Origin: Rhizophagus irregularis
Lineage: Eukaryota
Length of the DNA stretch: 64,000 nt
NCBI RefSeq assembly: GCF_026210795.1
Contig: NC_089430.1
Coordinates: 2,604,001-2,668,000, forward strand
Reading direction: 5' to 3'
Shown here: positions 1 to 64,000 of the stretch, piece by piece
Layout: each line of letters begins with the position of its first letter
Numbering within the stretch: position 1 is the stretch's first letter
Translations under genes and position numbers: made by a program
The notes under the pieces: generated by a model
The model's database searches: none
What the model was told of the DNA's origin: nothing
What the model saw: the letters and a program-made list of their open reading frames with translations, nothing else

Positions 1-539
1 TCGCACTTTGAAAATACCCCCAATCCTATCACAAATGCAACAATCATTTTTATTTAAATATACACTAGCCTTGGCTTCATGTTATTGAGGAATCTTTTTT
101 TTTTATTCCACTTAACAAATTTTAAATTTCAATTATCTTTCTCATAGTTCTTTTAGAATTCAAGTTAACGAACTTTCTGATCTGTTTACTACAAAGTTTA
201 TTGGACGATATTTCATGATTTCTAATTCTTTTCTACAATATAAAGTAGTTGACCATATAATTTGTTGAGATTTAAGATTTATAATCTTTTTTGTAATGAA
301 TTTTTTTAAATAAAGAATGTATATTTCTTGAACCATATACTGTGTGATATCATTCCATAAATGTCTTTCTGTCTTGTTATATTTCACATTTTGCCTAATG
401 TTTATAATATACTTTTTTATCATGTGATCGAAAGGTTGTCTAAGTGTTTAATCTTACTAAATAAAGTTTGATCCACGCCTTGACAAAAAATATAATAGGC
501 AATGAAATGAAATTAATAATTTTTTGATTTTTTCCCAAG

Positions 540-3500
540 ATGTCAACTTACGGTCTTTGTTTTTCAACTGAAATAGGAATAAATCCTATTCCTTTACGAA
601 ATGTTATTATCGGAGCTAATAGTAAGCCGGTTTACTTGACAATTTTTTTTATTTATGATATGAAAATGATATTTCATTTAATTCTCTTTAAATATTAGTC
701 GTTGATATGATCGCTGAAGGTTCGTAGTTTGGTCAAATTATATGATATGATTTTTTTTTAAATATTTATACTATAATTCTATAATTCATCTTTAATAGTT
801 ACTATCAGACAAACTTATAAAAATGTTGAAAGAGATACTATCGAAGCATTCTATAAGTTTCCTATTTATGAAGCCGCAGCAATCTGCGAATTTGAAGCAG
901 AAATTGATGGACGAAGAAAAATAAAAGGCATCGTAAAAGAATCAAAAGAGGCCGCTAAAGAATATACTGAAGCAGTTCAGGTAATATCTAATAAATTTAA
1001 AAATGATTTAATACATTTATTTTTATATATAAGTTTAATTGTTCTTGAATTGAATAGAAAGGACATGGTGCTTATTTGTTAGAATCTGAGTCCGAAGATG
1101 TGTTTCAATGTTCTGTTGGAAATATCACATCAGGACAAACCGTGGTTATTAAAATTACATATGTTACCGAGCTTAAACATGATTCTGAATCAGAGAAAAT
1201 TCGATTTATTCTACCAACTAATATCGCTCCAAGATATGGTTCTTCAGTATATTCGTCATCTTCAAATGATGGAAAAATTCTTAAACCTGATGTTGTATCT
1301 TATTCTAATAAAGCAGATTTTTATTTAGATCTTACTGTTACTTGCAGAATGACTTCAACTATTCAAAATATTGAATCACCTTCACATAAAATTTCTACTG
1401 AAATGAATATTGATGAGAATCCCAAAATTTCTAAAATTACTTTATCCGAACAAATTACTTATTTAGAAAAAGATTTTATTCTTATGATTAAAAGTAAAGA
1501 GATTGATCAACCACGGTAAATATTTTAATTAATAATTTTGTATTTATATATATATAATTTTTTTTTTATTTTTTTTATTTTTAATATAATTATATTTTTT
1601 TTAGAGCTTTTGTTGAATACAATCCTGAAACAGAAACTAATTGTGTTATGTTGACTTTGGTTCCAAAATTCTCGTTAAATGTAATCATGTCTGAGCTAGT
1701 TTTCATTGTAGATAGGTATGTCGCCTATGTAAATAATTTTTAAAGTGAAGTTTCCATTTAATTTACAATGAATTTTTATTTTTTTGAATATGAAATAGAT
1801 CGGGATCAATGGGTATTGAACCTATGAAGAAAGCCGCACAAGCACTTGAATTGTTATTGCATTCACTTCCTGAAAATTGCTACTTTAATGTAATATCCTT
1901 TGGATCTCGTTATGATTCTCTTTTTCCAAAAAGTCAACTTTATTCTGAAAAATCGTTGTCTAAGGCTCTTAATCTTGCTCAAACAATGACTTCAAATTAT
2001 GGAGGAACAAAAATTCATAATGTATTAGAATGGGTATTTAAAAATTCAAGAGATGATATGCCAATTTCTGTATTTCTTATTACAGATGGCAGAGTTTGGG
2101 ATGCTGATGAGATTGTAGAACTTGTACGTGAAAATGAAGAAAAAAAGAAAGATGATTTACGGCTTTTTTCATTAGGAATTGGTGATTCTGTTTCTCATAA
2201 TTTAGTTGAATCTGTTGCCCGTGCTGGTAGAGGATACGCTCAATTTGTAACAAATGATGAAAGAATGGATAGAAAAGTTATTGAAATGCTGAAAAGTGCA
2301 TTAAAACCACCAATTAAGGATTATAAAATTACTTGGACTAATACAGATCTTTTGGAATTAAATGATGATAAATCGGCTATTAGCTTTATGAGTGATGAGA
2401 CAGAATCTTTACCATCTATTAAGATTCAACAAGCTCCATATATTATTCCACCAATTTATACTGGTATTCGTTTTATGGCCTATTGTATTTTGGAAAAAAA
2501 TATTGAGCCATGTAAAACTATTACATTAAAAGCTACTTCTCATGATGATCGTCCTATGGTACTTGATATTCCTTTGGATCCTGTTACCTTACAAGGTTCA
2601 AAAATTCATAGATTAGCGGCAAGAAAACTTATTCAAGATCTTGATTATAAAAAATCATTTATTCATAAACATCCTAAAAATGTTGGTAAATTTATTCCAG
2701 CTTCATTCGTTAAAGAACATATTGTTAAACTTGGCAAAACTTATAATTTAGCTTCAAAATTTACAAGGTATAATTTATTTATTTATTTTCTTTATATAAA
2801 ATTTTTAAATAATGATGATTATCTTTTTTTATTATTAGTTTTATTGCAATCGATGAAAGAAATAATGAAATTAGTGAAGTTCTAATTAAATCTCGAACAA
2901 TTCCACAAAAAAGGAATGTTCCTCAATTAGCTCCTCAATTCAGTACATTACAATCAAGCAGTAATTTTATGACAATTGGAAGGGTAAGAAGAAATGTTAA
3001 TATTTTGTATATTTAAAATAATGAAACACACTTATTAACAGTAATATTAGTTAATGAATATGAGTGATTTTTATTAAATGATCCTTGATCAATTTAAATA
3101 TTAGTTTGCTACTACTGATACTGCCATTGCTGGCCTTGCTACCACTTCAAGGATTAATATAATGGATTTAGTAAGATCGGGGTCAGTAGTTTAAGTTTTT
3201 TTTTTGATTACGCTGTAAATGAGAAATAATTAAGAAATTATTTTCAATAGAATTCGATCTCTTGTATCGGCAAAATCCGGACCAAAAGAAACAAAAGAAG
3301 CACAATCAGTATCACTACTATATAGTGAATGTGGACTAAACATTGAATCTGAATTCAATCATAAAGAATCACAAATTGGAAGCGTATTTGACGATAGTAA
3401 ATCTGAAGTCAATCATAAGGAATCACAAATTGAAAATTTATTTGGATTTTTAGAATTACAGTCATTTGATGGTAAATTCTTATTAAATGATTCGTTTTAT

Positions 3501-3788
3501 AAATTTTTTTATAAGAATGATTTAAATGATTTCATCAATTTAAAACAAGAAATTATAAAAGAAATGGGTGATATTGGTATTAAAGAAATTGAAGAAATAT
3601 TAACTACTAGTATTGCATTGGCTTATCTGGAAATAATTATATTTAAAAAATTTAAAGATGAAAGTGAGTTGTGTTACGAAAAAGCTGTTAAAGCTTTAAA
3701 GAAAATGGTTGAAGATGAAGAAAAAGAAAAACTTATTGGGGAAAAAGCTAAAGAATGGATTAAAAATTGGGTTATTAATGGCAAATGA
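540..3788 (+). CDS. VIT-vWA (VWA5A-like) protein, array copy 1, multi-exon
   Basis: ATG at 540 (MSTYGLCF). 21-nt exon 699-719 (VDMIAE). VIT-type exons (YKFPIYEAAAICEFEAEIDG; LESESEDVFQCSVGNI). MIDAS DR|SGSM is split by an intron, with GGT and TDG present. Linker exons 2839-2983 and 3105-3181, last exon 3251-3788 (LQSFDGKF...KAKEWI). Manual GT-AG splicing keeps the frame open. Confidence 0.9.
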
Positions 3789-6065
3789 ATAAGTAATTTA
3801 TAATATTCTTTTGATGAAAATTTTATTTCCTTTGTTTTGTAGTATTTATGTATAATATGTAGATATTTTTTATTTATTTTATGGTTACTGAAATACAGTA
3901 TATATTAAATAAAAAATTATATATTTTACAGTAAAATATTTGTATCTAAATCTATAAGAGTAATAAATGAAGGTTCGAAAATAACACCAAAATTTTTTAT
4001 TATAAAACTAATTGAAATAATAGATCGCTTACTTTAAAAGTACGAGCATATCCTTTAAAGAAATAATGTTGAAACCCTATTTCGGAAGATTGTTGCAAAC
4101 ATTTTTTTCTTGACCTCATCTTGGTCCTTTATCTTTGGCGTACATAATTACGCAGCTGGTATTTATACATTTCAAGTTGCATATTAGTTAACACATGAGC
4201 AAAAACATCGTTCCATCGTAATATAATTGTTCGTGGGATTTTGTGAATAAACTATTATCCATTTGAGATTTCAGGTCATGCATTATAGAGACAGAATTTA
4301 TTATGAATACTCTGTTAACGTCTTCGTACTGCGCCAAAAACAAGAACTAAGCAAAACCAAACCAGCTTTTTTATTGTATACAGTATTAGAAAGCCTTGAT
4401 ATTATTTTCGTTAGATGAGGGTTGTAGGATCATTTTTCAAACATAATTTTTAAAATAGTTGCTCCCATCCATATTATGGATAAAGTGAAACCATTAATTA
4501 TTAGCGCGCATTTTAAATTGATTTTTTTTTTCATTTCATAATTGCCACTCAAATAATTTCCTATTTTTACTTTTTCTTGTAATAAGTATGTTATAAAGCA
4601 ACAACTTAGTCCGCTATCACTAGAGAATTTAAGCGAATTCTTTTATGCTACAATAATAAATTATAAAGATACATAAATTAAGATCAAATCAGCATATGTA
4701 CTTAGAGAACAAACCTTTTGAATCTGATCAAAGAATTAATCCATTCTCCTAGCTTTTCTAGAAAAGGATCTGCTCTAATTTTTTAGGACGAAAGTGAATT
4801 TATTGTGGAGAGTAATGACATTTATGCGGTTAACGTTTATTTGATTATAGGATCAAGATGAATTTCAGTTTCAAGCATTACATTATTCATTTAAAAATAC
4901 TTTTTGATAGAATTAGAGACAAAAAATGCATTTTTTTTTTGATGGAATGTATTTAATCTTTGAAGCCCTAGCCAGTTTCCTAACTTGACGTCTCGCTTCA
5001 GCCTGTTTGAGTTTCTCGCGATCTTGTTAGCTAACTGCTTTGTCCTTTTATCTTCGTTGCTTACCAAATCGAATAATTCTTGTCTCTGCCTTTGCATCAG
5101 TCTCATTGAAATATCTGTAACGTAAGGTTCAGTCTTTATTATAAATTTTATCATTGGTCCTTTCTATGTATTATTTCAAATAAAATTTTGTATATATTCT
5201 TAACAGTATTATATAAAAATAATCTTTATATATAAAACATGAATTTTACGGAACCATTAAGGGTTTTGTCTTCTCTGCTTAACACATCTGACAAAGAATT
5301 TTACAGATACTAGTGTTCACCCGTTATCTACGTCAACGGTTAATGTGTATTACTAAAAAAATGTAAAATTAAATAATATACAGTTTTTTGAAACCTTATT
5401 ATTCATTTTTTATTATATAATTTTAAAGAAATTATTATAAAAAAAAATGTTATAATTCCGGCCAGAATTAAAGATCTGCAAAGAATTTCCTTTTTTGGAA
5501 ATTTGAGCAATGCAGAAGATAAATTTTCCTTTTTGGAAATTCGCGTAACTATAAATTTCCTTTTTGGTCTTGCGTGACATTGGCGACGAATAGGAGTAGT
5601 GTTACACAATTCAAATGATTTATTTATATGGTTAATCTAAACATAACGCAGTGTTTTTAAATATTAGAAGATTAGATAGCAGATAGCAACTTATCGGTGT
5701 TTCAATTTAGGGCGTTTATAACATACCAACCTCTAAGGAAATTGACTCTGGCATTCACGAAATTTGATATGCAACAGAGATAAATACAGACTCATAAGTT
5801 TCATGGAAATTATTCCGAAATTTCTCTTTTTACTATCGTTATTTATTAGTGTACAGTTCGTTTTATTCTAGTCCGCAGGCACAGTAGTACGGCAATTTAC
5901 TGCGCTTGCGGCTAAATTTGCTGATCAGTATGAAAAAGGGTAATTTAATAATACCTATATTGGCTTTGCTGGAATTACATTTCCGCAAAAAAAGAATATA
6001 AATTCATTGGCATTTAATGCTTCTCCGCATAGTAATTATCTTTATTTTATTGATATTTTTTCAAG

Positions 6066-9000
6066 ATGCAAATTTACGGTCTTTGTTTTATTGGGCAGGG
6101 AGTAACTCCGATTCCTTTACAAAATGTTGTCGTAGAAGCTAATGGTAAATATCTTGATTCTATAATTTTTTCTTTTAAATTGCTATTCCAATTAATTTAA
6201 TCATATATTTAAATTATTTTTAGTCGTTGATATGATCGCTGAAGGTTCGTGTTGATCAATTATAAAATACTATTGTTCATAATTCATATTTTATTTATTT
6301 TATTTTATTTATTTATTTATTTTTTTATTTACTTATTTTTTTTATAATAGTTACGATTAGCCAAACTTATAAAAACGTTGAAAAAGATACTATCGAAGCA
6401 TTCTATAAGTTTCCTATTTATGAGGCCGCAGCAATCTGCGGATTTGAAGCAGAAATCGATGGACAGAGAAAAATAAAGGGTATCGTAAAAGAATCAAAAG
6501 AGGCCGCTAAAGAATATACTGAAGCAGTTCAGGTGAAATATTTTAATAATTTTCAACGTTATTTTTTTCTGTATGTAAATGAATTAATTCTCTTTTTTTT
6601 AATTAATCAGAAGGGACATGGTGCTTATTTGTTAGAATCTGAATCCGAAGATGTGTTTCAATGTTCTGTTGGAAATATTACATCAGGACAAACTGTAATC
6701 ATAAAGATAACATATGTTACTGAACTTAAACACGATTCTGAAACGGAGAAAATTCGGTTTGTTCTACCAACTAATATCGCTCCAAGATATGGTTCTTCAG
6801 AATATTCGTCATCTTCAAATGATGGAAAGATTCTTAATCCTGATGTTGTATCTTATTCTAATAAGGCAGACTTTTATTTAGATCTTGCTGTTACTTGTAG
6901 AATGACTTCAACTATTCAAAATATTGAATCACCTTCACATAAAATTTCTACTGAAATGAATATTGATGAAAATCCTAAAATTTCCAAAGTTACTTTATCC
7001 GAACAAATTACTTATTTAGAAAAAGATTTTATTCTTGTGGTTAAAAGTAAAGACCTTAATCAACCACGGTAAACATTTTAATTAATAATTTTGCATTTAC
7101 TTTCTTTTTTCCTTATTTTAATCGTTAATCTTTTTGATATAATCTCTTTTAGAGCTTTTGTTGAGTACAATCCTGAAACGCAAACTAATTGTGTTATGTT
7201 GACTTTGGTTCCAACATTTGCGTTAAATGCAACTATGTCCGAACTAATTTTTGTCGTTGATAGGTATGATATAATTCAATTATAAGTGTATTATTAAATT
7301 CATTTCATCTTTTTTTTATTTATTTATTTTTTTTTTGAATATGAAATAGATCTGGATCAATGGGAATTGAGCCTATGAAAAAAGCTGCACAAGCTCTTGA
7401 ATTATTATTGCATTCACTTTCCGAAGATTGTTACTTTAATGTAGTATCTTTTGGATCTCGTTATGATCCTCTTTTTCCAAAGAGTCAACTTTATTCTGAA
7501 ACATCTTTATCTAAAGCTCTTAATCTTGCTCAAACAATGACTGCAAATTATGGTGGGACCGAGGTTTTTAGTGCATTAAAATGGACATTTGAAAATTCAA
7601 GGGATGATATGCCAACTTCCGTATTTTTTCTTACGGATGGCGGAGTTTGGAATGTTGATCAAATTGTAGAACTCGTACGTGAAAATGAAGAAAAAAAGAA
7701 AGATGATTTACGACTTTTTTCATTAGGAATTGGTGATTCTGTTTCTCATAATTTAGTTGAATCTATTGCTCGTGCCGGTAAAGGATATTCTCAATTTGTA
7801 ACAAATGATGAAAGAATAGATAAAAAAGTCATTGGAATGTTAAAAAATGCATTGAAATCACCAATTAAAGATTATAATGTTACCTGGGCCAATGTCGAAC
7901 CATTCGAAGAAAAAGAATTAGACATAACTCCAATGGAAGTTGATAAACCTACTATTAGTTTTATGAGTGATGATAATACGGAACCACCACCACCAACCTT
8001 AAATATATTTACAGATATTAAAGTTCAACAAGCTCCATATTTTATTCCACCAATTTATTCTGGTGTTCGTTTTATAGTCTATTGTATTTTGGAAAAAAAT
8101 ATTGAACCATGTAAAGTTATTAGTTTGAAAGCTACTTCACAAGATGGTCCTATGAAACTTGATATTCCTTTAGATCCAGTTACTCTACAAGGTTCAAAAA
8201 TTCATAGATTAGCGGCAAGAAAACTTATTCAAGACCTTAATGATAAAAAATCATTTATTCATAAACATCCTAAAAATGCTAATAAATATATTCCAGCTTC
8301 ATTTGTTGAAGAACAAATTGTTAAGCTTGGGAAAACATATAATTTAGCTTCGAAATATACAAGGTAGTGTAAATTTACTTTTATAACTTTATTACATTTA
8401 TTTCTTAATAATAATATTATACTTTTATATATTTTTTATTAGTTTTATTGCAATCGATGAAAAAAATATTGAAACAGTTGTATCTGAATCTCAAACAATT
8501 CCACAGAAAAGAATCGTTCCTCAATATGCTAATTTAAATCTTGGATTTGGACGTATGTAAAAAAAAAATTGTTTTTAATTTATTTATGTATATGTTATTA
8601 ATTAATTATTTCTATATTATAGCTACATTTTTGTAAGTATTTTTTTTTCTTTATTCAAAAAAAAAAATTATTATAAACTTTGTTTTGTATATATATTTAA
8701 AAGTACTAATTCTTCTCAATTCGGTAGTTCTGCACAACAATCTCAACAACAGCAATCTCAACAACAGTTACTTGGCCAAAGGACTATTCGAGCCCAATCC
8801 GCCATCCAGCCTATTTTATTTAGACAAACTACACAATCGACTGGTTTTGGATTTGGACAAACTCGATCAGGATTTGGAAATGGTTTTGGAATGGGGCAAA
8901 CTACACAACCGACTGGTTTTGGATTTGGACAAACTACACAACCGACTGGTTTTGGACTTGGACAAACTACACAACCGACTGGTTTTGGATTTGGACAAGC

Positions 9001-10264
9001 TACACAACCGACTGGTGGTTTTGGATTTGGACAAGCTACACAACCGACTGGTTTTGGACTTGGACAAACTACACAACCGACTGGTTTTGGATTTGGACAA
9101 GCTACACAACCGACTGGTGGTTTTGGATTTGGACAAGCTACACAACCGACTGGTGGATTTGGATTTGGACAAGCTACACAACCGACTGGTTTTGGATTTG
9201 GACAAGCTACACAACCGACTGGTGGTTTTGGATTTGGACAAGCTACACAACCGACTGGTGGATTTGGATTTGGACAAGCTACACAACCGACTGGTTTTGG
9301 ATTTGGACAAACTGCTACCCAAACTAGCCAACCTAGTTTATTTGGACAAACTGCTGCCCAAACTAGCCAACCTAGTTTATTTGGACAACCTACTAATTCT
9401 CAAACTGGTTTTGGATTTGGACAAACTGCTACCCAAACTAGCCAACCTAGTTTATTTGGACAAACTACTGCCCAAACTAGCCAACCTAGTTTATTGGGAC
9501 AACCTACTAACCAACCTAGTTTATTTGGACAACCTACTAATTCTCAAACTGGTTTTGGATTTGGACAAACTGCTGCCCAAACTAGCCAACCTAGTTTATT
9601 TGGACAACCTACTAATTCTCAAACTGGTTTTGGATTTGGACAAACTGCTACCCAAACTAGCCAACCTAGTTTATTTGGACAAACTACTGCCCAAACTAGC
9701 CAACCTAGTTTATTGGGACAACCTACTAATTCTCAAACTGGTTTTGGATTTGGTGCCCAAACTAGCCAACCTAGTTTATTGGGACAACCTACTAATTCTC
9801 AAACTGGTTTTGGATTTGATTCAACTCATCGATCAAAATTTGCATTTGGTTCATTTGCACAATCACCATCACCAATAATTAACAACTCCAATATTAATCA
9901 TAAAGAATCACAGATTGAAAATTTATTTGAATTTTTGAGATTACAATCATTTAATGGTAAATTTTTACCAAATAGATCATTTTATGAATTTTTTTATAAA
10001 GATGATTTAAGTGATTTTAATAATTTAAAACAAGAAATTGAAAAAGAATTAAGTGAATTAAGTGAAAAAGAAATTGAAGAAATATTAAGCAATTGTATTG
10101 CTATTGCTTATTTGAAAATTATTATGTTTGATAATTTTAAAGATGAGTGTGAAATGTGTTATGAAAAAGTTGAAAAAGTTTTAAAGAAAATGATTGGAAA
10201 TATAGAGAAAGAAAGGATTATTATTGAAAGAGGTGAAGAGTGGATTAAAAATTGGAGAAAGTAA
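6066..10264 (+). CDS. VIT-vWA (VWA5A-like) protein, array copy 2, with an FG-repeat linker of about 310 aa
   Basis: ATG at 6066 (MQIYGLCF), same exon layout as the other copies, intact MIDAS. Exon 8443-8552, 10-nt microexon 8623-8632 and last exon 8728-10264 splice in frame into the GQATQPTGFGF/GQTATQTSQPSLF repeats and then the shared C-terminal domain (IENLFEFLRLQSFNGKF). Confidence 0.88.
8894..9817 (+). repeat. Coding minisatellite: 12 units of 33/36 bp (GQ[A/T]TQPT(G)GFG[F/L]), then about 14 units of 30-39 bp (GQT[A/T][A/T]QTSQPSL[F/L], GQPTNSQTGFGF)
   Basis: Near-identical nucleotide units are directly visible (ggacaagctacacaaccgactggttttggattt; caaactagccaacctagtttatt), with higher-order periodicity. 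Confidence 0.95.
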
Positions 10265-10510
10265 AGGTGTTATTAAATATGTATTGGTTAGTGTTTACTT
10301 ATAAGTAGTGTAGCTTAAAATAATTCATTTATTAGCTGTTAAGAAAATGTATTGTAATAAATAGTAATTTAAATAAATTATAATAACAATTTAGCATAAA
10401 AAAATTTAGACTTTTGTATAAAAGTTTCTTAAACGAATATAGAATATAATTCCATCCTGTTACTAACATTGTTTACTTATTTTTCCTATGTAAATTTGAT
10501 GTCCAAAATT

Positions 10511-10634
10511 CCGCTTACGGACCGTTTCCCGACAGGACATTTTCCCGACAGCCTAACGCTGGCCGTTTGATCACGTGCTCGCGCATAACTCTTCATAACT
10601 CTGGCCATCCGTCGAGAAATTGTGCCGTAAACCG
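10511..10634. mobile_element. Short TIR element (MITE-like)
   Basis: GC-richer island. The left end ttacggaccgtttcccgacagg imperfectly matches the reverse complement of the right end (ttacggcacaatttctcgacgg). Confidence 0.5.
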
Positions 10635-12370
10635 TCAAATTCATGCGGTCCATTATACAGTCTGTGCAAATTCTAAATTATTGATGCTAATTTGAATAGC
10701 TAGAGTAAATTATTTAGTAATGATATCAAATGGATCCAATGCTGTTCATGATAAAGATCTTTTTTTTAGGATTACAACTCATTATAATCAAACACTTTGT
10801 GATTGACATCATAACTTTCTTTATACACGTTCCTGTACTGTTCCTGTTTTTCTCAATCGAATTTCTCACTGGGTTTTACTCAATCACCTTACTTTTTGTT
10901 CTTCTCATTAATAGGAGATTATTATCCAACTTCATTAGGGTACCCGCATATTTTCATATTCGAACAAACTATAATTAATAATAATGGGTTGTAAGATATG
11001 CTTACAAAAAATATATATCAAAAAGCATATAAAGGGTTGTGAAGGAACTTTCAAAAAATTTTCTAATTAAAAAAGAAAGATATCTAATAATTATTTACCA
11101 ATCATTGTTGCAAATTGATTTAGAAGTTTTCTATTCTGCGGAGTTTTCCAGAAAAAAAGATTGTTCTTAAAGTGACAATTTCATACAGTATGTTACATTA
11201 TGTATAGATTAATCACGATATTATTACGAAATCACAATAACTAGCCAATTTCGTATAATTTCAATTTTTTTTTTAAAAAAAAAAAAATTAAAACTGCTAC
11301 AAACATTCATCAGGGTCTTCGAAAATACTATATTTTAAAAAAAATATACTTACAGTATAGTTAATTATGAATATTATAATTAGTTATTTATCATAGACTA
11401 AGGTAAAATTATTTCGTAACAATAAAGGAATCAACCTTAAAATATTTTCATAATAATTTACGGATCATTATTATTTTATGAACGGCCTGGTGCCTGACTG
11501 AAATTAAAAGTTTAATTTTTTCAGATTGTAGAAAAATATTAAGACTTTCTTTTCTGGATTCTATGATCGAAGGAAGCACAGCATTGCGGCAACTCTAGCA
11601 CAATAAAATGATTCCGATATTACCATATTGATAAAATATTATAATTCTTATTATCCACCACGCATAATCGTTTATATTCATTATGTTTGGACTATAATTA
11701 TGGCAGTATTCTGAATGTTGTTATATGTACCTTATTAATGATGATAAAACTCTATCTGATCGATATGTAATCAGAAATTTATTATTACAACTGCCACAAA
11801 AATAATTATTAATTTTAAGGTCTAAAAATTTGTATTATAATAGTATATTACTCTAAAACTAATAGCTTTCAAAATTTTTATCTCATTGTGCTACAGGCCT
11901 ACAACTTTATATATATTTTATTTATATAATTAGAAATTTTTCTCATAAAACCTTTGCATCACCAATTTAAAGTTATCCTCGCAAGTTACTGTACATTAGT
12001 AAGTAGTTTGATGGTAATTATTCTTAACTTAAGTCAGCATAAGTGCATAATTGACAATGAAAAAACTACATTGCGGGGGCTGACTTTGTACTATCATGTT
12101 TATAACTCAAATTTTATTATTAGTAGAATGTGTTTAAAGCTTGTATAGTAATCAAAAAGTTATTTTTATATAATATCTTGATAAAATTAGATTCTTAAAG
12201 TAATAAAACTTTTTTCAAGTGAAAGAGACTACACATTGGGAACTCTTAACAAACTATAATTTAAAAAAATATATCAGATGATTAAATGTAACGCAAGAAA
12301 TATATATTATATATACAGTATGTATCTCTTAATTAACTTTATTTATTATACAGTATATTTTCTAGATAAA

Positions 12371-12577
12371 ATGCAAATTTACGGACTTTGCTTTATTATT
12401 GAAAGAAATAAATCCAATTTCTTTACAAAATGTTGTTATTGAAACTAATAATAATTTTATGTCAATAATTAATTTGTAATTATATTTTATTTTTTGTCCA
12501 TTATGAAGACGCAGTAGTCTGCGGATTTGAAGCAGAAATAGTAAAGGGTATTGTAAAAGAATCAAAAGATGTCGCAC
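12371..12577 (+). pseudogene. 5' remnant of a VIT-vWA gene
   Basis: Starts atgcaaatttacggactttgc like copies 2-4. It then has a frameshift, a lost GT donor and internal deletions (tatgaagacgcagtagtctgcggatttgaagcagaaat...gtaaagggtattgtaaaagaatcaaaaga), and ends at a polypyrimidine tract. Confidence 0.85.
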
Positions 12578-12656
12578 TTTCCCTTTCCCTTTCTCCTTCC
12601 TTTCCCCTTCCCCTATTCCCTTTTCCTCTCTCGCTTTTCCTTCCCTTTTTCTCCCT
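12577..12656. repeat. Polypyrimidine tract of about 80 bp
   Basis: Almost pure C/T (ctttccctttccctttctccttcc...), directly at the break point of the pseudogene. Confidence 0.8.
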
Positions 12657-13373
12657 GATCAATGTTGCTACACCTCAACGTTAGTGATCAGGTGACAATT
12701 GTCAAAAAGACTTGGACTAACGATTTGCTCACTTTTTTTAATATATTTTCGCAAAATATGGTCCAAAGAATATTATTAGTAGATCTAAAATTTATTGAGA
12801 ATTCTTTTGATTAAATTCAAGCGTATTGTATACAAAAAGTTAACTTTAACTTAATTAAACATAGGTCATTTAAACTTAATTAATGTTAAAATTGGTATTT
12901 AGTTTCAGTTAAGTCGATATTACTGATATTACTAGTGATCAACCTAATATATAAAATAATAATATGAAAAATCGCGCTTATTTATGTGCAGAGTAACTGT
13001 TGTATTTTTATTGCAGTTTTCAGATTTCTGTGTACGTTGTTACTATTAGATGATTATAATTATAGGACGATTACCGGACAAATTGTCCGGTTTTTGTCCA
13101 GTAACCATATAATAATTTTATTTTTATTAAGTAATTTGCATGCAGAGCGATAATAAGCTAAATCATCAAATATTATTATGTGATTCTTGACGCTCAACAT
13201 CCGACCTTTGTATCATAGTATTTATTTATAAACGAGAATTTTTATAAAATTAGACGCTTTAGACAAAGAATTGAAATAAATTTTTTGTGGACAAGTGGAT
13301 CATAATGAATTCCAAAAGAGGCATCTATTTGTTAAAAATTAAAAATATATTATATTTTTATGAATTTACATCA

Positions 13374-13494
13374 CACCCGAAAAATTCCACAATCACGTGA
13401 CATACTTTTTAAACCCACGGCGTTTAAGGGACTTAATTTTTTCGTGCTCGTGCATAATGCCGTAATGTGGGCTAATTGCGGAATTTTTCGGGTG
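13374..13494. mobile_element. MITE of about 120 bp with 20-bp TIRs
   Basis: cacccgaaaaattccacaat versus attgcggaatttttcgggtg: one mismatch on the reverse complement. Confidence 0.65.
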
Positions 13495-13980
13495 GTACTG
13501 GGCAGATTCTGATTTTAACAATAAACTCCATATCCTTTAAGAAAAAGTAGAAAAAGTTTTCATAGCAAGTCGTCTTTGTGACAAGTTGCTGTTAGAAATT
13601 ACAATGCTTTGATCGCATTACCTCGTTTAATTATTAATGTATTTAGATATAACTTCAAAAATATATAAAAAAGTGCTATGCCGATTTGTATGACGACGTC
13701 ACTTCTGCTCCACAAAAAAAGTCTCCAAAGCTCAACATGTGCACACATTTTCATTTTCATTGCTAAGAAATCAAATTATTTTTACTATTTGACGACCTCG
13801 CATTTTGTTGTTGATTGATTAGTGAGTGTACTACGATCAATAATCTGATCCTATTCTAATAGCCTAAATAGGGTTAATTGACGCATAACGTACAGTCGTA
13901 CATGTCTAATATTATGTCTAATATACATATCAGATAATCAGAACTGATTCTCTCACACTTCACTCACTTATTTTTCTAAA

Positions 13981-16900
13981 ATGCAAATTTACGGACTTTG
14001 TTTTATTGTTGAACAGGAAATAAAACCGATTCCTTTACAAAATGTTACTGTTGAAGCTAATAGTAAGTTCATGTTGATTATAACTTATTTTTCAATTTTT
14101 TTTTATAATGATGTTCCAAAATTGATTAAATCCATTAATTGCCAATTTTTTTTAAAGTCGTTGATATGATCGCTGAAGGTACGTCAAATTTATATAAATG
14201 ATATTATGATTATTCATTGTGGTTTTTTTTATTTATTTTTTCTTTTTTTATTAGTTACGATCAGCCAGGCATATAAAAATATTGAAAAAGACACTATTGA
14301 AGCGCTCTATAAGTTCCCTATCTATGAAGCCGCAGCAATCTGCGGGTTTGAAGCAGAAATTGATGGTCAAAGAAAAGTAAAGGGTATCGTAAAAGAAGCA
14401 AAAGAGGCTGCGAAAGAGTATACTGAAGCAATTCAGGTAATATCAAATTTAAAATAATTTCAAAATATTATTTAATATAATTAACTTTCATTTTCTTAAA
14501 TGATTAGGAAGGACATGGTGCTTATTTGTTAGAATCTGAATCCGAAGATGTGTTTCAATGTTCTGTTGGAAATATTACATCGGAACAAACTGTAGTCATT
14601 AAGATTACATATGTTACCGAACTTAAACATGATTCTGAATCAGAAAAAATTCGATTTGTCCTACCAACTAATATCGCTCCAAGATATGGTTCTTCAGAAT
14701 ACTCGTCATCTTCAAATGATGGAAAAATTCTTAATCCTGATGTTGTATCTTATTCTGATAAAGCAGATTTTTATTTAGAACTTGCTGTTACTTGTAGAAT
14801 GACTTCAGCTATTCAAAATATTGAATCACCTTCACATAAAATTTCTACTGAAATGAATATTGACGGAAATCCTAAAATTTCTAAAATTACTTTGACCGAA
14901 CAAATTACTTATTTAGAAAAAGATTTTATTCTTGTTGTTAAGAGTAAGGACCTTGATCAACCACGGTAAATATTTCACGTAATTATTTTTTGTTTAATTA
15001 CTATAATTAAATTATTTAAATTTATTTCAGAGCTTTTGTTGAGTATGATCCTGAACTACAAACTAATTGTATTATGTTAACTTTGGTTCCAAAATTTTCA
15101 TTAAATACTACTATATCCGAATTAGTTTTTGTTGTTGATAGGTATGTTATAACTCAACTACAAATTGAAATTTTCTGTTCAATTAATAAAAAAAAATGTT
15201 TTAAACAGATCAGGATCAATGGATATTGAACCTATGAAGAAAGCCGCACAAGCACTTGAATTATTATTACGTTCCCTTCCTGAAGATTGTTATTTTAATG
15301 TAGTATCTTTTGGATCTGATTATGATTCTCTTTTTCCAAAAAGTGAACTTTACTCTGAAACATCTTTATCTAAAGCTCTTAATCTTGCTCAAACAATGAA
15401 ATCAAATTATGGGGGAACAGAAGTTTATAATGTATTAGAATGGGTATTTAAAAATTCAAGAGATGATATGCCAACTTCTATATTTCTTATTACAGATGGA
15501 GAAGTTTGGAATGTTGATCAAATTGTAGAACTTGTAAGTAAACATGAAGAAGAAAAGAACGATGATTTACGTCTTTTTTCGTTAGGAATTGGTGATTCTG
15601 TTTCTCATAATTTAGTTGAATCTGTTGCTCGTGCTGGTAAAGGATATGCTCAATTTGTAACAAATGATGAAAGAATGGATAAAAAAGTCATTGGAATGTT
15701 AAAAAATGCATTAAAACCACCAATTAAGGATTATAATATTACTTGGACTGAGGTCAATTTATTGGATGAAAAAGAATTAGATATGACTCCAATTGAAGTA
15801 GATAAACCTACTATTAGTTTTATGAGTGATGACAATATGGAACCACCATCACCACCACCAAGTGATATATTTTCTGATATTAAAGTTCAACAAGCTCCAT
15901 ATATTATTCCACCCATTTATTCTGGAGTTCGATTTATTGTCTATTGTATTTTAGAAAAAAATATTGAACCATGTAAAGTTATTACTTTAAAAGCTACTTC
16001 TCAAGATGGCCCTATGAAACTTGATATTCCTTTAGATACAGTTACTTTACAAGGTTCAAAGGTTCATAGATTAGCGGCAAGGAAACTGATTCAAGATCTT
16101 AATGATGAAAAATCATTTATTCATAAACATCCTAAAAATGCTAATAAACATATTCCAGATTCATTAGTTAAAGGACATATTGTTAAACTTGGTAAAACCT
16201 TTAATTTAGCCTCGAAATATACAAGGTATAAAATTCATTTAATTATATTTACGATTAATTTATTTTGTATATTACCTATTAATTATAATTTTTTATAGTT
16301 TCATTGCAACTGATGAGCGAAATAATGAAAGTTTATCCGAGGCTCAAATAATTCCACAGAAAAGAGAAGTCCCTCAATTAATTACATCGTATAGAACGGT
16401 ACACAATTTGAGTTCATTTAGCATGAGTTCCGTAATGGGTAAAAATTAGTATTTGTATATTTTTATTTATTTATTTTTTTTTTAAAAAAAAGAAAACAAT
16501 TAATAACATTAATTTAATTTATTCATATTCACTAAGTGCAAAGTTTCTGTATGTTTGTTTTATAATTTTATTTATTTAATGGATTGAAATAATGACACTC
16601 ACTTAAATTAATCGAATATTTATATGATTTATTAGTGGTTAGTTCAGAAGATCTAGTTGAAGAGTTAGTATACAAGTTCATTTATGTTCTTATAATATGA
16701 GGATGATAACTAATATTTTTTTTTTCAAAATTTTTTTGTTTCAAGAAGTCCACAAGCATCGCAACAGGAAGTTAATGTTATTCATCAAGAACCAAAAATT
16801 GAAAATTTATTCGAATTTTTGGGATTACAATCATTTGATGGTAAATTCTTACCTAATAAAACATTTTATGAGTTTTTTTATAAAAATTATTTAGATGGTT

Positions 16901-17157
16901 TTAATAACTTTAAACAAGAAATTGAAAAAGAATTAAGTGAATTAAGTGAAAAGGAAATTGAAGAAATATTAACTAGTTGTATTGCTATTGCTTATTTGAA
17001 AATTGTTATGTTTGATGATTTTAAAGATGAATGTGAAATGTGTTATGAAAAAGCTGAAAAAGTTTTTAAGAAAATGATTGGAAATAATGAAAAAGAAAAA
17101 ATTATTATTGAAAAAGCTGAAGAATGGATTAAAAATTGGGTCAATAATAGTGATTAA
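13981..17157 (+). CDS. VIT-vWA (VWA5A-like) protein, array copy 3
   Basis: ATG at 13981, conserved exons and MIDAS. The linker is encoded by the end of exon 16299-16438 plus microexons 16537-16548 (12 nt) and 16636-16663 (28 nt). Last exon 16746-17157 is in frame. Confidence 0.9.
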
Positions 17158-17425
17158 GGGTGATCAATCTGTTATTTGTTGTATTAGTTTTATTTTTTGT
17201 GTATTTTTTTATATTTAGTTAGTATATTAGTATACTTGTTATGATTATCTTTATATTAAATTTGAAACATGTGAATTAAATTTGATATGTTGGCCTATCG
17301 CGGATAGGATAGTCGCAGATCGAAACGTTGCATTTGCTTTTTGTATCACAAAATCGATAGTCACGTTATTAATCACTTTTTTGTGCAATGTGTGTGTGTG
17401 GATCTCTAATTTTTTTTTATCTGAT

Positions 17426-18900
17426 ATGGCTGCTATTAGAAACGAGACTGTTTTGGCTGCAATTATTAGAGCTAGTGCATTAACAGATCCTAATATTCAC
17501 AATGACATAACCAAACTATATGAATTTCGAAAACAAACACTTCTTGATGATGAATCTCTTACAGCAGATGAAAGAACGGAAGCAATAAAAAAATTAACAA
17601 TAAATTATGATCATAATAAACTTTTATTTAATGAAGGAACGAAAAGACGATGTGAAAATTGTTCTTTAGAATGTTTGGCAACGTCATATTGTGAACATTG
17701 TGTTCGAAACTATTTAAAAAATAATTTTTCAAATTGGACATCTGGAAATAGTGACATTGATGATTTAATAAAAGAATGTCAAATAAAATCATTTCGCCCA
17801 GATAAATTGATTGAATGGATACCATAGAAAAATTTACAAAATATTGAATATATGACTAAAGGTGGATGCAATAAAATTTATTCAGCAAATTGGATTAGTG
17901 AAGAATATGTCAAATGGAATTCTAAAGAACGACAATTAACATTTAAAGTAGTACTTAAAGAATTAGGAAATATTGAAGCTGCTAATAGAAGTTGGTTTGA
18001 TGAGGTTTATATCTGTTTTGAATTTATTTATAAATTTTTTTTTTTATTAATTAATAACTTATTAATATTGTATAAAATATTTATAGGCAAAATCACATTT
18101 GATATTAAGTAACAAATATACAGACTTTGTAGGATGTTGTGGTTTAACTCAAGATTCATCAAGTGGAAATTATATGCTTGTAATGCATTTATTGGATATG
18201 GATTTAAGAAAATATTTACAAAAGCATCAATGTACATGGGAAGAAAAAATACATGTAGTCTGGCATTTAATTGTGGCACTTCGTAGAATTCATTACAATG
18301 ATGCAATTCATCGAGATTTACATTCTGGAAATGTTTTATATTCACAATAGAAACTCTTTATTATAAAATTCAAAAAATGTGGCACGATATTCAAAATGGT
18401 AAATTTAATACTTCGGAATATAATGATTCGTCTCAAATTCAATCAAATTCAAATTCTAATCTATATTTGTTATCAATGAGTAAATTTTATCAATTTGAAA
18501 ATTTACCGGAACCAAAAAATGCAACTGAAGGTAAGCAAATAAGTTAATTATTTAATTTGGTAATTATTTTCCTTTATATTAATAATGTCAATTTAAATAA
18601 TTTAAATGAACAGGAGAACAAGAAGGTAAATAATTATAATATCATTTTCGTAATACGTAATTTTTTATAACCTTTCTTATAACAATTTATTTAAATATAT
18701 TAACTCTAAATAATTTTTTTATAGAATTTCCTAGCAAACCTTACGATTTTGAAATACCCAATAATAGTGAGTTTATTTGAAAATAGTAATATTCTTTTTT
18801 TTAAAAACAAAATTTCTATGCTTAATTATTTTTTATATTTTATTAGTTTGAAGATTTGTAATTCAGCAAAAAAGATCAAGATGAACTTAGATTTATTTGA
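17426..18900 (+). pseudogene. TKL-type protein kinase pseudogene (Cys-rich N-terminus)
   Basis: Paralog of the kinases at 37729 and 62108. In-frame TAG at 17825-17827 replaces the Tyr of WIPY. After HRDLHSGNVLYSQ* most of the C-lobe (DFG to APE to DxWS region) is deleted. The NLPEPKNATE tail and small tail exons are retained. Confidence 0.88.
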
Positions 18901-19647
18901 AGATATTATTCAATAGCAACTTGACATGGCATGTACAAAAATGTTTCGTCGAAGAATACTTCATAGATTTTCTGCGATCTTTGCTAGTTTGTAAGCATCC
19001 TATTTTAAAACCTTTAATCACCAACAAACATTAATGCGGTTAATCAGAAAGGCACCAACAAAAATTTACGTTCATACGACTATATTACTGCTAAATAATT
19101 ATTATATAGTTTTGTTTAGTATCAGTAGGTAGCTTTTCGACTATATCTTTGTGTACTCCTCAATTCTTGTCTTTATACTAAAAATAAGAAAAAATAATAA
19201 ACGACTACTATTTATTGATTAGATATGGATTACTAAAGTTTCAAGTATCTAAATTATGTTTTTTATTTAGGCACGTCACTATGTTAGTATATTTATACTT
19301 AGTAAGGGTTAAGGGATGAATTAATAAGCTGGGCCGGAAAATAAAGATGCGCATGCGCAATATGTCATGTCACTTACATCGCACGCCCCTATTCTTCGGC
19401 AAGAATTTTTCCTTGTACTGTGCATTTCAGGCCGATCGATTTCCTCACATGACGAAGTTTCCCGCCTCGCTTTATGCTTTCACGCTTACTATTGGGATTT
19501 TATTCTGATAAGCCTCCCAACATTCAAGACGATAAGTTCGTTTTCCATAATATGCAGAGTATGTGATCGCCTTTTCGAAATCATAATTTTATCATATAAG
19601 CCACATGCAATTCAAGTACCAAGTCATTGAATAAGCAAACTTAAAGA

Positions 19648-20068
19648 TCTACAAGGTTAATCCTTTTCGATCAATAAACTCTCTAAATTTATATATCCGA
19701 TCACGATTAATAATATTCTTGAGTTTTCTAATATCATTATACCAACCAGTACTATGAAGCCGATGTTGTGCTCCTTGGACCTCCAATGCAATTCGATAAT
19801 GTTAGAAAAAGGCATCAAGTTTTAATCCTTCCATAAAAGATGGCCGATATTCAACCACAGGCTCCTCATTAAGAAGTATCTGGGCTATTAGAATACATTT
19901 TTTCTGAAATTTGTGATTTTTCTTAGATTCTAATTCTTTTTTAAGTTCATCTATATCCTGTTCCAATTTCACAACTCTAGCTCTAAGTTCAACATTCTCG
20001 GCAACAGTATCTGTCCTATTTTTCTCCAACTCACCGATTCTGCTCTTGAGTTCAGTGTTCTCTTCCAT
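19648..20068 (-). pseudogene. Coiled-coil plus Vsr/DUF559-like PD-(D/E)XK-fold nuclease remnant
   Basis: Reading through one in-frame TAA (19802-19804) gives ...EYRPSFMEGLKLDAFF*HYRIALEVQGAQHRLHSTGWY..., a D...ExxGxxH motif, preceded by heptad repeats. Confidence 0.6.
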
Positions 20069-20779
20069 AGCCTGTCTTCCGTATTTTTTATGTAAAGCAT
20101 AGAACTATTCAAATTTTGATCTGTAGGTTAGTACACATTGATGTCCGTGCAAAAAACATATTTTTCGATGTACACTCTACATCACAATAAAAAATCATTC
20201 TTGATATCCATGTATGACTTTTGCTTTGAATGTTTTATTGATACAGAAAATAAAATATATGATTGTTGTGATAAGATTTGCAGAAATTTTTCGATAATCC
20301 AACTATTTATACCAACAAATTATCCCAACAATAACTCATGATCCGTTTTTCATTTATCCCAATCATCGATATACTGGATAAACAAAAATGTGCTGTTAGT
20401 GTCAACTATTCCTATGGACTCCTTAACCATTCTTCCCTTTCAAGCTCACGAACAATTTTCTCTTGTCCTGGCAAAAACAAGATATGTTCAGCTGTGCTAT
20501 ATTTTTATATTTTTTAACTCCATCCGCTAATGTGAGCAACTCACTTCCAGTTGTATTAGCAGAAATATGTATTAGTTTCAGACGTAGACATAGCGCTTTA
20601 TGGGGTATTAAGTTCAAATAAAAAATATGTTACGTTCATAAAACAGGTTGACCTATCATGATTTATTTTCGGCAGCACAATTACATTACACTGTATATTA
20701 AAAAGAATTTTTTCTTATATTTGGCAGCACAGTTACATTACACGATTAAAAAGAATTTTTTCTTATAAACAGCTAAAAT

Positions 20780-21565
20780 TTCTTCTCAACAACCATTATT
20801 AGTCTTCTTGAATATAACTTGACATGTCGCTCTTATCCTCAACAGAATTTATGCCTTCTTTCTTGTGATATTGTTTGTCAGGTTTAACCGGGTGTGGAGG
20901 AAGTCTACCTGATAACTTAGACTTAGATACTCCATCATTATCTTCATCCTGTAATTACTTGATCATATTTGCTATATTGATCAAACTTTCCTGAACAACA
21001 TAGAGAGAAGTTAATAAGTAAGAAAGAGCATCTGCAAAAACAGTTAAAATATACTTTTAAATCCCAGAGCAAGGCCACAAAATCAAAAAAGTATTTTTTC
21101 TGCTCTTCATAGCAGATCGGAACAATTGCTTTATATGTATGCTTCCATTATAAAATTCCTCGAGCATGGTTGTACATTTGCCAAAGTTCAATTTTGTCTT
21201 CTATAAATACAAATAAAAATAAATAAACTTTTTGGTATCAGTAAACCACAAATCCAAATAATACTTACTATGAGTATACACAAAAAAGACACGTGTATTG
21301 GCAAATAACTTTGGTGATGCTTTTGATATCTCTCACCAATCTCTTCAAGCATATACATATTTCCTAAAAGTCATTTAATACATCCGTCCTAAGTAAATTG
21401 TGGAATCTCTCAGTGGCCATATCTGCTCATTTCTAAATGCCCGATCTCAATATGTGATCTTTGTAAGCGTGCTAGAAATCTACCATCCACTTTTTGCTCA
21501 AGGGGTTCACATTTTCGCCAATTGTAGCAGTATTTGATAGATAATAAGACAATCTCTTCTCTAAA
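20780..21565 (-). pseudogene. Decayed multi-exon gene with a restriction-endonuclease-like motif
   Basis: Minus-strand translation is EEIVLLSIKYCYNWRKCEPLEQKVDGRFLARLQRSHIEIGHLEMSRYGH* (KxDG...ExGxxExS), with several TGA/TAG stops. Confidence 0.45.
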
Positions 21566-22479
21566 AAAAAAAGGTTTATATTATAGTTGTATATCATATA
21601 ATAATATAAAAAGTAAAAAAATATATTTACAATTCATAAAGCAAGTGATCTGTAAGAAGTTCTCTAAGACAAGGATCAATTATATATGTAATTATGTATA
21701 GTTAAGCGTTTAAGAAAGATGGAGAATATATTGCAGCTCGTCATTATAATGATTAGCATGATCACGAAGTTTTTTATACTCGTAAAATTGCCATAAAAAA
21801 CTTAGAAAATAACATAATTTCAATGTTATACGAAGGAAATAATATTTTTAATACAATATTTTAGTATTTTTATACGCGTTTTTATACCTAACTTTTATAA
21901 TATTAATTTCACTGATTTTTATTTAAATTGTATTTGATATTGATAATATTAATATTTCAATTGTAACTTATATAATTAATAAAATTCTTTACAACTTTAT
22001 TCTTTATTTATATAAAAGTATTATCAAATATAAGCTACTGGTCTCCATTTTTTGTATTCCGTTTAATTGACTCTGCTAACACATGTTTCTTTTTAATTGT
22101 TCTTTTTCTACGAGGTGGTATAGTTTGTGGATCTATATTTTCTATATTTTCAAAAGAACTTGTCTTGATTTAATCTTTTACTACCATTATTATTACTTTT
22201 TCTTCTTTGTATAAACATTACTGCACTTTTATTTGTTTATTATTTTTAACTTGCCAACTCTTATAATATTTTCTTATTATTTTATAAAAATAAAGATCCC
22301 TCTTGAATATTTGTATTTCTAGCTTTTTGATATACTAATAAAAACCTTTTTAACATATAATGAAAGTTTGGATCTCCATTTTTAATATCTGTATTAACTT
22401 TATCATCCATTCTTTTGATAAATCAAAATCTAATGCATTATCATACGGAAAGTCCAAGTACATATTATTTATTAATGTT

Positions 22480-23200
22480 TATTTATAATTTTATTTATTT
22501 AACGGATTAAACAATAATATCCATGAAAAAAATCCTTAAATAAAAAAATAAAATATTAACGAAATCTTTATATAATTTATTTAGTTAGTAATTTCGGTGG
22601 AGTTAAATGAGTTAGTCCAAAATTAGTGAAAAAGCATAGGTTTGTTTATATTATAATATGAGAATTATCATTGATATGTATTATTGAAAAAATGAATTTT
22701 TTTTTCAATGTATTGTAGAAAAGATAGAAAAAAGGAATTAATGAAACTAAGAGTTTTTCTGCCAGCATCACCAGCATCATCAGTATCACATATTGAAAAT
22801 TTATCCAAATCTTTAGGATCACAATTATCCAATAATAATGAATTGTTACCAAAGAAAGTTAATGTTAATTATAAAGAGCCAAAAATTGAAAATTTATTTG
22901 AATTTTTAGGATTACAATCATTTAATGGTAAATTTTTATCAGATAAATCATTTTATGAATATTTTTATAAAAATGATTTAAATGATTTTATTAACTTAAA
23001 ACAAGAAATTGAAAAAGAAATTAAGTAAATTAAGTAAAAGAAATATTAAGTAATTGTATTGCTATTGCTTATTATGTTTGATAATTTTAAAGATGAATGT
23101 GAAATGTATTATGAAAAAGTTGAAAAAGTTTTAAAAAAAATGATTGGAAATAATGAAAAAGAAAATATTATTATTGAAAAAGCATTAAAAATTGGATTAA
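22480..23200 (+). pseudogene. 3' remnant of a VIT-vWA gene (linker plus C-terminal helical domain only)
   Basis: ...KVNVNYKEPKIENLFEFLGLQSFNGKF...KQEIEKEIK* followed by deletions and frameshifts. The upstream intron resembles the copy 3 and 4 linker introns. No VIT or vWA exons are seen upstream. Confidence 0.85.
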
Positions 23201-23764
23201 ATAATAATAGATAAGGAAAAGCATAAATTTGTTAGAATTTAAATATTTGAATATTATTTTTATTATTTGGAATATTATATATTAACATATTAACATAAAG
23301 TTGGTTATACATACATACTATAGTTTATACATTTACATTAAATAAAAAAAATTTAACATATATTAAGTTAATAAGGTACTTCACTTAATAATTAATTAAA
23401 ATGATGATATTAAATTTGTTGGTAAAAATAAAAAATCAAATTACTTTCTTTTTGTCAGCTATAATTCCATTAATTTAATAATTTAATAGTAGATTTAATA
23501 ACAATATTCTTTAAATATTCAATAAATGCAATATTATTTGTTATCGTTCAGCCAAAATAGGATCATGCAGATTTTCATAGACCGATATTTTTATTAGCCA
23601 TAGCAATAACACATGATTGATATAATAAAGTGCGAGTAAAAAAATGGCGCAAATGAATATTTTGTAGGAAAAGTTTAAATAAAGCTTATAAAAATGAAAT
23701 TTATGATGTTATTAATTAATGCATGATCAAAAACGTCAGAACGATAACACTTTTATTGGATGTC

Positions 23765-24045
23765 TATCGGTCACAGGGCCCTTCATTAGTCCTGTTCAAA
23801 ATCGTTTGGTCGCATTTTTTGGTCGGTTGTGGTTTAATTTGATTGGCCGGATCTTCTTGCATTTGTTTGCGCCACCGATCTTTTAGACCAATATTTTTTT
23901 ATGTTTTTTGGATCGAACTTTTTCTACCAATAAGATTGCTTTATTCCTAACTGATCGAAAAATGATTTTGAACAGGGCTATTTATTGGTGAAAATGGCCA
24001 CTACGTGGCCCATTTTCATCCAATCATTCGGTCCTGTGACCGATA
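23765..24045. mobile_element. Nested elements: a 194-bp TIR MITE (23787-23980) inside a short foldback element
   Basis: Inner TIRs tagtcctgttcaaaatc / gattttgaacagggcta. Outer TIRs tatcggtcacagggcc / ggtcctgtgaccgata, plus an internal hairpin tgaaaatggccac-tac-gtggcccattttca. Confidence 0.75.
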
Positions 24046-25344
24046 TAGCTACTCCCCATGTATTTGTAAATTAGATATTTCAAAGCCTAATAAGTTCCAG
24101 AAATATATATATACAGTATGTGTAAGTAAAGTTATGCAGTGTAAGGTTTTGATTTGTGTAGAGTTTGTAGAGTTTGTATATAGTCAGATTACATATTTTT
24201 ATAAAATTGGCATTTAATATACCACTTTTTGCATGTTATCTAACTACCGTTCGTTATATTGATATGATATACTGATATACACATTATTGATATCTAACAA
24301 ATAAATTTATTTATATATATATTTGTATTACTATAATTTATTAATTATACATCTCATTTTTTTTTAACACATATAGTTAAGCTTTAATATAATAATACAT
24401 CAGGATCTTGATGGTATATATATAAAACTATCAACATAGAAATCAGAAATTTTTAAATTTTAAGTACATGTTCTATCAAGTTTATTACTATTCTCATAAG
24501 AAACCCATGTGAGGAAACCAAATAAGCATTGGCTATGACTACATTATTATTACATTATCGCATTAGTAATTGTATCTGATATTATTAAGAGAACCTTTGT
24601 TTATGATCGGTTTGTCCGTGGCGCAGCATATGATCGTCAATGATCATTATTTTTTGGCCGATGAGAATCATTATAAAGAATATACAAAATTGAGAAATAT
24701 AAATTTAGAAAGACTAGAAAGTAATGAAATCTGGAAAAGAATATATGAACTGATAGAGAATAGTGATAAAGAGATATAAAGAATTATGTAATGAAAAGCA
24801 TTAGATACAGTTAAAAATAATAAAGCAGCTGATTTAAATGGTATACCATATAAATTGTTGAAAATACAGCAAAGAAGTTTTTAGATTGTAATTGGTTTAC
24901 TTATGAATCAATGTATGATTCAATCAGTAGTATTATGCTTGAAAAAGTCTACAAAGAACAAACATCATTTATATTTTGTCTAATGATAGTAATAATAATT
25001 TATTTTAAATGTTATAAATTCAAGTTTTATTTTATTTTTAATTATTTATTATAAGGAAATACGAGCATTCTTATTTTTTTTTTTAAAAAAAAATTTTTTT
25101 TACAATTATGAAAGTGATCGCTACTTCAAAAGTATTTTTTTGTAATAAAGTTAAATTAAATATAATTAACAACTTTGCTTATAATATAAAAGGCAGATTA
25201 ATTATTGAAAAAAAAATCTTTACTTAAAAGCATGTTTGCATAACTATAATAGCGAATTATAGGTAGTCCAATACTTTAGTGTATTATATATTATAAAATT
25301 ATATCTTTTTTAAAATGAAATTTACAATACATAAATTCCTCTTA

Positions 25345-25647
25345 CTAATATTTATTACAATAAGTTTCACTAACACATATGCCATCATCAAGACAAGCAT
25401 GACTACAGTCACATAACCAATGAGGTCGTGTTGATTTGAGACATTTGCTTGGAAACGCATAATTAGTGAATTTATCGTTACAATCATCGTCTGTATGACA
25501 TCCATAAACACATGTGCCCATCGTTCCTGATACTGTTGAACGTACATATCCTTGTGGACAACTTGGGCTCTTGGGAACTTCCTGAGTGTTGCATATAAAA
25601 AAGATGGTGAAGGCAAGGATTAGGATTGGAAAGATTCGATTGTGCAT
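25345..25647 (-). CDS. Small secreted cysteine-rich protein (100 aa), candidate effector or antimicrobial
   Basis: Intronless ORF MHNRIFPILILAFTIFFICNT-QEVPKSPSCPQGY...YCNKY. Hydrophobic signal-peptide-like N-terminus, 10 Cys in the mature part, TATAAAA about 85 bp upstream. Confidence 0.75.
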   Translation of the reverse strand: MHNRIFPILILAFTIFFICNTQEVPKSPSCPQGYVRSTVSGTMGTCVYGCHTDDDCNDKFTNYAFPSKCLKSTRPHWLCDCSHACLDDGICVSETYCNKY

Positions 25648-27514
25648 TTTGACAGGCAATATTTAATTCTGAAAAAAATATTTATTATTATGCACAATTG
25701 AAAGTATTAATCATACATGATTCACATCCTTTTTATAATAAAAGTGTTTGATCGTATCTTATGATCTTGTAATTATCGGATGATCAATTACATGACAAAA
25801 ATCAGGCAATCAACCTGAAAAGTAAAATATTAAACACAAGATCCTTTCAAAACATTTGAATATGTAATTGGTTATTAATTTGCAAATCCAGAAATCATTC
25901 CATTTTAAAGTTCGGCCACGACCGAAAATAGCATGTCCAGAACTTACTTCAATAATTTCTTCTTTTTTAATTAATGCATTTTTTCTGCCATATCATTCTT
26001 TAAGTTTAAAGATAATAAGTATTACTGCTCAGGTGGATATATGGTCAAACGAAAAGATATATTTAGTTTTCTGAAATAAATGCAGTTGTTTCGAGTTTCG
26101 ACGAAAAAAAAAGTCACGTGGATAATTGATTGAATTTTGAATTTGATTAACGAAGCATGTTTTTAAATAGTTCAAAGAATTTATCATCATAATGAGTTCT
26201 AGCTTGCTTATGCGACTATAACCTTTTAAGGAAAAATCCCAAGAAAAAGAGAATACAATGCTATTATATTAAAAATTATGAAAAATTTTGTAATAACAGC
26301 TTGAAATGATATGTACAGTACAGGAATTTTTCATCGAAGAATACTTCGCGCTAGATTTTCTACCATTGTTGCTACTGTAATTAGTATGCATCATATTTTT
26401 AAAAACTTTAATTACCACCCGCTAAATCAGATAGATCATTCCGACTAAGAAAGACGAGAAAATTGAGCGGTTACAATTTCTCTCTATATTATTATTATGA
26501 TGTTGATGCAAAAAATTTATTTACATTCTTTTACGCAATCAATCTAATCTGTTTGTTTATACAGTATACATATATATAGATATAGATATTAACAATCCAT
26601 TAACTCGGATTAAGAATATAAATTGATCATTTCCTAAATTTTGACATCAAAGTTGACATATCATTCAAAGTAATAATCTCTTATCAACAAAAGAGCCAGT
26701 CCTTTAAGAAATAACAGTTGCTTTACATGCCTAGTGTCAAGAATTGCATGCTTTTCGCATTATTGATAATCCCGTTTCAACATTCAGAAATTTTTTTTTT
26801 CTAACAATTATTAAATATATTTTTATTTTATTATTTTATTATTGTATACAATAAATACTTCTACGTCATAGATAAAGAAAAATAAAGCCAGTTTCACTTA
26901 AAATGTGTATTTCTACTAGGAAAAGTTATTCACATTGACAACGGAAAAGGAATTCCGGGAATTTGTCTGGAATTTGTCCAGATAATATCTGAATAATGTC
27001 ATATTTCGGTACGTTTTCCGGACGTTTTCTGCAAATTCCTATTATCGAAGCCTTACCTAAGTAAAATTTTAAAATTTAATAATTATGTTTATTATACCTA
27101 GTTATTTTATTTATTAGTACAAAAGATAAAATTTATTTTACAATAGTTTAGTACTTTAATAACTTCATAACTATCAGAATAATATTATTTTTAGAATTTT
27201 AAAAATTGCTCAATAATGGTTGATCGTAACTTTAGTGTTATAAGCTTTATTTAATAAGTGCTCTAATTATTTGAAATTATTTGAGAAAGATGTTTTGTAC
27301 GCGTTTCTAAAAGAGTGACATTATCCTGCCCGTATTATTCATTAATATCAAACTTGTTCTGTAGTATTATTCATAATTATATTAATCTTTTTTGCCGGTT
27401 TTGCCGGTTTTTACATGATATAACTCGTAAGGATAAATCAACGAGTTGTTATATACTGCATAACTGACTCTTTAGGCACGAAGAAATGTTATATATTTTT
27501 AGATGAGTTTGAAA

Positions 27515-27596
27515 TTACAAATTGAAGATTTATCTGATGTTAAATCTAAAGTTAATTATAAGGAATCATAAATTGAAAATTTATTTGAATTTTTTG
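27515..27596 (+). pseudogene. Tiny relic of the VIT-vWA last exon
   Basis: caaattgaagatttatctgatgttaaatctaaagttaattataaggaatcataaattgaaaatttatttgaattttt aligns by eye with copy 1 at 3372-3450 (QIGSVFDDSKSEVNHKESQIENLFGF). Confidence 0.6.
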
Positions 27597-28125
27597 TAAT
27601 ACATTTCCAACATTTACGGAAATCAAAGCAACTTGATAATTTCCATATTTTGAGGCTATGAATTCCGTGAATATGATACATTTACAGAAATAACATTGAA
27701 TAAAAAAAAACACGGAATAAATTTATATTCGGGTATGAGTATCCAAAATTGAATATTCCGCAACGATAAATTATTATCTTCGTTTGTTTGCGTTAACATT
27801 TAAGCGACATTTCTTGCAGAAATTAATAAAAATGATATTAAAGCTAAGTTTTTAAAGCAAAAAAAGCATCAAATAAATTTCTATCATACAAAAAAAAATA
27901 TTATTTTTATTGGAAAGTTCTTAAACATGCGAGCATTGTTGAGTCAAACTTACACTCATCGAGTAAGTTGATGACGATCTTATTTTAAACGCCTAAAATT
28001 TAGCCAAATTGGCCTAAATGGGTTAATGAATGACGTATAAACTTTATAAATTCAAAAATAAATACTGTATTTATTTATATCTCACTTAAACTTGATTCAA
28101 CTTCTATTATATATTTTTTCCCAAA

Positions 28126-31100
28126 ATGCAAATTTACGGACTCTGCTTTGTTGTTGAACGAGAATTAAAACCAATTCCTTTACAAAATGTTGCTGTTGAA
28201 GCCAATAGTAAGTTGTTGTAATTATTTTAATTATTTTAATTATTTTTTCATTTTCGTTATAATGATATTCCCTAAATTGCAATTTTTTTTTTAGTCGTTG
28301 ATATGATCGCTGAAGGTTCGTTAAATTTATCGAATAAAAATTCTATTAGGATTATAGTTTATATAGTATTAATCTATTTTATTTTTATAGTTACGATCAG
28401 CCAGACTTACAAAAATGTTGAAAAAAATACCATTGAAGCTCTCTATAAATTTCCTATTTATGAAGCCGCAGCAATCTGCGGCTTTGAGGCGGAAATTGAT
28501 GGACAGAGAAAAGTAAAGGGTATCGTAAAAGAATCAAAAGAGGCCGCCAAAGAATATACTGAAGCAGTTCAGGTTATATCTGATAAATTTAAATAATTTC
28601 AAAGTTTATGTATATATAAGTTAAATTGATTTTCATTTTCTTGAAATGATTAGGAAGGACATGGTGCTTATTTGTTAGAATCTGAATCTGAAGATGTTTT
28701 TCAATGTTCTGTTGGAAATATTACGTCAGGACAAACCGTAGTCATGAAGATTACATATGTTACCGAACTTAAACATGATTCTGAATCTGAGAATATTCGA
28801 TTTGTTCTACCAACTAATATCGCTCCAAGATATGGTTCTTCGGAATATTCATCATCTTCAAATGATGGAAAAATTCTTAATCCTGATGTTGTGTCTTATT
28901 CTAATAAAGCAGATTTTTATTTAAATCTTGCTATTACTTGTAGAATGACTTCAACTATTCAAAATATTGAATCACCTTCACATAAAATTTCTACTGAAAT
29001 GAATATTGATGAAAATCCTAAAATATCTAAAATTACTTTAACTCAACAAACTACTTATTTAGAAAAAGATTTTATTCTTGTAGTTAAAAGTAAAGACCTT
29101 GATCAACCTCGGTAAATATTTTACGTAATTATTTTTTTATTTTTTATTTTAATATAAATAATTAAAATTCTTTATATTTCTTTCAGAGCTTTTGTTGAGT
29201 ATAATCCTGAAACAAAAACTAACTGTGTTATGTTAACTTTGGTTCCAAAACTCTCATTAAATACTACCATATCTGAACTAGTTTTTGTTGTTGATAGGTA
29301 TGATATAATTTAATTACCAAGTGAAATTTTCTGTTCAATTAATAAAAAAAAAAATTTAAAAAATTTTTTAATTAGATCGGGATCAATGAGTGTTGAACCT
29401 ATGAAAAAAGCTGCACAAGCACTTGAATTGTTATTACGCTCACTTCCTGAAGATTGTTACTTTAATGTAATTTCTTTCGGATCTCATTATGATTCTCTTT
29501 TTCCAAAAAGTCAATCCTATTCTGAAACATCTTTATCTGAAGCTCTTAATCTTGCTCAAACAATGAAATCAAACTATGGAGGAACAGAAATTTATAGTGC
29601 ATTAGAATGGGTATTTGAAAATTCAAGGGATGATATACCAACTTCTGTATTCCTTCTTACAGATGGTGAAGTTTGGAATGTTGATCAAATTGTAAGACTT
29701 GTAAGTCAAAATGAAGAAAAAAAGAAAGATGTTTTACGTCTTTTTTCATTAGGAATAGGCGATTCTGTTTCTCATAATTTAGTTGAATCTGTTGCTCGTG
29801 CTGGTAAAGGATATGCTCAATTTGTAACAAATGATGAAAGAATGGATAAAAAAGTCATTGGAATGTTAAAAAATGCATTAAAACCACCAGTTAAGGATTA
29901 TAATATTACTTGGACCAATGTTGATCTATCGGAATCAAAGGAAAAGAAAGAGTTACAAGCGGAAGTTAAATCCGCTACTAGTTTTACGAATGATAATACA
30001 GAATCACCATCACAAAGTGATATATTCATTGATACTAAAGTTCAACAAGCTCCATATATTATTCCACCTATTTATCCTGGTGTTCGATTTATTGTTTATT
30101 GTATTTTGGAAAAAAATATTGAACCACGTAAGATTATTACTTTAAAAGCTACTTCCCAAGACGGCCCTATGAAACTTGATATTCCTTTGGATCCAGTTAC
30201 TTTACAAGGTTCAAAGATTCATAGATTAGCGGCAAGGAAACTTATTCAAGATCTTAATGATGAAAAATCATTTATTCATAAACATCCTAAAAATGCTGAT
30301 AAGCATATCCCAGATTCATTAGTTAAAGAACATATTGTTAAACTTGGTAAAACTTATAATTTAGCTTCAAAATATACAAGGTATAATTGTATTAAATTAA
30401 TAGTATTTATTATAATTTAATTATATTTTTTACTTATTTTTTATATTTTTTTTATTTGTAGTTTTATTGCAATTGATGAAAGAAACAATGAAACTGTATC
30501 TGAAGCACGAACAATTCCACAGAAAAGGGAAGTTCCCCAGTTTTTTGCAGGAAAAGCTAGCTTTTTTTTAGCTTCTTCAAGTATGAATATTAGTGGTCCA
30601 GGTAAAAAAAATTGTATTATGTATTTTTTTTTTTTAAAAAAAAAGAGAAAAAATTTAACATTAATTAATTTTAATATTATAAATTAAGCGAGGAAAGCGA
30701 AAAGATCATGTACGTATACTTATTTTATAATTTATTAAAAAAAAATTTTTGAACCAAAAAAAAGATTAATCGAATCGAATATTTACATAATTTATTAGTT
30801 GCCGTTGGATTACAGCAAGAGTCGGTATACATGTTTTATTATATTATTTTAATATGAAAGGGTTATTGATATAAAATTTTTTTTTCCAATATAGTACTCC
30901 ATTGCAAGTTACGCCAGCAGCACTACAGAAAGTTAACGTTAATCATAAAGAGCCAAAAATTGAAAATTTATTCGAGTTTTTAGGATTACAATCTTTTGAT
31001 GGTAAATTCTTGCCAAATAAATCATTTTATGAATTTTTTTATAAAAATGATTTGAATGATTTCATCAATTTAAAACAAGAAATTGAAAAAGAGATTGGTA

Positions 31101-31324
31101 AGACTGATGTTGAGGAAATATTAAGTACTTGTATTGCTATTTCTTATCTGGAAATTATTATGTTTGAAAAATTTAAAGATGAAAGTGAAATGTGTCATGA
31201 AAAAGCTGAAAAAGCTTTAAAGAAAATGGTAGAAAATGAAGGAAAAGGAAAAATTATTATTGAAAAATCTAAAGAATGGATTAATAATTGGATTAATAGT
31301 GATAGCGAAAAGAAAGAAGAATGA
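28126..31324 (+). CDS. VIT-vWA (VWA5A-like) protein, array copy 4
   Basis: ATG at 28126, conserved exons and MIDAS. The linker is encoded by the end of exon 30462-30601 plus microexons 30689-30709 (21 nt) and 30799-30820 (22 nt). Last exon 30895-31324 is in frame. Confidence 0.9.
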
Positions 31325-32895
31325 ATTATATAATAGTTTTGTTCTCTTCTTTTAATAAGCAATAACGTTTATTTTTATTCATTTTATATAGTATAATATT
31401 AAATATTTTATGTTTTTTAACTGTATAATTAAAGTATTGATTTATCTTTATGCATATTGATTAAAATTATTTTTTTTTCGTAAGAATATTAAATTTGAAT
31501 AAAATAACACTAAAATAGCGAGCAAAAAAACTAAAAAAGTTTTTTGACTCTCGAGTCAAAACCACAGTGCGAGCAAAAATCTGGTTGTAATTTTGCCTGA
31601 CTCGGCCGAAATTATTATAATTTTGGCCAGCATTGCACTTAAGTCTGTTTAATTATGTCAATTTAAACCTTCATTTACTCGGTATTTACCTTTAGATAAT
31701 TGAAGCGAATCAGCCAATAAGCTTTCTAGAATAAAAAATTCCGTTTTATCATTTCCGAATAATATAAAATTTCTAACATATCAAATAAAGTACATCCCGA
31801 GATGTAGTATGTCACTTAGAAGACTATTAGCTATATATATAGTATTAGTAGTATGACACTATGTTATTATAAAAATAACAAAGGTTAAAGGCTTGTGATA
31901 AGGGTTTCGGGATTATTTCTTAGAAAAGAACTCGAACATTCGCCGAAGAAATTTTGATCTATATTTTGTTACAACTATTCCCTTATAGATATTTCGATAA
32001 TAGATTGATTCATTATTATTTCAAAAGAAGTTAATAGTGAAGGTTTTATCGAATGTGTGGAATTATTTTCTGGAATGTATACTGATTACTGAATAAATGG
32101 TATAAGTAATTTCATAGTATGCCACAGTTGGCATAGTATATCATTGGTCATTGATTTACTAATAAACATCATCGGCCGAAATTGATTTGAATCAAATTTT
32201 ACCATGTAGAGTAACAACATATTGAGGGCAGCGAAGACAGTTAACTATTTGTTTTTAGGAAAACTCCGGGTTACATTCGGACGTGGACCTCATTTTCGGA
32301 AATTTACGTTTGTCATTCGTCCTTTTCGGAGGTTTTTTTCAGTAAATTATTGAAGGTTCCTTCTTGACATAACTCATTATTATAATTGAGCAAATAAGAA
32401 GGGTATAGACTAATCTTGTATGACTTAATTAAAAAAACTGTACTGTATGTTGTGCATCCAGATTCATTCTTAATATCTCTTCTTATAAGGTTAATTCATA
32501 AACATTTTTTTTTTGTTTTGATTGTCCTATTAAAAAAACCAGTATTACGAAAATGGCGCAGATCCGCAGATGTTATTCCTTTTTTGTCTGTCGTGTACCC
32601 AAGTACAAATTAACCATATGGAAAAATTCAATTTTCCATAAAGATGATTCTACTTTCTTTTTAGAATAATTCTATTCGACTAAATAATATTACAGACATT
32701 GTTATATTATTATATGTTTTTTTTTTCCGGAATTAATTAATATTATTATCCGTTTAATCGAGATAAAAAAAAAAGTATAAATTTTGCGTGAAAAATTATA
32801 AAACTTTTTTAAAACAAAAAAGAAAAAAACAAAAGAATTTTTTTTTTTTAAGTTTCCTCCTCTTCCTTTTTTTTTTTTGATAATAATAATAAATT

Positions 32896-35254
32896 ATGTC
32901 TCAAGAAAGTGTAAAAAGAGTGATTAATAGTACCAACGTAAATACGGTGATAGAACGTGCATTAAGCATAACAGATACGACAATTAATAGTTTTGGAGCA
33001 TCAAAAGTATCAGATTCAATATCACCATTTTTACCATTAATAACAGAAGTATCAAGGTTAACATCAGATATAATTAATATTTATCAAACAGCAGAACATA
33101 ATAAAAGGATATGTGGATCATTATTATCAAGAACTACAGCCGCAGAAACCGCCGTAAAAAATTTAGAAATACGTAGATTAGAAAATGAATCATTATTTAA
33201 ATCAAAAGAATATTATAAAAATTTTCAAAGATTAGTTATTATAGTAGGTAAAATAAAAAAATTTATTGAAGAAATTTCTCAAATTAAAGGTTTAAGAAGA
33301 TTTTTAGCTGCTAATAGTATAGAAAAAGATTTTTTTGATTTAACTAATGAATTTGAAGGTTTAATGAGAATTTTAAATTTTTCTATTGCTGTTACTAATC
33401 AAATTCAAATGGAAGAAGATAAAAAAATTTTGAGTCATGATATTAAGGAAATGAATAAGGTAATTAATGAAGAAATAAGTTTCTTGTTTTTAAATACTTT
33501 TTTTTAAAAAAAAATTTCCTAATTCCTAAGATTTTTTTTTTAAAAAAAAATTATAGTATATACATGATATTGAAGGAGGTATTGCTAATGAAGTATCAGG
33601 AATTAATGCTAAATTAGATGATATTACACAATGGAATTTAGCATGGCAAAAAAAATTACTTTCAAAAAATGAGGATATCATAGCTGATGCAACTATTCCA
33701 ATGAATGAATTTTCTGATCCATCTGAAATGGTTAAACGTGGTAATAAAGTAATTAAAAAATTACGTAAAGGGGAAGAAGTAGCATTAAAGAAAAGAATTT
33801 TTGATAAAGAAGAAAAGAAACAAATTAATGATATATTGAGTCAAGTAACTATATTAAAAAAACTTAAAGAATCAAAATATATAGTAAAATTTTATGGATT
33901 TGTTAATGAGGAAGAAATAATGTATATGGTAACTGAATGGTTTGAATATGGTAATCTTAAAGAATATTATACAGATTATGGACCACTTGGTTGGCTTGAA
34001 AAATCTCAAATTGCTATTGATATTTCTCGTGGATTAACTTTTTTACATACCGTATCCATATTACATCACGATATACGTTCAGAAAATATTTTAATAACTC
34101 GTCATCGTTGTGCTAAATTAGCTAATTTTACTTTAAGTCGTGGATTTAGAGATTTTAGTACTCATGTTAAAGCAACTATTGATAATGTAAGATGGATGGC
34201 TCCTGAAAAATTAAAGGATCATAATAATCCTTATACTGCAAAATGTGAAATTTATAGTTTTGGTATGGTATTATGGGAAATTGCTGAAGGAAAATTACCA
34301 TTTCAAAGGGAAAATGATATAGTACAAATAAGAAATCTTGTAGTTAATCAAAAATATAGACCATCATTCAGTCTTGGTGTACCTAATGAATGGGTTAAAA
34401 TTGCATATCAAGGTATTATAAATCATGATTTTTATTATCTAAAATTTTGATAAAATATATAATTATATAAATACTATATATTTTTTTTTATTATTTAGCT
34501 ATGCAAGATAGTCCAAGCGCAAGACCTTCTTTAAAAGACATATTTATGACATTAAATGATGTTTATCAAATTCATAAACCAAAGAAAACTCCGACTTCTT
34601 CCCCAATTTGTAGTCCTTCTCAATCAGATTTACCAGATCCTGATGATTTAGAATTATCTTTAGATTTAAGTGTAATTGATATTGATACATTGAGTATTAA
34701 AGAAGCTATTGCAGAACATAAGAAGAATGGAGATAGATTAAAAGCATGGAAAGCCTTTTGTCAACACTCTGAACTTGATGATATGCTTGCCAAGTAAGTA
34801 ACCTGATACTTACTTTTTTTTAAAATCATATAAATACTAATATTTATATATTTTTAAATTTAGATATTGGAAAGGATATTATTTATATTATGATTTATGT
34901 CCAATAGAAGATCCTGAAGATAAAAATGCAAAACAATTAAGAGTTAAACAATCTGTAGAATATTTTAAAGAAGCAGCAGATTTTGGTTTAGCAGATGCTC
35001 AATTGAGATATGGACATTGTTTATGGTCAGGTGAAGCCATTAAAAGGGATATTAAAGAATCCATAAGATATTTTCAAATGTCAGCCGATAATGGTAATCA
35101 TACTGCTATGTATAATATTGGTAATATATTATATAATGGTATTGGTGCTAATAAAGATGAAGAGAAAGGTAGTAATTATCTTAGGTTAGCCGCTTTATCG
35201 GGTCAACCTAAAGCTATTGCTATGTGTAAAACTAAAGGTATTAAATTAGCTTGA
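32896..35254 (+). CDS. MLKL-like N-terminal helical bundle + TKL (pseudo)kinase + Sel1-like repeats
   Basis: Exon 1 (32896-33459) reads PFLPLITEVSRLTSDIINIYQTAEHNKRICGSLLSR...KIKKFIEEISQ, an MLKL-NTD/HeLo-like pattern. The kinase has VALK, HHDIRSEN, NFT in place of DFG, and WMAPE. The C-terminus has Sel1 repeats (AADFGLADAQLRYG; SADNGNHTAMYNIG). Confidence 0.85.
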
Positions 35255-35819
35255 AAATGCAATTAAGAAGCGAATAGGTAAGATTTATATATTGATTGAT
35301 TAAAATTATATTATATTATATCGAATACAGTATATCAAATATATAAAAGTTATTATATTAAGTTTTTAGACATATATTGTATATTCTCTTTTGTTATATA
35401 GATTTGATTTTCATTGACAATAAACTGAGTTAAAACAAGTAGTAAATTACTCCATAAGTTGTGATGTTTAATTATCAGTAAAATTGCCTACGTTAGAACA
35501 ACCGTTCCACTTCATTCATGCACTCGCTAATATTACAAATTTATAATAAAATGAAATATGTACACTACTTCGTAATATTAAAAATAAAAACAATAAAATT
35601 AAATATATTTATAAAAATCAATGAAATAAGATATACTTTAAACTAAAATAATTAATTTTAGAAAATTGACTTTTGCAATAATATCTTTAGTAAAAAAAAA
35701 ACACCTCAAATATTCTTTTAATGCGTTCTATTATTATTAAAATAAAAGATATCTTTTATTAACTTTATTCAAAATGAATTGTAAAGAAAGATATAATAGA
35801 CTCACCTATAAAATAATAT

Positions 35820-37729
35820 ATTATTTCAAAGAATTTCGATTTTTGTTCTGCTTCATCTAACAAATTACCGGTATGATAGATAAATAATATTAATATAATA
35901 TTACGTATAAAAGTAATCAAACTTTAAAATTATACCTTCGGAAGTGATTTCCAAATCTAAATAAAAATTTGAATTGTTATATTAATACAAAGATTATAAA
36001 TATAATATAAATATAATATTAATATATTATAATTAAACTTACTACGAGTATGAGGTATATTGAAGTCATATGGTCTGCTATGAAATGCTACAAAAAAATA
36101 AAATTTTTTGTTAAATTTACATTTACATATATATATTAATGTTAATGTTATAAAAAAAAATAATAATAATTACGTTCTAGTTCTGTTAAAAAAAAAGAAT
36201 TTTTTAATTTTTAAATATGTAGTTAAAAATGGTTAAAAGTAATAAAAGATAATAAATATTATAATTACCTCCAATCGCATTTACTGGTTCTGGTAAGTTT
36301 TTAAATCGATGAAGTTTACTACTGGTTGATAATGAATGTAACTTAGAACTTGAACTAGGTTGAAAATTTCGGGGAAACAATAAAATAGGAGCTAATAAAA
36401 ATTCAGGCTCAGTGTAAGAGTTTTTCCACATTTTTTCAATCTCATTAAAAAGAGTATCAATATCGGGTCTTTGTAAGGGATCAGCATCTAAACATTTTTT
36501 CATTAATTCTTTATATTCTGATGGAATCCCTGATATGTTTCGTGGTCTCAAACCATTAACTATACCCATTGCAAGATAAAAATCATGTTTACAATTATTA
36601 AAAGGTGTTTGTTCCGATGCAATTTCCCACATGAGCATACCAAAACTGTATATATCAGATTTAAAAGTACTTTCTTTTCTAATTAAAACTTCAGGTGCTA
36701 TGTAAGGAAGATTTCCATATACACTGTTTAGTGATTTATCAGCAGGTCCACAAAATCCGAAATCACTTATATACCAATAATTTTTGGATTTCAGATATAG
36801 AATGTTTCCGGAATGCAGATCTCTATGAATCGCATTATTACTATGAATACTATGAAGCGCATCTACAATATCATAAGATATTTTTATTTTTTCTTTCCAC
36901 GTAAGCGGATGATGATTATTTAAATATTTTTTTAAATTCGTATCCATTAATTGCATCACAAGCATATAAACTCCATTTTTTGGCTCTTGGGTTAACCCAT
37001 AACATTTAACGATCTCAGTACTTTTGTTCCCAATAGTTAAATGAACTTTTGCCTATAAATATATATATAATATTTATAAATTAGTCATTAGTTAAAATGT
37101 ATTTTTACATATAAAGTAAATTGAAATAATATGACCTCTTCGAACCAACTTCTATTAGCATTTAAAACATTTATCAATGTTTTAAGTATTACTTTATGAG
37201 ATCCGGTTCTTTTTAATTGCTTATTGACTTGATCCCACTCGATGTATTGTCCGTCAATCCAATCTGCTGTATAAATTTCAGAACAACCGCCTCTAGTCAA
37301 ATATTCAATATTTTGTAGTTTTTCGTATGGTATCCATTCAAGTATTTTGTTTGGACGAAATGATTCTTCTTGACATCTTTGTAATAAACTATCAATATCA
37401 TTATTATTAGATGTCCAATTCGAAAAATTATTTTTCAAAAAGATTCGAATACAATGTTCACAATATAATGTGGCTAAACATTCTTTTTGACATTCTTTAC
37501 ACAATCTTTTTGTTCCCGTATTGTAAAGTACTTTAAAATAATCGTAATCCTTAGTCAATATTTTTATAGCTTCGATTTTTTCATTTTCATTAAGAGTTTC
37601 ATCGTTAAGAACCGTTTCCTTTTTAAATTCATAACGGCTATCTATGTTTTTGTATTTTTCAAAATCCGTCAAAGAATCCGCTTTATCGAGCGCTGCATAA
37701 ACTAAATTTTTTCTAATAATACCAGCCAT
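35820..37729 (-). CDS. TKL-type protein kinase with Cys-rich (CxxC) N-terminus; 3' end approximate
   Basis: GGCSEIY, VILK, HRDLHSGN, DFG, YIAPE and SDIYSFG are all intact. Small tail exons include a 9-nt exon at 36174-36182. Confidence 0.9.
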
Positions 37730-38856
37730 TAAAGAATTTTTTTTTTTCGTTACGTGAAAATGCTGTGGAATTATTTTTCTTTTATATCTGTTATCACGGC
37801 TTACATACTCCGAATTTTAAGACAAACAAACAAACAAATGAAAGATTTAGGCAATCACTTCAATGGATTTGTAGATCAAATCAACTGAAATAGCATTAAT
37901 TAAAGGTTAAAGTTGTCGTGTCACAATAAATTAAGTTATTGTTATTACAAAAGTTTATACATCATACTCATTTACTTGAAAATAATATTTAATTATTTAT
38001 TACATTCAATTCTTTTCGTTTTAAACATGCGCATGATTTTTTTTTAGCTATAATTATCGGTTCATTATCGTTAGAGTTTTAATATCAAGCACCTTATTCA
38101 TTATTATTATCAATGTAAATGAATATTGGAAGTTCCCAATTTTATAAATAAAATAATTAATAATTCATGTTTCATCATACAAACTGTAAACAAAACCATA
38201 TTTATTGATCCTTAAGTAGAGTTTCATATTATCAATGCAATGAAAATCAGGTTCCGATTTTATATAAATCACAATTAATAAGTTTTGGTTACACTACTTT
38301 TTGTGATTTTATTGCTGTTGTTATCAATTATAGTTATTTGGCTAATCGTAATCGTTAAGGGTTTTTTTTATTAAATTGAAGTTTCCAAATTTATACAAAA
38401 TATAATTTATAATAATTCGTGTTACATCTTACAATCTCAGTTTTGTAATAATTCGTTAAGTTCATTATTTAATTACTATATAAATTACATCTAATTCTAA
38501 TAACTTGAAAGAAATTTATCATTTTTTTACCATTTATATAATTAATTTGCCTATAATAAATATTATCCATTTATCCATCTAATCTAATTTCTTTATCCAT
38601 CTATCCCTTAAATTAATCATTAATTTTCATCTAATCTAATTTTCTTTGTTTTATATAAGTAAATAATGGCCAAATTAAAATACTTTGACAGATTTTTAAT
38701 ATTTGAAAGAACATTGCTAGAAAAAGGATCAAAATAACAAATTTTGTAGTGCAGTGATCAATCATTTTTTACTAAAAAAAATCGGTTAACAGTTGTCCCT
38801 TTTTCTAACACTCGCCCATATTTTTTAGTCGTTAGCCTTTATCGCCCGCGTAGCAT

Positions 38857-40316
38857 TAGGAGACCAGAAGCCCTATTATCGTTTCCACTTCCTTCGGAGA
38901 AACCCAAATAAGGAAGGATACCAGAAGACCGTAAATTGCTTTTTTCTTAGGAGGCGTTCGAAGGAAACAGGATAGGGGAGGAAATATATGAATAATATTC
39001 TTTAAAAAGTTTTTACGTAATTATGTAATCAAAATATGGTTTAAAATATTATTAACTATAGATCAATGGAAATTCAACAACAAAATGTTCTTACTAAGTA
39101 AAGACGACTTCGAGGAAATTACTCGAATGAATTAAATATTGAAATTTCCTCCACAAAGATTCTTTATTGATCGGATAATCACCGTTGAACGTTAAAAAGC
39201 CTGTATGAGCATCCCATTAAAGTAAATCACTCATTCCAATTTTCTTATTAGTTGTTGATTCAAGCAAGATAAACATTACAATTTTTGTAAAACTTAGCTT
39301 TTCTCAAAAAAAAAGTTAAAATAAAAATACATTTATATTATATGAGCAGTACCTACTTCAAAATCCTATATCTCGCTGACTTCAATTTAGAAAAATCTTT
39401 GTTACGTCATTTCCTGAGATCACTTTAAGTTCTCCGCCATTCTGATTGTGTTGCATACTCATCTGCATTAAATGAAACAATGTGGACTATTTAAATAGTA
39501 ACGCTCCATCAATTGAATTGAATTTGAAACATCAAGATAGAAAAATTCATTTGAAATATCAGGTCATAGGATGTCCTACCACCCTTTGTACATACCATAC
39601 ATAGTGGAATGATGACCCGAATCTCCCGAACTCCTGAGCCATTTATTTATCGAGAAAACGAATGGGAACATACCCTACAAATTAAAATAAGATAGTTATA
39701 AAAAATAACTAAGTAAGACTCTGTTCAGGCTGTAATCTTGGGTGCAATTGGGAAGAAACCAGCCTGATCGTAAACCTTGCACACCATCCCTTTGTACTTA
39801 CCATATACATGGCATCATAACTTATTCAACATTCTTACAAATATCAATCGTATCATTTTTAAATTGTCAATATGTCATAAAGAACGCTGTACCTATTGAT
39901 GATGATTTATCTAAGTACCATTTGAATATTACATATATCTGATAAGAAAGACTGAGCCCGAAGCAGATCCTAAATACAAGCCAAATTCAAATTATCAAAA
40001 ATACAAGCACAAATATTATCCAAAAAAGTATAGGAAACCTTACAAATCCTAAATATTTCTATGATCAGTAGGCCTGAGCTCGCTTAGATGTAATAGGATT
40101 TTATCTAATGGGATCATCGCGTAAATATTCGGACTTAATTACGATAGGACTATAGGAGGAAGTGGAAACGATAATAAATGGTCTTCTGGTATCATTCCCT
40201 ATCCGGGTTCCTCCGAAGAAAAAGGCAATTTACGGTCTTCTGGTATCCTTCCTTATTCGGTTTTCTCTGAAGGAAGTGGAAACGATTAATAAATGGTCTT
40301 CTGGTATCCTCCCCTA
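38857..40316. mobile_element. Non-autonomous DNA transposon or foldback element of about 1.46 kb with TIRs of about 100 bp
   Basis: 38857-38954 matches the reverse complement of 40210-40316 (atcgtttccacttccttc.gagaaa.cc.aataaggaaggataccagaagaccgtaaattgc.tttttctt.ggagg). The ggtcttctggtatc subrepeat occurs three times in the right arm. Confidence 0.8.
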
Positions 40317-41359
40317 GGCGTCGTATATTGGGATCGGAAATTATTCTAATAATATTTTTTTCGTTCCTGGAGAAATGTATATAACATTACGTATTATAAT
40401 AGTGAATATCAATGTACGAAGTAATTTTAGCCAGTTTCGCTAGGTGTATCTGCTGAGTTGAAAGACATGATATCCAATGGTGTTTTATTTTTCTAGACGA
40501 TGTATCACATATTCTTAGGATTTTGTGGCTATATAAATACCTTTTCTTCATAAGCTCACACACCCACTGAGAAGGCCAAGCAGGGATCTTAAGCTTACCT
40601 TATGGTTTGTTGATGACCATTTCGAATTTTTCATAAATATATGTGCTCCTCCTATTTTCTTTACTTTTGGCTCTCTTTAAAGAGTCAATTGGCGGCTTCT
40701 CTCCCAACAACGCGCAAAATCACATACGACGCGTCATATATAAAGTCTCCTCAGCTATGAGACCTGAGATCTACTTTGGTCTACACGTCAAATGGATGTT
40801 GAAAAGTTTGTATTTTTAAAAAAAGAAAAAGAATGTAAGATAAAAAAAAAATATGTATACTGTAAATATTTTTCTTCCTTGTCACACAGTTCAGCCAAAA
40901 ATAAGACGCGGTTATTACATAATATCAATCACTGGACATTTCCACTTTCCAGCAGCGCCAAAAAATTTTGTACTACATAAATTAGTTCGAACTTGAACGG
41001 GGCAAAGATTATTACAAAATATAACTTTTTTTACGATACATTAAAAGTATCACGTATGAACTTTCAAATGATACTAATTTTATTGAGTTTAAAAATGTAA
41101 AGTAATGACTTATGAATCAAAATGTGTGTATGAAAATTTTGTCAATATGACAATTAGGAATGTTTAGGACTTTTGTCAGTTTGAAAAAAGGGCAAAATTT
41201 TCACGTAATATCGTGCGAAATGGGTTTTTGACTAGAAATCTGAGAATACCTCGTGTGTTTTGTGAGCGGAAGTTATATATCTCGTGTATGTCTCTAGGAA
41301 AAAGGACTATCCTTTTCATACCAGTATTATCGAAGTGAATCTAGTTTCACTCGAAACAC

Positions 41360-41661
41360 TAGCCCTGTTCATTTCTGGTCGGTTGATTTTTTGGTCAGTG
41401 TGTACTACTTAAAATTTACGAATAAAATTGTTTTTGTAAATTAAGTTGAAAGTTTGTAATTAAGTTCGACTTACACGTGAAAACAAATAACTAATAGTTT
41501 ATAATAATTAGCAACATGGTTTTGATTGGTTACCGTGGCGTTTTATTTTTTTCCCGAACTAAAAAAACCCAATTTTTTTGTTTTTATTGTTGTCGAAGAT
41601 CAGGCCAACCAAAAAAAAATGAAGCCCGAGACCCGACCGAAAAACCCAACCGACCGGAAAT
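41360..41661. mobile_element. MITE related to the 23787 element, right end truncated
   Basis: Starts tagccctgttca, the same terminus as the 23787-23980 TIR. atttctggtcggttg is mirrored by caaccgaccggaaat. Confidence 0.55.
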
Positions 41662-42814
41662 ACTACTTCTTATACTTATTACACCCAAAAACTTGGTTTT
41701 AAATTTTCATATCTAATCAACGAAGTTATTGCCATAAATCATAATAAACCATAATTCTATTAATTAATATTTATATAATATTTTGAATAAAGTTGCAATA
41801 GTTCGATCTCATTCTTCATTTTAAGAGTGTTTTTTACCTTGTAGAAATTATTAAAGTCGTGTTATATCGTTTAATATTAAAATAAATACTAATCTTTAAG
41901 TTCGATATTAATGATTAGAAATATATGACGTACAGGGTGTATGAAGGATAGATAGATAATGGCATTGAATTATGCATTATAAATAAAATATGTATTTTAC
42001 GATTGTCAATAGTAATTTTTTTTTCAACTCTTCGAGATAAAATTAATTTTATCATGTGATTTTTAATCGTGGCAGAGAAAAAATGGATCACTTATTACAA
42101 GGACTGAATCAATAGATACAACCGGCACTCTGATTTGATGAATTTTTAATCAATAAGCTTTAAATCAATGATTTTTAAACATTACAAATGCATAACTTTG
42201 AAATCTAATGTATTTATCAACAAATTTCACAATGATTTTGTAAAAAAAATGTGCTCTTTTAATGAAAATTTAAGTCAAAAAAACTGGCCAAATTAAAAAT
42301 TAACCAATCAAAATTGAATTTAGGGGTGGGTAATATCAAATCTCACCATGGGGCTAGGAATAAATTGAATATATATTGTAAAAAACTGTTTTTCTAGTAT
42401 ACTAAATTATATTTAGATTTTTAAAAATTTCAATAATTCTATTAAATGTTTGTAATTTTTAATATTAAAATTATAAATTGCATTTATGTTTCTTTTATTT
42501 TAACTACTCTATAAGAGTTTTCTTGAATAGACAAAAATATACATTATATAATATTTAACTAATAGGTTATATTTAATTTTTAAAATTATCTCATATATTG
42601 CTCAATTACAAACTGACTTTTATTTTATGTAAAGAAATGATAAACTTACATAATAATTCTATAATCAGTGTTGAATAAAATACATTTACTTGCTATATTG
42701 ATATAATTATCAAAATCAAAGAAAAATATAAGAAAAAATAGTAAATAAATAAAATAAATTTAATTACTATAAAGTCAGAAGGCTTAATAATAATCTTACT
42801 AGATTCATATTTAA

Positions 42815-44485
42815 TTACTTGTCAATTCTTAACAATTCTAAATCGCTATTTTCTGACTTCAGTGTATTTCCTGTAAGTGATTAATAGTTGATATAAATAA
42901 CTTGATGGATAAACAAGTAAACAGTCTATATATGATTAAATTTAATACCTGAATATATTTTGCTTGATATATTTTCATATGTTTCATAATAATCATCGGA
43001 ATTCTTTGGTTCAGGAAGATCTTTAAAATCAAAAGATCTACTTTTATAAAAAGCTTTAGGATGCATTTGGTTTGTCAAGGATGAATTATTAAGTGATGAA
43101 CGATTAATTTTTTCTACTTCTTCGATTTGTTCAATTAATTCTGTTTTAGTTAATTCCGCTTGATTATCTATATTCATTACATGATTCTTTCTACTCATTG
43201 CATGCCTATTAATTTCCTGCGCCCATGCTAAAAAAGTTCTTGAAATTTTACATGTTCGCGGTCGATTTGATGGATCTGCATCCAGGCATCCTTTGATTAA
43301 ATGCAAAATTAATTGAGGTACTTTAATATTAAATTCAGGTCTTAATCCTTCACAGATATTTAATGCTAATAATTCGTCATGAGCAATATTATAATATGGT
43401 GGCAATTCTGAAATTACTTCATATATAATTATGCCCAAACTGTAAATATCAGAAGCTTGGGTATAATCTTGTCCTCTTAAAATTTCAGGAGCCAAATAAG
43501 ATAATACGCCATATTTATTATTTTCATTTTCCAATTCATGATAATTTGCGGGTTTACATAATCCCATATCCGTTATACAAGGGTGTGAAGAATTACATAC
43601 TATATTTCCAATATGTAAATCTCGATGAATTAATCTTTTACCATGGATTTTCTTAAGTCCACTTGAAATTCCACATAAAATATCAAGCTTATATTTCCAC
43701 GTTTGCAAATTCAAATCAAAATCCTGATCCAATTTTATAGCTATTTGATAACTTTTATGCAATCTTTTTGATCTATCGTTCAATAAATTTTGCAGATTTC
43801 CCATTTTAGCATAATTCATGACCATAATATATTCTTTTGTTTTAGGATCTAGGGATATTCCATAACATTTAATAACTTCATCCGGTGATTTAATATCATG
43901 TACTTTTAGATGTGATGTAATCTAATTATTATAAATAATTATTAGTAATCAAAAAAATTAATAAATTAACTTGTATGGTATAACATATTGTACCTCATTA
44001 ACAAATTCCAATGTAATATTTTGTGAATTATTTAAACTTTTAAGAGCTACAAATTTATTTACATTAGATCTACCCCATTGATTTTTACGCGTATCCCAGT
44101 GTGAAATATAACCGTCTTTCCAAGTTGCTCTATATACTTTACCAAATCCACCTTCTGAAATATACTTAGGGTTAATAAATCTATCATAAGGTATCCATTC
44201 TAACTTTTGAAAACAATTTTCTGCCGATAACTGAGTATTTTGAATGAACTTATCAATGTCATCATTACCACTAGTCCAATTATCAAAATTTTGTTGAAAT
44301 CTTTTTGAATTACAAGTTTTACACCAATTATTCCCCGTATTTATTTGTTTGCACTCCAAACATATTCCATTTTTTTCCTCGTGATTTTTTAAAAGACAAG
44401 TCTCACAAAATTTACTTCTTGAATAATCTACTTTTTTGCATCGAACACACGCTCTATGTCTTATTTCTTCACCAAATTGATACAT
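42815..44485 (-). CDS. TKL-type protein kinase with Cys-rich N-terminus
   Basis: GGFGKVY, VALK, HRDLHIGN, DMG, YLAPE and SDIYSLG are present. Four CxxC pairs in the N-terminus. Two GT-AG introns. Confidence 0.9.
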
Positions 44486-44892
44486 GGCACAAAAAATTAA
44501 ATTTCAAATCTTTTTATTTGGTAAATTATCTATTGATGAAAATAACGACTTTTGTATGCGACTAATCTGTACCATTTTTTCCAAAATAAGCCTCATATTT
44601 AGCCGAGATAGTTATACATATATATATATAGAGCAAAAACGAACCATAGACAATCTTTTTGAGATTAATTGAAAGCTCACCCTGCATTAGAGTTATACCA
44701 TAGTTGCACAATTTCACAATAAGTAAATATATAAATATTTGAATCGGGATTAATGGCGTAAAAAAAAAAAGTTCATGGAGTAACAGTTTCTAACCCCTTT
44801 CGGAATGCTGGCTTTCATTTACGAGTTCGTTAATGACTAATATTAAACTAAATAAACATGGGTACCGGCTACATCCCAATTTTTTGCAAAAT

Positions 44893-45082
44893 GTGCATCA
44901 TAGCCCGTTACTGCAGCTAGTGTGGGTTTTCAAATATAGAAGACTAGTGTAACCTTGCGTGATCACTTTCAGATGGGCGCACACTACCCGGTCTACCCGT
45001 CCCGTGTCTGGCTCACCCTTTGGGGTATCATAGTTAGATGCTAATGGGGTTTTACCTACCAGCTGTGTATGAAAAAAAAAAA
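44893..45082 (+). other. GC-rich island of about 190 bp ending in poly(A): SINE or LINE 3' end, or a structured RNA
   Basis: Clearly higher GC than its flanks, several short complementary stems, and an end of tgtgtatg(A)13. No ORF. Confidence 0.4.
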
Positions 45083-45733
45083 ATTAAAATTTATTGTTAA
45101 ATATACTGTATACATATTATAAAATTTTTTTCAGATTTTATTGTATTAATACTGTATGATCTGAAATTCTGAATTATATCACGTTATTATCAAGATACAC
45201 TTTTCCACAAATTACTGAATTAAGTATATAATTTCTATTTTAACGTCGAATATTTCAATAAATGTGATTTCGCCTATAAACAATTCCTTAATTTTAAAAC
45301 GTTTCTAATCTTGTTCTTCCGAATACAATCGTAAATATCTTTCATTTAATCCACTTTTTCAGATCAAATCATCTTTAATCATATATGTGTTGAGTGTTTA
45401 AAATGGATCAGAATTCAATATAGCTCAAAGTTTCTCTGTTGACATGACATTTTTCGCGAAATCTTTTTCGTTCCTTCATTATAAACAACTTTTAATCAGT
45501 TAAATTCATCAAGAAATAATTTTTAAGAAAAAAAAATTTTTTTTTTATTATTTAAAACTTTTAACAATTAATTAAATTAAGTATTAAATTACTAATGCAA
45601 ATAATGCAAAGATATATATGACTTGATAAACACATGATCACGATTGCTGTTTATTTATTTAAAGCTGAATAATAAACATAAATAGTAACTCTAACAAATG
45701 CTAACTAAAAATGTTTTTTGATAACGATTCAAG

Positions 45734-48342
45734 TTAAATTAAATCTTGTCCATCTGCAGGAGTAATAATACCATCATCTTCAGATGAAGAAGATGATGAT
45801 TGACTTGCAATCATATCATATTTTAAATCATTAAGAATGTCATCATCATCATCATCAATACTACCATTATTACTATTACTACTTTCACTAAAATTTCCAC
45901 CATTACTGCTATCACTATCAGTGGCTTCACCGTTAATTAACATTTCATCAGATTCTTCTTGTCCACTACTAGATTGATCAAAATAATCACTACCACTTCC
46001 ACCACTAGTATTATTAGTAGTATTAAGAGATTGAACAATTGAAGGAGATGACATAGTTCTACCATGTCCAATATGAACATCATTTGTTGCATCATCATTT
46101 CTTTGATATCTTAATTTTTTTCTTTCTTCTCTTCTAACATGATCTTTTCCCTTTTGTATTGCCCTCTCAATTTTTAATCGATTTGAAATCATATGAAGTT
46201 TAGGCCAAGTTACTCTTTGACCAGTTGTAATCATTTTATCTAATCTCTCATAATCAGGATCTGAAAGAATATAAAAGAAATCGGATATTTTTGATTTTGG
46301 CCATATAGTAATATTACCTTCAAATCTTTGTAACCAAATAGAACTCCAATCTTGATCAGCAACTTTAGGTAACAACTCTAAATCTCTTATCCATTTTAAC
46401 CATTTACTTAAGTCTAATTTTAAATATTGTTCAATACCTGACAATAAAAATCCTCCTCTCCATCCTCTACCAAGTCTATGACTAACTGGTCTACCAACTG
46501 ATCCTCTTGGAGCATAAAAAAATAAATGAATATGCGGATTAACTTGTGATACTATTGTGTTTTTTACATTAAAATGCATATGTAATGATTGAGTTGGTAT
46601 ATCCGTGCGAAGTGATCCATCTTTCCATTTATTTCCATAATTATATGGTATGATAGTTCCATTCTTTAATTTTTGCATCAAAACAACTGGACACAAGATT
46701 CCTGGAACTGCTGCACTGGCAATAACTACGTGATAAGTAAAAAATTTTATTAAAATTTAAATTTAAATATTAAATTAAATTAAATTAAATTAATGAAAAC
46801 AAATCAAGTTTCTAATTTTACCTGCAGACCATATGACACAATCAGGCGCTGTTACATAGTTTAAAACTTTGGGAGGAGAATGTGGATCATAAGGTATAAC
46901 AGAAATGTTAAGTATTCTACCGGTTCTTTCATAAGCTTCTCTAAAGGTTAAACTACCCTTTGTAATCCATGAAGTTTTACGTGCCCAATCTACTGCATCA
47001 AATCTTGAACCAGATGTCCACCAACGTTTAACCCAAATATCCATTGATTCAGAACATGCTGTAAGTTTTTGACTTAATTCTGGTTTAAGTACTTGGACTA
47101 ATTCATCATCAGTACGTACACATACAAGAGCGGCTATTAAACCTCCCGCACTTGTTCCCGTTATAACTGTTGGTAATAAATTTGCTTCGAATAACGCTTT
47201 TACTACTCCTAAATGATAGAATCCAAAAGTTGCACCACCACTTAAACATAATGCTGTCCTTCCATAATTTTTTTGTGTATTTCTGAATAATTTACGTTTT
47301 TCTTCTAACGGTAATGATTTTGATGTTCGTAAATAGTTAAGCGATTCCGTCACTAAAATTATAAAAAAAAAATTGCATATAAAAAATAAGTATAACATAT
47401 ATATATGTATATTAAAAAAGTTTTTTTATTAAAAATATTTTACCTTCATCAATATAATTTTCAACAATCTTTTTCGTACCAAAATAAGTTTGAGAATATA
47501 ATCTTACATTTTCAACTCCAGCAAAATTATTTTTAACACAATTTTGCAAGACACTCTTTAACAAAGATTGAGAATCATTACTAGATAAAGATGATGAATC
47601 TCTCAATTTTTTTAAATCTTTATTAACTTTTTGTAATAAATTAAAATCATAATAACCGAATGGAGTTTCATATTTCCATTCATCATAATGAAAATATGAA
47701 TCAAGTTGCTGTGCTGCTTCTTTCCATTCTTTATATGTTGTGGAATGACGTAATTTTTCTCTTAATAAATATCTTTCACCTCTCCTATATTGAAATGGGC
47801 CATTAAAAGATTAGTTTCTTTTTCCATTTTAGAGGAAAAAAAATGATTTAAATTACTTACCACTGAATAAAATATTCCCAAAGATTTACTATTTGTCTAA
47901 CCAAAACATAACATAACAATTCAAAGGCAATAACAATAAAAATGGATAACTATAAAATAAAATAAAATATGATATAAAATAAAATATTATATATAAAAAA
48001 AATATTTATTCAAAAACGACAATAACATACCATTAAAGGGAATCTAACGATATGATAAGAAATACCGTCAAATCCATTTGGTACTTTAGGTTTCTTCTTT
48101 TTAATTTTTTGTCTAATAGGCATAAAATCTGTAACTGCAGCAATATGTTCAGTAGAATCCTGTTCAGGATCTTCCGCTAATGCTTTAGCAAATGCTTCTA
48201 TATGATCTTCATTTACATAATCTAAAGTATATTCATCAATTGTATTTCGAGAAAGTTTTTTGGTTGATGTGGATTTGATTGTTGTTGAATGCTTTCGTGA
48301 TGTTGTACGAGATGATGATGTTGTTGATCTATGCGAAGACAT
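45734..48342 (-). CDS. Patatin-like phospholipase / triacylglycerol lipase (TGL3/4/5 family)
   Basis: ALCLSGGATFG, GTSAG nucleophile elbow, SAVPG and WKDGS. DUF3336-like N-terminal part and an acidic low-complexity tail. Confidence 0.92.
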
Positions 48343-50106
48343 GTTGTAAATAGATACTTTGGCAAATTCTATAATAATATATTATTATTATTTTATTTTA
48401 TTTTTTTTTTTGTGTTGATGTTGAAGAAAAAATAAATAATAGTTGTTATGATGGGAAATGTCAAGAATATGAATAATTTATATATAAATTTAAATTTGAA
48501 ATGATGATCCAATAAAGTCACTGAATTAGCTGCTTGATATATGCAAGCCATACATACTGCCATAATTATCAGCTTTATCAGGCGGAAGAATGCAAAAATT
48601 GAGCCAATCCAATTGGAAACAATTATATAAAAATAAACTTACCAATAAGTATTGTTTTGTTTAAAAAATAATTTTTGAAAAAAAGAATCTTTAAATAATA
48701 AATAAATTAAACTTTAATAAGAAAAAAAACAAAAAAATTATATTTGTGGGGAAATTAAATTATAAGGGTTCATTTAAATATTTAAATACGTACATATTGA
48801 TATTGATATTTATATATATATATATTTTTTATACAATAATTTTTTTTACAATAATACTAAAAAATTTCAATTATGGGATGTTTATAAATCTATTACAAAA
48901 GGGGAAACCCAAACAGGACGGCAACTACCAAAATAAACAATTACAGAGGACTTACCTTATTTATATTATTATCATATAAAAAAAAGATTTTTTTTTTACC
49001 CCAATGATGTGTGAAATTGAGGCAAATTTTTTGGGGCGAAGAAATATTTTATTTGGCTACGTTTATTTTTTAATGCAATTGTAACCTTTTTTTTTTATTT
49101 GGAAAAAAATTGAAATGTGCATAATATAAATTAAAGAAACGTGTTGAAAATACAAATGTCATAAAAATCTGTACTCGGTATTTGAGGTATTTGCGTATTT
49201 GCATTCATGAATCTTCCCATATGGACAAATGACATATGGTTGATATTCGCATATCATATTCAAACATTATATATTTTATACAAACTTTCCTTATACAATC
49301 GTATTATCAGTCGGATTCTGTGCGATACAAAAGGAATATGACTGAACTATTTTGGGGTGATTGCATATTTGTTATTTTTTAAAATTATGATCTTCATAAG
49401 GTTAATTCAATATCATATGAATAATATAAGTTAAAGTTTAGTCTGTTTTGGTCGAAATTGACATATTAATCCATCAAAGAAGTTTTTTTTTCCCCCAAAA
49501 AAATCAATTATTTTCTTTTTGTTTAATAAATAAATATTACTAAAATTAAACTTTTTATGAGATAATCAAAATTTTCGTCATATTTATTTTGTCGATTTTC
49601 TTATTATTTATTGGATTAATTGTATTTCAAATAAACGATGGAACCAACCGAATATTCCTCCGTGTTTCAAATTTATCTATTTTAATTATTTTGGAATACC
49701 ACGAAAAACTAGAGATTTTACGCCCAATTATTGGGGGTTATTAAATCAGTAAATACACAAAAAAAAAATATTAAGTTCAATTGTCATATGCGAAAATGGA
49801 TATAAACGAATTTTCCTTCGGATAAAACTCGTAAAAATAAATCGAAAATTTAATGTGAAATTTTGAAATTGTCAACAAATATGGTATATCGTACAACGCG
49901 ATATATTAATTAATCTCGTGTAATGACATAAAGGTAAAATCTATTAGACAAATAATGGTAGTTATGTTTTAATTAAATCACATGTAAACTCATGAATGTT
50001 ACTAACTTTAAAAATGCAATTTTTTAGTTTTTTTTTTTTAGATTTTAATAATTAATTATCTCAAAAAAGTTAATGAATAGTATCTAAATATTTCTATCTA
50101 CATTCC

Positions 50107-51383
50107 CTATATAATAAACTCATTAAAATCATCACCGATAACATGTAATATAGGATCTTCAATTTCTTCTGATGGTGATTGAGAAATAATCGGTGTTATT
50201 GTCGTTGTTGACGTTGTTATCGTCGTTGTTTCAGTATTCGTTCTTTTACCATCATCAAAAATTACTGATGATGATTCTTCCGTTGTGTTATTTGTAGTTT
50301 TTGCAGTTGGTGATGTTAATGCTTCATTAATTGAATATACTGTTTTCAAAGTTTTTTTCTTGGCATTTTGAATTCTAATTTTATTTATTAAAAAAAAAAA
50401 AATTTAATTATCTTTTTCATATACATCATAGATTAATAAAATCAAAATGTTTTCAAATGATGAGATTGAAATTTGACATACGTTTCAGAAGATGCTAAGG
50501 TGGAAATTCCTTTGCTTAAATTATTCCACGCATTTGAAGTAAAATCAGCCGTTTTACGCCTTGTTTGTTGAACTCTAATAAATTATTATTTATAAGTAAG
50601 TTGTAAACTTTGATCAATGGATAATATAAATTATACAAAAACTTACGGCTGTGAATTGGCCACGTCAGCAACTACACTTTTAATCTGTGATAATTTTTCC
50701 TGTGTCCTATGAAACAAACAAATAAATAAATCAAATAAAATAAAAAAAAGAATTAATATTAAATCATTTATTTGATCCCATATCTAATTTCTACAACAAT
50801 AATTATTATTACAAAAATTAATACGTACAATTCACTCTCTTTAACTTTTTGTATTCCACCAATAACACCTGCAATTCCTTTACCTAACCCATTCATAAAA
50901 TTATTTGTTTCTCCTTCTAAATTATTTGTAATGGAAGAAAGTGACGCTGGTGAAGAAGGTGAATTACTATTACTTTCTTCATCAATATTTTTTGTAATAT
51001 TGGCCTCCCATTGTTTTTTCAATAATCTTAATTCTTCTTCATGTCTTTTTAATTCTTCTCGTAATTCTAATACTTTACGTTCTTTCCTTGCTATAAAATG
51101 TAATAATTCTGAATGTTGTTCGGAAGGTGTTGAATGTGTTATTCGAAATTGTTTAATGGCGAGTTCAGTTTGAATCTATAATTGATTCATTTCGTATATA
51201 ATCGTTATTCTAACTGAATTTAGTAAATTTAAATATAATCACTTCTTATCGAAAAATTTCTTTCCCTACCTTAAGTTTATCATTGTCAATTTTTTCAATA
51301 CTTTCTTTTTTAGGTGACTTAGGAGAATCCAGCTTTACATCCTTTTCTGAACCTACGGAAAAAGGTCTTTCGCTTTGTGCCAT
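50107..51383 (-). CDS. Conserved fungal coiled-coil protein (DUF4048/Tda11-like, tentative)
   Basis: Spliced ORF from MAQSERPFSVG. It contains LHFIARKERKVLELREELKRHEEELRLLKKQW and an S/T-rich tail, with canonical introns. Confidence 0.65.
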
Positions 51384-51893
51384 TTTTTTTAAATCGTTAT
51401 TATACTAATATATTTTTTTTAAAAAAAATAAAATTGTGCATATATATATATTTACAAAAAAAAAATCGATTAATCGTGTGAAAATAAAGGAATGAAATGA
51501 TAGGCTTTAAAATCTGCTTTAAATGTATCTTTTTATATAACCAAATATGCACAGCTTATATTGAATCAAGATAGTGTAACCTTTTAAATCTAAAAATATT
51601 AGACTTCTTTGTATTAGTTTTCTTTGACAACTTGAAATATAAATACGCAATTTTTTTACATTTCCAAATTAAGTTACCAAAGGAATATTAGCTTACTAGG
51701 AAATTTGATTTTTCTTTTTTTTAAAAAAAAAAATCATCAAATTGTACTTGTGAAACAACAGAAAAGAACGGAAAAACTTATAATCTTGAGTTTAGTACTG
51801 TTTTTTTTGTTAGTGATCGGTCTGATCTCATTTCACGTGAATTGGTAACATAAATGATAAATCACGAGAGCATTTTCAAAATTCTCGTGAACT

Positions 51894-53204
51894 ATGCAAA
51901 ACTTTACAAAAATTGGAAAAAAAATCGTTGGAATAGGTCGCAATTTTAGGTATTTCGCTCCCTTAAAATGTTTTAATGTTATCAAAAATTTTGAATGATT
52001 TCGTCATTAATATTTTTTTTTTTAATTTAAAGTGAACATGCAAAAGAACTTGGTAATGCTGTTCCAACTTCCCCGTTCTTTTTTCTTAAACCAACTTCTT
52101 CTTACTTATTATCAGGTGAAGTAGAAATACCTAAAGGTTGTATTGTTCATCATGAAGGTATATACATATGCAGTATTTATTCTTAACCTTTTAAATTCCG
52201 CTCTTATTCTGATATTATTAACATTTTTTTCGGTTCTTAATTAGTCGAGTTGGGTGTCGTAATAGGTAAAGATGGTAGGGATATCCGAGAATCAGAAGCG
52301 ATGAATTATGTAGAAGGTAATTGTACGCGTAAATTTTGTCTTTCACGTACATATTCTGCTTTAAATGCGTTATTCAACTCAAAATAATTTTCTTTCTAGG
52401 ATACGCGCTTGGTATTGATTTGACGGCGCGTAATCTCCAAGTAATAATTATATATATAAATTCGAGTTATAATTTGTAACTACTTTGTTTATATTAAAGT
52501 CAATTGTTAGGAAGTGGTAAAGAAAAAAGGATTGCCGTGGAGTGCGGCAAAAGGTTTTGATACCTTTACTCCAATTGGGTGAGCTGACATTTTCATAAAT
52601 AGATGTTCGATGATCTTTGTGCGCTATATTTTTGGGAATGGATATAAATCCGAAAAAAGACTTTTAAAGAATATTGTTACTTCATATTTACGTAAATTAA
52701 GTTGATTTGTTCATTCAATTTTAGAAAATTTATTCCAAAATCAGAAATAGAAGATCCTCATAATGTAAATTTATGGCTTAAGGTGTATATATTATTTTAA
52801 TTTATAATCAATTAAAAAAAAAAAGTTTTCATTCTTGATAATTTTGATTTTTACATCTAAAAACATTTAGTTAAACGGAGAAATGAAACAAAACGGTATT
52901 ACAAAAGACATGATATTCAATATTCCTACATTAATTGAATACGTAAGTTCAATCATGAAACTGGAAAAGGGTGATTTGATATTAACAGGTAAGTTTAGAT
53001 GTTTGTTTCTTTTTATTATAGTAAAAAAAGCATTTGTCTTAAATAAAGATTAAATTTTTTATACATATAGGTACACCCTCAGGTGTTGGACCTATTCATC
53101 CAGGTCAAGTCATTACTGCAGGATTAAACGTTAATAATGAAAATTTATCTACCATTAAATTTCCTGTTGTGGAAAGGGTTGGATTATTTGAATTTAAACC
53201 ATAA
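51894..53204 (+). CDS. FAHD1: Fumarylacetoacetate hydrolase family protein (FAHD1/FMP41-like); missed by the ORF track because of short exons
   Basis: Exons read [43 protein letters not shown]...[12 protein letters not shown]...[14 protein letters not shown]...[17 protein letters not shown]...[14 protein letters not shown]. Confidence 0.92.
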
Positions 53205-53414
53205 TTATTTAAAGAAGGGTAAACAATCAAGTATGAGGGGCGAAAATATATTAGTTCGCCTTGAGTAAAAGATTTTAATTTTTGAAACATTCAATTATTC
53301 ATAAATCGACCTTTTTAAACAAAAAAAAAAATTAAATATTTTAACTTAATATTGGAAATATGGATGTATATTAAATCACTATTAAATACCTTAAAAAATT
53401 AAAAAATAAATTAA

Positions 53415-54699
53415 TTAATCATTGCTATTTCTAACCAAATCAAGTACACTATTGTCTTCTTCTTCTTCATCACTCATATCCTCTTCCCTTTCAAACAATG
53501 AAACATCAACCGTAACATCTCCTTCCTCCATATATGTCATATCTGATTTAGCAAGAGATTCATCTTGTTCAAATAATTGTCTTCCTATATATAAACATAT
53601 TAATTAATTAATTTAATAAAGAATGAAATTAAATTATTATTATTTATTTTTTATTTTTGGTAAATAAACGAATTTACCCGTGAGTTTTAATTTTTTAGCT
53701 TCTTCTTTCTTTATAGCAGCTAAACTTTTAGTTGCTTTTTCTTTTTCTTCTAATTCTTTATCAAAATTTTCCTTCCATTCCAAAAATGATGCAACCGTAA
53801 CTTTTGTTCCTTGAAATTTTGCTTGTTCTGCCTACCATCATAAGAAAAGTGAATATTAATAAATAGTACTATTATGAAATAAATAAATAAATTATTTATA
53901 TTTTTAATTCACCTCAATTTCTTTCCTAATTTTATCCTCTTCTACTTTCTTTCTCTTTTCCCTTCTTTCTATCACAAATGATGTCAGTAAATCTTTAAGT
54001 AATGATGATAATGTAAACACCATTGCCATCCCCAATGAATCTTGTGCCTAAATTAGAGCACGTTACAAGAAAAAAAAACCTTCCAACAATGGGAAGGCAG
54101 GATCCCAAAAATTTCAAAAATCAAATACGGATAAATAAATAAAAAAAATATTATATATATATTAATTTAAAGGAGACGTTACCACATTCATCAACTCTGA
54201 ATATAATTTCTCACGTTCATCAATTTCAATAGATCCATCTATCGTTTCTATTGATATTTCTGGAACTTCTTCCGGATAAGTTGGTGTAAATTTTATGTAT
54301 AATCCTAAAGTTACTTTTTATTTAATGAATCGAAAATCAATTTATGTTTGAGGAAAAAAAAACAAATGTTTAAATATATGTATATATAAAATTAAATAAA
54401 AACCTTACGCGGTGTTGTACTATCTTGTTCTTCAGGTTCGAGTCGAATACGAAATTCTCCTTCCGAAATTTCTAAAAGAGTAATTTTAAAAAAATTAATT
54501 AATATAGAAATATTATTACGAGCGCATTTAAATATTATAAAAAAGTACCCTCAAATTCTTCTGGATAAATCGATTTCAACACTTCTAATTCTTGTTCTTG
54601 CTCTTCCTTATGATCTTTTTTTTTTAATTTATAAGAAAAAAAAATTATTTTGCCATGATTTAATGAATATATATATAATTAAAAAAAAAACTGACCCAT
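53415..54699 (-). CDS. GIR2: RWD-domain protein (GIR2/RWDD1)
   Basis: M/DHKEEQEQELEVLKSIYPEEFE...FTPTYPEEVPEI...SLGMAMVFTL...KFQGTKVTVASFLEWKENF...KLT/GRQLFEQDESLAKSD and an acidic tail. Confidence 0.9.
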
Positions 54700-55541
54700 G
54701 ATTTTTAGGTTTTTTTTTTGAAAAAAAAAAATAATATAAAATAAGAAAATGATGGATAAAATCGTTTATCGTTGATTCTAATTGGCTGTTTATTGGGTAT
54801 GGTGAGTTATATCAACTTGGCGCGTGACTTTTGATAAACTCTGAATCACAAAAATATAATAGTTTAGGCTGTTTAGCTAATTATATTCAACTTAATGTTA
54901 ATTAACCATTTCGATCACTTTTCTACAATAAAAAATCTTTAATTGTAGTAGCATTAAGCGCAATATCTAGTTTTTTTATGTATATATACGTATATTAATT
55001 TCCTGATTTAAAGAGCGTAGATAATTTACGATCGAAATTATCAGAAAAGAAAAAAGAGCCAAAAGCATCGATGAACGTTTTAGCAGAAATGAAATTTATA
55101 TTACATTTAAGATTCACATGAAAAGTGTATACGAATACAGTATATAAAAGTTGATTGATTGATATACTGTAACTACATTTTTGATGCTTATATTGCTGAG
55201 ACATGTTGACATATTTTGAATACAACGATTAACAAAATAAGAGTGAGCGAACTGAACAATTGGAAGGTTCTAAATTTAATCAGAGAAGCGTCAAGGAGGA
55301 GCAAGATTAATTAGTATTGATAATTCTCATCAATAACGATTTGTAAACCCTGACGGCTTTTTTTTTCAGCGTACTACAAAGGCCGGAAAAATAATTTCGT
55401 CATGAAAAATCAAGGGTATCTTGTTACAAGCCGGATCAATTCTTAATAAATCAATAAATTTTTTTTATTTGAATAATTATTATACATATTAAATTATTTG
55501 TTAAATTATTATTAAATTATTATTAAATTATCGACTTTACT

Positions 55542-55832
55542 ACACCACTGGTGCTCAACACCATAGTATGCGTTTTCATGAAAACTATAGCTTAAACTAA
55601 TAATTAAAATTGTTCAGCACCCTTGAAAATGATCAGGAAAAGTTTACTTGTTACTTTTTTACCACAAATATTGCAAAATAAAAAAAAAATTGAGAAACTA
55701 AGAAAAATATATGTGAAGTATATGCTACATATTTTATTAATGGAAACATCTAATTTGACTAATAATATATAATAAAAAAAAAATAAAAAAAATAATAATA
55801 CATATAACTGTGGTGTTGAACACCAGTGGTAT
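55542..55832. mobile_element. MITE of about 290 bp with TIRs of about 25 bp, between (aaattattatt)n tracts
   Basis: accactggtgctcaacaccatag versus ctgtggtgttgaacaccagtggt. The same 11-bp AT microrepeat lies on both flanks. Confidence 0.7.
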
Positions 55833-55930
55833 GATTTATAATTCTATAAATTATTATTAAATTATTATTAAATTATTATTAGTTAATTTCATCCATATAC
55901 TCTAAATCATAAATTACTAATCTCGTTTTT

Positions 55931-58145
55931 TTAAGCTTTTTCTTCCATTTCATTCTTAGCGAAATTATTAGCATCTTCTATACCTTTCTCCACATTAACA
56001 GTTAAAAAAATCAAAAAAGGAAACAATAATGAAAAAGCTAAAAACCAGAATCCACTTCTTGTATCATGAGTAGCACTAGATATAGCACCTGTTATCAAAG
56101 GACCTAACCAACTGGATCCCTACGTAAAAAAAAAGGAAAGATAATTTTTTTAAATAAGTAATTAATATATTACATAAAATAATTTTATAATTGTTATATA
56201 TACCTTTGCTGTAATTAAAAACAGTGAAAAGAATTCATTCTCATGTCCTCTTGGTATTAAACGACAAAACAAAGTTTGACAATAAGATTGCACACTACCT
56301 AAACTTAATCCAAAATAAACAGTAAATAACCAAACTTCCCATTTTTCTTTTAACCCAAATGGTAATACAAATCCTAATAATGCATATACGGGTACCATTA
56401 TTATTAAGAATGAATTAATTAATATCATTGTTTTTATGGATAATTTAAAAACTTTTTCTATTAAACGAAAGAAATAAACTCCGATTGCTGCAGATAATGG
56501 AACAACAATTCCTATTATAATTAAATCTTTATCCTCAAGATCAAGATTTACTTTTCCAAATAAAGCAGCTAATGGGGCTATAGTATTTATTCCATCACTT
56601 AAAAAAAACCAAGCCATTAAAAATTTCATAGTTTGCCACAAATTCTTTGTTGATAAAATTGTTTTAAAGGTTCTTTTGAAGGAGTACAAAAATATATTTT
56701 CAGTGCTAAAAATAAAAAAAGAAGGAATAAACATAAATTAGATATTAAATTTTCTTTTAACTGAATTAAAATATATTTATTTATTTACTTACCTTGGTAA
56801 AGGAGGTCGTGGATGTGTTTTTAATAAAAGTAAAGGGGCAGTTAATCCAACTAACCACCAGCCACCACCAAAAGATATAGCATATTGTAATCCAAAATCA
56901 GGTGAATTTATCCCAAGAACAATACCTAATCCTATAAATATTACCAATAATCCTGCTACAAATCCTATACTCGTACTAGCTGCTGATAAACTTGTTGAAA
57001 TTTCTTCTTGAGTTTTTATTAAATTTTCTTTGGATGGATCCGTTTTTTTTAGTGATAACACTTTTGGATGTATACGTGAATATATTGGAATGTATGCTAA
57101 GTAAAATACGTATGCTGCACCATAACAACAGTTCCTAATAAAAATAATTGAAGAAATTAAAAAGTGATGCCAAATATATTGATAAAGTATATACTGATAC
57201 TTACGAGATTATAGTTAATATGCCTGCAATCCAATACCATTCTGAAATAAAAAAAAAAAATATGCGAATAAATTAAAATTATATTTTAATGAAGAGCGAT
57301 TCATCGGTTTACTAATAATTGTGCATACCACTTTGATCCCCAGCTTTTAGTAACAGAGAGAAAAGACCTGTAGCAATGGCTCCAGTATATGAATAAAACA
57401 GAAGAAATTTCTTTCGGTTCGCTGATATAAAAAAAAAAATCATTATTATATGATTTAATAAAATATATTATATGCTGTTTTATTAAAAGTTTGTAATTAC
57501 CTCCGTGATCAGCTAATGCACTACCACCAATAAATAAAAAACATTGAAAAAGTACGGATAGTGCAATTATATATAAAGAATAACTTGATGTATCAACATA
57601 TTCAGTTCCAAATTTCACTACGCATTTATAATTTTTTACCGTCTAAATAGATCACGTGAAAAACCATCATTATTAACCGAATTACTAATTGATGGATGAA
57701 AGTAACTAACTAACTTACAGTATTACAGGGAGTAACAAGGTCAAGTTCATAACCAGCTTTTCCTGCAAGATTTTCAAGTACAACTGGAATAAATACTAAA
57801 AAATAATAATATATAGCATATATATAAATATTAAATATAAGATATTTTTTTCGAATTTTTCTTGATAATAAAGAATTAATATTTACACCCTATTACTGCA
57901 GTGTCGTAAGCACCGCACTAAATAACAGATAAAAAAGGTTCATCTTTTCTTTCGAAATTTTCATGACCAAAATGATTATAAAAGGGTTAAAAGAAATTTA
58001 CGGCAAAACTGTACGAATACCATCCTCTCAATTCTTTTGTTGTTAAAGGTTCCTTCTCATCGTCTTCGATAATATCTGCAACTATCGTTTCTTCATCCTT
58101 TTCATCCCTTTCCGTTTCGGAATTAGGAGGTAAAATTTCTGCCAT
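55931..58145 (-). CDS. ATG22: Atg22-like MFS vacuolar amino-acid efflux permease
   Basis: TTKELRGWYSYSFA..., VDTSSYSLYIIALSV...ALADHG, AWFFLSDGINT, LIPRGHENEFFSLF, KGSSWLGP; multiple TM helices. Confidence 0.88.
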
Positions 58146-58908
58146 TTTTTAGAAACCAAGTTATTTTATCTAACAAATTTTCCAGCGTGAAAAAGAATTT
58201 AGTTAGTTTAAATTATATGTAAATATTATAACAATAAGTACTAATATAATCAAGTAAATAACATAACTTACTATCTAAAAGAAATTACAAATTTTTTTAA
58301 AAGCAAAAAATGTTTTTTGGAGTTTCATAATTTTAAAATAATTACTGATATATATATAGATAAAAAAACTAACGTAAAAATAATTCAGGGGCACATGTAC
58401 ATAATATCCATTTACGGTTAAACGATATTGAGTTGATGAAAATCTATACAATACAGTTCTTATCCATATACAATTTATTTTTATCTATATACAGTATAGA
58501 TTTTATCTATACTCTATACAGTTTACTTTTTTCAGTAATTCCTTTTACAATTAAGTCTACTTGCCAAGCTTGCCAAGCGGTCGGTTTGATTCCGCAAATT
58601 ATGAACTAGTATTTTTTGCTGAGTATACATATCAAATTTTCGAAAACTCAGATATATATTCGGTTAAACGATATTGAGTATGATATATACCTCCAATGTT
58701 GTATAGTATAGTTGACGAAAATCTATGCAGTATAATTTTTTATCTATACAGTATAATTGTTTACACTATACTATACACCATCGGAGGTATCATACTATAC
58801 AGTATAACAAATATTAAAATATCCAAGAATATATCCGAAAATATTGAAATAATTGAAAATTTTTAAAATTTTTACATGTAACACATATCAGCACACAAAT
58901 TTCGGATG

Positions 58909-59150
58909 ATTTAAATTCAATTATGAAGAAGTTAACTCCGCGCAAATCATAAAATAATTAAAATACTATATTTTGTTACTATAGCATAATTATATAGTAT
59001 TAGCCAGTAAATTATACTCGCATCCTCTGTAGACTCAATTGTGAAAGGTTATACTCTCTACTGGTCAATACAATACAATTGTGCAATACTACTCAATTGT
59101 GCAATACTACTATTCGCGTAGAGTTTACTTCTTCATAATTAAATTTAAAT
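58909..59150. mobile_element. MITE of about 240 bp with TIRs of about 39 bp
   Basis: atttaaattcaattatgaagaagttaactccgcgcaaat versus attcgcgtagagtttacttcttcataattaaatttaaat. Confidence 0.75.
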
Positions 59151-59380
59151 TTGAAAAATCTGTGCATAATTCAATCAACAACTTATAACTATTATTTAAA
59201 AGGTCACCAATGATTATAAGCCAAATTTTTTTCCCACTAGAAATTCTCTCTTTAACTGAACCAATAATTTTATTTTCTTAACCGGTTTCTCTTTCAAAAT
59301 GCAATCTAATGATTTTTGTGATTTATTATGATGTCCCAATTAATCTTATTTGTTAATTATAAAAAATTTTATTTTTTTAG

Positions 59381-60168
59381 ATTGGATTTCATTTTATACT
59401 ATTCCTTGGGTACAAGCGTCATTAAATATTTTACATTCCTTTATCAGTGAAGATATCCAATGTGGCTGAAACTTGCCAAGCAAATGAAAATCGAGACGGT
59501 AAATCGTTATCGCTTGAAGCTGGCAATTTTAAGGTAAAATATTAACTAAGGTTGCGTGCCGTAAGTATTGATTATTATATTTCGAATTACAACCTAAGCG
59601 GGTTGTAATATTATAAACATAAGTTGTAATTTGGTTGTAATACTATGCTATTGTGGTTAACTAAAAGATGATAATTCTGATTTACAACCATTATAATTAC
59701 TTGATTTTTAGACTTACAACTATTTACGGCAGGCAACACTAATATTAACTATTTATTTATTTATTTATTTTTATTATTTAATTAATATTTTATCATTATT
59801 ATTTAGAGCTAAAAAGTATGATAATAGAAATTTCATTACATGTCAAACTCAAGATCAATATGGTATTAGAAAAACCGGGAAAGATCTTGGCGTTGTAACG
59901 CAGTTAGTATTATTTTAAAAGCTGGTGAAATTTTTTATTTACTATATTTATAACTTTATTTTATTTTTATAATAAAAAGAAATTGTTCTAATAAGGTTAA
60001 GCCGTCTGCACTGAAAAAAAAAATCGAAGAAAGTCCCCAAACTTCAACATCATCTGATGATCTTGAAAAAGAAAAACAAATGATTTCTTTGAGAGAGAAA
60101 ATTAGAACTTTGAGAAGGAAAGGTTGGAAATTCTTAAATTAAAGAGAGAATTAGGAGTTATGGAATAG
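59381..60168 (+). pseudogene. Degenerate Mutator-like transposase C-terminal remnant (tentative)
   Basis: Frameshifted exon relics DWISFYTIPWVQASLN...NVAETCQANENRDGKSLSL...AKKYDNRNF. NxAE resembles the DDE catalytic Glu motif. Confidence 0.35.
59547..59741. mobile_element. hAT-type MITE, 195 bp, with a perfect 8-bp TSD
   Basis: TIRs taaggttgcgtgccgtaa / ttacggcaggcaacacta. TSD ATATTAAC at 59539-59546 and 59742-59749. Confidence 0.85.
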
Positions 60169-60823
60169 GTTTTTTTAGACGTGATAAATATTTAAAAAAA
60201 GAAATGCTAAGCGTTTGTTTTTTTTTTATTTCTTATTTAGTATTAGATTAGATATACTTATTTCTTTTTAAATAGGCATCTATTTACCTTTTAACAAAAG
60301 CTTTGATAATTGTTTAGCAATAGACACTTAAAATTATGAAATATAAATATTACAGATTAAAAATAAATAAATGAAAGAAAGCAAATTTTAAAGAAATATT
60401 AAAAATTTTCATTATATTTATAAAATTTGTCGTATTGCGAAATTTTTCCATGAAAAAGGGTATTTTCGGAAATAATACTGGAGTTCCCGGATAAATACCC
60501 TCCACCCCTGAAATATTACGTAATAAATGTCACTGCCCTTACATATTACGGGATTTATTGGGGTAACAAATTGTGAATTTGTAATACATAATTACATACA
60601 CAATTCCTAATTAATCAATGATTTACTGATTTACTCTAAAAGAAATCGCTCTTATTTATTTGTTTGTTACCCAACCTTAATTATTATTAAGAATGAACTA
60701 GAACAATAACTCGAGAAAATTGTGAAAGACATTCATTAGAAAAAGGAATATCTGGATTATCTTCTTTTTTAGAACTAATATAAATGGATATACTTAATTT
60801 CTATAAAAACGATAGAAAATGTA

Positions 60824-60980
60824 CAGTAACATCCCTCTAAGTGCACTCCCCTTGGGACCATAGTAAAAAAAATAGTACGATAGAATGTGCACTTAGAGAG
60901 GGTGTGCATTTATAGAGAGTAAAATATTAAGAGCTCTTATAAGTTGGGACCAGGCCCACCGTGCACTTAAAGAGAATTTA
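60824..60980. mobile_element. Tc1/pogo-like MITE
   Basis: TA|cagtaacatccctctaagtgcac start, mirrored by gtgcacttagagagg and gtgcacttaaagagaattta. Confidence 0.55.
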
Positions 60981-62107
60981 TATAATGCGTACACTTATCA
61001 CATCGAATATTTTAAATGTTAACGAAACGTTCCGAAAATAAAAGAATGTCAAGTTTTCATCAACATTCTCAACAATTACTTCTATGTTCATTATATCGAA
61101 ATAATTACCTAGTAATTTCGAACCGATTTCGTCCCGTTTGCAAAAATTTACCAAACGAGTAGTTTGTCATAATCCCAATCATATTGTCATCATCCAATAG
61201 GAATAGTTTGCAGGTATAAAAAAAAATTCTTGATATTTGATTAGATGTTATATATTTAAGCAAAGTTATTGGTTCGAAGTATCAATTTTTTTTCCTTATA
61301 AAATTTCTAATTATTTTAAGGGGCTAACTTTATTAGGAATTAATTGCACAAATAAATTGATAGGATCTACATAATCTCCAAATGTTCTAACGAATCCAAT
61401 ATGAAATAATTCAATTTATCACTTCTATTCATTAATTCATAACATTGCATGACCATTTAGATCGAAAATTTTGGATTCGGTAATTGATAAAAGTTTTGAT
61501 TTAAATAAAATACGGTTCGATTGTAATTATACTGTAGTTAACTCCATTTGGAATGAATATGATTGGGCGTTAATTGAACCCTGATATTATATTAATATTA
61601 TCGAATGCATATGATTATTAGTTTATTACGAGACCCTTGATAACATTTTTTTTTTCAAAGTTCATATAATACAATAATTGTTTATTTCAAAAATTTTTCT
61701 TTCCTCCATGTTCAATAAACCGATTGGTTTGATTATTTGCTTTTGTTACTACGGATATTTGATCAACCAAAATATTGAAAATTACTAAAATTACTGTAAT
61801 TCAATTACTATTTTGTATTGTTTTAAAGGTTAAAATAACTATAACCAAATATATTATTAGATATGACGCAAAGTGTAGAAACATGTTCAACAATTTGCTG
61901 AAATTACCAAAAAAGTCGGAATTGTTTTAACTTGTTTTAGAAAATGAACTTACCAAAAATACACAAATACAAGTTTTTTGATAAATTTAAAATTACTTTT
62001 CTTACTATTTTAAGGAATTTCTCACAAGAAATCCGTCCTAATTTTTTTCTTTCTTTTTTCTTTCTTTTTTCTTTTTTTTTGTAGAAAAAAAAAAAGAATA
62101 AAATAAA

Positions 62108-63905
62108 ATGACATCCATTAGAAAAGAATTAATTGTCGCTACACTTAATAAAATTGTTTCCTTAACAGATTATAAAATTTATAATGACATAAATAAGCGA
62201 TATGAATTTCAAAAGAAAACAATCCTTGATGATAAATCTCTTACGAAAGTTGAACGGATGGAGGCGATAAACTCATTGACCATATATTATGATTATCAAA
62301 AAGTTCTTTATAATAAAGGAACAAAAAGATTGTGTGAAGAATGTCAACAAATTTGTTTTGCGACATTATATTGTGAACATTGTGTTCGAACCTATTTAAA
62401 AAATAATTTTTCAAATTGGACGTCCGGAAATTATTATATTGATGATTTAATACAAAAATGTCAATTGGAATCTCTTCGCCCGGATCAAATAATTGAATGG
62501 ATACCATATGATAATTTACAAAATATTGAATACATAAGTTCTAAAGTTTATTCGGCAGATTGGATTGATGGAAGATATTATATATGGGATCCTGAGTTGG
62601 AACAATTAAAAAGGTTCGGAATGCATAAAGTGATACTTAAGAGACTAATAAATGTTAACAATGCTAATGAAAATTGGTTTGAAGAGGTATATATTTTTAA
62701 ATATATTCTTTGAATTTTTCTAATAAACTTATTAACAAATATCTTTAAAAATTCTCTAGGCAAAATCAAATTTAACTATAAGTAACAAATATTCAGGAAT
62801 TGTTAGATTTTATGGTCTGACTCAAGATCCATCAAATAATAAAGATTATATGCTTGTTATGTATTTAATGGATAAGAACTTAAAAAGTTATTTACAACAA
62901 CATAAATGTACATGGAAAGAAAAAATAGCCGTGGTATATGATATAATTGAAGCGCTTTATAGGATTCATATTAATAATGCAGTTCATCAAAATTTACATT
63001 CTGGAAATATCTTGTACTCACAAGATAAGAATTTTTGGTATATAAGTGATTTTGGATTTTGTGGACCTGCTGATAAATCAACAAATTATATATACGGAAA
63101 TCTTCCCTATATAGCACCTGAAGCTATGATGGGAAAGGGATATACTTTTGCGTCTGATATATATAGTTTCGGTATACTTATGTGGGAAATTTTATCAGGT
63201 CAAATACCTTTTAATGATCATGAACATAATTATGATCTTGCAATGAAAATAGTTAACGGTATTAGACCAAAGATTGTTTCAAGCATTCCATTAAATTATG
63301 AAAAATTAATGAAACAATGTTGGGACGCTGATCCATTAAAAAGACCTAATACAGCAACCCTTCGTAATAAGATCAAAAAAATGTGGGGAGATTCTTATAA
63401 TGATGATAATGAGTTTAATACTTTAGAATATAATGATTCATCTCAACTTTCTCAAGTTAACTTAAATTCAAATTCAAAATTAAGTTCAAGTTCTAAAATA
63501 AGCTCATTATCAGCTAGTAAACTTTATCAATTTGAAAATTTGCCGGAACCAAGAAATGCAACTGAAGGTAAGATAATAATGTATAAAAACTTTTTATATA
63601 AATCAACTATTAACTCATACTTATTTATTAATATCAATTTAATTAAACACAACAAGAAGGTAAATAATCATTATGATAATTACTTTAATACTTTAAATAT
63701 AATAACTTTATGTACATTTTGATTTTTATAGCGTTTCATAGTAAATCTTATGTACCAGTTGATAACAGTAAGTTTATTTGAGTTAACATTATAAAAATAC
63801 ATTATACTTATCCGTTTTTCATCATTAGTGAAAGAATTTGATAATGACCCGATAGAAAATCAAGATGATTCGGAATCCAAAAGTACTATAATGTTTGAAA
63901 TTTAG
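62108..63905 (+). CDS. TKL-type kinase-like protein, probable pseudokinase; 3' end approximate
   Basis: Paralog of the 37729 kinase with an open frame, but HQNLHSGN replaces HRDLHSGN and the Gly-rich loop is deleted (EYISSKVYSADW). DFG and APE are retained. Confidence 0.85.
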
Positions 63906-64000
63906 ATCTATTTATTTAATTTATTGGTTTCTAATAAAGACATCTTTATTAAAATAGGTATTGATAGCGTTAATGAACCGTATAATCATATATCAAAATC

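What the first reader, a model, noticed from the sequence alone, without database searches (positions are those of the whole stretch)
540..31324. Tandem VIT-vWA array: constant scaffold with one hypervariable, microexon-built cassette (candidate bait/decoy or sensor system)
Seen: four intact paralogs are nearly identical across the VIT, vWA and C-terminal helical domains, and the 21-nt exon 2 TCGTTGATATGATCGCTGAAG is identical in all four. Between ...IPQKRxVPQ and xNHKExxIENLF they carry unalignable, low-complexity linkers of about 45 to about 400 aa. Copy 1 is S/T/A-rich, copy 2 has FG repeats, copy 3 is S/V/E-rich, and copy 4 has a basic GPGARKAKRSF motif. Three more decayed copies lie in between. 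Known: VIT-vWA is the architecture of ITIH heavy chains, PARP4 and VWA5A, and alpha-2-macroglobulin/TEP proteins use a variable disordered bait region in a conserved scaffold. Inference: a diversifying intracellular surveillance family whose variable loop is a protease bait, decoy or localisation tag, placed in an immune-like neighbourhood (MLKL-like gene, TKL kinases, secreted Cys-rich peptide).
Basis: partly seen in the sequence, partly recalled or inferred. Interest (0 to 1): 0.85.

Follow-up and report, generated by a model that had tools for sequence, protein, structure and literature searches.

The report
Fungal bait loops mimic self-proteins
Four neighbouring genes of a mycorrhizal fungus share one protein scaffold but carry different, fast-changing loops, and across this family the loop often holds look-alike pieces of vital cell proteins (nuclear-pore repeats in one copy here, histone tails in sister genes), so it likely serves as bait for attacking enzymes.

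Summary
Observation confirmed with small corrections. The window (Rhizophagus irregularis) holds four intact VWA5A-type genes (VIT-vWA-helical end domain), 82-88% identical in the N-terminal scaffold, plus three relic fragments. Their predicted-disordered loops (45-410 aa) are unalignable. Between copies 3 and 4 the loop exons diverged more than the introns around them; copies 1-3 have divergent loop alleles (copy 1's seen spliced in RNA contigs of two studies), copy 4 does not. Copy 2's loop matches Nup98-type FG repeats; sister paralogs carry histone H4 and H3 tail copies; 37 of 136 family representatives carry pieces resembling H3, Pol II CTD, Ran, ribosomal stalk, SNAREs or FG nucleoporins (motifs chosen after looking). 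Loops of copies 1, 3 and 4 match nothing. The loop sits where PARP4's positively selected exon 30 lies, and ITIH4 uses an equivalent region as protease bait. Best reading (0.55): a cytosolic bait-and-trap with integrated self-decoys; main rival: docking handles for the cell's own machines. No function was tested. Ten paper searches found no such description; this scan noted single mimics before on other DNA.

The parts
540..3788 (+). Copy 1, intact VWA5A-type gene, 9 exons, 860 aa; loop 98 aa, no recognisable look-alike; a second, very different loop allele exists in other isolates
   Evidence: identical to P0039; spliced RNA contigs; alleles
2928..3410 (+). Copy 1 variable loop region (end of exon 7, exon 8 at 3105-3181, start of exon 9)
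   Evidence: intron 3182-3250 spliced in runs X15 and X23
6066..10264 (+). Copy 2, intact gene, 9 exons, 1181 aa
   Evidence: identical to P0145
8524..9895 (+). Copy 2 loop, 410 aa, 44 FG dipeptides, 7 charged residues; Nup98-type FG repeat look-alike; includes a 10-nt microexon at 8623-8632
   Evidence: Pfam Nucleoporin_FG 42.3 bits, cut-off 32.2; microexon path spliced in a relative's contig, run X16
12371..12576 (+). Relic 5' fragment of a further copy
   Evidence: blastn; tblastn
13981..17157 (+). Copy 3, intact gene, 10 exons, 820 aa; loop 45 aa built with predicted microexons 16537-16548 and 16636-16663
   Evidence: identical to P0014; microexons predicted, no read support
22810..23205 (+). 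Relic 3' fragment (end domain with stops and frame breaks)
27513..27603 (+). Short relic 3' fragment
   Evidence: blastn 81% over 95 columns, E 6e-16; not seen by tblastn
28126..31324 (+). Copy 4, intact gene, 10 exons, 823 aa; loop 50 aa built with predicted microexons 30689-30709 and 30799-30820
   Evidence: identical to P0001; model
699..719 (+). 21-nt exon 2, identical at 6224, 14158 and 28295; part of the VIT domain
30944..31321 (+). Helical end domain of copy 4, predicted to dock on the vWA domain and so close the loop

Best explanation
These are four intact VWA5A-type genes whose fast-changing loop likely works as bait: it displays look-alikes of exposed parts of essential host proteins, and an invading protease or modifying enzyme that attacks it would be trapped or reported by the scaffold. 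Shown: gene structure, loop divergence, allele differences, the look-alike sequences, and an intact MIDAS motif in all four copies. Predicted: an ITIH-like fold, a disordered loop, and an end domain docked on vWA helices away from the MIDAS, which makes the loop a closed tether. Inferred from ITIH4: cutting the loop shifts the end domain or the scaffold, and the metal-binding vWA domain then holds the enzyme, or the freed parts signal. Inferred from the evolution: duplication, loss and loop replacement keep the bait set matched to changing attackers (endobacteria, mycoparasites, viruses).
For: 1) Loop exons outrun neutral DNA: copy 3 vs 4 loop introns are 64-72% identical (z 4.2-5.7; best of 72 non-orthologous intron pairs z 2.7), the loop coding DNA only 56% (z 0.9), scaffold synonymous sites differ at 24%; 0 of 100 neutral simulations fell to z 0.9 at 24, 30 or 35% change, 4 of 100 at 41%. 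2) Alleles: copy 1 loop 22-23 of 96-97 aligned residues differ plus 25-26 unaligned, against 10-20 of 519-756 in the scaffold (4 of 4 other records); one copy-3 record 10 of 45 against 4 of 775; one copy-2 record 58 of 337 against 3 of 765. The other copy-1 allele is spliced in RNA contigs of two studies: about 216 nt where the window has 186, matching its 72-73 codons, with only 11 differences in 1572 flanking nt. 3) Look-alikes: copy 2 loop is above the Nucleoporin_FG cut-off and its only non-family hits, 3 of 8, are Nup98-Nup96-type proteins; paralogs P0027, P0033, P0157 hold H4-tail and H3-tail copies in one loop (P0027 699-727 = H3 2-30, E 3e-7; z 8-21), kept better than the spacers between them (33 of 46 vs 20 of 50, p 0.002); P0417 holds the Ran/Gsp1 tail (E 2.6e-6); Synaptobrevin above cut-off in P0340, P0342, P0350, P0380; Pol II CTD in P0313; four EF hands in L033. 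37 of 136 representatives carry a motif, shuffles at most 2 per motif, the 3.5-fold larger scaffold 1 hit. 13 of 136 combine two or more motifs. 4) FG loops appear in two separate clades and H3-like motifs in three (quick tree). 5) The loop lies between the points that align to PARP4 about 1185 and 1569; PARP4 exon 30 (1223-1582) is disordered and under positive selection (PMC4038475, passages). ITIH4 is cleaved in a variable bait region and then traps the protease through its MIDAS (PMC7793589, passages). 6) End domain docks on vWA: score 0.64, best control 0.00, runs agree in at least 91% of contacts, partner pLDDT at least 85; the mark was reached by 51 of 78 solved and 2 of 108 mismatched pairs; both chains are parts of one protein, so the pass may reflect likeness to known folds.
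Against: No cleavage, binding, induction or phenotype was tested. Loops of copies 1 (allele P0147) and 4 have no PDB match at E up to 10, and copies 1, 3 and 4 match no other representative's loop above shuffles: in the window only 1 of 4 loops is a recognisable look-alike. Copy 4 loop alleles differ at 0-2 of 48-50 residues (4 of 4 records, p at least 0.06) and the unlinked paralog P0129 at 0 of 50 (3 of 3). No codon-level dN/dS could be computed for the loop. 99 of 136 representatives carry none of the motifs; motifs were chosen after reading the loops, and no control set of unrelated disordered regions was available. FG repeats are low-complexity and can converge. Two suspected look-alikes (P0419, P0400) were not confirmed. 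Known intracellular relatives have non-immune roles: Dictyostelium Vwa1 works with an F-box protein in development (PMC10539598), and a homolog is a fixed part of the trypanosome flagellar doublet (9e5c chain 4s). Bacterial homologs have the same variable loop without eukaryotic look-alikes.
Confidence: 0.55

Rival explanations
1. The borrowed pieces are docking handles for the cell's own machines: each paralog is steered to, or recruits partners at, the pore (FG), chromatin enzymes (H3/H4), translation factors (stalk tail) or SNAREs, and the scaffold acts there as an adaptor, for instance for ubiquitin ligases.
For: Look-alike segments are conserved at protein level; H3 K9, S10, T11 and the H4 16-19 basic patch are kept in P0027, P0033 and P0030; Dictyostelium Vwa1 binds FbxwD and SCF parts (PMC10539598, abstract and discussion); a homolog is built into the flagellar doublet; PARP4's end domain is a targeting domain for the vault (PMC12280208, passages).
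Against: One loop can mix pieces from unrelated machines (stalk + CTD in P0313, P0361, P0401; stalk + Ran in P0417; H3 + FG in P0402). Sister paralogs 95% identical in the scaffold swap loops (P0014 vs P0129: 619 of 650 vs 17 of 45), and alleles of one gene carry different loops, which fits a housekeeping address poorly.
Confidence: 0.25
2. The loop is a dispensable tether that drifts, gains repeats and tolerates chance insertions from highly expressed genes; the array is ordinary birth-and-death duplication.
For: Disordered linkers evolve fast (established knowledge); loop length ranges 68-658 aa among 136 representatives; three of four window loops match nothing; relic fragments show turnover; part of the apparent allele differences may be annotation of microexons.
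Against: Loop exons diverged more than introns and synonymous sites; look-alike segments are kept better than spacers in 3 of 3 paralog pairs; H4 and H3 tails from two different genes sit together in one loop; the same few donors recur in distant lineages.
Confidence: 0.12
3. The loop senses the cell's own proteases or modifying enzymes (stress, vacuole leakage, programmed death) rather than foreign ones, with the same trap or switch mechanism.
For: ITIH4's shown targets are host proteases (PMC7793589); an MLKL_N-like kinase-Sel1 gene lies 1.6 kb downstream (MLKL_N match is below the curated cut-off).
Against: Endogenous enzymes change slowly, so they give little reason for loop replacement between alleles and recent paralogs.
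Confidence: 0.08

Closest known systems
VWA5A/BCSC-1 and Dictyostelium Vwa1 (intracellular VIT-vWFA proteins, clade B2 of PMC10539598)
   Same: VIT, vWA with MIDAS, hybrid strands, three-helix bundle, long disordered loop, helical end domain predicted to dock on vWA away from the MIDAS; lineage-specific duplication
   Different: That paper (abstract, evolution section and first part of the discussion read) treats the loop as a tether and describes no self-protein look-alikes, allele diversity or defence role
ITIH4 (bait-type protease inhibitor, PMC7793589)
   Same: Same fold (ITIH1 top Foldseek hit, E 1e-31; ITIH4 E 5.5e-37); a long variable region after the scaffold; MIDAS intact
   Different: ITIH4 is secreted, has a beta-propeller end domain (PMC11538491, passages) and a proline-rich bait acting on host plasma proteases; trapping is shown there and untested here
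PARP4 (ITIH-like region, exon 30, MINT/MVPID)
   Same: [quoted passage not shown]
   Different: No BRCT, WGR or ADP-ribosyltransferase domain here; vault binding untested; no look-alikes reported for exon 30 in the passages read
Integrated decoys of plant NLRs, protease tripwires of NLRP1/CARD8, alpha-2-macroglobulin bait regions (recalled, not searched)
   Same: A copy of a host target, or a cleavable variable region, wired into a conserved scaffold
   Different: Unrelated scaffold: no NB-ARC/NACHT, FIIND or thioester domain was reported by Pfam for these proteins

Membership tests
VWA5A/Vwa1-type intracellular VIT-vWFA proteins | VIT followed by vWA domain | tested here: met
   Pfam VIT and VWA_3 above cut-off
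VWA5A/Vwa1-type intracellular VIT-vWFA proteins | ITIH-like fold of the scaffold | tested here: met
   AF2 model pLDDT 80, pTM 0.81; Foldseek top hits ITIH1 6fpy/6fpz
VWA5A/Vwa1-type intracellular VIT-vWFA proteins | MIDAS residues (DxSxS, T, D) | tested here: met
   DRSGS, GGT and TDG in 4 of 4 copies; T355 and D381 invariant in 65 sequences
VWA5A/Vwa1-type intracellular VIT-vWFA proteins | No signal peptide | tested here: met
   By inspection: the VIT-homologous region starts about 14 residues after the Met; no predictor was run
VWA5A/Vwa1-type intracellular VIT-vWFA proteins | Helical end domain joined by a disordered loop and docked on vWA | tested here: met
   Loop 646-694 pLDDT under 50; helical domain pLDDT 87; docking 0.64 vs control 0.00 on residues 299-310, 333-338, 440-450; predictions only
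ITIH4-type bait protease inhibitor | Variable protease-susceptible region after the scaffold | tested here: inconclusive
   Variable and predicted disordered; cleavage not tested
ITIH4-type bait protease inhibitor | Cleavage- and MIDAS-dependent protease capture | not testable with these tools
   Needs biochemistry
ITIH heavy chains (clade A2) | Secreted, with ITIH-type C-terminal domain | tested here: not met
   No signal peptide by inspection; helical end domain; Pfam gives no ITIH C-terminal family
PARP4/vault PARP | ADP-ribosyltransferase region N-terminal to VIT | tested here: not met
   Proteins begin at VIT; profile aligns to PARP4 from residue 615
PARP4/vault PARP | MINT/MVPID end domain | tested here: inconclusive
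   Weak profile match to PARP4 1569-1642 (3.4 bits, independent E 150); Foldseek found no match at E 0.001; the wide VIA search could not be run
FG nucleoporin (for copy 2) | FG repeats in a low-charge S/T/Q/N/G-rich region | tested here: met
   44 FG, 7 charged of 411 residues; Pfam above cut-off
FG nucleoporin (for copy 2) | Nucleoporin anchoring domains | tested here: not met
   Pfam shows only VIT, VWA and Nucleoporin_FG-type matches in P0145: a look-alike, not a nucleoporin

The most novel reading that the evidence does not exclude
VWA5A-type proteins are an unrecognised, eukaryote-wide cytosolic bait-and-trap immune system: an ITIH4-like scaffold that recruits copies of the exposed tails of essential host proteins (histones H3/H4, FG nucleoporins, Pol II CTD, Ran, ribosomal stalk, SNAREs, calmodulin) into one loop, so that each loop is a record of what pathogens attack; PARP4 exon 30 is the vertebrate version, and this array is a diversifying bait repertoire of a mycorrhizal fungus.
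Probability: 0.45. Interest if true: 0.93.

Novelty: new variant of a known kind. Interest (0 to 1): 0.8.

Why it matters
It would give a function to a widespread, poorly understood family (human VWA5A, PARP4's linker, fungal and protist VIT-vWA proteins), extend the integrated-decoy principle to a non-NLR scaffold in fungi and protists, and make the open question of how arbuscular mycorrhizal fungi defend their shared cytoplasm directly testable: the loops name candidate targets, and one engineered cut tests the mechanism.

Tried and rejected
No whole genome is held for the window, so paralog and allele data come from public protein models. Region search with the histone-like loop of P0027 was swamped by fused histone gene models: 119 of 119 other listed rows carry the histone family, so it showed the match but found no further VIT-vWA carriers; P0251 proved to be a histone fusion without VIT or vWA. 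PDB sequence searches with the loops of copy 1 (allele P0147) and copy 4: 0 hits at E up to 10; copy 3's loop was not searched against the PDB. Loop-against-loop comparison of 11 Glomeraceae loops with the representatives: the four window-type loops tested did not exceed shuffles; P0037 and P0022 slightly did, with unconvincing alignments. Suspected SNAP-25-like (P0419) and Spt5/UAP56-like (P0400) pieces, recalled from memory, were not confirmed; a bZIP-like piece in P0428 was not confirmed. End domain alone: no Foldseek match at E 0.001 among 28 weak rows. The metagenome scan gave 80 loci, only 2 Glomeraceae-like and those identical over the printed part, so no intron-level allele comparison. 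The careful tree did not finish; the quick tree is cited. A frameshift reading of the two copy-1 alleles was considered by eye and rejected: the window DNA does not encode the other allele's segment in any frame. The neighbourhood argument was down-weighted: TKL kinases and Sel1 genes are strongly expanded in these fungi (recalled; one search found 0 papers with 4 of 5 terms).
Full report
What is there. The window comes from Rhizophagus irregularis: exon 6 of copy 4 is 100% identical to P0001, named for that species. Exon models built from coordinates give four open reading frames with GT..AG introns and shared phases for introns 1-6; they are identical to stored proteins P0039 (860 aa), P0145 (1181 aa), P0014 (820 aa) and P0001 (823 aa). 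The 21-nt exon 2 is exact in all four. Pfam gives VIT and VWA. The N-terminal scaffold is 81.8-87.8% identical and the end domain 64.0-79.5%; scaffold dN/dS is 0.21-0.44. The loops are 98, 410, 45 and 50 aa and do not align above shuffles in 6 of 6 pairs. Three relics lie between the genes: a 5' piece at 12371-12576 and 3' pieces near 22810-23205 and 27513-27603. Four R. clarus proteins with neighbouring locus numbers fall in the same clade, three of them as orthologs of copies 1, 2 and 4, so the array predates the species split.

Splicing. RNA contigs of runs X15 and X23 (two studies) skip introns 1716-1798, 2768-2838 and 3182-3250 of copy 1; a contig of X16, a relative, runs through the copy-2 microexon path into the FG region. 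X13 is unspliced and behaves as DNA. Contigs show presence only.

Structure. The AlphaFold2 model of copy 4 (65-sequence alignment) has mean pLDDT 80 and pTM 0.81, with residues 646-694, the loop, under 50. Foldseek ranks ITIH1 first (E 1e-31), then a trypanosome flagellar protein (9e5c chain 4s, E 6e-22). All four copies keep the MIDAS residues. Folded as two chains without the loop, the end domain docks on vWA helices (299-310, 333-338, 440-450), away from the MIDAS: score 0.64, best of 3 controls 0.00, at least 91% of contacts shared between runs, partner pLDDT at least 85; this mark was reached by 51 of 78 solved and 2 of 108 mismatched pairs, and on eukaryotes by 71 of 105 and 2 of 126. 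The two chains are parts of one protein and a like protein is solved, so the pass may reflect likeness. The same docking was predicted for Dictyostelium Vwa1 and human VWA5A (PMC10539598, discussion). A family profile aligns to PARP4 from residue 615 to 1193 and weakly again at 1569-1642, which places the loop over PARP4 exon 30, residues 1223-1582, disordered and positively selected in primates and bats (PMC4038475, passages). The end domain alone has no significant fold match.

Is the loop evolving faster than neutral DNA? Copies 3 and 4 share exon structure through the loop. Their three loop introns are 64-72% identical (z 4.2-5.7), like their scaffold introns (62-77%) and above all 72 non-orthologous intron pairs (best z 2.7), while the 101/104 nt of loop coding DNA align at 56% (z 0.9) and the constant half of the same exon at 80% (z 14). 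Simulated neutral drift never fell that low at 24-35% change (0 of 100 each) and did so in 4 of 100 at 41%. This rests on one pair of genes. Among isolates, copy 1 has two loop classes (22-23 of 96-97 aligned residues differ, 25-26 unaligned; scaffold 1.3-3.7%), copy 2 varies in repeat number and content, and one of four other copy-3 records differs at 10 of 45 against 4 of 775; copy 4 (4 records) and paralog P0129 (3 records) are nearly invariant. These are protein models from different pipelines, but the second copy-1 class is confirmed: the X15 and X23 contigs carry about 216 nt where the window has 186, matching its 72-73 codons, with 11 differences in 1572 flanking nt for X23. The window's copy-1 loop looks like the derived form, since R. 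diaphanus and R. clarus resemble the other class (inference). Copy 3 and the unlinked P0129 are 619 of 650 identical in the N-terminal scaffold but 17 of 45 in the loop.

What the loops contain. Copy 2's loop has 44 FG dipeptides and 7 charged residues in 411, passes the Nucleoporin_FG cut-off, and of 8 hits among 7979 candidates the 3 outside its own orthologs are Nup98-Nup96-type proteins. Paralogs elsewhere in the genus hold a histone H4 tail copy and an H3 tail copy in the same loop: P0027 699-727 matches H3 2-30 (E 3e-7), with z 8-21 against shuffles for P0027, P0033, P0030 and P0157, and these segments are kept better than the spacers in 3 of 3 pairs (p 0.0005-0.0025). A profile search found 31,718 representatives at E 0.001 and listed 150; 136 had both loop anchors. 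37 of the 136 carry at least one of 11 motifs: Pol II CTD 10, FG 10, ribosomal stalk tail 9, H3 5, SNARE-like 4, Ran tail 3, and three motifs whose donors I only recall (3 proteins rest on these alone); shuffles gave at most 2 per motif and the scaffold 1 hit in 105,084 residues. The motifs were picked after reading the loops. Unbiased Pfam scans of the 130 new representatives at E 0.01 gave Nucleoporin_FG 8, Synaptobrevin 4, Rpb1 repeat 2, Ribosomal_60s 1, V-SNARE_C 1. P0417 858-898 matches yeast Ran/Gsp1 174-214 (E 2.6e-6); locus L033 has four EF hands between scaffold and end domain. Carriers include Ascomycota, Mortierella, chytrids, Gonapodya and an amoeba transcript. On a scaffold-only quick tree of 50 rows, FG loops occur in the copy-2 clade, nested among non-FG siblings, and in a separate older clade; H3-like motifs occur in one Glomeraceae clade and apart from it in P0054 and P0093. 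Loops of copies 1, 3 and 4 match nothing found, and 99 of 136 representatives show no motif.

How it most likely works. Shown: a conserved MIDAS-bearing scaffold with a loop that is replaced faster than introns drift and that repeatedly holds pieces of essential proteins. Predicted: the loop is disordered and closed by an end domain docked on vWA. From the literature: ITIH4, on the same fold, is cut in a long variable region and then holds the protease in a MIDAS-dependent complex (PMC7793589, passages). Inferred: the loop is bait. The donors are exposed tails and repeats that pathogen proteases and modifying enzymes are known to attack (recalled: viral proteases cut FG nucleoporins and histone H3, bacterial enzymes modify histone tails and cut SNAREs, ribosome-inactivating proteins grip the stalk tail). 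An enzyme that attacks the copy would be captured, or would unlatch the end domain and start a signal. Mixed donors in one loop and swaps between alleles fit this better than fixed addressing. I put it at 0.55; docking handles for the cell's own machines at 0.25; neutral tether at 0.12; sensor of the cell's own enzymes at 0.08.

Neighbourhood. An MLKL_N-like (E 6e-4, below cut-off), TKL kinase and Sel1 gene lies at 32896-35254; a broken kinase-type gene lies at about 17426-18900, similar to genes near 36800-37600 and 62200-63000; a 100-aa cysteine-rich ORF with a hydrophobic N-terminus lies at 25345-25647 on the minus strand, with no Pfam match above cut-off.

Known or new. The family (VWA5A/Vwa1 type), the disordered loop, the docking of the end domain, PARP4's selected exon and ITIH4's bait mechanism are in print. 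PMC10450202 (passages) suggests viral cleavage of PARP4's linker. Ten searches found no paper on self-protein look-alikes or decoys in VIT-vWA loops; the library lacks most subscription papers, and supplements were not read. Papers seen: PMC10539598 abstract, evolution section and first part of the discussion; PMC7793589, PMC4038475, PMC10450202, PMC12280208 and PMC11538491 passages; others as search listings only. This scan has noted single cases on other DNA (H3, Ran and stalk tails; an R-SNARE motif; CTD heptads; a five-gene invertebrate array). I saw these after my own tests, and they are unchecked AI notes, not support. What this window adds is the evolutionary test (exons vs introns, alleles, sister paralogs) next to a look-alike loop in one array. 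Verdict: real, a new variant of a known kind, mechanism untested; interest 0.8.

Noticed in passing
P0027, P0033, P0157, P0175, P0026 (paralogs outside the window): Histone H4 and H3 tail copies in one loop, tripled H3 motif in P0157, eroded to a short remnant in P0175 and P0026: gain, amplification and decay within one clade.
   Followed up: yes
L033:34-3363: VIT-vWA protein of an unnamed GC-rich organism with a calmodulin-like four-EF-hand unit inserted in the loop.
   Followed up: partly
L003, L005, L007, L009, L011, L023, L025, L041: GC-rich, intronless (apparently bacterial) homologs with the same VIT-vWA, variable loop and end-domain motif.
   Followed up: no
PDB 9e5c chain 4s: A homolog that includes an end-domain-like part is a component of the T. 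brucei flagellar doublet; the loop position there was not examined.
   Followed up: no
window 25345-25647 (-): About 100-aa cysteine-rich ORF with a hydrophobic N-terminus inside the array; only weak WAP and late-nodulin Pfam matches.
   Followed up: partly
window 32896-35254 (+): MLKL_N-like helical domain, TKL kinase and Sel1 repeats in one gene.
   Followed up: partly
window 17426-18900 (+): Kinase-type gene with an in-frame stop at 17825-17827, similar to genes near 36800-37600 (-) and 62200-63000 (+).
   Followed up: no
window 3354-3430 (+): Copy 1 has a duplicated NHKESQI segment just before the end domain, shared with R. diaphanus but not R. clarus.
   Followed up: no
P0351, P0372, P0373, P0417, P0425, P0366, P0340, P0399, P0400: Further recurring loop motifs (FDFDxF, LQDYQ, IDYxDEE) whose donors I recall as conserved transcription and RNA-export proteins; not confirmed by any search.
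   Followed up: partly
window 45700-58200: Housekeeping-type genes read by eye (patatin-like lipase, fumarylacetoacetate hydrolase-like, RWD-domain, Atg22-like transporter); labels recalled, not tested.
   Followed up: no

Follow-up and report, generated by a model that had tools for sequence, protein, structure and literature searches.

Among the intracellular VIT-vWA proteins, Dictyostelium Vwa1 acts together with an F-box protein in development, within a ubiquitin-ligase pathway of its host (PMC10539598); the same account describes ITIH1 as having no C-terminal domain (CTD) of the VWA5A type. ITIH4 contains a protease-susceptible bait region (residues 633–713) and holds the proteases that cut it (PMC7793589); a β-propeller has been described for its C-terminal part (PMC11538491). 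In PARP4, exon 30 encodes a disordered segment of about 360 residues late in the protein, which is under positive selection and has been read as a host-pathogen interface (PMC4038475). Nup98, a nucleoporin with FG repeats, is a convergent viral target (PMC9168619).

The gene described here, copy 2 of a VWA5A-like family, lies with its siblings in a window of 64,000 nucleotides, the whole stretch of DNA that was analysed (Table 1). Between its core and its CTD it carries a nucleoporin-like FG array, and the same slot in relatives holds look-alikes of other proteins of the cell.

Copy 2 and its FG linker

The nine-exon GT-AG model of copy 2 translates exactly into P0001, an annotated Rhizophagus irregularis VWA5A-like protein. 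Pfam places a VIT region first and then a vWA domain inside the hybrid domain, and the CTD can be aligned across fungal and other relatives, as expected of a VWA5A-like protein; the C-terminus is of the VWA5A type and not that of an ITIH heavy chain, and the nearest Atlas clusters are VWA5A-like. The MIDAS residues are intact (DRSGS, YGGTE and LTDG motifs). By alignment and model the first core strand begins at about residue 16–20, which leaves little room for a signal peptide.

Table 1. Features of copy 2 and its siblings, in window positions
Feature	Position	Strand	Basis or remark
Copy 2 gene, VWA5A-like VIT-vWA protein, 1173 aa	6066..10264	+	nine exons
Copy 2 exons 1–5	6066-6144, 6224-6244, 6351-6532, 6611-7068, 7153-7263	+	
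Copy 2 exons 6–9	7350-8363, 8443-8552, 8623-8632, 8728-10264	+	
VIT / hybrid β-sandwich exons	6066..7263	+	Pfam VIT, partial match on exon 4
vWA domain, hybrid part and three-helix bundle	7350..8363	+	Pfam VWA_3, E 2e-22
Exon with last core strand and linker start	8443..8552	+	RNA-read joints 8361>8441 and 8552>
10-nt micro-exon, sets FG reading frame	8623..8632	+	letters between joint sides in all four runs
Gln-rich linker lead-in	8729..8839	+	translation; length varies among records
FG block A, 33/36-bp units, GFGFG cores	8840..9310	+	TRF period 33 and 69
FG block B, mixed SLFGQ / SLLGQ and GFGFG units	9311..9817	+	TRF periods 39, 75, 114
Conserved helical C-terminal domain (CTD) of family	9896..10261	+	66–80% identity to three sibling copies
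Copy 1, short linker without FG; first exons not delimited	1058..3788	+	ORFs; P0029/P0066 100% on exons
Copy 3, short linker without FG; first exons not delimited	14508..17157	+	ORFs; P0013 match
Broken fifth-copy remnant, CTD only, stops and frame changes	22810..23200	+	tblastn, translation
Copy 4, short linker without FG; first exons not delimited	28654..31324	+	ORFs; P0022 match

In a search of PDB sequences, residues 16–467 of P0001 align to PARP4 621–1062 and also to ITIH4; PARP4 far outscores any ITIH and is the best match (E 1e-48). One long alignment of the copy 2 protein reaches PARP4 1643. The CTD has no direct match to the vault-binding domain of PARP4, and PARP4 is absent among the CTD fold matches listed; homology between these two domains is suggested only. 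The modelled structure matches ITIH1 (E 9e-33), and the end of the core falls, in a weak alignment, near residue 590 of ITIH4. In position the linker thereby corresponds to the bait region of ITIH4, and likewise to the fast-evolving disordered exon of PARP4.

The linker has pLDDT below 50 at residues 648–841 of the modelled orthologue. The best fold match of the CTD is to residues 728–842 of chain 4t in 9e5c (Z 10.3, rmsd 3.1, 106 aligned), a trypanosome homologue that is a component of the flagellar doublet; Foldseek and profile searches of the PDB with the CTD gave no match. For the R. clarus orthologue the predicted complex of CTD and core scored 0.74 and the best control 0.00, at least 90% of contacts agreed between runs and the partner pLDDT was at least 86; the mark set for this score lets through 51 of 78 solved pairs and 2 of 108 mismatched ones, and the pass may come from the predictor's memory of 9e5c. 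The CTD is thus predicted to dock on the vWA helices, and with the CTD docked in this way the linker would be closed into a loop that projects from the protein.

That the repeat is spliced in frame, as a sequence-only reading of this DNA had proposed, is borne out by RNA reads that join 8552 to 8728 through the micro-exon. This joint is supported by 7 reads in run X21 and 8 in run X22, raw RNA runs chosen by species label, and occurs in one contig each of X2 and X3, whose RNA nature is guessed. The copy 2 exons between 6073 and 8926 are covered by one contig of X2, 2177 nt long. Both X21 and X22 show read depth above zero over the repeat and the CTD, no single read or listed contig spanning the whole repeat, and no joint that skips the repeat is present among those listed. 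Four truncated annotations (P0121, P0124, P0125 and P0127) stop before the repeat and lack the micro-exon, for which intron retention may account. The +1 frame of the repeat also lacks stops over 413 aa and has Leu/Asp-rich repeats; since the one splice listed leads into the FG frame, this +1 frame was rejected as coding and is treated as a by-product of the repeat's codons. An assembly artefact was likewise set aside as the main explanation: the same unit order is found in two named records (contigs of 5.7 and 6.1 Mb, either of which may be the source of the window), and related arrays in other records and species and the RNA coverage also disfavour it. The unit numbers in P0003 and P0240, which lie on short contigs, may be collapsed.

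The last exon encodes 17 GFG[F/L]G and 9 SL[F/L]GQ motifs, in agreement with an earlier count of about 26 repeats, and 43 FG dipeptides in total. The motifs follow each other in the linker at a mean distance of 12.4 aa. The array had been described as free of charge throughout, which is correct for 317 aa without D, E, K or R (8867–9817; G 22, Q 19, T 19, F 13, P 9 and S 7%) but not for the flanks at 8728–8866 and 9818–9860. Nucleoporin_FG matches the repeat with E 2.2e-12 and is the only Pfam family above the cut-off on the last exon, the remaining protein being VIT-vWA. No frame elsewhere in the window exceeds 3 FG per 100 aa, and the linkers of the three sibling copies contain no recognised mimic. 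The array is therefore confined to copy 2 within the window, where the proteins taken for copies 1, 3 and 4 have 1–2 FG in total, but not within the species, where P0080, another paralogue with an FG linker, contains 31 FG. Copy 4 is followed at 1.6 kb by a gene for an MLKL-like kinase, in which MLKL_N scores below the cut-off; as the window is rich in kinase genes, this neighbour may be there by chance.

Pairwise comparison of units with the same peptide shows differences at 6 of 729 nt, a single codon serves all Gln (CAA 59/59) and all Phe (TTT 40/40; core ratios 20:5 and 22:12), and P0002 has a longer Gln run than the lead-in of the window. The near-identity of the units indicates recent slippage. 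Recent local expansion, as first proposed, agrees with the recent homogenisation of these units and with their varying number among records; the accompanying rejection of an old nucleoporin capture does not follow, as capture of a seed is compatible with such units. Used as a protein query, the FG repeat returned 6 proteins, five of them from the VIT-vWA gene family and none a nucleoporin; the repeat alone gave no usable match in the Atlas, nor did a 21-nt repeat pattern match metagenome contigs.

Linkers of related proteins

Orthologues in R. diaphanus and R. clarus contain the same motifs. A nucleoporin-like module in a non-nucleoporin is what the array, its Pfam match and its VIT-vWA host protein indicate, but its description as newly arisen fails as far as it meant unique. 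On sequence comparison the FG motifs predate the split of R. clarus and R. irregularis, both motif classes being retained between the two with different spacers. A second, separate and older FG-linker group spans Glomerales and Gigasporaceae.

The search of other fungi for VIT-vWA proteins with FG repeats, proposed at the outset, found FG/GLFG linkers recurrently through the family. At least 8 FG are present in the linkers of 20 of 144 cluster representatives. The 144 linkers together contain 539 FG, against 141 ± 12 in composition shuffles (3.8-fold), and 163 [G/S]LFG, against 1.8; the reverse dipeptide GF occurs 176 times, against 142, which makes the FG excess order-specific. The counts over the representatives, here and for the mimics below, are biased upward, since the motifs were defined after the linkers had been viewed and the search profile included FG-rich seeds. 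In a quick tree FG linkers and H3/H4 linkers form separate clades among paralogues without them, and a single FG clade is rejected (p-AU 0.0004). In Fusarium, FG is commonly found together with a copy of the Ran tail.

Database searches with other linkers matched a piece of P0030 to histone H3 1–29 (E 6.4e-9), a piece of P0108 to the C-terminal tail of yeast Gsp1/Ran (E 2.7e-7) and a piece of P0197 to the R-SNARE motif of VAMP4 (E 1.8e-6) and Ykt6 (E 8e-6). These copies of H3, Ran and SNARE are 28–39 residues long. Pfam Synaptobrevin is above the cut-off in P0197 and P0244, and CBFB_NFYA (NF-YA) in P0272; Ribosomal_60s in P0342 (E 5e-4), Spt5_N in P0281 (E 0.012) and RNA_pol_Rpb1_R in P0286 (E 0.019) are below it, and P0108 matches the uL10/P0 C-tail of the ribosomal P-stalk weakly (E 0.36). 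Copies of the P-stalk tail, the Pol II heptad, H4 and Spt5 are accordingly suggested more weakly. Other pieces may be copies of Ras switch I and Flo8/Som1; the Ras-like piece had no match in the PDB.

A recognised mimic or 8 or more FG is present in 55 of the 144 representatives, 19 of which combine two or more classes, and 89 linkers have no recognised mimic; in the larger core the same motif types occur in one representative. P0314 combines H3, H4, P-stalk and Pol II heptad pieces, and P0356 FG, H3 and others. Each piece is an incomplete copy set inside the chain and lacks the free end that its model has; the pieces often stand several in a row and turn over between sister paralogues. In the literature searched, mainly open-access main texts, no description of FG or mimic linkers in VIT-vWA proteins was found.

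A proposed bait loop and its alternatives

Since the same slot in relatives holds look-alikes of H3, Ran, ribosomal proteins and SNAREs, the loop may well be bait for intruder enzymes that attack these proteins, and we give an even chance to the FG linker of copy 2 being a bait that mimics self, mounted on a trap or sensor of ITIH type. The expressed FG cassette in the hypervariable linker of this VWA5A/PARP4-type protein would imitate the cell's own FG-nucleoporins. An effector of a virus, an endobacterium or a mycoparasite that attacks these nucleoporins, for example a protease, would cut or grip the loop. The CTD clamp would thereby open, leaving the metal-dependent vWA site to retain the attacker or to trigger a signal, by analogy with ITIH4. 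The bait repertoire would be renewed by tandem duplication and linker turnover, with slippage adding FG sites. Against this stand the extracellular location of ITIH4, its place in another clade and the missing CTD of its relative ITIH1, the non-immune roles of the intracellular relatives studied (Vwa1 and the trypanosome homologue), the 89 of 144 representative linkers and the three siblings in which no mimic is recognised, and the fact that slippage alone, with no need of selection, can lengthen FG arrays. Extended to the whole family, the proposal has somewhat less than an even chance: fungal VWA5A-like proteins would be intracellular immune traps, each paralogue showing on a loop clamped to its vWA domain renewable copies of the host segments under attack (FG-nucleoporin repeats, histone tails, Pol II heptads, Ran tail, ribosomal stalk tail and R-SNARE motif), their linkers a catalogue of pathogen targets and the fast-evolving PARP4 exon the animal form of the bait.

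Rather unlikely, though the best placed of the alternatives, are docking handles, where FG would recruit karyopherins or place the protein at or through pores, and the H3, Ran, P-stalk or SNARE pieces of other paralogues would engage host readers as adaptors or competitors. The composition, charge and spacing of the array are like those of cohesive FG domains, Vwa1 acts in a ubiquitin-ligase pathway of its host (PMC10539598), and the FG and Ran-tail pairing in Fusarium joins two elements of nuclear transport. However, P0314 and P0356 each combine pieces from unrelated compartments, and the pieces are partial, internal, without free ends and turned over between sister paralogues.

With a considerably smaller probability, the array is a low-complexity expansion tolerated under little constraint, its nucleoporin likeness incidental. 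The nearly identical DNA units and their variable number agree with this, as do the three siblings without an array and the G/S/F-rich linkers common in the family. The order-specific FG excess and the two motif classes that R. clarus and R. irregularis share despite different spacers speak against it, as do the H3, Ran and SNARE copies, of which slippage cannot be the origin at such lengths.

Least probable is a loop that responds, with no foreign attacker, to damage or to stray enzymes of the cell itself, such as proteases leaked from the vacuole or those of cell death, or that switches by forming condensates or amyloid, which would suit the uncharged Q/T/G/F make-up and the MLKL-like kinase gene, itself possibly a chance neighbour, but leaves the charged histone and P-stalk tails in the same slot unexplained. 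Of the initial readings of the array, the decoy is the one favoured here; targeting to the nuclear pore complex, phase separation and prion behaviour account for none of the non-FG mimics.

If the bait proposal is true, the intracellular VIT-vWA family, which is eukaryote-wide, gains a testable mechanism, and fungi a decoy-type immune layer beside NLRs. Each linker would then name a host target of microbes attacking fungi such as the mycorrhizal symbionts of most land plants, and the positive selection on exon 30 of PARP4 would receive a concrete reading. Even with docking handles, a family that repeatedly borrows histone, Ran, ribosome, SNARE and nucleoporin handles was not found described in the literature, mainly open-access main texts.

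Comparison with known systems

Copy 2 is similar to the intracellular proteins of clade B2, human VWA5A (BCSC-1) and Dictyostelium Vwa1, in its VIT-hybrid-vWA core, its CTD and its lineage-specific amplification; the available part of the clade's description reports no self-mimic linker, whereas the linker of copy 2 is a 430-aa FG array (PMC10539598). With ITIH4 it shares the core fold, the MIDAS residues and a long variable disordered segment just after the core. ITIH4 is secreted, belongs to another clade and has a proline-rich bait that is not described as a mimic, and bait-triggered trapping is established for ITIH4 only. PARP4 and copy 2 both have a disordered variable segment late in the protein, but the BRCT and PARP catalytic domains of PARP4 are absent from P0001, which starts at the VIT region.

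The array itself is like those of Nup98/Nup116-type and Nsp1-type nucleoporins, with SLFG and FxFG-like motifs set roughly 12 residues apart and charge-free spacers. In contrast to FG nucleoporins, copy 2 has no nucleoporin anchor, GLEBS or autoprotease domain, and its array is set in a protein from a different family.

Plant NLRs with integrated decoys and the protease tripwires NLRP1 and CARD8 have a copy of a pathogen's target built into the sensor, and copy 2 would likewise carry a copy of a host target inside a putative sensor. Those decoys sit on NLR or death-fold scaffolds, whereas here short disordered self pieces occupy a loop of an ITIH-like scaffold.

The FG repeat of copy 2 and the surrounding cluster

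The fungal DNA of the window is rich in AT and its genes have introns; four VIT-vWA genes lie in it, together with the broken remnant of another. The last exon of copy 2, the VWA5A-like gene with the FG repeat, encodes 17 GFG[F/L]G and 9 SL[F/L]GQ motifs, lacks charged residues over 317 amino acids and contains Nucleoporin_FG above the Pfam cut-off (E 2.2e-12), which bears out the roughly 26 repeats and the long charge-free stretch of the sequence-only reading. Its proposal that the repeat is spliced in frame is likewise confirmed: in raw poly(A) RNA, 7 reads of one run and 8 of another connect position 8552 to 8728 by way of a micro-exon of 10 nt, and the translated nine-exon model is identical over its whole length to P0001, an annotated protein of R. 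irregularis. The same two runs also have reads across the FG repeat and over the C-terminal domain (CTD). No single read spans the FG array because read length is 150 nt, and transcripts skipping the repeat, which would have spoken against the proposal, are represented by no splice joint listed in the reads of the two runs over copy 2. The residues of MIDAS, the metal-dependent site of the vWA domain, are intact. Use of the open +1 frame that overlaps the FG exon would need micro-exon skipping and an acceptor at 8703, and no such splice is listed.

FG units with identical peptides differ at 6 of 729 nucleotides, from which recent slippage is clear, in agreement with the suggested recent local expansion; the first unit may still have been captured as a seed. 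About half of the RNA reads of runs X21 and X22 at 8845 and 8935 (span 8831–8943) differ in their letters and continue into a different FG repeat, with Lys/Arg-containing units such as FGTTKPSGFG and PAAGGFGFGQATT (read by hand). Their source is either a separate FG gene, which could be a nucleoporin gene and a candidate donor, or an allele that differs from all seven of the annotated versions compared.

In copies 3 and 4, FG-less siblings of copy 2, the linkers appear by eye to be made of micro-exons, so that the variable slot between the VIT-vWA core and the CTD would be modular at the exon level. The fifth-copy remnant indicates that genes of the cluster are both gained and lost. The gene with the MLKL_N-like start possibly has a cell-death or signalling role, and the tyrosine-kinase-like genes are typical of expanded kinase families.

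Features of the window (window positions)
Feature	Position	Remarks
Open +1 frame, 413 aa	8637-9878	Leu/Asp-rich repeats; overlaps copy 2 FG exon
Charge-free stretch	8867-9817	copy 2 last exon
Copy 3 linker	16437-16750	micro-exons of 12 and 28 nt; by eye against annotated protein P0013
Fifth VIT-vWA copy	22810-23200	broken remnant, CTD only
Copy 4 linker	30600-30900	built from micro-exons; by eye against annotated protein P0022
MLKL_N-like start, kinase domain, Sel1 repeats	32893-35254	1.6 kb after copy 4; MLKL_N E 9e-4, below cut-off
Tyrosine-kinase-like genes	36204-37816, 42926-44503, 62102-63722	several
Related N-terminal fragment	17231-17827	
Patatin-like phospholipase gene	45734-48381	ordinary-looking
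Atg22-like transporter gene	56162-57208	ordinary-looking

Spread of FG linkers in the family

The copy 2 vWA exon as query retrieved 171 longer proteins, 120 of which were listed. Among the matches listed, the same two FG motif classes occur in linkers of R. irregularis (26–44 FG per linker), R. diaphanus (20) and R. clarus (16–19), and unit orders vary between the R. irregularis records. A second group with different FG linkers comprises R. irregularis P0076–80 and proteins of R. clarus, Glomus, Funneliformis, Gigaspora, Cetraspora and Racocetra. In relatives from Fusarium the repeats are of the GGGLFG type, and Pfam flags many of them. The combination of VIT, vWA and FG, to be sought in other fungi, is found in R. 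diaphanus, R. clarus, the second group and Fusarium. An Atlas search with P0001 also returned one VIT-vWA look-alike cluster that is 43% viral, mostly Nucleocytoviricota.

In a quick core tree of 57 hand-chosen rows from two homologue searches, the copy-2 group is placed among FG-less tandem paralogues, away from the older FG group, and a single FG clade is rejected (p-AU 0.0004, for 30 of the 57 rows and a group named after the first tree was seen). The simplest reading of these sequences is that FG linkers would have been gained independently in two groups, less simple possibilities being that the ancestor already had an FG linker which was lost many times, or that paralogues have converted one another.

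A family census covered the best 150 of 9,688 representatives at E 1e-30 or better, with both linker boundaries found in 144. At least eight FG are present in 20 of these linkers and at least five in 47, shares that lean upward because the search profile included FG-rich seeds; FG is 3.8-fold over composition shuffles and the excess is order-specific.

Other look-alikes of host-protein segments in the linker

Linkers of the Rhizophagus paralogues P0030, P0032, P0034, P0036 and P0037 contain H4-tail-like and H3-tail-like pieces, that of P0030 matching histone H3 1–29 in the database (E 6.4e-9), and P0314 matches histone H4 weakly (best E 0.1). In Fusarium P0108, GLFG repeats are followed by a copy of the Ran/Gsp1 C-tail (E 2.7e-7) and a P-stalk-like end (E 0.36 against uL10); P0197 has half of an R-SNARE motif (E 1.8e-6). 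Several such classes stand in tandem within single linkers. Pfam, applied to 22 relatives chosen for their motifs, gives Synaptobrevin (2), NF-YA (1) and Nucleoporin_FG (1) above the cut-off, Nucleoporin_FG (3) and Ribosomal_60s, Spt5_N and Rpb1 repeat (1 each) below it, and no mimic family in the remainder of the 22.

By motif, the 144 linkers contain H3 (14), P-stalk (12), Flo8/Som1-like (8), Pol II heptad (7), Ran (5), SNARE (5), Ras-like (4), Spt5 (4), H4 (2) and NF-YA (1), the Ras switch I and Flo8/Som1 labels being putative. Shuffle means are at most 0.5 and the cores give one hit, a contrast with shuffles that is inflated because the motifs were drawn up after linker inspection; the independent part of the evidence is the database matches. 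A mimic or at least eight FG occurs in 55 of the 144 linkers, and 89 are without a recognised mimic. The FG-less Rhizophagus linkers of P0038, P0029 and P0006 have short, conserved-looking amphipathic stretches, which could be unrecognised mimics. In the main text of open papers, searches found no account of linkers with FG repeats or with other self-mimics in the VIT-vWA family.

Protein anatomy and possible function

For the R. clarus orthologue, AlphaFold2 models the core and CTD with confidence, and pLDDT is below 50 at 648–841. The model matches the structures of ITIH1 and of a flagellar VIT-vWA protein from trypanosomes. With the C-terminal part of the latter the CTD alone aligns at Z 10.3 (106 residues aligned at rmsd 3.1; the next match has Z 7.5), which is below 13, the tool's safe level for helical folds. 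Core and CTD as two chains reach a complex score of 0.74 against 0.00 for the best control, a pass that may reflect memorisation, since both chains come from a single protein and a similar structure has been solved. Among solved pairs 51 of 78 reach the mark, among mismatched ones 2 of 108. Runs agree in at least 90% of contacts, with partner pLDDT of at least 86. The predicted CTD contacts are vWA residues 298–309, 332–341 and 441–449, and the last vWA helix is among the helices the model puts in contact. Docked in this way, the CTD would close the linker into a loop. In integrin I domains this helix is coupled to MIDAS affinity.

The most likely reading, with about an even chance, is by analogy that the copy 2 FG linker works as an ITIH4-like bait, a decoy for intruders' enzymes, in a VWA5A-like family member. 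The loop would gather partial, internal copies of attacked segments from unrelated compartments, with turnover between sister genes, and this mixture and turnover suit a bait better than one housekeeping role. Against it are the linkers without a recognised mimic, which are the majority, a homologue that is a structural flagellar component, and Vwa1, which acts in Dictyostelium development (PMC10539598). The mimics may instead form a docking handle, a possible but doubtful reading; that the FG array, with its recently slipped units, is a neutral expansion is improbable, and a self-damage sensor or condensate switch is less probable still.

Pathogens target histone tails, SNAREs and Pol II heptads. 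Several viruses cleave or bind Nup98 (PMC9168619), and a ribosome-inactivating toxin is recruited by P-stalk proteins (PMC8941211). Cleavage of ITIH4 falls within a variable region, 633–713, that is disordered, and the protease is then held via MIDAS (PMC7793589, PMC11538491); exon 30 of PARP4 is disordered and under recurrent positive selection (PMC4038475). The fungal linker lies at the same place after the core as these two segments, the ITIH4 part of the alignment being weak.
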